Origin: Saccostrea cucullata
Taxonomy: Eukaryota
DNA: 64,000 nt
Assembly (NCBI RefSeq): GCF_032062105.1
Contig: NW_026927697.1
Location: 248,001 to 312,000 of the forward strand
Direction of reading: 5' to 3'
Numbering within the stretch: the stretch's first letter is position 1; each line of letters begins with the position of its first letter. The notes beneath the pieces were generated by a model that saw nothing but the letters and a program-made list of their open reading frames with translations, was not told where the DNA came from and did not search any database. The position numbers and the translations under genes are program-made. This document shows positions 1 to 64,000 of the stretch, one piece after another.

Positions 1-759
1 TTCACTCTAATATTTCATTCTTAATAAAATTTGTCTTTTATCACCAAAATAGAGTTTGGCATACATAACTAAAATATCTCAGTCAGAAATATCACAATTA
101 ATTTTTCTCTAATGATATCAATACATTACGGAGAAAATTGGATTATTAAACGGCCGGGCATCTGATTTGTTTAGACTTATGAAAAACATTCTGTTAGCCA
201 TAATAAAACCATATAATATATTTATGCGATATATACTTCCCAACCAAAATTTTATTAATACATGTCTATATCTAGATGACTTTTTATTCTGTATTATATG
301 AGGAAAAACAATGAAATTTATTAATATCAATTTAGAATCAAATTACTTGCATTAGTACTACAACACAATAACAAATATTTCATAGTTTATCGAAGGTTTT
401 TCACCTTGTATGTCAATATCTAATAGTTTATTCTTTTTAAATCCTGCTGATATGAATGACAAACAAGAATTTTATTAAGAATTTTATTTTCAAATGTTTC
501 AACTACATGTATCAATTAAGGCATTATATATAGACTCAAACGACATTTAGGCATTACCGTTATTATTTATAAGGAGTAAAGATATAAAAATTCAAAACTG
601 CAAAAGTCAAAATAGTATTTATTCTAACCCCGTATTTACAGCAGCTGATAATTGTATCATTTTGAACATGTAATGGATCAGATGGATGAATCTTCAAATG
701 GGAATGAAGTTTCACTTCTCAATCCGTAACTCATATTAATTGATTAAATTGGATAAAGA

Positions 760-1112
760 TTGATTGATTGATTGTATATTGTTTAACGTCCCTCTTGAAA
801 ATTTTTCACTCATATGGAGATGTCACCGTATGCCGGTGAAGGGCTTCAAATTTAGACCTATACTCGGCACTCAGGGCCATTGAGCAATGAGGGTTCTTTA
901 TCGTGCCAGCGCCTACCGTGACACGGGACCTACGTTTTTAAGGTCATATCCGAAAGACCCGTGACTTTCACTTCTGATGTCGAGCACTTGGCGAAGGAAC
1001 AGTCGCTACCTATTTTTACGTCTTAGGTTTGACACGGCGCCGAGAACGAGAATCGAACCCGGGCCTCCCGATCACGAAGCGAACGCTCTACCATTAGGCT
1101 ACCGTGAACGGT
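760..1112 (-). mobile_element. tRNA-derived SINE (bivalve Meta-like body, CAAT tail)
   Basis: Minus strand starts with a tRNA-like head (A box TAGCCTAATGG, B box GGTTCGATTC) and ends in (CAAT)n; 13-bp TSD AATTGGATAAAGA at 747-759 and 1113-1125. Confidence 0.9.
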
Positions 1113-1610
1113 AATTGGATAAAGAAGTCAAATTTTCTCAATTCATAAATATTATTGTCTAGGCAACCTTTAGCCTTCCTGTTGACATGGGTTTTCGTCC
1201 CAGTCTCGATACACTGGATTGAAAAAGGATTCAATCTGATGGTGTCTTTGCAAAAATTCTTTAACTTATCCAAAATACCAGATACAGGTAATACATATGA
1301 CTTTCAGTTCAAAACTAAGGGTAATTTACTTAGTACATGTCGAGCACGCAAAAGTCAAAGTTAATTGATTTTCTGTCATATATAATTTTATGACACAACA
1401 TATAACCATATAAGTCATATTTAGTTCAAGATATTTGTTTATTGCTTTTGTTATCTATTGAAATTCAAATTCAGTGAATATATGTATGGGTTTTGAATAA
1501 ACATATTTCCTGTCAGTGTACATCTTACATTTATTTTAATGCTATTATGACGATATATATATATCACCTTCATGATATTCAAAGAGTTTTCTTCCGTTCG
1601 ATTCTTATGA

Positions 1611-1880
1611 TTGATTGATTGATTGTATACTGTTTAACGTCCCTCTCCAGAATATTTCACTGATATGGAGACGTCACCATTGCCGGTGAAGGGCTGCAAA
1701 TTTAAGCCTATGCTCGGCACTTACGGCCTTTGAGCAGGGATGGATCTTTATCGTGGCACACCTGCTGTGACACGGGGCCTCGGTTTATACGGTCTCATCC
1801 GAAGGACCGCCCCATTTAGTCGCCTTATACGACAAGCAAGGGGGTACTGAGGACCTATTCTAACCCGGATCCCCACGGGG
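1611..1880 (-). mobile_element. SINE-like retroposon with non-tRNA head, same body/tail as the 760-1112 SINE
   Basis: 12-bp TSD CGATTCTTATGA (1599-1610, 1881-1892); (CAAT)n tail; highly similar copy at 53385-53656. Confidence 0.9.
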
Positions 1881-2109
1881 CGATTCTTATGAAGAAATCA
1901 TGCATTTCTTATTATGAAGAAATCATGCATTTCTTATTTTGCAAGTGTTTTCTTTTTTTTCATGCATTAGATTTTGCACAAATTCTGCTTCATATGAATA
2001 TAAAATCAGATCGGCTAATAACGGGGCTCAATTGTCCCATGGGAATTCCACATAGATTGTTTGGAAAAAAATAATTCTTCGATATTTTGTTTTTTAAAGA
2101 AGGCCCAGG

Positions 2110-2490
2110 AAATATTTATTATATAAATATTGCATGTATTCGAGTGTAACATTGAAAATTATCACCCCAAGAAAACCATTGTCAACCGAGGCGCAGCCGT
2201 GGTTGATAATGGTTTTCGAGGGTCGGAAATTTTTAACGTTACACTCAACTACATGCAAAAATTTATTATATTATACTGAATGTTTATACAAATGCACATA
2301 ACAGTGAACCGAGCGCGCATAAATTCTGCGCAGTCGCTATTTTTTGGAATATCACCCGTCGTCAAGCAATGTTGACTGTTGCTACGCTGGAGGCGTGGCT
2401 TCATTATTCAGCGGGTAATAGTGTTTTTGTTTAAAAATGTTTCTCGACCAATCAGAATAAACGTATTTGCATGAAAGTATACTATTATAA
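2110..2490. mobile_element. non-autonomous element with long internal palindrome
   Basis: Imperfect hairpin of about 150 bp centred near 2190 (AAAACCATTGTCAACC...GGTTGATAATGGTTTT); boundaries approximate. Confidence 0.55.
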
Positions 2491-2768
2491 AATAATCATT
2501 TGATTTAACGAGTTTGGCATAAACAATGTCAACATTTTGTAAAAGAAGACTGAGGGTCTTATGAAATAAGTTCAATGTATTCAAAAATATTCGTACACCC
2601 GCTTTAATATTTAAGCAAATTAACATGTAAATATAAAGTTTAAATCTATTGTCCTTATATGCTCTTGTTATATTGAGTTTTATGCCATTTTAACTACTAA
2701 TACATACTAGTGTCTTTCTTTACTATGGTAGTATGATCAAAGACCAAGACAGAAAATAAACAACTCAC

Positions 2769-5700
2769 CACAGCAGAGTCCTGTTATCCTGTTGTCCCCA
2801 CTACTAACTGTCGCATTACGGATGATAACTGACTCATTATGACATTTTTCATGTCTTCTTGTGTGCAATATTGGATCAGATGTATAATTCAATTTCACGT
2901 TTTCACATGTAATATTGTCAAGAATGCTCGCAAAAATATGCTTGGTCCAAAAAATTATTTGTGTTGACTTTATGCAAACATTTATATTTTCTATACTTGT
3001 GGTATTGGTGAACGTGGTGGAAAAAGAAATATTCAACTGAAAATAGTGAAAATAATTATTACCCTCAGATTGTTTAAATTTTAATAAGGCCATTCCAAGC
3101 TTTTTCTCTGTTTAGCGTCCACCCATCTTTCAAAAACCTACCTACCTATTCGCAAAAAACACACAAGCCAAAACATAAAACACAGACTTAAAAGTCATAA
3201 AAATGAAGCCTTTCAAATGATTTGATCTAACAAAAGTGCTTTCATAGAAGAAATATCTATTCTTAAGCAAAAATAAGGGATTAAATGCTTAAAATACACC
3301 CAAGATAACTTACTGTACAGAATTATTTGGAGAAATTTACATAATTCAAAAATTTCAGGACTCCTGATGTTGTGTGTTTTTTTCTCATATGGGATTGTCA
3401 ATAACTAAGGCGCACGCGGACGCTAAACATAGAAAAAACTTGGGATGACCTAATTCAACATATATTCGTATTTTATCATATTATTATTGTATCATTGTGC
3501 ATACAAAGCATTTAATATACATGTATATTATTCATGGAAATTAACATTTTGCCCTCTGTCATTTAGTACAGTGTACACATTAAATTTTACTTTTTTTAAA
3601 TTTTGCAAAGAATGATTGAAAAAAATTGATATTCAAAGAATGGGGGTATATGTGTTTAAAAAGTCTGTTTGTTAAATTTATCTGTTCAACTATAATAAAG
3701 TATTTGTTTTTATTAACCTTAGATATATCTCTAAATAATTTTAATTTAAAAATATGGCATATTAACAGATAGATTTATTAAAAATAAATATATTTTGAGA
3801 TTTTTTTCTGAAAGATGTAGACAGATTCAACATCACTTTGTTAATGTTTTCCACTAAAGATATCAAATATTCTCTTTGCAAATGAATACTTTTTAATTTT
3901 ATAAGTTTTAACGTAAAATTATTGTGATTTGGAGCATACATATACCCAAATAAAATATGATATCACGCTTCTTTATGTTCGATTTTGGCTGTTGAATTTT
4001 TAGAGGAATGTATGAAAATTAACCTGCAAAGATATGTCTTTTACGGGCGTTTTAGTTAGACTAGTTTATGACACAATCAAGGTATTCAAATTAAACAAAA
4101 ATCAGTTTGACAGAAACTTTTGAAGGTATGGACCTAGCTACCTTAATTACCTTAAACGTTAACTGTTGCAATCACACGATTAAGTGTATGGCTCTCGTCG
4201 GCTTTTGCATCATAATTAATGAGCCAATTTGGTAAAATCAACATAAATTAATGCAATAGTGGGGATCAAGGTAGTTTATAAAACCGACAAACGTTGTTTA
4301 GAAAGAGTATATGGACATTATCCTATAAGGCTTATAAATGTACCTACATGTAATTGCAAGAGACAAGAGACACAGAAAATTTAACATGTATCATCTTTTC
4401 AGTCGTTTTGTAAGGATTAACGAAGCATCATTTTTATTTATCCTCTAAAAATTTGGACATGACACCTGTCGAAATTAGTTCTTTAGTTGTGCCCCGCTTT
4501 CGCTAAAGCGAGGGGACATTAAATCTCATTCGTCTGTCCGTCCGTCCGTCACAAATACTTTAACCTTGGTAATATCTTTTGAATGAGAAGAGATAGGGAT
4601 TTCATATTACACATGTATATTGCTCGTGACAAGACCTTTCTAAATATAATATGATTTTTGACCCCGTGACCTTGAAGTTTGACCAACTTTAAAACAAAAT
4701 TAACATTACTTTGAAATGGCCTTAACTTTTGAATGAGAAGAGACAGCCTCTAGTAGGGCTTTCATATTAAACGTCTGTATTGCCTCTGACAAGTCCTTTC
4801 TAAATAAATTTTTGACCTTGTGACCCTGACCTTAAAGTTTGACCATCTTTCAAAAACTTAAGCCTTTCTCATGACTTTTTAATGAGAAGAGATTGGGCCT
4901 TCATATTGGACCTGTGTATTGCCTTTCCATATACACTTTTATTTTTAATCCTGTGACCGTGTATTTTTACCTAATTTAAAAAAAATAGACTTCAAATTGG
5001 CTATAACCTTTGAATGAGAAAAGATAGGGCTTTCATATTAAACCTGTATATTACATGTACCTGTGCCATATCCTTTCTAAATACACTATGATTCTTGTGA
5101 CCTTGTCTTTGAAGTTTGATATAATTTTCAAAAAAAATTTCCTTACAACTTTTGATTGAATAGAGATAGGGCTTTCATATTCAACGTAAGCATTTCCTGT
5201 GACAAGATATTTCATAGCATGCTACGATTTCTAATCGCTTGACCTTGACTTTCACGATTGACTTAGTTTTTTTCAAATTCATTTTTCTCAAATTCAATTT
5301 CGGTGATAACTTCTTAATGACACATGAAAGGGCGTTCATATTTGACACAATATGCCATAAAAATAACATTTTACCCACAAATACACCCCAAAAGCGGGGG
5401 ACAAAATTTCTTTTTATTTGCTTGTTTTATTTATTTCTTACCGAAAAGACAAATGAAGTAAATGAAAAATTGGTTGTCATTAAAAGATCAAATGCACTGC
5501 ATATACTGTTGAACTGGTTTTCTACGTCTTCTCTCGATTTGTTGAGATGCAGTGGGATATTTTTACAACTGGAAACTGGACTGTTCGTTAATTTATATTC
5601 TGTATAATATTGAACGACAACGACGGGTATACCTGGAATAGGTCATAACATAGGTAACTCCATTTTACTTATATAAATAAAATGAATATTATTAAAATGT

Positions 5701-6996
5701 TAGTGATACGAAAACATTCTTATTAAGAAAATGTGTATGTATATGCTTGCCTGTATTGTCAATGAGGTTATTTCTATATCATTAATTTTTCATCGATTTG
5801 AACCTTTTTATCCGAAAACAAGAAAGCTTATCAGTAAGCGAGGTTAAACCAGATGACAAACGACAGGCTACGCATGCGCGAAAATGCTAGAGAGTTCGCA
5901 CCTTCGGTAACTTGCCCCTAGAATAATTCGCCCTATTTGCATTAGAATATGCCATTCATTGGCAAATCGCGCTTTTAAATCCGCACATCGCATTTACATA
6001 ATTCATTGGCAGATCCGAATTTCTCTCTAATACATATACTTTTATATACAAACTAAACATTGATTCTATGGTACAAGCATTTCTAAAAAGTAGGAAGAAT
6101 AGAAACACGTAAATGAACAACTTGAATGAAAAGCAACATTCAACGACTAGTTCTAGCTTTTAAAAGATAAAACAAGTTTTCGCCGACATTACTTTTGTGC
6201 ATTAAGCCTTGCCAAATTATTTAATATTTCGGCAATCCAAATACCGTTTGATAGTGGTCTTCAGCAACGGCTTTTAATGTGTGTGTGTGTGGGTGGGTGT
6301 GAGTGTGAGTGTGTGTGTGAGAGAGGGTGTGTGTGTGTGTGTGTGGAAGGGGAGGGGGGTGCTCCGACAAAAAAATCTGCGTATTACAGAGCTGTGCTAC
6401 ACGTGAACCATCAGATCTCTATTTTTCCCATGATAGATTTCTTCCGTAAAATTCAAATCAGGTGTCAAGTTCCAACCATTATGGGTTACATGTATCAAAA
6501 TAGCCCGATTTTTAAACTGACAAAACTTATCGTAGAAAAAGTTTAACAATTTTGCTTTGAAACTACAATCAGTCATTTAAGTAGGCAGATCATTGTAGAA
6601 AATGTAAACAAACCTACATGTATAATCACCACACCTAGACATTTTCTTAATTGAATTTGGTTAGAAAAACATGCATATGGTCCACGTATTGTAGTCCTTT
6701 TTTTTTAAAGGACAGCAACTTGTTAGATACTTTTATCGTGCATGTTTGAGAACATTCCACATTCAACAAAACTTCTAAGTTGTACAGGACTTTGTTTGGC
6801 AGGAAACAAGGGCATTATATATCTCCTGTTTGATATCATTCACTGAACAGCTCATGGTAAGACCTTAAAGAAATACTATGTTTACGTTATGTTGCACATG
6901 CATAAAATCTCAATCTGAACAAAGATGTGTTGACTAAATGCAAAGCTCACCTAACAGTAGGAACGAAAATAATGAGAACTCCATGAAGGTTTTCAT
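2769..6996 (-). CDS. Partial gene A: secreted/membrane N-glycoprotein, 3' exons not resolved
   Basis: Exons 6996-6951 (MKTFMEFSLFSFLLLG, signal-like, phase 1), 5599-5442 (phase 1 to 0) and 3036-2769 (phase 0 to 1; many NxS/T sites and Cys); GT-AG sites and phases are compatible. Confidence 0.55.
3088..3450. mobile_element. PIF/Harbinger (Tourist-like) MITE
   Basis: About 35-bp imperfect TIRs GGCCATTCCAAG...GTTTAGCGTCC / GGACGCTAAAC...CTTGGGATGACC; TAA on both flanks. Confidence 0.75.
4482..5410 (+). mobile_element. Non-autonomous Helentron/HINE-like element with internal satellite array
   Basis: 5' short inverted repeat/hairpin plus (GTCC)n microsatellite, then about 5 diverged ~150-bp repeats with TGACCTT motifs and a 3' hairpin CCCC...GCGGGG. 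Confidence 0.7.
6278..6345. repeat. (GT)n microsatellite
   Basis: Interrupted GT/GA dinucleotide run. Confidence 0.9.
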
Positions 6997-7250
6997 TTTA
7001 ACCAGGAAGTAAGAGCACGATCTGCGACATCGCGAACATAAAAAAATAAATACATTGGTTACATAAATAAAGACTTCTGTATGCGTGATTTTATATACTT
7101 TCCTGTCCATTATGATAAGGAATCTAAACAATATTTTCTGCATTACCTCTCTGTTCGTCTAGCATTTCAGTCATTCCCACTTAGTTTTCTGCTCCTTTTT
7201 CTTAGGCTTTTTCAGCACGTTTTACGACATCATTTTAGCATTTTTATGAT

Positions 7251-7475
7251 TAATATCATCTATTTTATGCATATAAAATCAGATGACTTTATTTTACGGG
7301 AAAAGGTATTAATTTTTTGGTCGGGATCGGCCTGCGGCCTTGGGTATATATAAGTCGGAAAGCTCGGGATCAACATTCTTTTCATCAACTTGCTGGATAC
7401 AGAGTAGGTTGAATATTTCTTTGTCAAGTTTTTTCATAATATTTGTAAGAAAAATTTTGCATCTGCCTTAAATAT
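7251..7475 (+). repeat. Split direct repeat A1 (copy A2 at 12356-12580)
   Basis: 225 bp, identical to A2 by eye; contains TATATAA. Confidence 0.95.
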
Positions 7476-7701
7476 ATTTAAATTTTGGTTAATGGATAAT
7501 AAATGTTCTTAATACTTTTTTAATCCAACGTATATATTTTCTCTGGATTGTGCTGGATTTACAGCCCGATTAAATGTGACACGACAGCCATTTTGAATAT
7601 ATTGTTGCAAATTTTTGCCCGTAGCAAATTTATCAAAAAATTTGTATCTGGTGAATTACAATTAGTAATTTTTTGTTTGTTATTTACTATAACGAGCGGA
7701 A

Positions 7702-8715
7702 ATGCCTCCCAAAAATAAGACTAAGCGGAATTGCAGACTGAGAGACAACGAGGGCAAAGCATCAAGGTCAAAGAGGTCAAGACAAGAGCGACCAGCGGTA
7801 GCGATAGAGGTTGACGATAATCATACAGTTCAGGAACCAGGTCCTTCAGGAAGCATCGCCGCCCAAGAGAATGTAGTTGGTGCCAGAAAGTCAAACTCTA
7901 CCCCACTGGCCCCAGCACCTGTGCCTGCTTTGGCCATTGAATCTCAATCAGGTACAAGCATTGGTTATGAGAATCAATATGTAGATAGCATTCATTCACT
8001 ATTGGCTAGCAATGTCTCTAACTCATTGAAGTCTAAAATCATTAGTTCAGCATACATAGAGATTAGTTTGTTGCTTGATAACACTTCCCTGACAGAATCT
8101 TCAGAGAAAAAAATATTTTTTAATGAAAAAGGGGAGTTGGTCACAAGAGAGGTTGTTAAACCTAGCAATAAGATTCAAAATATCAGTAAATGGACAGATG
8201 CATTCTTAGTTTACTCTAGCATTTATGCTTCAGCCCACCCAGAATCTTACCAGGGTTTGCTGAAATATTTATATGACATAAGACTCGGGGCATCAAGATG
8301 TGGGGAGGGGGATTTGGGATGGAAGAAATATGACGAGCAGTTTCGACTTCGCCGCAGTATCGATCCCACCATAGATTGGTCTAAAGTAGACTATGAGTTA
8401 TGGTTGATGTTTATGTCATCATCCCCACAATCTAAACTAACAATTAAACCGATCAGCCCAGCTTACAACAAGTGCTATAATTTCAACTTCAAGGGTCATT
8501 GTGACAGAAATTCTTGCCAGTACATGCACAAGTGCATTAAATGTTCTGGGAGTCATCCACAATATTTGTGCCCTCAATCTAATTATGTTGGGAAGTCCAC
8601 AAGTTACCCAAGGGGACCACTGCAGGGACAGCCTCAAGTTAGACCCCTTTTGTCACACCCAACCCAAACCCCAAGACCACAAAGGTATATGGGCCCTAGG
8701 AAATTCCCCTATTAA
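7702..8715 (+). CDS. Gag-like protein of Ngaro element
   Basis: 337-aa ORF; W..YDEQFR motif and C-terminal Cys/His finger CYNFN..GHC..SC.YMHKC.KC.GSH...LC typical of DIRS/Ngaro ORF1. Confidence 0.85.
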   Translation: MPPKNKTKRNCRLRDNEGKASRSKRSRQERPAVAIEVDDNHTVQEPGPSGSIAAQENVVGARKSNSTPLAPAPVPALAIESQSGTSIGYENQYVDSIHSLLASNVSNSLKSKIISSAYIEISLLLDNTSLTESSEKKIFFNEKGELVTREVVKPSNKIQNISKWTDAFLVYSSIYASAHPESYQGLLKYLYDIRLGASRCGEGDLGWKKYDEQFRLRRSIDPTIDWSKVDYELWLMFMSSSPQSKLTIKPISPAYNKCYNFNFKGHCDRNSCQYMHKCIKCSGSHPQYLCPQSNYVGKSTSYPRGPLQGQPQVRPLLSHPTQTPRPQRYMGPRKFPY

Positions 8716-10301
8716 TGTGGAAAAGTTAAATGAATATTTGCAGCCATATCCAGACAAATATGCTGCTAATTATATAAAAAATGGGTTTTCAAAGGGTTTT
8801 GAAATAAATTATACAGGCCCAAGGTGTCATGTGTTTTCAAAAAATCTTAAGTCTGCAAGTGAACACCATGATGAGTTGATGGAAAAGATAAGTAAGGAAA
8901 TAAAGCTTGGCCGAATCATGGGTCCTTTTGATCAACTTCCAATTTCTAACCTCCATATTTCACCAGTTGGTATTGTCCCTAAATCTGATGGAGGGTGGCG
9001 AATGATTACCCATTTATCCTATCCTAGTTCCCAGGGGATCAACGACTTTATAGACCCAGATTTATGTACAGTGCAGTATGCATCATTTGATGGTGTAGTC
9101 AATATGATTGCAAATTTGGGAAGGGGCGCATTGATAGGTAAGATGGATATTAAAAGTGCTTTTCGTTTAGTTCCGATAAATCCAGGGGATTTTGACTTGT
9201 TAGGTTTCTCTGTAGATGGATTATATTACATAGATAAATGCCTTCCCATGGGTTGTTCCATTAGTTGCAGAATTTGGGAAACATTTGCAACTTTTCTACA
9301 CTGGCTTGCTCAGTTCAAGTCTGGATTGAATACATTAGATCATTATTTAGACGATTTCCTTTTTGCAGGTAGGTCTGGTAGTGATGAATGTGAAATTCTA
9401 ATGTCTACTTTTAGTAACTTAGCTGGGGATTTAGGGGTACCTCTAGCCCATGAGAAAACTTCTGGTCCAACAACAAAATTAATATTTCTAGGTTTTGAAA
9501 TTGATACACTAGAGATGACAATTAAGATCCCAGAAGCTAAGTTAGAAATCCTGAAGAGTCTGATTGAAAATTTTTTAGATAGGGAAAAAGTTACACTGCA
9601 AGAAATGCAGTCTTTAGTTGGAATGCTCAATTTTTTTCTCAAAGGCAATCAGATCTAGTAGAGCTTTTATTCGAAGAATGTATGATGCATTTAGTGGAGT
9701 TTTCAAGCCACATCATCATATAAGATTATCAGTAGGAATTAAAAGTGACCTTAGAATGTGGCTGGTGTTCTTGAACCATTTCAATGGGGTTGCTTATTTT
9801 CCTAATACTGTATGGGAAGATTCTAGCATTTTACAGTTATTTACAGATAGTGCAGGTTCAGGTCATTTAGGTTGTGGTGGTTACTTTAGTGGAAGTTGGT
9901 TTTTTCTCCAATGGCCAAAACATTGGAACAACCAAGAAATTTTGAGAGACATGACTTTTCTTGAGCTCATACCAGTAGTTTTAGCAATAGAGATATGGGG
10001 ACCTAGGTTGTTACATAAAAAAGTTCAGTTTCATGTTGATAACCTTTCATTAGTTAGTGTCATCAATACCCAATCTTCCAAGTCCAAAAGAGTGATGGAA
10101 TTGGTAAGACATTTGGTTCTTAGACTGATGATCAATAATGTTATATTTAGGGCAAATCACATTAGTAGCTTGGATAACAAAATTGCAGATTCTATTTCTC
10201 GCAAACAGTGGTTCCGCTTCAAGACGTTAGCACCAGAGGCAAGCACCAGACCAGACCCTCTTCCAGTAGAATTAGTCAACATGATTTACAGATTCAAATG
10301 A
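8501..10301 (+). CDS. Reverse transcriptase-RNase H, interrupted by a single frameshift near 9631-9637
   Basis: RT motifs KMDIKSAF, LPMG, YLDDF; RNase H motifs FTDSA, LEL, VDN, ADSISR; removing one T from the T7 run joins the two ORFs (MLNFFSKAIRSS). Confidence 0.9.
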
Positions 10302-11209
10302 ATAAATTGCTAGATGCTTCAATCTCTGAAAACACTAAGACAGCATACGAAACAGGACAAAATTCATTTTATAATTTCCGGAAAGAATTTGGGTACGAAA
10401 TTTCATGGCCCCCACCTCTTAGAGATGTTGTTCACTTTGTTGCTTATCTGTCACTTAAGAAGTGTTCCTATGCTACGGCAAAATCTTATCTATCTTCTAT
10501 TAGTTTTCAATGCAAAATTCACAATTGGGTTGATGAAACAAAGAACTTTCTGGTTGTAAAGGTTCTTGAGGGTATGAGAAGAACTGGTAGGTCTGCAGAT
10601 GCAAGGCTACCTATAACCTTGCAGTTGCTTACTGAAGTTGTTAGGGTTTTATCGAGCATTTGTAGCAATAGTTATGAAACAAAATTGTTCAGAGCTGCTT
10701 ATATATTAGCCTTCTTTGGTTTTCTCAGAATAGGGGAATTCACATTGTCTGCTGGTAATAGTGTTCATACAATTTTACAAGTGACTGATGTTCAATTTGA
10801 AGCTAATTACTCCAAGGTTTTTGTACACATAAGAATGTCAAAATGTGATCAGGATAGAAAGGGGGTTTCTTTAGCCATTGATAAAAGTGGGGGAATCCTG
10901 TGTCCAGTAGCAAGTTTGATAGATTATCTTGCAGTAAGACCAAAAATTAAAGGGCCTTTATTTATCCACTGTGGAAAAAATCCCCTTACCAGATATCAGT
11001 TCTCTTCGGTTTTGAAAAAATCACTTCAGGTTTTGGGGGTTCAGGGGCATTATAGGGCCCATTCATTTCGTATCGGGGCAGCCACTGCAGCATTTGAAGC
11101 GGGGTGTTCACAAGATGTCATAATGGAAGCAGGGCGTTGGAAGTCTAGGGCATACAAATCGTACATAAGATGTCCTGTTGGGCAGATGTTGGGGGCAAAT
11201 AAGTTGTAA
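10298..11209 (+). CDS. Tyrosine recombinase of Ngaro element
   Basis: FLRIGE, HSFRIGAAT, GRWKS..YKSY catalytic motifs; ATG overlaps the RNase H stop (ATGA). Confidence 0.93.
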   Translation: MNKLLDASISENTKTAYETGQNSFYNFRKEFGYEISWPPPLRDVVHFVAYLSLKKCSYATAKSYLSSISFQCKIHNWVDETKNFLVVKVLEGMRRTGRSADARLPITLQLLTEVVRVLSSICSNSYETKLFRAAYILAFFGFLRIGEFTLSAGNSVHTILQVTDVQFEANYSKVFVHIRMSKCDQDRKGVSLAIDKSGGILCPVASLIDYLAVRPKIKGPLFIHCGKNPLTRYQFSSVLKKSLQVLGVQGHYRAHSFRIGAATAAFEAGCSQDVIMEAGRWKSRAYKSYIRCPVGQMLGANKL

Positions 11210-11241
11210 TTTTGTAAATATAACAAGAATTATTCAAATTA

Positions 11242-11853
11242 TTGCATACATTTGTAGAGGTCTCTGAAGTTAAAGTCTGGTGTGTGGGCTCCTCTATTAT
11301 TAAGAATGCAATGATGGCATCAGTATGCAGACCGGGGGGAACAAATCTTGGATTGGATAGATTGAAAATAAATATCTGGTGGCAGGGATATTCAGGTTTG
11401 AATTTTTTGGGACTTAAAAGAAAGCTCTTTTTTCTGACAGAATATGAGGAATCCCCAGACTTTTTGGTTATTCACTGTGGGGCAAACGATTTAGGATCAA
11501 TTGATCTGTATACTCTCATTGAGAAAATTAAATCCCATCTAAAGATTATCAAGACTCGCTTTCCACATTCTACACTTGTTTGGTCACAGATGCTGCCACG
11601 AAATAAATGGAGGTATTCGGGGGACAATAAAGCAATGGAGCGTTCCCGTCTTAAGGCCAATAGGGTAGCTGCTTCATTAGTGTTAGAGTTGGGGGGTTGT
11701 TACATAAAGTACCCTGATTTATTGAAAAACATATCGCAATTTCTGTTGCCAGATGGAGTACACCTCAATGACCTAGGAAATAAACTTTTTCTAAATAATA
11801 TCCAAAGGGGGTTAGAATTTTTCCTGTCAAAGCAAGGAAATGTGTATCCTTAA
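11242..11853 (+). CDS. SGNH/GDSL hydrolase carried by the Ngaro element
   Basis: Block I VGSS, block III HCGANDL, block V DGVH; no ATG upstream of block I. Confidence 0.85.
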   Translation: MHTFVEVSEVKVWCVGSSIIKNAMMASVCRPGGTNLGLDRLKINIWWQGYSGLNFLGLKRKLFFLTEYEESPDFLVIHCGANDLGSIDLYTLIEKIKSHLKIIKTRFPHSTLVWSQMLPRNKWRYSGDNKAMERSRLKANRVAASLVLELGGCYIKYPDLLKNISQFLLPDGVHLNDLGNKLFLNNIQRGLEFFLSKQGNVYP

Positions 11854-11959
11854 ACAAAACATCAAGAACATTGGTCCGTGGGGGCTTTTTGTCAGTTGCT
11901 TGGGTGCTCCCCCATGTGTGGGATGACTGCGAACTCTCCTTCGGTTGTTCGCTGTCATG

Positions 11960-13114
11960 TGGCGTTTGCGCACACCAAAGCAACTGAGGCCTACAGAAAC
12001 TTTGTATTGTTGTGAAGTTTTCACCATTGAACTGTGAAGGGGGTTGAAATGTTGAACCATTTTATATGTAAAATATTTGCTGATATGTTGATATAATTTG
12101 TTTTGTGCTTGAATTGTGCATATAACTAATTACACTTAAATAAGTAACCTTAAATAAGTAACCACCCGCGGTTTACCCGGGGTGGTCATTTTTTGCACAT
12201 ATGACTTGTTTGTGTTGATGAATTTTGTTGAATTTGTGTGGGTTTGCCCAAAAGTTGTGTGTATTAATTGGCATCCCACAAATTACTATGCCACGGCCAA
12301 TGTTCGCCAAAATAAAGGTTAAAACAAACATTTTGTTGTCATTTCCCTGTATAAATAATATCATCTATTTTATGCATATAAAATCAGATGACTTTATTTT
12401 ACGGGAAAAGGTATTAATTTTTTGGTCGGGATCGGCCTGCGGCCTTGGGTATATATAAGTCGGAAAGCTCGGGATCAACATTCTTTTCATCAACTTGCTG
12501 GATACAGAGTAGGTTGAATATTTCTTTGTCAAGTTTTTTCATAATATTTGTAAGAAAAATTTTGCATCTGCCTTAAATATCCCACCCACCCATTCCCATA
12601 ATTTGGAGTTTAAATGATTGCATATTTGGTTCTTGGTGCTGGCTTTTTCTTTGTATTTTACAGAATCTGTTGCATTGGATGTCGTCTTCGTGAAATATGT
12701 CGTGGCATAACCTGTACAGGAATGGCGTTTGCGCACACCAAAGCAACTGAGGCCTACAGAAACTTTGTATTGTTGTGAAGTTTTCACCATTGAACTGTGA
12801 AGGGGGTTGAAATGTTGAACCATTTTATATGTAAAATATTTGCTGATATGTTGATATAATTTGTTTTGTGCTTGAATTGTGCATATAACTAATTACACTT
12901 ACACTTAAATAAGTAACCACCCGCGGTTTACCCGGGGTGGTCGTTTTTGAACATATGACTTTTTTGTGTTGATGAATTTTGTTGAATTTGTGTGGGTTTG
13001 CCCAAAAGTTGTGTGTATTAATTGGCATCCCACAAATTACTATGCCACGGCCAATGTTCGCCAAAATAAAGGTTAAAACAAACATTTTGTTGTCATTTCC
13101 CTGTATAAATAATA
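11960..13114 (+). repeat. 3' B1-A2-spacer-B2 split direct repeat block
   Basis: B1 11960-12360 vs B2 12723-13114 are near-identical apart from small indels and substitutions. Confidence 0.95.
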
Positions 13115-14732
13115 CGCAATAAAAAATATTATTCATTGCATGTAGTATACTTTAACATTGCAAATTACATTAAAAATATAAGAGCAAAGTTAACCATGCA
13201 TATAACAAAAAATTTAACTTAACCCCCTCCCCCCACCCCCCAATAGATCTCTTTTCTATAGAATTCGATCTTGCGGAGGACTAAAGAAACTAGATTTCCT
13301 AACCTTAAAGATATATATTGATAATGTGTACAATGGCAAAGATAGTATTATTTAAGTGAAATACACGATCAAATGCAAATTCTTTACTCGCCTCAACATT
13401 GTTACACAAATACCTTTACGTTAAGCAGTATCGACTATTTCCTAAATGTAATATAAGAATATTAAGTACTACATGTACATTTTTACATAACTCGAGCAAA
13501 TTATCAATCTATAGAATTTTTAAAATTTATGGAATTTGTGTTTACTATCTTGGGCTTTTTTGTGAACTATTCTTAACGTATATTTTAATAGGATGTTAAA
13601 CCGGGTGTTAAACATCAGGTTTGACATCATATTAAAACGATTGTTTGGTATGATTAAAATCAGTTCATTGTTACTCTCCAAAACTCTAAAAAATTGCTCA
13701 ACAAAGACCTGTTTTTCCATCAAGGGTGACCTAAGAGTAAACTTTGGAATATAGTAATCTATTAGATCGTTGTACATTATTCAGATATTCAGTAGAAAGA
13801 CGAATACTAAAAATACGAAGTGATGACGACCAATGACACCATCAAGTTAGCTGTAAATTCTATTTATACTCACAGTTCAAGAAAGAGACTTGGATTCTTC
13901 GAAATCATATTTCAGTGTTTAATACCTATTATATTCAAATTGAATACTCTTATCAATAATTATTGTTGTAGTCATGTACATATTCCCTACTCATTTATAT
14001 GTCAGTTGGAGTCTTTGTCTTTCTTCATAATGCTGTTGTTTTGAACACATTTAATTGACAATGTATTAAAGGGATTAGACATAAGTTACAAAAACAAAGG
14101 AAGTCCTCTCATAACTACTGCCTTAACTGGACATCTTGTCCTGAATCAGGCTTTTTACAATTAGTAACTTCTTGTTCCAAAATTCGTATGGCGTTATTAG
14201 ATGGTGCCATTTACCGTACCTTTTTAGCTATATCAGGCTTTGTAAAAGCTTAAAAGTTCTTAAATAAAAATCATAATTTCTTAACAGTGCAAAGCTGAAA
14301 ATTTTGTCCACATTTCGCATAAAATAATACAATTTTTAAATTATTTCAAGACAACAGAATATATGACATACATAAAAAGTGCATTCATTTTCAGTTGTAA
14401 AGCAAAAAATTCAAATACATGTACCTATACATTTTCTGTTCCTTGTTGTAAAATAAGGGATAATATATAGAAACCCTGGTCTTCTTAAATTGAAACTAGA
14501 TTTATTTTACTGCATTATTGTGTCGACTTGGTCTTCTTGTACCACAATAATTCATTAAACATTCCCGAAAACATTTTGTAACATTCTGCATGCAGTAAAA
14601 AGCTACTTCGCAATACATATTTAGCCACTGAAAACTTTGCCTATATTTATATCTTTTTATAACTGTCTATGCACTATAAACTGCCTGTCCTGATTTTATT
14701 TTGAGGATAAAAAATGAATACATGTATATGAT

Positions 14733-17700
14733 TTATCCTGGATTTCGAATAACATCGAGTATGTAATCATATCCATCTTCAGGACTGTTAGACGTATTGG
14801 TAGACGAATCAGATACAGTTTCATATTCACTTTGAGCTGTCCTTCCTCTAACATCAAAGTAATTTTCAAATCGTCTTCTGTAAATTTAAATGGGGAAATA
14901 AAAACAATCAATTTTGTCCAAGGGTCAATCAATATACTGAAAAATATCTGTTTGTAACGTACGCTTCTTACCTTTTATTTTTACATGCGATTATAAAAAA
15001 TATCAAAGCTAAGAAGGCGAAGATGACTGCCAATGGAGTTATGATGTAGAAGTAAGCATCTGAATTTGAAAATTTTAAATTATAAATGTACATGTAAATT
15101 TAATTCTTTGGAGAAAAAAATACACATTTGCATAAAAATCTTGAAATAACAATTAAAGGTACTTTTATACTAGTTCAAAAATAGGTTAAAGCAGCTGCAT
15201 GTTATGAAGAAAGCAATTTGGAATATTTATGCAAGAACTGTACATAATATCTCACCTGAATCTGACAAGTTACCTGTAGCAATTTTATTTGTTGTTTTGG
15301 ACGGTACAGTGTTAATCATTGTAATGCTCGCTGTTCTTTTTTCAGTTATGTTTACAACAGCATCAGTTGTCATTGTCTTTGATTTAGTAGAAATAGGTTG
15401 ATTCTCTGTCGTCAACACAGACTGTTAAATTGAACATCAGCTGATTGATTGATTGTATGTTGTTTTCTATCGCCTTTTAGAATTTTTACTCATATCGAGA
15501 TATCAACAGATACAGTGATACAGTCTAATTAAGACCTTTACTCGGCACCTTCAACCATTGAGTAGTGATGATTCTATATCGTACCAACATTTACCTTGAC
15601 ATGGGGCCTCGGATTTTAAGATCTCACCCAAAACCCCTGCAACTTTTGCTTCAAATTCTATGAGCTTGATGAAGGAACAGTTGCTACATTGTACCTGATC
15701 TTTTTTTATCGATATATGTCAGATTTTAGTACAAGACATCCTGCTGTATAATTATCATGAATTCTTATAGAGGGTCCTTTCACTTTCTGAGTATGCTTGC
15801 AAATTAATTGACTTTAACATATGAATTGCCGTATATATTCCTATGTTAAAAATTTGATATTATAGTGTGGTCCTATAATACCACGAATGAAGATCTTCAT
15901 TTGAAGAATAGATAAACTTTAAGCTTATATTGTAAATTCAAACTAACTTCTAATATGCGTGTTTTCACAACGCTATAATAATTTTACCCTTGTCCTCCTT
16001 AACAGGAAGATTTTTGATAATGACCATGCAAACTCTGATCTCCTTGTCACTCAGCCGTACCTATGATGATATTTCTTTATTGTCCCGGTGACTAAGAGAT
16101 AAAAATAGTTTGAAATGACTCAAATAAATTTAATCTAAATTTAACTTGGTCATCTTTCTTTGAAAGATGGCTTGGCACATTATTTGGATAAAAATTAATT
16201 CCTTTAACCACAGCAAGTTTGATTGGAACTCAAACACAAAAAACAACAACTGGAATACAAATAGACGGACTCGAGAGAAAATGTGATCAGAAAAAATCAT
16301 GCTTAAAGATTGAGTAAAGAACATACTTCGTCTATTGGCGGTAAAGGCTCAGTAGTTAATATTTCTTTTTCCTTGTCACTGACCGATATTGAATTGAATG
16401 TAATTTCAGCATTATGGGTTGCTTTTGAAGTTAACGGAGTTGTCATTGTTGTATATGATATATCTTCTCCCTCGCAGGACACATTAAGAACCGCAGAAGA
16501 ATCAACTAAAGAGGAAAACGTAATGTAAGCAGCGAATCTTTATCTTAAATTCTGCACTTAAATAAAGCTCCATGAAAGCAAATGTACCAAGGACTATTCA
16601 GTTATATTTGAAAATATAATTAAATTATCTTGTTTTCAAAAAAATATATACACAGGATTTCAGGACAAAAAAATGAAAGAAATTCTAATATTTTTATTGG
16701 TTACAAAATAAAAATGTTATCTTAAACTGCAATTGAATTTTGTACCTGACTCCATAGATATACAGTAACTTGTGTCGTAGGCTAGCTGTGGATGTTCTAT
16801 ATTAATATGAACATCTGATCCATTAATTGGAAGCTGTCTGCCAGTCACAAAGCAGTTCATTGCCATACTAGTGCCATCAGCTTGAATCATTACAACACTC
16901 CCACATCCTGGCCCAGGATTGACGCCGTTGTAGTTTGTGAAATTCAGTGTACTAGGTTTATCACTGGACACTGTACACCCACAATTTGTGTTTCTAGATT
17001 CTTTAGCTCTGGTTCCATCTATGACGACGTGACGTCCAGATATCTTGTTGTTGTAACACAACATAACAACTGTAATATAATGCAGAACCTAAGCGATGTC
17101 AAAATATATTATGTAGGGACTTAGTTATGTAATCACAAATTATGCCCTCAATTTCTCTCTTAAACATATCGGCCATGGAATATATTATTATAGATTGCCA
17201 CTTCCCTTCATCGTAACTAGTAAAAACCTGCGTTTTAAAGTCTGTATGTTGGAAGGTTTTCTTAAACAGCACACACTCCTTCACCAATCAATGGAGGTAT
17301 GCATGTATTACTTCAGATCATTGCTATATTTTACTCTCTTTAAACTTACATCATTCAATTATTCAAGCATTGTAGATATAAGCCAAATATTGTTCTAATA
17401 TGTTTTCTGAATATGTTTAATAAATGCAACCATTGTAAATTTTCGCTCTGCAATTATTTATTGCTGTACGAACAAGTAAAGCAAATTATACATGTAATTA
17501 GCAAATAATCCTATATCCTTGCTTTGTTTCCCTTTATCTGCGAGATGTTTCAATTGGAATTATGTTTCTGTCTAGAATACAATTTCATGGAAATATAATA
17601 AAGTTTTAAAATGTTAATTTCACACCTTTTCGTATTGAAAAAAAGAAAGCATTTCTTGAAGAAAAGTACATGTAATCCGATGCAAAATTTTTTGGGAAGC

Positions 17701-20700
17701 CCTTACCGACAATATTGTCTTCCTGCAAATACTTGCTGCAAGTCTGCAGCAAACTTTGCTGCAAGCTTGCAGCAATGTAGCGAAAGAGAGCATGACAGTC
17801 TATACAAAACTTTGGTGTTTGCAGCAAGTTAGCGGCAAGTCTGCAGCAAGCTTGCTGCAAACATTTTACCATGCAAATGAGGTTTGCTGCAAGTCTGCAT
17901 CAAACATTGAATTTTCCAAATATGGAAACCTTGCTGCAAGCTTGCGGCAAACATTGCTGCAAGCCTGCCGCAAACATTGCTGCAAGCTTGCCGCAAACAT
18001 TGCTGCTAACTTGCAGCAAACAATTTCCTTATGATTTTGGCACATTCTTGTGTACAAGCAGCAAGTTCGCGGAAAGCTTTATTTTGATCTAACCTAAATC
18101 TGTTAAGTGTAGAGAAAATCCACCACATATTTCTGAAATTATGCAATTGTATGAAGTTTTTATAGGCTTCTTTATGTTCCTAGACATAGTTTTCATACTT
18201 TTTGAAAATTAAAGTGCATTATAGCATTGTATATGAACAGAACTTTTAAAATTTTACATACAATTTTAAATTGAATATTACCGTAATTACACAGCTACTA
18301 ATTAATTTGAAAACATTTAACTGATTTAGGTCCATTGATACATTTAAGAAGTATACATATGTGATATTAAAAAGAGGACTGAAATTCATAATAAATATTT
18401 AAGATTTAGATTTGACCTAGCATTTACACCAGTAACTCAAACGTGCTTTTAAGTAATATTCTTTTAAATATCAAAATAAAACAAAACCATTTCTTACCAG
18501 TTAGATATCATGGATGCCAATGAACACCTACATCCGAAGTTTGGCACTTTTAATCATTCAGAATGGTGTGTATTCCTAACAAAATACTGAAACGTGTACA
18601 ACTTCAATTCAAACATTTCAAAATGGGCTGGCAAGTTCTGTGTTTACCTCAGTACAATCTGCATTTCATTGGCTGATTTGACTTGTTTACTATTCTTACG
18701 AACTTCCTGTAAACATTCGAATAATGAAATGTGTCCTGTGAACTTGCTGCGAACATTAAATTGGCATGAAAGTTTCTTACTATGTTCCTGCAAACATGTT
18801 GGGCTGCAATGTTTGCCGCAAGATCGAAGCTACTGGGAATCATCTGCGAATAAGAAAATTTTCTTCCTACGAACAATTTTGTTTGCTGCAAGCTTGCAGT
18901 AGACTTGCTGCAGGCCTGCAGCAAACATATCAGTTGGTAAATGAGATTTATTCAAAATTCACAGAATTACTGTTGAATGTATGAAAATTTCCAATCTGAG
19001 GGATGTGATCGAAGATTTATTTATTATAAATATACATAAACGAATGATGAGTGATTTTCTAAAATCTAAAGATAAAAACATTTTTATCTCAACAAGTAAA
19101 AATTTAAGCTTCTTATCAATTTACCAATTTAATCAAAATTTTAATAATAAAACTGACAATTTTAGACAATGTTTATACTTAATATATACATGTACATATA
19201 TCTTGCAATGTATATTATACAGTAATGGTATTGTGGATCGATCATGTTTTACAATAGTGACATGTAAACAGTGATATTATGATATACAACTGTACATTAT
19301 AGATAAAAAGGGTTTACCACAATGAAGTTTTATTGATTTATTTTCTCGAAAGAAATAATTCTTTTTGATTTATATAGGCATTCCTTAAGTTTTGCCGTAG
19401 TTTCAAGTTTGCTTAACAGGTTACACATTAAGATTTTAAAAAATTAATTTATTAGTTTTTTTTTAATTGCTAAAAAAAAATCTTACTGTTTATTAGATCT
19501 TTTTGATAGGGGATAAAGGCAAATAATAATTTTTTTTATTTCTTTAAAAAATCTATTTATTTAATTATTTTATTTATAATTTCTCCGTATTACATTAAAT
19601 TATTCAAAATTTACATGTATATGAGCTCATCTTCAGCCTGCTTCTTAAATGAATATCAAATATGATGGCCTTTATTAATTAATCTTTCCCAATAATTAGT
19701 CCAAAAACATTTCAAAATTCATAATAGATCATAATTCATATGTTAAAATATCCCTTCTATATTATATTTCTGTTGTTATTCTTTGTCTCATTTTGAGAGA
19801 ATGAAACTACGATTTTTTTTTTTCAATTCGCAATATAATTATGTGGATTTTTATAGTACCTTGTAAATATATATTTTGGCATTCATGGCCTGGAGATGAT
19901 GATTTTACATGAAGAATAGTCACGTATTTACCAAATTTATTTACCAAAACTTTATCTGGAATTGTAAAACAGTGTTAATTAAAACACATAATTGATTAAT
20001 TACATAAAAGACGGTTCAACTGTTCACTCTACTTTTTTAAGAACATATATGTCCGTCAATATGTATTTTTTTTTCATTACATGCATAAACATGTGCATAT
20101 AAGCTGCCATTTTCTATATGCTTCCTCAGCCGCCATCCTGACAATTTATATTGATTTTAAAAAATTATTTATTTTTTTTAATTGCAATCTTACAGTGATA
20201 GGGGAATATTAACAGGATTGTATATGAATCTTCAGCCTGCTTCTTAAATGAATATCAAATAACATGCAAAAATGGCCTCCTACTTTTTTTTTCAACGCAA
20301 TATAATTATGTGGAAAACTTATTATTTGAAAGGATATTCAAATATAACATGAATTCCTTGAACATGTTTTCGAGTGCAACACAAAAGAAAAACAGAAATT
20401 TAACAAATCTCAGGATAAAATTCTAAATATTAAAACGACTGTAATTATTACAAAGAACATTGAAGTCATAATACCAGTTGTAAACAATGGAGTCGCTGTA
20501 TTTATCTCCTCAGTTGTTGAAGTGTAGGAAGTTTTCCTTGTTGTAGATGGTAAAAGATCTCCATCACAAGATACACTTAGTACTGCTGACAAATCAGCTA
20601 AAAGATAGGAAAAAAGTAGTTAAAATGAGGTTTATATTATGAATTAAATCAAAAGTAATGAAATAATGTACGACATATTGATTGAAATTATCCTGAAAAC

Positions 20701-23700
20701 ACGATGCTTTACATTCAACGGTTAATAATTTCTCCTCATTCAGCGTACTTCTGAAGTGTGATACAACCAAGTACTATACAAAGATATATACCTAACTCAT
20801 GTTAATTTAACGTACCTGACTCAATAGATAAACAGTATCTTGTGTCGGAGGCTAGTTGTGGATTTTCGATAAGAATATCAACATCTGATCCATTAATTGG
20901 AAGCTGTCTGCCAGTCACAAAGCAGTTCATTGACATGCTAGTACCACCAGCTAGAACCATTACAGTACTCCCACACCCTATCCCAGGATGGACGCCGTTA
21001 TAGTTGGTAAGGTTCAGTGTACTAGGTTTATCACTGGTGAGTCTACATTTACAGTATGTGGTACTAGAGTCTTTGGCTCTGTATGCGTCAATGACGATAT
21101 TATGTCCAACAATCTGGTAACTGTAGCACATCAGGGCTACTGAAACGATTGAGTATTCGTATTTCATTGCCTGTGTAGAGATGACCAATCTTAACATAAA
21201 ACTCTAAAATGTTCGTCATTTTACCTGGAACCGAGTTCGCTTTGGCTAGTAAGTAACAGGGAGAGTAACAACTCACTGGATCTGAAATTGATTTTAAACT
21301 TAATCTGTTATTAGTTTAAATATTTTATGCAATAATATTATATTCTCTAAATATACAGTAGATTGAGTCTTTTCTAATAAACTTAGTGAAATAAGTATTA
21401 CATTCATATAAATCCTAGATACTAGTACCAATAAATGGCCATATATATAATTTTTTGTTATTTATTTGTGAAAGGTGATGACTTGAAATAAGATAAGAAT
21501 GCCTAGCTAGACTTTTAAAAATTGAAAGAACCTTATTCGGTAATAACCAATATTTGCCCCCCAAAATCAAACTTTGACGGAGAAATATTTAATTTTGTTC
21601 TTAAACAGGGGAATATATGCTGACTTCAAAACACTGAATATTTTCATTAGCAAGGACGTCATATGTTTGTAATGACATCACGAAAATGACGTAAATTTAA
21701 AATTTCCATGATTTGTAAAGAAAAATGTATATTTTACGTCGATATTTTGAGTAAAAATCACCGAGCGCAGATTTGTTCAGGCTTAATATTTTCATATTAT
21801 GTGTAGAATGATAATATCAATAAAATGTATAAATATTATTCCTGAACAAACTTGCGCTCTATAACTCTTAAAGCTAAAAAAATTGTTGAAATTTTGTCCA
21901 TTTTGTCCTCTTTCTAAAAAATGACAAAAAATCGAACTAGTTTATGACGTCATAAAAACAAAAATTGTCAATAAACTACTTTGAAACTATAATATGATCT
22001 GTTAATTTATATTTCTCATACAATTTATAAAATTCAGCACATATCAAGAATTTTTCAAAATTTGACTTTTGTGGGGGCAAAGATATGCAATATACCGCAT
22101 ATAGTTCTTTGGTAGAAAAAATAATTATAATGTTTTATATTTTAAGGAAGCACATAGTTTACCACTTTTATAAGTTAAAAACATGTGAACAAATTCTGGA
22201 GTTTGAGAACAATCACATGAATTACTGAAAAGCACTGTAAATATTCAAAAACTTTTGATGTTATATAAAAAGATTATTTTCGTAATTTTTTAATTGGCTG
22301 CTGAAAGAAGTCACGTGATATAAATCCTCTTTTTTAATGTCGATGCGCAAGCGCTAATGTTGGACTTTTACGAGAAGCACTGACTTTTACAGTTGACGGT
22401 TTACTTGGACATTTAAACTTGTACCATTTACGGAAGTACAGAATTGATAATGCCTAAGAAAACCTTCCTAGTGGTCATAAGTATGGGGTTAGGGGCACTA
22501 ACATGTAAAGACCGGGAGTTGAGGGTAGGGTGGTTGTCGTTTTCTTCAAAGACAGCTTATATGTGCATTAAAATAACCTGTTCTTTTCGTTTAATTAATA
22601 TGTTTATCATGAAAGAGCTACCTTACATTGCCCTAGTGTAAAAGTAAGCCGTCAACTGTAAAAGTAAGCGCTCTTCGTAAAGGTCCATTGATATTGACCT
22701 AGGACACAGAAAATGCATGATCGCGACCTCGCGTGCTCGGTCAATATCACTCTCTGTTTCTTCGGTCAATATTAATTGCCATGAGTCCTTATAACCACAT
22801 ATCGACCTACACTGAAGTCCATAATTGTATAATATACATGCCAATTACTATACAAATCAAAATACAATAAAACCTATCAGATAATCAATTGTAAAAAAAA
22901 ATAGTTTACAATTTCTAAGCATTACTCGAAATATCTCATGTCGGTGTATTATCGTTTGGGTGTTTAATGCTACTTGCAGTAGCAATAGAATCTTAATAAT
23001 ATTGCAGTGTGCATAATCACTAAATCCACAATTAACTTTGTTTGATATTATGTTTAATAAATTTGCTATTTCAGAAATAATACAAAAAATATATTCAGTA
23101 GTTTATAGTTAATTTGTGTGTGTGAAGCAGTTAGCATATCTGGGTTAAATCGTGCCAAAAGCCGGTTAAATACACGGAGAGCTATGAGTCCAGCTGAAAA
23201 TGGTTGGATACATGACCTAGATAAGAATTAAGGACTTAATATGTAAAATTATTCAAATATTAATTGATTCATATTGTAGATTTCCAATGATGTTCATGAT
23301 TTTCCTTAGTTGTTGCTCCTCTCTGTTTCTTAATAAAAGAAAAAAAAATAATTTTGGCCATAAGGATTAATTAATAAACAGTAATGACGATATACACAGT
23401 TAACACATTACCTATGTTGGATATAACCAGAATCTAAGGGTTGGTTAAACAAAGGTTTATTCACACTAAATACTTCCAAGGTTCTGTATACATGTGTACA
23501 TTGTCTTTTACCGAGTCTTTTCGTATACAAAATACATGTTTTTGAAACCAACAAGAATATATGCGCATATCATAGCTCTTACGCTCATTGTATTCCTCGA
23601 CTTGTCAACGGACTTCATTGTTTAGTTATATTGATGATACAAGAAAACATAGATTATGTACATACCAGACGTAAAGATTAGACTACCAATAATCCACAAG

Positions 23701-23723
23701 ATAACATTCCTTATGTCCGCCAT
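14733..23723 (-). CDS. Gene B: type I membrane receptor-like protein with two tandem Cys-rich domains, Thr-rich stalk, TM and Tyr-motif tail (about 487 aa if one gene)
   Basis: Exons 23723-23666, 21281-21225, 21139-20816, 20597-20475, 17069-16746, 16505-16327, 15421-15256, 15059-14972 (TM YFYIITPLAVIFAFLALIFFIIAC), 14877-14733 (tail with SEYETV); all GT-AG and phase-consistent; may instead be two genes. Confidence 0.72.
15442..15690 (-). mobile_element. Degraded copy of the CAAT-tailed SINE
   Basis: Diverged similarity to the body and tail of 760-1112. Confidence 0.7.
17700..18942. mobile_element. Non-autonomous DNA element with GCAGCAAGCTTGCTGC subterminal repeats (CACTA/CMC-like)
   Basis: Dense palindromic CTGCAAG/CTTGCAG repeats at both ends; degenerate termini CCCTTACCGAC / GTTGGTAAATG. 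Confidence 0.6.
21526..22110. mobile_element. MITE
   Basis: About 50-bp imperfect TIRs AAGAAC..ATTCGGTA..ATATTTGCCCCC / GGGGGCAAAGATAT..TACCGCATATAGTTCTT. Confidence 0.65.
22361..22687. mobile_element. MITE
   Basis: Inverted repeats TGGACTTTTACGAG...CTTTTACAGTTGACGG / CCGTCAACTGTAAAAG...CTTCGTAAAGGTCCA. Confidence 0.65.
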
Positions 23724-25110
23724 GCTTCATGGACTAGATGACATAGCAGTTAAAAAGAAATATATCGCTTTCATTGCGTTATATGCACTTAAATATGATA
23801 CCACGTGCACTGTGTTACATTTCAAATAGATATTTTCTTGTTATTTTTAAATTTGGAACTGAATAAATGTATATTTTCTTCTTTGAAATTGTAAATACAT
23901 GTATAATCAGAAACCTCTACGAACTGAGATAACACCTTGAGATGGATACTGTGTGGCATAAGTACTTGAAATGAACCCCAAGTAGTCAACCACAAATTAA
24001 AACGGTAATTTTTGGATAAAACTCAAGCTATGTATAGCTTGAAACATTTAAATGAAGAAATGCTTTTGAACTTGCAAGAACTATTGACAGCAATTTGCGA
24101 AGATTGTGAAAATGTTTTAAATGCTTTGCTGACACCAGTACTAGGAGTTATATTAAAGCACCTATATAGCTCTAAGCATTTTTAAAAAATTTCTTTAGGA
24201 GATATTCGTGGGAAAAGGGATTTTGAATAGAGATAGGCAGATACATTACAATATGCATATAATCTAAACTTCTGCAAATTTTCCTTTTTTGCAGCGATTC
24301 CCAAAATTCATCTCCAGATAAAAATACCAGTCATAAACAAATTTCTTTACTAATATCCGAGGATATTTCTTTATTTCCTGATCATGATAAGGAGCACATG
24401 GCGGGTGTGACCGGTCGGCAGGGGATGCTCACTATTCTATAGCACCTTATCCCAACTCTTATGTTTGGAGATCCGTATTTGCTCTGCTTCTATTTCGTAT
24501 TGTTTTATGGACTTTTGATCATGAATATTGTTCGTTATCTCCATATGTATCATTCTATTTTATGTAAGATAAAGTATTGAAATTTGAATGGAAAACGGCT
24601 TGTTGCATTAGTATGAATGTTCAATTTTATATTTTTTTTTTAAATTTGAAAGTGAAAACAACTAAGATTATCTTTAAGAAACTATTTATTTGCCTCCTTC
24701 CGACGACTCCCTAGAACAACTCAATTTGTTAAACTACAGAAAAGAATTATTTTTATTTATCATATATTTTACATCCCATTAATATCTTATTTAACTTTAT
24801 CTTGCAATTGTTTTGAGTTTTAAAAGATCGACATTAACCATCAACCAAAGTCTTTTTTTCTGAAATGGTAGAGGACAGAGAAACATTTAAATATGGTCTA
24901 CACATATTTCTTAGTGTAATATTCCAAGACATTTGATAAGAAACCGTGCTTGAATTTCGATGACATTAGTAGTCAAACTTTTTTTTCCATTTCAGCACGT
25001 ATTATACTTTACGCATCATTAAGTACTGAAACATATTCATTATAGAGATTTTTAATGAAATTTTTAATGAAAGAAGCTGATATATTGTGCTTGGAAATAA
25101 CGTTAAATAA

Positions 25111-28100
25111 CTATAACATAAAACTTTCACTACCATTAATCGTCACTTTTATAAGAGATTGTGGTGAATCTTGATTACTTCTCTTTGATCTGAAACCAGT
25201 CTGGGAATTATGCTTTTTATTTTGCTGTACACCATTTTGTTTGACCCCTGCCTTAGGATAATGTCTATCCATTTTCAGTCGCTGTGTTTCGGCACTATTT
25301 GCATTAGTTCTAGAGATTGGTTGGTCCTCATAAAAGAAAAACTGAGGTTCCTCTTTCATTTTTTCAAAAGAGCGATTATCATATACAGATTGTTGAGTAT
25401 CAGCTTCATATGAAGACAGGATCCCAACATTCTGCATGGAGCTATTAAAGTCTTGTCTTCCTTTCAAGTCTCTCCGATTTCTATAATTAAATCAAAATAA
25501 AAATAAATTCATAGATAAAATATGGATAAAATTGATTCCTTAAGTTAATTCTAAAGTTTAATACCTTTTGCAAAGAATAACTGCGATGACAAGAATCCCG
25601 AACAGAAGAACTCCACTCACTGGTAAAACAGCGTACAAAACTGAAAATAAACATAGATCCTTTACACAGCGTACAATACTGTAAAGATACAGAGATCCTT
25701 TACACAGCGTACAATACTGTAAAGATACAGAGATACTTTACACAGCGTACAATACTGTAAAGATACAGAGATCCTTTACACAGCGTACAATACTGTAAAG
25801 ATACAGAGATACTTTACACAGCGTACAATACTGTAAAGATACAGAGATACTTTACACAGATACTGTAAAGATACAGAGATCCTTTACACAGCGTACAATA
25901 CTGTAAAGATACAGAGATCCTTTACACAGCGTACAATACTGTAAAGATACAGAGATACTTTACACAGCGTACAATACTGTAAAGATACAGAGATCCTTTA
26001 CACAGCGTACAATACTGTAAAGATACAGAGATACTTTACACAGCGTACAATACTGTAAAGATACAGAGATACTTTACACAGCGTACAATACTGTAAAGAT
26101 ACAGAGATCCTTTACACAGCGTACAATACTGTAAAGATACAGAGATCCTTTACACAGCGTACAATACTGTAAAGATACAGAGATCCTTTACACAGCGTAC
26201 AATACTGTAAAGATACAGAGATACTTTACACAGCGTACAATACTGCAAAGATACAGAGATACTTTACACAGCGTACAATACTGTAAAGATACAGAGATAC
26301 TTTACACAGCGTACAATACTGTAAAGATACAGAGATACTTTACACAGCGTACAATACTGTAAAGATATACATAGCCTTCAAAACTGTAAAGATAAAGGGG
26401 TACGTTTCACAGCATATAAAGTGTAAAAATAATTTGGATAAAAAACACAGCGTCAGTAATGTAAAGAAACAGAGATAATTTACATGGTGTATTTTCTTTA
26501 TCTTCACTCTTAAAAATTATTTTTACTCATATGGAGACGCCACCACTTGCCGGTGTAGAGCTGCACATTTTGTTCTATACTCGGCATTTACGGCCATTGA
26601 GCAAAGCTGCAGGGATATTGGGATGATTTATACAGCATACAAAAGTGAGAAAACGTAGAAAGCTGTTTAAATATTATAGTTTGCAGCTAACTGTAAAGTT
26701 TTACCTAACGTAACGATCTTTTCGGCAGATGCATCCAGCGTAAACAATTCACGTGATTGGTCAATTCAAATTATCAACATTGACACGGAAATATTCTATT
26801 GCACGAGCAACCAATCAAGGATAAGAAGAAAGTTCCAGTCGGAAAGCTTGCGGTTAGGGGACGTGTACAATTTACCTTGAGCGCAGCTGTCAACTAGATC
26901 GTGACGTAACGTGAAACTTTACAGTTAGCTGCAAACTATAATATTAAAAAAGGGATAAGATGCCAGAGCAAACAGAAATGTAACGATACATGCAGTGCTA
27001 ACACATTGTACAACGATGAAAGAAAGTTATTACACCCTACAAATATGTTAACAAACAGGGATAGGTAACATAAAGAAGATACTAGGATGGTTGAAAAACT
27101 GATATAAAAAACTACCAGGAATAGTTTTTATTACATATAATCCTCTACAAATAGAAAATAAATCTCTATATTATGAGAATTATTCTAATTGTGTTAGCTA
27201 TCTGAAGATTCCTGTGTAGTTTAAACCGTGTACAAAACTGTTAAGAAAAGGGGTAGTAAAAACAGTTCACAAAACCGTGAAGATGTGGCATTCTACAACG
27301 ATTATTGTAAACATCAAATGAAACTGCCGGACATTATTCTCCAATAAATCACGAACGTCATCAAAAAATTATCAGATCAGAAACACGTATCAACCTTGAA
27401 CAATTCAATTGCATGTTTGGCTGTAGAATGAAATACTTGTTTAGACCGCACCGATGTGTCGTCATTTGCAGTATAAACACTGTAAATTGCATCAAGTTGC
27501 TGATGAAGGTCGGTTTTTATAGCTAAGCGGGCTATTCCACGGACCTCCCTACACATTTAAACAACGTGATTTTAGTAAAACCGAAACATGATTTTGTTTC
27601 CGCATCTATTCATTAAAACTTATCAATACATATTACGAACAAATTTGTAATTCAAAAAGGCTATATTTAATGCAACGAAAGCTCAAATCGTCTGATTTCC
27701 ATACATAGGTAAGTAAACAAAATTTCGCTCTGGTGTTAAATGGAACAGCGTTATCGAGACATGGTGACCTAATTCATTTCTCTATAGAGGAACCGATCAG
27801 CCGTATTTTAGCATGTTAAGCGATCTTTGTAGAATAGAAATAAAGTCCTTGTTGTCGTGAATGATGCAAGATAACCTCCTCGGTCTCGAAATGTTGTTTT
27901 AAATATATAAGTCTGGGCTAACGAGGATGTTATCCTGCAGCATTCATGAAAACGCGGACCTTATTTCTTAAATATATAATATCAGCAGAGTTGGATATCC
28001 AACTGATCAATTTTAAACATACAGTCAATATGATTCCTGAAAAATATTCAGAAAGGTATTTTACGAATATTATCATAGGGATTGTCTATTATGAGTGAAA

Positions 28101-30356
28101 AAGGAGATAAAGATATGGACCTTTCTTAACGCTTGATAATAATAGAGTCATACAAATGTATTTTCTAATACGAGTACAATAAGCTAAAGATTTCTGAATT
28201 TATTTTTTTTTTCATGTTTACTTATTGAGAATCTTAATTTTAAGTTAAAAATGATTAAATGATATTATGCTGGGGGAAAATAGATGATTAAGTTTTTGAG
28301 AGTACCATTAAAATCTGTAGAATGAACAACTTCCAATGTCAATGGTGGCGTAGTTACAGTCTCCGTCGACATCACTGGAGTCATCGATATGGAATCTGAT
28401 GATGAAGACTGATTTATTTCTGTCGTGGAGGAGTATTGGTTCGTAGTGGAAGCTCTGTCTTTCGCCGTTGTTTGGTATGTTTCTGATGTCACTAAAGTAA
28501 ACTTTTCAGTTGTAGTAAAATTCTGCACATCGACAGATTTTGTTGTTTGGTGTATTTCTGAAGTACTATCATAGTTTATAGTTGTAGTAATTTTCTGTTT
28601 TTCAACAGTTTCCGTCGTTTCTGATCGGTTCTTGATATCAATTGTTGTACTAGCAAGAAAATAATCTGTGGACTTGCTTGCTGTTGGGTTGTCTGTTGAT
28701 ATTACAGGCTCGTTCGATGAAGACGCAATTAAAGTTGTTGACCCTGATACTGTTGACATGGATGTTGGTGCTGTTGTGAATATGGTTGATAAAGCATTGT
28801 TTGATGTGCTCCATTGTTTAGTGTCTTGAAAATTTGTTGAGAGTTCTGTTAGAGATGAAGTAGAAGTTGAGGGAACTCTGAATTCTCCAGGACTGAAGCA
28901 TTGAGCACTGAGTGTTGCTTGCTCTGTAATTAAAGCATGAAGAATATTTCATGGATATATTCTATTGTTATTCTGTATTAAAGTTGTAATTGTTGTATAA
29001 ATCATGTATATGAAACACATTAAATAATATAATAAATGTCAAAATAGAAAGAGGGGAAAGAGAGAAACCAATAGCAACTCTCTTGAATTCTTAAAGAAAA
29101 TACTACAGTCGATCAACTCAATATTTATCTTTTTTTAAACTAGGATTGTTTATAATAACCATTTCCTATTCAGTACATAGGAATCTTGAACAGAGCATGG
29201 CTCTTACAACAATTAGATATAAAATGACGTAGGTATTAATAATGCACTTTATTTTACTATGTATGATTTGATTCAAAAACATTTAACATAAACGCAAAAT
29301 TCATTCCTGTATTAACAAAAGAAATTATTTTATTGCCTGATCCTTTCCTGGTGTGCTTACCGAATCTCAATGAGAAAAGGAAACAGAACCCAGTGGACCA
29401 GGTCTGTGATATATTGCTTAGCGTTAGAGTGATACTAGAGTGCCTGGGTAAGTGATACTCCGTATCCACGACGTGGTGACAATGGATGTCACGGATCTCT
29501 TCCTGATTATTGTTTGACAGTTTTACTTTCAGTCCACAGTTGGCTGTCGGTAATAGAGAGGTCTCCTGCTTCATGTAGAGTACGGAGGTATTGTATGTAC
29601 TCAATACCTTGATCTCACACATGCAATGACTTGATACGCTCTCATCACGGGGAAGGTATGCATCAAGAATTAAAAAGGTATTTGATTCTTTCATGTTGTC
29701 TGTGCAAAATGATAGAACTGCAAAGAAGGTAAAAAATGTAATTAAAGAAAAATATTTATACATCTGCCACCATGACTTAGAAGCATACATGTTTATCGAC
29801 TTTAGGTCATAGTTAATTGGCATTGAATTTATATTAAATGCCTTCCTGGTTCGTGACAATTACCTTACCTGGTAAAGACCTCTCCTGTGCAAGTCCCTGG
29901 CATCTGTTTTCATTTGTATTCCCTAATTTACCTATGGAAACGAAGTAAAATAACGTAGTCAGTGGTATCAATATCTCTTTCCAATTAGACACAAGATTTA
30001 AATAATCAAGAAATTGTGTCAAACAACCGACATACATGTAAAAAGTGCGTAAGTGTTATCATATGTAATGACATGATTCACACCGAAATATGAACAAGTA
30101 ATTATGATACATGTAACAGTCATATCTTCTACAGGTTTAAACATTTGGATGCCAACTATTTCTTTTCAATTATTCACCAATTTTAAATCTTCTTGTTAAA
30201 TATAACACGATTTAAAAACATTTTTTCTATAGGACAAGATATGTAAAAAATGGTAGTCTAAAGAATATTGAAACGAGAATCCCAATAAGTACTGATGTAC
30301 TTACCGTAAGTGAGGAGAAGGCAGATTACTGTCCACCCTCTGACTTTGGTAGCCAT
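25111..30356 (-). CDS. Gene C: type I membrane receptor-like protein (Cys-rich domain, mucin stalk, TM, tail), about 508 aa
   Basis: Exons 30356-30305 (MATKVRGWTVICLLLTY), 29922-29869, 29717-29361, 28923-28306, 25640-25565 (TM), 25480-25111; total 1527 nt, in frame. Confidence 0.8.
25655..26370. repeat. 38-bp minisatellite, about 19 copies
   Basis: Unit CAGCGTACAATACTGTAAAGATACAGAGATMCTTTACA; one internally deleted unit; degenerate copies continue to about 26490. Confidence 0.95.
26677..26938. mobile_element. hAT-like MITE
   Basis: TIR TAGTTTGCAGCTAACTGTAAAGTTT; 8-bp flanks AAATATTA/TAATATTA (7/8 match). Confidence 0.75.
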
Positions 30357-31748
30357 GGTCGATACTACCTGCCTCTTAACATGCCTAAATCTATCAAAGA
30401 ATTTGACACATCGACTGCATATTCTAAGTAGGGTTGACAATGGGTAGTTTATTTCACTTTGACGAAAATTTGATATATAAGGCTGAGTATTGATACATTC
30501 TATCATGCATGCATAATTCAGGATTTAAAGCCCCTTTCCATTTTATGCCTGTGTGTGCAGTGATACCTGATGAAATCGGTTTTATGGAAAATAAGAAAGG
30601 TTAAGTGTCCATTTCAGTTCTTTTCAGAGTTCTATTTCAGATATTGATCTGATAAGGGTCGCTTTAGTTTTAAAATAAAGAAAAAACAAAAAAAAAACTT
30701 ATTTTTTTGCTACATTTCAGACGATAAAATCAATTTGCATAACCTTTCGCTCTTGCGATGTTATTAATTTACAGAACAGCTTCGGCAATATAAAGCAATC
30801 TTTCTGATAAAGTTTGTTTCCTTTTATAAGTTTTTTTAGTTTTCGGTCGACTTTGGGACGTGTAAAATTGTAAAGCTGAACCTTGCACAGTTATCAGTAA
30901 ATGAACAGAGAACGACGACCTGGTCACCTGCGGGCGTTCGTCAGGTGAAGGAAATAAACAGAAGGAAAATCAATATATTTTCATTTATAAAATTTGTTCG
31001 ATTACTCATAATATGAGTATACATGTACAGAGTTTACATATTAATTGTTAATATAAAGTAAAAAAAAAAAATTATACAATAATGCTTTATGGTAATAACT
31101 TTAGGTGAATAATGAAAATATACATTCATGTCTTGTAATTTAAAGAATCCCATATACAAATAAATCCACAACACACGTCTGAAAATTCTACAATAACAGT
31201 AAAAAGCATATAAATTCGGACATATTTGTTCCAAATGTATGCATTTAATTTTCTCTCATTTAATTACACATGTGATTACAAAAAAATCATAAAAATTGCT
31301 TAACTGCAAAAATTGCACAATCAGATAAACAAATAACTTATGATGTCATGATTTTTTGAATCTTCAAATGAAAATTTTACCCTGACTTTCCCTTGCAAAC
31401 GCATGAATGATGTGTACAAATAAAATGAGAGCACCATATGTATTGTAATGCTGATAATAACAATAGTTGCCATTAAGATAAATTCTATTTAATTCTTCAT
31501 TCAATCGAGTTTTGTGACGTGAAATATTTTCTCCATCAGTATGATATACTGGTTGAATGAGAATATTTTCCAAGGCAAACACCTTTGATCATGATGTAAA
31601 TGCGTACTGTTAATTCAAATGGAGTCAATGTACTACTAGCATCTTATATATCACTGAACAGAGTACATTACTATTGAAGCTGCTAAGGTTCTGGGGTTCA
31701 GAACAAATTCAACAACTCAGTTCTATTAACTTTCGCAATTACTACTTG

Positions 31749-34700
31749 CTAGAAATAAATATCAGGTCCGTTTTGAGTGCCTTTATTGACAACAGCGTAC
31801 TTTGGAATATTTCCACTCGCCCGGTAATCTTTCACATTATATCTAACAAATGGTCCTTCTGTTAAGTTGTGGGGTTGTACGTGGGATTCTACATCATCTA
31901 AGGTAGTGTTTGATAAAACAATACCATCTATTTCAATTTCCTCGGGAATTTTCGTAAACTCTGCATTAATGTCAGGTCCCTCGTCATAAGCATCATAACC
32001 AAAGTTTGTTTCTCCCATGGATGGATATTTATCAATGGAGATGTTCTCATTATCTTTAGGATACTTTATCTCTCGGCTTCTGGAATACAAAGAAAATACA
32101 ATCTGAGGCAAATGTTTGGAGTTCTTAATAAGTTAAATATAGATAATCAAGACTTCGACGAAAACTCATCGTGTCAGGTGTGTAAATTTTTAATATTCGG
32201 CGTATTTGAAATTTCTGAAACATTTATACCTACCTTTGGCATTTGATGAAGGCAAAAACCAATACAACGAGAAGTATTATTCCAAGTAATATTGCTGGAA
32301 TTATTCCACTCCCTAAAAATTTAAAACGTTCATAAGATAACAAAGATATTTTTAAATATTTGTACAATTATGGCTCTCTCTATTATTTACCCTATTACGT
32401 AATGAAAGGTTTCGAGAGAACTGCAAGCACAAAATGCAGTGAAATGTTTTATCTCCTGTCGTTATCCTTTTATTTTCACACTTTTATCAATTGTTTAGCA
32501 TACTCTTTAACTTCTCTGAAATGTTTGGTTGTCTGTAAATCTGTGATTAATAATTGAGATTATATCAGTCAATGTCTTCATTTACATAGAAGAATTTTTG
32601 AAATGTTAATATTATATCCATACGTACATGGAGTCCCCCGCTCCGGAAGGGGTTTACTAGTTGTTACAAATGGCGTCGTTCTCTTTGTAGTGGTACTCTG
32701 GATACCGTCGGTAGATGTCAATATTGCTGATGATGACGTTGACGTCACTGGTTGTTTTGACACCTGCTCAGTAGTTGTTGAGGTCAAGTTTTGCGTTGTT
32801 ACAGACTTTGAAGTTTGAGATCGAGCTGTTGTCGAGTCTGCCACGTCTTTCGTTGTTGTGAGAGCTGGGGTTTGAGTGGGAGCAGTTGATGATTCTATGA
32901 CGTTATTTCCAGTGGTGGACTCTGGCCTATCCTTAGTTACGTCATTGTCAGTGGTCTTGTCTTCAGTGGTTGTATCTATTTCTGTGGTAAGACCACTAGT
33001 GACAATATTTGATGTAGTGGTTAAAATTTCAGATGTGGTCACTGTCTGGAATGAAGATGAAGTTGTCACAGTGTCTATTGAAGTAGCTGCCGTTGTCATT
33101 AAAGCTCCAGTTGTTGCTGCCTGGGATGACGCGGGTAAGGTTTGAGAAGCTGTTGTTGAGAGTGATGAGGTGCTTTCTTCTGTTGGAACTGACGATTGAG
33201 TTGATGTTGATAGACTTTGTGAGGCGGTTGATGTTGTGGTTGTAATTTGTGCTGTTGTTATAGGTGATGACAGACTTGTGTCCGTGGTTGTCTGACTTCC
33301 AGTTGTCAGGGAAGATGAAGAAGTCTCTTCCTGCTCGGTTGTTGGAGGAAATAGTGTTGTTGTTGAAGAAGGTAAAGTGTCTCCTTCACAAGAGATGTTT
33401 AGCATGGCAGATGAATCAGCTTTAAAAACATAAAAAATATCTTCAGTGCAGTTCACAAGTATATATATTACCATAACTTGTCAATATGTATTAAAGCCTT
33501 ATCATTATTTAAAGTGAAGTATATAGATTTGAGAAGTGAAGCATATAGACGTGTTTTCATATTGTATTTTATGTTATAACTTTAATAAATGAAGCACAGG
33601 TCTCATACAAATGTTTTAGCCGTTTCATTGAAAAGATTTTGTGGAATTCTAATGTTTACCTGATTCAACAGATATACAGTAACTTGTGTCGGAGGTTAGC
33701 CGTGGATCCTCTAGATTAATTTTAACATCTGACCCATTAATTTGAAGCTGCTTGTCAGTCACAAAACAGTTCATTGAAAAACTTGTACCATCAGCTTGAA
33801 CTATTACAGAACTCCCACACCCTTTCTCAGGATGGACGCCGTTGTAGTTTGTGAAGTTCAGTGTATTAGGTTTATCACTGGACACTGTACATAGACAGGT
33901 TGTGGTACTAGATTCTTTGGCTCTGTAAGCGTCTATGACGACGTGACGCCCTAATATCTGGTTGTTGTAACATAAAAGGGCAACTGGAAAATACGTAAAC
34001 ATTTATGTCAAAATCAATGGGGAAAATATTTGTTTTATCAGTAGTTAATTTAATTTTAGTTATAACAAGTCATTTGAATGAATAAAAAAAATTATGTAAT
34101 ATCGTGTAACAAGTTGGTTAGCCACATATTTAGGTCTTTTAAAATATGCTCAATCAATTTGAAGCCAATTTTAGAGGAAAAATTGTGTTATTGTCTACAC
34201 TGAAATTAAATTATATATATATATGAGAATGAGGCTTATTTGTACCTATGTTGTACGATACAATATAACTTAGGCCAGTTCATGCGGCGAAGCGGTTTAT
34301 AAAGCGTAAACTGATCCTAGTTAGGTATAGGTTCAAATAAGCTTCATTCCTTAAATGTTTGGAAGCTCCATCAAATCAAAATAAAAGTTTGCATTTTACC
34401 TGGAATTGAGTTTGTCTTTGCCATATTATAACAGGGGGAGTAACTCCTCGCAAAGCCTAAAATTAGAAATTTTGATGTTATTTTAAGATCTTGTTTACAG
34501 TGTGCTTTATTCATTTCTACATGTGCAGTTTTCTTTTAGTAATGCATTTGTTGTTATATTTCTATGATTTGCAGAGAGGATGGTTATGAAATTATTAATT
34601 GCATAACTTTTATTTGATTTTTTTTTTAAAAAAGCACATCAGAACATCCGTGTACAGATGAATATTATTAAACAATAATTATTTAGATTACTTTGCAAAT

Positions 34701-36265
34701 ATTAATGGTACATGAACAATGTAATTCAATCTGTATGCACAAATCTATTAAAGTGACGCATGCTAGTAACTTCGATTCTAAACATTTTAGGCCTAGATCA
34801 ATTAATGTTTTAGTCTTGAAATTTAGATTTTTTTTTTTTTGCAGTGAATGATGAAAATATTTCCTCAAATGACTTGTTCTACGTATACTTTATTAGCTAT
34901 GTCATCTTTCTTGATATAGTATATATGTAGAATGTACAAATTTTATTTGAAAAAAATTGTAACGGCTTTTCATAATTTGTATCCTTCTGAGATATCTTAT
35001 ACGAGTACATGTATGTACACCATCTCACTCATTTGCCGAATGTGGACACCAAAATAATACGGGCTTCATTTTAAGCTAACAACGGGATGGGCAAGAGACG
35101 GTTGAGAAGAAGAAAACAGAATTTTTAGGGTGAAGATAGATAGGTATACGTACATGTAAATAGATTGTTTTTCTTTCTTTTCTTAAATATCCTTAGGAAA
35201 CACGACTCTCCTTATCCAAATGGACATTATTTATGTACGATGTGTTTAATTTTTTTACTTCATTGATGTTTTTAAAGGAATGGATTGTTTTGATAAATAC
35301 ATGTATGTGTATATAAAAAGAGTGATGGATTTGTAAATATAATGTAGAAATTCCTGCTTGAAAGACAAGAAAATTTAATGCATGGGTAACATGAGAGTAA
35401 ATGGATCGTCAGTTTATTCACACAAAACTGTAATATAAACCCACAAAATTTATTGAAATCCTTGACACAGACATAAAAAATATGTTACTCATATCTTTAA
35501 TTTATTCAGTATTCGTCTATAAACCTTATTTTCAGAGATACTTAATACAAAGGATTGAATGTTTTATAAAAAGCAATAAATAAGGAAGTACGTTTTTTTG
35601 TCCGTCGATAAATATTATTCCTATGCTTTATACAGGATCCTTATTTATACCTGTGTTTGGCCGACATTAAATTTTATACCCAGCTGATAGTCAATAATTA
35701 CAACAGATGGTACGGTAATCTTGAATAAGGATTACATCGATTTTAGGCTCGTCCTTCTCTGCATTGTCGTTTGTTTATCTCTATTTACATTTTAAGTCCA
35801 AAAACATTACATCTTAAACCCAAATAGCAGCAAAAATTATTTGAAATTATTGTAAATGTCATCAAGCCGATTAGTACGCTCTTCTTTTTTTTTCTGAAAA
35901 AAGCATTATTGAAATATACCTCAAAAATGATAATTTAAATATATCACTGGGGATGTACATGTATTATCTATAAAATGACACTTTAGACGAATCGAAATTG
36001 AATTATATTAAAAACGCTAAATTGAGTACGTTTTGTTTCATGAGTACACGCACATACACACGCAGCAAAAAACCCAAAATATTATGTATACAAAATAAGA
36101 GACAAGTTTTCACTTTTTTTCTGATATTTGATATTGGCTATTTTTTCCTTATGGGACGATATGTGTAAGTTGATCAAGTGGTTAACGAAATTAAAAATAC
36201 AACAAACCTGCAAATATTAATACAGTACTTATGATCCATAATTCCTGGTTTCCTCGTTGCGCCAT
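31749..36265 (-). CDS. Gene D: type I membrane receptor-like protein (Cys-rich domain, long mucin stalk, TM, Tyr tail), about 546 aa
   Basis: Exons 36265-36208, 34456-34400, 33983-33660, 33419-32628, 32312-32234 (TM WSGIIPAILLGIILLVVLVFAFI), 32079-31749 (tail with KYAVVNK); 1641 nt, in frame. Confidence 0.85.
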
Positions 36266-36770
36266 GGTCCGTGGATAAGATAGTTTAGTAGGGTAGCCGC
36301 CCTGTGTCGTGTCATCACAAATTTTACGTTCTTTTTGAAACTTAATCGTTTCTCGGCCACACCGCTCCTAAGTTTTCGGTATTTCAGTTATTTCATTTCC
36401 TTTTGATACGGAGATGAAAACAATAAACTTCTTCCGTAAATAAAATTTTGGTACTAAATTCTCATCTCATTACACATTTAAAAGTTTCTATACAGAGAAA
36501 TTTAAAACAACCCGTGACCGTGGTTTTATTAGTAAGTTAAATGTAAGGTCATTAGACATTAAGGGAGAAGTATGGTGTATAACTGATATCAGACAGGCAA
36601 CAGATCGGAGGGAAGCCGGCCATGTCATTTTTTAACAATGGCAGCATGTTACTTTAACGAATGAGTGAACACAGAAAAATCGAAGAGATAATAAATTAAC
36701 TTTTATGTCGCTCTAAACCCATTACAGTGTATATGTACATAAAGAAAGGGCGTCGCCCTACCCCCACAAT

Positions 36771-36885
36771 AAAAGAGTTTACAAACATAAAACGAGAATT
36801 ATGTCCCTATTTACCGTTATTGCAACAAAAAGAGTTTACAAACATAAAACGAGAATTATGTCCCTATTTACCGTTATTGCAACAA
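36771..36885. repeat. 57-bp tandem duplication
   Basis: Two copies of AAAAGAGTTTACAAACATAAAACGAGAATTATGTCCCTATTTACCGTTATTGCAACA. Confidence 0.9.
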
Positions 36886-37457
36886 TTTCCTCCTATAAAG
36901 TTAGTCTAAGTTTCAACATGTTCAATTTTTTCTCGCTTATAAAAAGAAAATGTCACATGCCTTTTATTCAACTTCTAAATTTAACTTAATTTTCAAAAAA
37001 AAATTATATACATAAAAAGATACTAGCAATAAATTAGCTGATCATAATCAAGAAAAAAAAACCAATTAACTTTGACAAGTTTAAAAGTTTTTATAGTCCT
37101 ACATGCTAAAATGAACTACATGTATAATCTAACGAACTCAAGATTGAGGCAGAAAAAATTTCTTCGAGTTATCTTTCTTGGACGTGATTTCCAATCTTTA
37201 TTGAGACATTCACGGGAAATATTGATCCAGATATCTCGGAAATGTAAGAACTCAATTCCAGGTTACATTTTACTGATAATTTTTATCCTGACTAACAATC
37301 ACATGAACTGTATGACATTTATTGGTTGATGGAATCATTAATTACAAAGAAGTCCCAGAAAATTAAATAATAACGATTCCTGATCTTACCATGCACATCA
37401 AACATGTCCCAAGGTTGTAGGGAGGTTATGCATTTGAGATCGATGGAAATTGTAAAT

Positions 37458-38184
37458 TATGCGCCCGAATCGATAGATCCGGTGCGTATATTGTTTTTGT
37501 CCTGTCTGTCTGTTTGTTTGTTTGTTTGTTTGTCTGTAAACTTTAACCTTTGCCATAACTTTCGAACCATGAAAGATAGAAACTTCATATTTGGTATACA
37601 TACGCCACTAAGTAAGGTCTTTTAAATGACATCAAGGTCAATGGAATTTTGACCTTGACTGTGACCTTTATGCTAAAAATAGCTTTTTATCTGCAAACTT
37701 TAACCTTCGCCATAACTTTTGAACCATGAAAGAAAGAGACTTCGTAATTGGTCTGCATACTCCACTAATTAAGCCCTTTCAAATGACATGAAAGTCAATG
37801 ACCTTGTGACCTTTACTTTGACCTTTATCCTAAAAATAGTTTTTTCGTACCTTTGCCATAACTTTCGAACCATAGAAGATAGAGACTGCATATTTAGTAT
37901 GCATACTCCACTAATTAATCTCTTTCAAATGACACCAAGGTCAATGACCTTGTGACCTTGACTGTGACCTTTATGCTAAAATAGTTTTTTTCGTAACTTT
38001 GCCATAACTTTTTAACCACAAGAGATATAGAGACTTCATATTTGGTATCCATACTTTACTAATCAATTTCTTTTAAATGATACCAAGGTCAATGACCTTG
38101 ACTGTGACATATTTGCTAAAAATAGCTTTTTAAAAAAAAAATTGTTGCCGCCGGGCGCATAGTGTTTCACAAACACATCTTGTT
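37458..38184 (+). mobile_element. Helentron/HINE-like (CvA/pearl-type) element with internal tandem repeats
   Basis: 5' hairpin, (GTCT)/(GTTT)n microsatellite, about 4 repeats with AAGGTCAATGACCTTG, 3' GCCGCCGGGCGCATAGTGTTTCACAAACACATCTTGTT. Confidence 0.8.
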
Positions 38185-38922
38185 TCATTATTTTTTTTAA
38201 AGATACATTACATGCACATGTCCTCATGAATCTTCGGAAATTAAATTCACTTCTTAAGTAAACTTGCATATACATGTAATTGTTTTAATAAATGAATCAA
38301 AATCATTTAAATCTATAAACAATTCAAAAAGATAATGATTTTACTATTAGATCTTACATGCTATAAATCCTAAATTGAAATGAATGAAAGAAAAACTCAC
38401 ATTAATGTGGTCTTATTAAAATTAAAATGGATAAAACATATAATAACATTCAGTATGATATGAAATTTCTTTATAATATCTATTTTGAAACCTACACTGT
38501 AGTCAGTTTTTACACTTTACTTTGACACTGCTAGGCAAAATACACAATACAAACTACATGTAAATAAATATATTAATTTTCGATTAAACTAAACCTCTGT
38601 ATCATATTTGTCAACACGATGAGGCGCTATTTTAGGGCCGACAACATCCGAAATTAAATATTAAGCAATGCTTATATAATTCTGTTTACTTGTTGAGAGC
38701 ATTTTACACTTCAGAAACAAATATACCTATATATAAAATTAAACTTGATACAAATCGGTTTTCATTATAAATTGTAGAATAAACATTTTCAAATGTAAAA
38801 ATATAATTACATCCTTATGAAAAAAATTAATGGTTGCATGAACACTTAATGGCCTGGTTCAAAATAAAACATCAACTTCACTTGCTTCAAAGAAAAGACA
38901 AACAAATTGTTCCACCATTTAC

Positions 38923-41900
38923 TCAATACACTACGTCTGCCTCTGTGGTTTGAAGGTTCTGGTTTGCTGATTTATCTACTTGTGAATACACGGCATCTGA
39001 CGATAATGGCTGATTAATCTGGTTTGCTGATTTATCTACCTGAGAATACAATACGTCAGTGACTGGTATGTTTTCTTTTGCAGATTTATCAACCATGGCG
39101 TACATTGGAGCATCATTGTTGATTGGTTGTCGTACATTATGACGTATATAAGTTCCTTCACTTAGATTGGTTGATACAGACACATTATCTCTGACGTCAT
39201 CAATCACGATCGTGTTTATTTCCGTCGATTTAGTGGACGTTGAGATTTTACTGGTCATTCCTGGGCCAGCATAATAGTCAGGAGAGTATGGTGAATTTGC
39301 TTTGTTTTTAAATGCATATGAATCATTCCCATGAGTATACGTGTTATTGCGTTTTTTCCTGTGGAATACAAAAAATTCAGTCTATGATATTATTATGCAA
39401 TTGTATAGTTTGAGAAGTTGTGTTCCCTTTCTCAAATGATATTTGCAATGGTAACATCTTAAAAAAACACTGTTAAACTAAGGGTGTTATTTTGGCCCCA
39501 CCAAAAGCTTAGGAGTTCTTAATAAAGAAACAAACTATATTATTATTTCCATGTTAAAATGTACATGTATATAATACATAAAATACAAATTGTAGAATTA
39601 CGAGATTTCATTATCAGTACCTTTGGCTGTAACAGATTGCTAAAATTATGGCAACAACAACGATTACACCAGCTCCGATCACCGGAATGATGTAACTCCC
39701 TGTAAATAAAGAAAAGAGAAAATTAATTAAGGTTTCGTCAAAGGTCAACATGTCTAAAAAATTATTTTTACAATAGCTCCAAAACTATGTGTGGTATAAA
39801 GTCAAAACGTTTACAGTTTATAAATATATCATTGATCAATAGATAGAAAGTATCACTTGATAACAAATGTTTTAAAAAAGATTTTTTGGAGAAAAATTGT
39901 ATCAGAAAATGTGCATATTTTTAAAAAATGCACCTGCTTAATTCATTCTGGCCTTTTTGTGAAAACCATCATTGCAGAAATAATATATGTTTATCATTGA
40001 AGGGCAAGTAGGACGTGAATGGTCTCTGAAAGGCTGTTATTGAAAGCATGACATGTATAAAGTCAAGACCCCTATAGAATCCGCCATTTGCAATGTACTT
40101 TCACTTTCAAGTCTTAACATTTGGACAAAATAAACAGGGAAAACAACTTTCCAGAGTCCAACTTGCCCTTCATTAATAAACATATTTTGTTTCTGCAATG
40201 ATGGTTTTCATTCAGAGGAATTAATATGGTGTATTTTTTGAAAATATATGCATTTTTAAGAAGAATTTTTCTCAATTATTATTTTTTCCAAGTATTTTTT
40301 TTATCAAGTGATACTTTCTATCTGTTAATCAATGAAAAATTGATAAACTGTAAAATTTTAACTTTATACCTCATATAGTTTTGGGGCTATTGTAAAAATA
40401 AATTTTTGAGCATGTTGACCTTTGACGAAACCTTAAGTACATGTATACATGTATATCAATTGCAAGTTTTTAATTTTCCTTCTCATAGGCAGTTTTGAGT
40501 TTGTTAGTATACAAAGCTTACATTACATGTTCGGCTTTATTATTATGCTCTAGCTGTATAATTATATGTAATTAATTGATAACATTTCAGTTTCTTTTCC
40601 GTAGATCTAAGACCATACGGTACATCTATAAACAGTATAAGTTGAGCATAATTTCATTTTGAATAACTATTAAATAAATAATTTCAAAAAATAAATCTTA
40701 ACTAATCAGTATGCATCTCACCAAAATGACTCTTTTTTTTATCTTTATTCAATCGGCGTTTAGCAAAGCCCTTGCATATTGGACAACCTTTTCCCGACTG
40801 GTTGATGGGCAAAACTTCACACCTACAGTATGCGACTTATAAACCAGTAGTAAATGTGTCTCTACTGAAATTAAATGTTAACACCAACGACTAAATATAT
40901 TTCTTTGTTTAAATCTATATAAGGGTTTGCATAGAGTTGAATACCTACCGTATATATATATAAAGATTAGTGGTTAAAAAGGTATTAATAATATGTAAAA
41001 GTTGTAAATAAGTGTACTGTAATTTGATTGCACGGCGGTTTGTCAAGTCTCCTGCCTATTACTAGCGAATACGCAGTTACCCGTTGTCATGTACATTTTG
41101 TTAATTTTCAGCTTATCAGTATCCAGGAATATGGTCAACGAACACAACTGATGAAAAAAAAAACGAAGGATAGCTCAAAATCTTACGCAATGTGAAAAGA
41201 ATCAGTTTGGCGAGAGGCATACCATAGAAGATCATGCATTGTTGTCTTACATTCAGAAGTCGAGGCAACTGACTCTCCTGTATTAGCTTCTTTCGTCGTT
41301 GTTAAACCAGATGTACGCTTAGTTGTGGACTGTGTTGTTTTCTCTGCTGTAGTCTGTTTCTGTGTGGTCGTAGATTGTGTTGATACTTGTGGAGATGTGG
41401 TTGTACTACTTGTTGTTGTTACTGTTGAAGTTGACGTTGGTTTTGTTGTCGTTGACGTTGGTTTCGTTGTCGTTGACGTTGGTTTTGTTGTCGAGGTTGA
41501 TGATGTAGTCGCTGTAGTTGTTGTTGGAGCTAATGTTGTTGTTGTTGTAGCTAATGTTGTCGTTGTAGGTCTGGCAGTAGTTGTTGATGTTGTGCTCTGT
41601 GTTGTTGTTGTGGTTGTTGTCCTCGATAAGGTCGTAGTTGTTGTGCTTTGTGTTGTAGAAGTTGATGACGACATGCCGGGAATGTCTCCCTCACAGTTCA
41701 AACTAAGTGTTGCGTCTGCGTTGTCTTCATTGAAATCAGGTAAAATAATTTTTGAATACCTTTTTACCATTGTATAATTTGGAAGACGTGCATTCTTAAA
41801 TCTAATACAGTATTGTTCATGCATTTTTTAAGTGCAAAGATAAATGGTTTTTTTTTTCTAATCAAGAATCGCAGTGAAGGATATGGAGATAACAATGATC

Positions 41901-43786
41901 AGTATTCAATATCAATGTCCATAAAATTAAATTCAATATTCTATGAAAAAAATACAAATGTAATCAGTAAAAAAAAAAGAAAAGAAAATTTGTTTTTACC
42001 TGGCGATAACATTATACAATAGTTGGCATCGTATGAATAGGGTGGTTTTTCAAAGGAGAATGACATTGTTTCTTGAGGAGTTATGCTGAGACCTCCACCA
42101 ATAAAACAATTCATAGAAATTCCGGACTCCGTAGAAGTTCTGACAACAATACTGCTGGAACAGAACTGTGAAGTGGGTTGTAGTTGATTTAATGGTGCAA
42201 AGTTGACTTTTGTACTGTGTGTCGTAGTAACAGTACATTTACAAACTGATACGGAGGAGTGATGTGCATCGAAGGCGTTCAGTACAACTCTATTTCCAGT
42301 TCCTGATGTACTGTAACAAAGGGATGCTCCTGTATATCAAAATTAAAAAAATACTTAGTGATATAAAAAAGCTACATTGGAACATTAATATATACAAAGT
42401 TAACATATCTGTATTAGATTTATTTATAAACCCTGTAAGACAAACAATTCTATTATGGTTTAGATTAATTACCAGGTAAAGAATACTGTGTCATGGCCAT
42501 CTGGCATGCTGTCTCACCTTTAACAGGGCCTGCAAATTTAATAAATAATTATTGAATACATGACTTCCTTCAAAGATGATTAATCTCTAAATATTGTACC
42601 AAACATGACTGCATTGGTAAGGGTAAGCATATACATGTAGCAGTTTCCTCAAATCAATGCCATTCGGCCCATTTACTCAAATCAAAGACATTGATTGACT
42701 GCGTTTGTAGTGATGTTAGATTAATGGTTTTATATTTGTTTATTAATAATATACAAATGGGGTACGCAAGTTTTCGAATATTTTTTTTTTAAAGTTATGA
42801 TTATTAGTAGCTTTATTTATGGTCACTTTTTTTTATTACATGTGCTATTCCAGATGACATCATGTGTTGATGCATTCCTCCTTCCTTTCATTCTTCGTTA
42901 GAGATCAGCTGATGTATACAATACTGCTTGCTTTCAGGTCTATTATGAATGCTGTAGTCAATGACTGATATCTGATATTGTAATTATTAATTAAAGCAAG
43001 ATTCACACGTCCTACTCTATGATTTAAGATTGCTCCATCATAGTAAAAATGGCAAATGGAGGAAGATGTCATGTTTAACCTATTTCTATAAAGACCCTTT
43101 CCCCGTCTGAAATTTATTATACACGGGCTATTTGTTAAGTCAGGTAATTTCCGATTTATCTGATACAGGAGGCGTCAAGTCATTGATGGCTTTATTTCCA
43201 ATCACCCAGCCGTAGTCAGAAATTCTTGTTAATGTGCTGAAAACACCCTAGGCCACATGTAAAGGTCATATACATGTATAAAAAAGTTAACATTTTTGTC
43301 AAGTTGAAAATAAATATGCTTTATTCAATGAAGTGACTTTGAAATTCATTAGCGTCTTCATTTTTTTTAAATTAAGCTTATTTTATGTTATTGTTCTGTA
43401 CTATCAACTTCTTTATGATTCATCTATAAAATCTATAAACTATTTAAAATTTTGTCATTTTGGATTTTGAAATACTTGGCACTCTAAAAGATTGGTTGTT
43501 AAAACAAATCCATCTAAGAACAAATTGTCAGCATATTTGAATACAAAACAGCTTTATCATCACATCTTTGAAAATCATTCAAGTTGGTAATGCAGGTACA
43601 TGATTACAGTTGAGGAGACCCGGTAGTTTAATTCATACATGTATCTCAAATTCAGAAGAAAAATATTAAAAATAATTAACACAAAATCACAATCTTACCT
43701 AGGAAAGTAAACAGGATCCAAAACATACAAAAAATCATGTCTGTCGTCCGCCGATTAAAGAATGGGACATACCCGCCATTCGTCAT
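38923..43786 (-). CDS. Gene E: type I membrane receptor-like protein with ITIM-like tail, about 487 aa
   Basis: Exons 43786-43699, 42529-42473, 42329-42000, 41724-41251, 39699-39621 (TM WSYIIPVIGAGVIVVVAIILAIC), 39358-38923 (MYAMVDK, VLYSQVDK, AVYSQVDK); 1464 nt, in frame. Confidence 0.85.
39731..40432. mobile_element. Foldback MITE with TTAA TSD (Kolobok-like)
   Basis: About 280-bp imperfect TIRs starting GGTTTCGTCAAAGGTCAACATG; TTAA on both sides. Confidence 0.85.
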
Positions 43787-46700
43787 ACTGACCGCGCTGA
43801 CAAAGTGGTTCTTGGGATGAAAGACTTTTCCGTCAACAAGTTAACTTAAGGTCCGACACTTTAAATTTAATCTCAGGCGATTGAAAAAATTAATAAAGAC
43901 TCTTTAAGTTTCGGTTTATCCTTGGACAATTGTTTGGTTCTAAACGCACACCCATTTCTGCAGAATTAAATGCCCCGTAAACGGCACTTGCAGTAATTGA
44001 GTTCTGACAAAGAATTTCTTTTTATAGAAAATTACTCGAAAACCAGTTTGTAATCCAAAGTAAATTTAACCAATGGAATAGGATGTAAACATTGCATGGT
44101 GAAATGATTTCATCAAATAAAAGTAAAATGCTTTAATGTGTGAAGATACTAGGTATATCGCGTTTAAGGTAGACTTCAAATATCTTTATTGTTGATCAGA
44201 ATCTACATGCATTACTTAGGGTTAATTAAAGGGTTTAATTAATAACCCGTCCGTCTTCACACAAGACTTCCGGGATTTGGGAATTAAAAGAAGGGAGTCT
44301 TGTGATTATATTTCGTGATGTACAGTGTATAAACCTGTACTTTGTATAAGTTTCTCTTATTGACTTTAACCCAGCCAGCCAATAAGGAAGTATAAATTTT
44401 AATTCAAGAATTCTATTGAACCAAAATCAAAAGGTGTGACATATTAGAGTATACCCTTAAACACAAAGAAACTAAATGTATATTTAATGCACATAGTGTA
44501 TTGAATAATTAAATACGTATAGGTTAATCAGAAGGAATACATACATAAAGCACATGTACATGCATGTAGGTGTGTGAGGCTGTGTTGCTAGAAAAAAATA
44601 TGTACAAACCGGTACGTACAGTACAATGAGTACTTGTACCTTCAAAATGTTAATATTATTTTAGTTTCACTTATTTCGACGCAAAAAAAAATCAAAATGA
44701 TGTTACAAGATCAAAAAATAGTTCAAGACATGTATCTTACGTGTATTTGTATTGTATTAAAATGTTTTTGCACTTCTACTTTACTGGTCCGCGTATTTTG
44801 TCTGAATTATCATTAACCAATATACATGTATAACCAATGTACCAAATAGAAGTTTTCATTTTTATTTATTTGATAAATCATCAATGCAACTTAAGATTAA
44901 ACCTTATAATTAAATAATGATTATCTTCGGTTAAAAGTTTGCACTGATCCTGATGCACTATGGCCACACATGCTGTGAAAACAAGTGGCAAAAGAAAAGA
45001 AATCCTCATTTTAATGATATTTATCAATATTTTTATGCTTCAGAGGACATGGCATGCAATATCTGCAAATTACTTATTACGTTTGATTACTTATTTAATA
45101 TTTAAGTGAAAAGGAAATTCAAATTCCTTTATCCCTGACAAACCAGGGACATAATCGGGAGTGACATCTTCCATATGCACACTGGCTAAAGATGGGCACT
45201 ATTTTTTTTTTTGTTTTTTGTTTTTTTTTTTGAGGGGTGGGGATATTCTTCCCCAGATAAATATGTCTGAGAAATGTGTACAAATATCTTTTTAAAAAAT
45301 TGAATCGTTTTATTTACATGTGTAAGATAAATAAAACACCAAGGAACTAATTAGATGATAGTCCGAATAATTCTGATGTTTTCCAGGATTTGTTAATACG
45401 ATTTTGATATTTAACGTGCCAGGAAAACTGTTTTCCTAGCAAAAAATCGTAAAAGTTTCTGGAAAACATTGGATATTTTCAGACTAGCTGATGAAAGATC
45501 TTGTTTGCAATCCATAAAATAATTTTGTTCAAAACATTTCAACAATTAATATAAAGAAACCTAATCTTCTTCTTATCTTGTTTAAATACATTAATTTTCC
45601 CTTTTCTTTTTATTTTTCAGAAAAGTCCTTAAAACACATACCTCAGAAAAACATCGATATCTCTAGTGTTGAAACTGCAGCTAATTAGTTCGAAGAGGAA
45701 TAACTCTAAAATTTTACCTTTGCTTCTGCCTGCATGGCAGAGTAACTCTCTTTGTTTTGGATCAAACTAACACCGTAACATACATTCATGTGTCTGTTCA
45801 GAAATTCTATGGAAAACGTTGCCTTTTTGTTTGCTCTTTCATATAATACAAACATTAAAAAAAATATTAATTTACCTTAGTAGCCTATTAACACAAAATA
45901 CTAAAATTCATTGACCTTACTTTCACTCGACTTCAGATACACGGTACATACTACATAGTATGTACATGTATAACCGCTATATACATGTATTTAAGTATCA
46001 ATATTTGCATATCCACTGCTCTCTCCCACTATGAACATGTAGCCATCAACTGCGTTCATAGCACTATAGACGCAAATGGCTTATTACACTCGTGTAAAAC
46101 AACCTCTCCTTTACGTAATAAAAAAGTGTTGAGAAGTATATATATGAAATGTTTTGTAAAAGAAATAAATATAAGTTTTTAATAATATTTTTTGGAAAAA
46201 AAAGAAATTAATAACAAATTAAAATTGCTTATTGATATCTTTAAAAATTTAATTTTGGTGAATGTATTTAATTGTAATATAAAACTTTTTAAAAATTGAA
46301 GACAACTCCATGTTTTTATTTTTTCTTATCATATTTTTGCATATTTGTACAAAGAACGATAACTCTTCACACGTGGGTTATGAAACATTCAGAAAGAGCA
46401 GCCTATATGTCTATTTCAAGAACGATTTCAGCTCTTAAAAATAAATAGAAAAAACTTTAAAAATCATGGAAAAGCATTCTGGAGTTATAATCATTATTAA
46501 AGCAATCTCTTTTTTTTTAACATAAGGTTAAATTATTGATTTTTGTCAGAGGGTTTCAATAACGTTGATCGATGACGTCACAACTGAATCAAAACAAAAA
46601 TTAGGAGATGGGTGCAGCTTGTATCCAGATAACTGTGATTGAGAGGCAAATATTTTATGAATAGTTTGTGATTTATTAGAGAAAAGGTGCAATGATCAGG

Positions 46701-46789
46701 TCTACTGATTTTATAGCCGTATGTTTTTCTTTACTGAAGACAAGAAGCTACGTCCTTATAGAAGCCAGGATTTCCTCTGATATTCTTGA

Positions 46790-46975
46790 CAACATAAAGG
46801 AATGCATATATAAGTAAGTAACAATGATTATTCAGTGAACATGGCAATATGAATAGCAATAGTTCTGCTGGCATATTTTCCATGATGCGCGCTAGCGCAT
46901 CATGAAATATGCCAGCAGAGCAATTGCTATTCACAACGCCATGTTCACTAAATAACGTTGTGTATTTCTTAAATA
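46790..46975. repeat. Palindromic hairpin element
   Basis: Arms GTGAACATGGC..GAATAGCAAT..CTGCTGGCATATTT around CATGATGCGCGCTAGCGCATCATG. Confidence 0.7.
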
Positions 46976-48356
46976 TTACAATATTTGAAAGTTATATCGT
47001 CCAACATTTATTATTAATAGGGTCAAGTGCAGCCAGTTGACAAAGTTGATACACTGCATTACTACATTGTATATTTTACAGAAAATAAATTATACATATA
47101 ACACTAATAATATTTATTTAGTGGTCCGCGTTGCGCAGTGGCAAGAGCGTATGCTCGAGAGTTGCAAAGAAAGGAGTTGATCCTTAGGTCTCGGGTTGAA
47201 ATACATGTACCACTGTGAGACGTGGAGACAGGTCCTATGTATGAGACCGCATATTATAATGACAGATTTCAGTTAAGGACATACGCAAGGTACCTAACCT
47301 ACCGATAATTTTTCAAGATATTCTTAATTTAACATTATAGTGCTATCAGATGTTCACAGACAAAAAATCAGCATGCATTACCAGGGGTTTTTGGAAGATA
47401 TCATATGAACATTTTTGCATCATTCAAAGAAAAATATACAAAAATTACAACACATCAATTCCAGTTTTTTTTCCCCATCAAAATTTGTTTTAGAAGAGGT
47501 GTACAAATCCATACATAGACATTAAAAGTATTGCACACAGGACCTTCATTTAGTGGAACTCTTCAACTCCAGGGAAGAACCCAATAATGTTTAAACTAAG
47601 TTGCATATGACCATAACTGGAAGTAATACATGCGATTTGATTGCATGACGGTTTGTCAAGGATACTGAATAATACCTAACTACACGTTTTCATGCTGTTT
47701 ATTTTAAACTAGTCCAGAAAGATGGCCAATGAACGAAAATGATAGGAACAAGTTGCTTTAAAAAAAGGACTGCAATACGTGAACCAATATGCACGTGTTT
47801 CTAACCGAAATTCAATCAGAGCAGAACATTTCTAGGTTAGTGAATATTCATGTAGGATCGTTCATATTTCTACAATGATTTGCCTACTTTGACTGATAGT
47901 ACTTTCAAAGCAAAATTTTTAAATTTTATCTCCGATTAGCATAGAGTTTTGTCATTTTTAGAAATCGGATGTAACCCATAACGGCTGCATGCATGGAACC
48001 TGACATCTGTTCTGGATTTATACGGAATAAAATAGATCTGATGGTACACGTGTGGCACAGCTCTGTAGTACGCATATTTTTGTTTTCGGAGATGCCCCTC
48101 TCCCCAACATGGAAAACGTCACTATAGGCTTCTATCAATCTGTATTTGGATTGCTGTATATCAAATTCTTTTGCATGCCTTGGTACACAAAACTAATACC
48201 ACTGAAGACTTGTGTGTTTAAAAGATGAAACAAGTCGTTAAATGACTTTTTCAATTCAAGTTGTTGAGTTCTCTATGTACTGCAAGTTCTTCCTACCTTT
48301 TGAAATGCTCGTGCCATGGAATCAATGCTTAGTTTGTGTATAAAAGTATATGTATA

Positions 48357-48952
48357 CAGGTGTCTCATTATATCGCGGTACTTAAATCTTTTGCATAAAA
48401 AAGTGTAATTTGATTTTTTAAATTTAACTTTCATCAAATGATATTAATAAAGCAAACTATGGCCTAACTTTTTAGTATCAAATTATTTCCCAAGCTTGCA
48501 TCGTCTAAGTTGTAGTCTATTTTTGAAACAGGAAGTCTCATTTACCTCCTAAATTGGAGATTCTCATAGTATCGCGGTATGGGAAAACATGGAAACTTGA
48601 GGTTGACATGGACTTCAATTCTTATTTTTTATTTTACCATGTAATTTCACATAAGAAAATAAACAATTATACAAACTAAAGTCTTTCAAAACATGAACTT
48701 TATATGGATTTTACTATATTATAAACTCATCGGGCTAAAAATAATAAAAACGGAGATCGATTTCTGTAAAATTACGTTTTATTTGAATAATTTTTTTCCC
48801 GACGCATTTTCCATACCTTTTTAATCATCACAAAAATTTACATTTAGATGACAGACTGATATTGTTTTCAAGAAAAAGCATATGAGCTACGTATCTGATT
48901 TTTTGGAATATACCGCGATACAATGAAACCCGCGATATAATGAGAATCGAGT
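48357..48952. mobile_element. Tc1/mariner-like MITE
   Basis: TIR core CTCATTATATCGCGG / CCGCGATATAATGAG; TA flanks. Confidence 0.65.
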
Positions 48953-49204
48953 ATATAAGAGAGAAATTTTGAGCCACCAATGAATATACATGTATATATT
49001 TACATTTCCAATAAATTTCCCTATGATTGTTTACAAAATAAAATGCAGTTCATTTTCTCATGAACTACATTTCATATGTACCACGAATAAGCGTGAATAT
49101 CTCCATTGTTACGTCATAATACCGCACTTGACATCACAAAAATAAAGTGCACACTGTTTTGCTTTCAAAATGAAAGTTGAATTGCGTAAATTTATGGCAA
49201 GTCA

Positions 49205-49390
49205 ACAGAAAAATAATGTAAATATTAGAAATGAATTTAATTTTTGAAGATTGATGAGGTATATGAACTGCAACGCTTTACGCCGGCATATTTATCATGA
49301 AGCGCTAACGTGCTTCATGAAATATGCCGGCGTGAAGCGTCGTAGTTCATAACCTCATGAATTTTCAAAAATTAAATTCATTTCTTAAAT
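49205..49390. repeat. Palindromic hairpin element
   Basis: AGAAATGAATTTAATTTTTGAA...CATGAAGCGCTAACGTGCTTCATG...TTCAAAAATTAAATTCATTTCT. Confidence 0.7.
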
Positions 49391-52219
49391 ATACGACATG
49401 CAGATTTAAGAGCGAGATGCGTCAATGAATGGCATATTCTAATTCAAATATGGCGAATTATTCTACGGGCAAGTTGTCTTAAGAGCGAACTCTCTCGTAT
49501 TCTCGTGCATGCGTACACTGACATTTACCCATAACACCCGGTTTAACCTCGTTTACATTTTCTGACGCAGTACAAAGAGCGTTGGATACCTTAGAATCTT
49601 GCGCAATGCAAAAAAAAAAAATACACTAGGGAAATGCATACCAAACTAAGGTTCCGTGTCGCAGGAGGTGCTGGCACGAAAAAGATCCCTCGCTGCTCCA
49701 TGGCCCCAGTGCCAAGATGGACAAAATTTGCAGCTCTCAACCAGGAAGTGGTGGAGTCTCAATATGAGTGAAAAAAATAAACAAAGTACAATCAATTAAT
49801 ACAATCAGTAGTAACTAATATTTAACCACTTTAATTTAAATAAATTACGCCGTTTTCTCGCGAAATTCGAATTTCCTCTGTTTTTAGTTATTATTTGTAC
49901 ATTCATCTTTGTTTAAGATTTTGCATTTACAGAGGTCCATACATCGCAGATTGGCTCGTGTGCATCCACATCTCTCTGTTTTACAACCTTTTGTGCAGTT
50001 GCAAGCTATAAAATCTAGACAAGCCTCTGGAATTGGATCTAAATTCATAAGTATCGGCACCAAACAACCACTATCCAGCTTCCACCCCATTTCAGTTGGA
50101 CATGGTAATAAGGACTTACAAATGTTTGCCTGTCTCCATATCAAGGCTTGGTAGTGTACTCGCTTTACATGCATGCATAAGGCATCACTAGTTGGAGGCA
50201 TATTTTCAGGGCTTTTTGATTTCCCAAATAATACATTCCTTACCGTATCAGTAGGCTCCGCTTCTTGGTTAATATACAACTTACAGATAAACTTTTCACA
50301 CTCTTTGATTTTCTGATCAGTTAAATCTCCCTCACCTAAGCCCTCGAGTGGCTTATAATTATCTCTGAATACCCGCAGGGAAGATTTTTTTGATATTACA
50401 TAGAAACAAGATGTTGTGTCACACCCTGTCAGTGCATGAAATGCTACCAAATGTTTGCGTAACTCTGGAGAAGAGAAGTTTTTTCTCAACAACAACATGA
50501 ACAGGAATGTTTTTGGCTTTAAAAAGGTTCCTGCAATCATCCACAAATATCTATCTATTTCTGAAAAGAATGATATAAGTAGCAATAAGACATCAGTATC
50601 GCATGCTAAAATGACAATAGAGGTGCAAGCTGATACTTTTGAACAGTGTATGGCATGAAGCACTATTCTAGTGTCTGCCTCTTCATGCATGGCTTCTAGC
50701 GTAGACAATTCTAACAGATCATCATTGCATTTCACACCAATTTCTTCTACCAATCCCCCGGCAGTAACAACGATTTTCCCAATAGGCGCTTGGAGAATTA
50801 TTTCTTCAGACAGCATGGCAGCAAGATCTTTCTTGTTTTCGTTCAAAGACAAGAAGGTAGCGAAGTTAGTTGGAAGAGGAACGTCTCGATTTTCAACAAT
50901 CCTTCTGACTGGTTGGTGCCGTTTTGCTCTGCGATAACGAGTTTCGGATTTTATTGATTGGTCCCTGTAGCGATCAAACAGAACATCGATCCTAGAGAAA
51001 TTGTTTTCTTTTCTAAAAACAGTTGAAACAAACTCGTCAGCAAAGTGTCCAAATGTTTTCATTCCATGTGTTCTAAGGCTCTGAACCAATGCTTGCCCAT
51101 CTATAATTAGAGCTGATGAATCACTTTCATGTTGAACTCGCGCCCCAACTTCGACATCCTTCAGAATTTCATTCTATATAATTGATTTGTTTCCTGATTT
51201 CAAGGAACCACTAGTATCAGCAATTGAAATAGGCACTGGTAGGAGTTCATGCTTCAGTATAAGCCCCAAATCAACCTCCCTTCCTGCTTTGTATGCAATG
51301 ACAAGGTCAGCCTTTAGAATGTTTCTTTTTTCAACAGCTTTAGAACCAACCCGTACCTTGTATAAGGATTCAAATGTTAAAGGATTATTTTTTTTCAAAG
51401 TATGGTGCAATGGAACGTTTAATGTACCCGTCTCTTTGTTTAGAATTATACGATCTGAAGCAAAACCCTCCAACTGTACTTGACCCAAATGTGCTGAAGA
51501 TAGTAACGAATCTCTGATAAGAACAGTAGCCTTGTCTTTTGTGATCACGTTCATTAATTCATATCTTTCGTAGGAGGGGTCAAGCAGTTTAAACCTTTTC
51601 ATTGCGTTAACTAGTGATTCCTCAAACTCTCATTCAAGGACCTGTCGACTCTTTGATGTATCCTTGTGAGTGAGTATGTCATCTGGATTCACGTCGTACA
51701 TGGTTCTTGTAAGAAAACTTACATGTGACCTTAAGTTATAGGAAAGAGACCACCTACTGTGTGCAGAGGGAGTCCTCCTGATTCCCACTATGCCACCACC
51801 CTTTTTACCTGTAGCGTTAAGCCATTATTGACTTTGATCTGGATCCACTTGATTGAATGTTCCTTGGCTTCTTTTGTCAACAAAGTTGCCCTGTTTGAAC
51901 TCTTCAAGAGCCTCACGCGGCAGTTGATTACAATCAGTCAGATAAACACTACCCCACCTTGCATAATTAATATGGTCATATCGAAAGAACCATGGGAGAT
52001 TGGCCTGAATGAATACAAACCCCACAAACCTTCTCTTTCTGATTTTGTAAATTCCAGGAGAATAGAAACTAATTCCATGTATGACCACCAAAAGAGTACA
52101 TTTGGATTAGTAATTTCCTCTCTGAAATTTAAAAAAATATTCCCTAAATACAGTATTCTGCAGTAGCTCTAAACTAGACCCTAAGTCTTTCTGTTCATTC
52201 ATAACATCATTCAACATTT

Positions 52220-64000: not shown

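What the first reader, a model, noticed from the sequence alone, without database searches (positions are those of the whole stretch)
14733..43786. Tandem cluster of uncharacterised mucin-stalk receptors with an 8-Cys ectodomain and ITIM-like tails
Seen: four head-to-tail minus-strand genes share one exon plan. It runs signal exon (phase 1), 54-57-nt exon with a Cys, 324-357-nt exon with six conserved Cys (LC, CxC, C, C, YC/FC), a stalk exon starting with a Cys (xCEG-like) followed by Thr/Ser, a 76-88-nt TM exon ending in phase 2, and a Tyr-rich tail. Tails contain canonical (S/V)xYxxV motifs (SEYETV in B, VLYSQV in E) and YxxVxK motifs (YAVVNK, YAMVDK). Established: a recognition domain on a mucin stalk with inhibitory tyrosine motifs is the layout of vertebrate TIM/CD300-type receptors, which use Ig domains. 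Inference: this is a diversifying invertebrate cell-surface receptor family (immune, allorecognition or gamete recognition) built on a non-Ig domain that I cannot assign to a named family.
Basis: partly seen in the sequence, partly recalled or inferred. Interest (0 to 1): 0.85.

Follow-up and report, generated by a model that had tools for sequence, protein, structure and literature searches.

The report
Oyster CUB-like mucin-stalk receptor cluster
Four neighbouring oyster genes encode unnamed cell-surface proteins with a highly diverged CUB-fold head on a mucin stalk and a tyrosine-signalling tail; in related oysters the head is unusually variable between haplotypes, which makes the cluster a candidate recognition (immune or self/non-self) locus, although no ligand or function is shown.

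Summary
The gene cluster is real. The genome is Saccostrea cucullata. Four minus-strand genes (E, D, C, B) share the exon plan, but there are five head exons: B has two. NCBI's model of D has the same length as mine. The head has no Pfam or PDB sequence match. Two confident AlphaFold models (pLDDT 96, 86) match CUB domains best (Z 7-9, rmsd about 3 Å), so it is a divergent CUB-fold domain, not Ig and not a new fold. The family spans oysters, mussels, scallops and pearl oysters; gene order E-D-C is conserved. The ITIM claim is weak: 2 seen, 1 expected by chance, none in C. The real tail signal is Y-[A/S]-x-V-[N/D]-K, which resembles the Csk site of PAG/Cbp, plus hydrophobic PDZ-like C-termini. 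In Crassostrea-type sequence data the heads form dozens of variants (median 63-75% identity), with mosaic signal for C and E heads. At matching positions the C head exon is about three times as divergent as distant flanks. This resembles snail PTC and Hydractinia Alr loci. Best reading: polymorphic cell-surface recognition receptors, some damping Src kinases through Csk. Ligand and function are untested. The scan noted other CUB-stalk clusters elsewhere in this genome (not checked).

The parts
43699..43786 (-). Gene E exon 1 (signal peptide; alternative ATG at 43738)
   Evidence: orthologue P0003 (S. echinata) starts at the same place
42473..42529 (-). Gene E exon 2 (57 nt, Cys1, N-terminal helix of the head)
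   Evidence: helix H4-11 in the model of the D head
42000..42329 (-). Gene E head exon (CUB-like beta-sandwich, Cys2-7, phase 1-1)
41251..41715 (-). Gene E stalk exon (Cys8, then 64% Ser+Thr)
39621..39699 (-). Gene E transmembrane exon
38923..39358 (-). Gene E tail: YAMVDK, two YSQVDK (one inside VLYSQV), C-terminus DVVY
36208..36265 (-). Gene D exon 1 (signal peptide)
   Evidence: NCBI model P0071
34400..34456 (-). Gene D exon 2 (Cys1)
33660..33983 (-). Gene D head exon (CUB-like fold)
   Evidence: AF2 pLDDT 96; top 12 structural hits all contain CUB domains
32628..33419 (-). Gene D stalk exon (Cys8, 49% Ser+Thr)
32234..32312 (-). Gene D transmembrane exon
31749..32079 (-). Gene D tail: NFGYDAYDE and FVRYNVKDY conserved as far as Crassostrea; YAVVNK conserved only in Saccostrea; C-terminus DIYF
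30305..30356 (-). Gene C exon 1 (signal peptide)
29869..29931 (-). Gene C exon 2 (63 nt, Cys1)
29361..29717 (-). Gene C head exon (divergent, 16-21% identical to the others; same CUB-like fold); most polymorphic exon between the two haplotigs
28306..28923 (-). Gene C stalk exon (Cys8, 41% Ser+Thr)
25628..26367 (-). 38-bp minisatellite made of copies of gene C's TM-exon acceptor; 19 of these upstream acceptors read into a stop within a few codons
25565..25640 (-). Gene C transmembrane exon
25111..25480 (-). Gene C tail: no ITIM or YxxPhi; conserved C-terminus (ESFML; ERFVL or ERFIL in Crassostrea)
23666..23723 (-). Gene B exon 1 (signal peptide)
21225..21281 (-). Gene B exon 2 (Cys1 plus one extra Cys)
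20816..21139 (-). Gene B first head exon (68% identical to D)
   Evidence: NCBI partial model P0001 from the haplotig
20475..20597 (-). Gene B short stalk exon (Cys8); with the first head exon it forms an in-frame skippable cassette
   Evidence: inference
16746..17069 (-). Gene B second head exon (73% identical to D)
   Evidence: RNA-type contig and donor 16746
16327..16505 (-). Gene B stalk exon a (Cys8, phase 1-0)
15274..15421 (-). Gene B stalk exon b (phase 0-1)
   Evidence: acceptor 15421 seen in a contig joint with GT-AG ends
14972..15059 (-). Gene B transmembrane exon
14733..14877 (-). Gene B tail (47 aa; SEYETV, YFDV, YDYI)
   Evidence: contig over 14702-14871

Best explanation
A bivalve family of type I cell-surface recognition receptors. 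A single divergent CUB-fold head with 8 Cys is held above the glycocalyx by a Ser/Thr-rich stalk (shown: anatomy and predicted fold; inferred: four disulfides and O-glycosylation). The head binds a ligand on another cell or a microbe (inferred from what CUB domains do; the ligand is unknown). In E- and D-type members, phosphorylation of Y-[A/S]-x-V-[N/D]-K would recruit Csk through its SH2 domain and damp Src-family signalling, while the hydrophobic C-terminus would anchor the receptor to a PDZ scaffold (inferred from motif similarity). The heads, unlike the tails, are kept as old, recombining, highly divergent variants (shown for C-type heads in Crassostrea-type data), as expected for receptors whose ligand varies, most plausibly in host-microbe or self/non-self recognition.
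For: Intact gene models and NCBI model agreement for D. CUB-like fold from two models of heads only about 20% identical, and from language-model features. YxxVxK 4 against 0.10 in the window; the narrower motif 12 against 0.05 in 25 family tails, from oysters, a mussel and a scallop among the named ones. The Csk SH2 site of Cbp/PAG is YSSV (PMC3492796). Hydrophobic-x-hydrophobic C-termini in 14 of 25 tails against about 6% expected. Head diversity: 40 C-type, 16 D-type and 54 E-type clusters at 90%, median identity 74, 75 and 63%. In same-position pairs the C head exon differs at 12-14% of bases against 4-5% more than 500 bp away (p up to 1e-5). Mosaic signal in C and E heads. The C head is also the most polymorphic exon between the two haplotigs of this genome (5/357 against 6/4837, p=5e-4).
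Against: No ligand, tissue or phosphorylation data. Fold Z of 7-9 is only moderately above other jelly-rolls (GOLD, collagen-binding domains); the profile comparison with CUB is not significant. YxxVxK is absent from C and B here and from Crassostrea D orthologues. Head dN/dS is about 0.45, with dS raised too, so gene conversion between paralogues could explain the diversity without selection on binding. Variant counts mix species, paralogues and alleles; the species of the SRA runs was not confirmed. D, E and the first B head are identical between the two haplotigs of this genome. RNA support for B is thin and comes from a relative.
Confidence: 0.5

Rival explanations
1. Allorecognition or gamete-recognition locus: heads bind homophilically, or bind a matching partner in an allele-specific way (like Hydractinia Alr1/Alr2, or sperm-egg CUB proteins such as spermadhesins), and a match sends a Csk-mediated inhibitory signal.
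For: Tandem cluster, many mosaic head variants, divergence peak on the head exon; spermadhesin is among the top fold hits; Alr proteins have tens to hundreds of alleles and ITIM/ITAM tails (10.1101/2022.03.04.482883).
Against: No binding or expression data; oysters are solitary; heads are nearly identical between the two haplotigs here; dN/dS below 1.
Confidence: 0.15
2. Housekeeping adhesion or glycocalyx sialomucins (comparable to CD34, podocalyxin, syndecan or glycophorin): the tail links to the cytoskeleton and endocytosis through PDZ and NxxY motifs, and head diversity comes from relaxed constraint plus gene conversion in a tandem array.
For: Old conserved orthogroups and gene order; the most conserved tail elements in D and C are the C-terminus and NFGY, not ITIM or Csk motifs; NxxY enriched (27 against 13); dS raised along with dN.
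Against: The folded, disulfide-bonded head is more divergent than the low-complexity stalk and flanking non-coding DNA in matched pairs, which relaxed constraint alone does not predict.
Confidence: 0.25
3. Classical ITIM/SHP-2 inhibitory immune receptors (functional equivalents of TIM, CD300 or Siglec).
For: SEYETV and VLYSQV fit the ITIM consensus; modest family-wide excess (12 against 6.2, p=0.024); the E orthologue has ITIM-fitting motifs at other tyrosines.
Against: Chance level in the window (p=0.26); not positionally conserved; absent from C and D; no member of the window has the tandem ITIMs usual for SHP-2 activation.
Confidence: 0.1

Closest known systems
CUB-domain proteins (C1s and MASP CUB2, Kremen1, neuropilin a1/a2, spermadhesin, cubilin, NETO2, meteorin N-terminal CUB)
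   Same: Predicted jelly-roll beta-sandwich superposes over about 100 residues at 2.6-3.3 Å for most hits (Z 6.8-9.2); three family cysteines fall in register with CUB Cys2-4; single phase 1-1 exon module.
   Different: No Pfam CUB hit (best is one member at E=0.021 to CUB_CDCP1_1); profile comparison not significant; 4-16% identity; extra N-terminal helix, C-terminal strand and four more Cys; CxC in place of CxW; acidic calcium-site residues not conserved; single head directly on a mucin stalk.
Biomphalaria polymorphic transmembrane clusters PTC1 (GRC) and PTC2 (PMC7494358)
   Same: Molluscan tandem cluster of single-pass membrane genes with very divergent haplotypes and synonymous divergence above non-synonymous.
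   Different: PTC2 genes have no known domains and no homologues outside gastropods according to that paper; homology to this family was not tested here; PTC loci are tied to parasite resistance by mapping, this cluster has no phenotype.
Hydractinia Alr family (10.1101/2022.03.04.482883)
   Same: Clustered type I receptors, polymorphic ectodomain, tyrosine motifs in some tails.
   Different: Alr heads are Ig (V-set, I-set) plus Fn3; here CUB-like plus mucin stalk; allorecognition not shown.
Vertebrate TIM and CD300 receptors
   Same: Head on a mucin stalk, one TM helix, tyrosine tail (from established knowledge).
   Different: Head is not IgV; ITIMs not established; no sequence homology found.
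PAG/Cbp and EPIYA-type Csk recruiters (PMC3492796, PMC3561454, PMC4030455)
   Same: Short pY-[A/S]-x-V site: YSSV in Cbp; YSQV, YSVV, YAVV and YAMV here.
   Different: PAG has almost no ectodomain; the likeness is one short motif, and binding was not tested.

Membership tests
CUB domain | About 110-residue jelly-roll beta-sandwich | tested here: met
   Top 12 hits for the D head and top 11 for the C-type head are CUB-containing chains, Z 6.8-9.2; predicted models, and other jelly-rolls follow within 1-2 Z
CUB domain | Match to Pfam PF00431 or a clan model at the curated cut-off | tested here: not met
   0 of 5 window heads and 0 of 73 family members
CUB domain | Four Cys forming C1-C2 and C3-C4 | tested here: inconclusive
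   Three Cys in register in a non-significant profile alignment (probability 0.4%); disulfide geometry not returned by the tool
CUB domain | Calcium site (Tyr-Glu-Asp-Asp) of the Ca-binding subclass | tested here: not met
   No conserved acidic residues at those positions in the family consensus; the register itself is low confidence
TIM / CD300 | N-terminal IgV domain | tested here: not met
   CUB and other jelly-roll folds lead both structure searches; no Pfam Ig hit at threshold
TIM / CD300 | Mucin stalk, single TM helix and tyrosine tail | tested here: met
ITIM receptors | Conserved [ILVS]xYxx[ILV] above chance | tested here: inconclusive
   Window p=0.26; family p=0.024; not positionally conserved
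ITIM receptors | Phosphorylation-dependent SHP or SHIP binding | not testable with these tools
   needs a pull-down
Csk-recruiting membrane proteins (PAG/Cbp type) | pY-[A/S/T]-x-V site | tested here: met
   Present in E and D here and enriched in the family; absent from B and C
Csk-recruiting membrane proteins (PAG/Cbp type) | Csk SH2 binding | not testable with these tools
   needs a pull-down
PTC / Alr-like polymorphic recognition cluster | Tandem single-pass membrane genes | tested here: met
PTC / Alr-like polymorphic recognition cluster | Extreme allelic divergence of the ectodomain within one species | tested here: inconclusive
   Same-position C heads 78-80% identical in Crassostrea-type runs, but run species and allele status are not confirmed; only the C head differs between the haplotigs here
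PTC / Alr-like polymorphic recognition cluster | Genetic link to resistance or histocompatibility | not testable with these tools
   no phenotype data

The most novel reading that the evidence does not exclude
The cluster is an oyster self/non-self or pathogen-recognition complex under long-term balancing selection, built on a previously unnamed CUB-derived domain rather than Ig, with allele-specific binding read out through Csk-recruiting tails and a soluble decoy of gene C made from the acceptor minisatellite.
Probability: 0.2. Interest if true: 0.8.

Novelty: new variant of a known kind. Interest (0 to 1): 0.52.

Why it matters
Bivalves lack adaptive immunity, and no histocompatibility-type locus is established for them to my knowledge. 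A compact, syntenic cluster whose folded head is more variable than its own stalk and flanks is a testable candidate for variable recognition in farmed oysters: population genomes and disease-challenge families already exist. It also defines an unnamed bivalve branch of the CUB fold that Pfam misses. If the diversity is only gene conversion among paralogues, it is one more uncharacterised oyster CUB-stalk receptor family.

Tried and rejected
Pfam on heads and tails: nothing at threshold. PDB by sequence profile: nothing below E=0.6. Foldseek PDB: no E below 0.001; spermadhesin had the best TM-score, 0.49/0.59. ESM Atlas shape search: uninformative. Profile comparison with oyster CUB domains: not significant. 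Ig assignment rejected: a UniRef 'Ig-like' name on one scallop member is not backed by fold or Pfam. A fifth gene between B's two heads rejected: there is only one signal exon, one exon 2 and one TM/tail, and the haplotig's different intron showed no such exons on reading. A candidate 31-nt exon at 16061-16091 rejected (stop or wrong phase). Attempts to confirm the species of the SRR6063xxx, SRR3274xx and SRR14864xxx runs from papers failed. Two literature searches (oyster + CUB + ITIM; Crassostrea + allorecognition) found no description of this family; the library is incomplete. Spliced models were not sent to any search tool: exons were searched by reference, and full heads through database-returned proteins.
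Full report
Origin and observation. The window is AT-rich animal DNA. Database proteins encoded on contigs of 321,477 and 34,175 bases, the lengths of this contig and of its haplotig, are named Saccostrea cucullata. I rebuilt the genes from splice sites by coordinate. NCBI's model of D (546 aa) has the length and head sequence of mine. Heads are 67-73% identical within D and B, about 30% to E, and 16-21% to C. Spliced models were built only inside scripts for local motif counts; the joined step was left out of all database searches, which used exons by reference or proteins returned by the databases.

The runs come from a relative (mostly 85-95% alike) and coverage is thin; the informative run is only guessed to be RNA. 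One contig joins donor 16746 to acceptor 15421 with GT-AG ends, with room for a diverged 170-nt exon between. Another covers the tail. A third shows the second head preceded by an exon ending in AG, which fits exon 2 better than the 123-nt stalk exon. Inference: the first head plus short stalk is a tandem duplicated, in-frame skippable cassette. B is a young derivative of D. Splicing of E and C was not tested with reads; it rests on open frames and on annotated orthologues.

The head. There is no Pfam, and no PDB sequence, match. A profile search found about 69 relatives at the 50% level (one bacterial-type repeat protein is a false hit). Named ones come from Saccostrea, Crassostrea, Mytilus, three scallops and Pinctada, all annotated 'uncharacterized' or 'mucin-like'. 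AlphaFold models of the D head (pLDDT 96) and of a C-type head (86) show a short helix followed by an all-beta sandwich. In a search of 48,161 chains the top 12 and top 11 hits are CUB-containing proteins (C1s, MASP, Kremen1, spermadhesin, neuropilin, cubilin), Z 6.8-7.9 and 8.1-9.2, about 100 residues at about 3 Å. Language-model features also point to the CUB clan. The profile comparison with oyster CUB domains is not significant but puts three Cys in register. So the head works like a CUB-fold module and probably descends from one, but it fails the sequence test for membership. The disulfide pairing (2-3, 5-6, 4-7, 1-8) is my inference.

The tails. Canonical ITIMs number 2 in the four tails against 0.99 in shuffles (p=0.26), and 12 against 6.2 in 25 family tails (p=0.024). 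VLYSQV is not kept at that tyrosine in the S. echinata orthologue of E, and C has no YxxPhi motif. It is kept in the S. echinata E and D orthologues and recurs in mussel and scallop members. It resembles the Csk SH2 site YSSV of Cbp/PAG (PMC3492796). It is lost in Crassostrea D orthologues, where NFGYDAY, FIRYNVKDY and the C-terminal DVYF are what persist. Fourteen of 25 tails end hydrophobic-x-hydrophobic, a class II PDZ-ligand pattern (assignment from my knowledge).

Evolution. Gene order E-D-C holds in S. echinata, and D-C in C. virginica and in other Crassostrea-type contigs. C, D/B and E form separate supported clades. S. echinata also has a broken second C copy. A balanced search with C, D and E heads returned 104 clusters at 90%; pooled with earlier hits they give 40 C, 16 D and 54 E variants with median identities of 74, 75 and 63%. 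One D-type variant is named Magallana gigas. These sets mix species, paralogues and alleles, and I could not confirm the species of the runs. Two pairs of contigs that align along their length give a cleaner test. In L075 against L086 (both directly behind the D tail) the C head is 78% identical in protein, the D tail 93% and the stalk 92%. The head exon differs at 14% of bases against 4.8% more than 500 bp away, and 11.7% against 4.6% in L089 against L100. dN/dS is about 0.45, with dS raised too, which fits old balanced variants or gene conversion rather than a recent sweep; the snail PTC2 locus shows the same excess of synonymous divergence (PMC7494358). Nearby sites are more compatible than distant ones in C and E heads (p=0.005 and 0.0005; D not significant), a sign of recombination that rate variation could also mimic. 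In this genome the haplotig C10804 is 99-99.6% identical; E, D and first B heads are identical, but the C head has 5 changes within 51 nt against 6 in the other 4,837 coding bases. At least eight further head-like exons lie on other contigs, a lower bound.

Mechanism and verdict. Shown: anatomy, fold class (predicted), motif enrichment, synteny and head-centred divergence. Inferred: ligand binding by the head, Csk recruitment, PDZ anchoring and a recognition role. I put 0.5 on variable recognition receptors with partly Csk-coupled tails, 0.25 on housekeeping adhesion mucins, 0.15 on allo- or gamete recognition and 0.1 on classical ITIM receptors. The layout is a known kind, and other CUB-stalk-TM clusters have been noted in this genome by the scan (unchecked). 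The unnamed CUB-derived domain and its polymorphism make this a new variant that deserves population and binding tests. Interest 0.52.

Noticed in passing
window 25628-26367; L027 12634-13107 and 22602-23152: The 38-bp minisatellite is an amplified copy of gene C's TM-exon acceptor; use of an upstream copy would end the protein after about five codons, giving a soluble form. The same array sits at the same place in both S. echinata C copies and is absent in C. virginica. No RNA test.
   Followed up: partly
window 7693-11850 (+): Tyrosine-recombinase retrotransposon (Ngaro/DIRS type): RT, integrase-family recombinase and GDSL/SGNH hydrolase ORFs, with repeated ends near 7000-7350 and 11830-13150.
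   Followed up: partly
window 57768-59825 (-): Intact 686-aa ORF matching Mutator-like transposase PF20700 (E=6e-70).
   Followed up: partly
window 49887-55299 (-): Series of broken ORFs of a large transposon-like element with no Pfam match at threshold.
   Followed up: no
L022 (G000:C19608): Short contig carrying a copy of gene E's 5' half with frameshifts in the head exon; probably an error-rich third assembly copy, possibly a pseudogene.
   Followed up: no
L009, gene D exon 1 on haplotig C10804: One-base insertion in the signal exon, which makes NCBI's haplotig model (P0002) start later; likely a sequencing error.
   Followed up: partly
window 18280-20313 against L011: The intron between B's two heads differs in structure between haplotigs, with a GC-rich inverted-repeat element present only in the haplotig.
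   Followed up: no
L072 (G000:C13172), L066, L068, L069, L071: More distant head-like exons point to a larger oyster superfamily of this domain.
   Followed up: no
second hit: A rotifer-dominated unnamed cluster scores 0.89 by features, a lead that the domain may occur outside molluscs.
   Followed up: no
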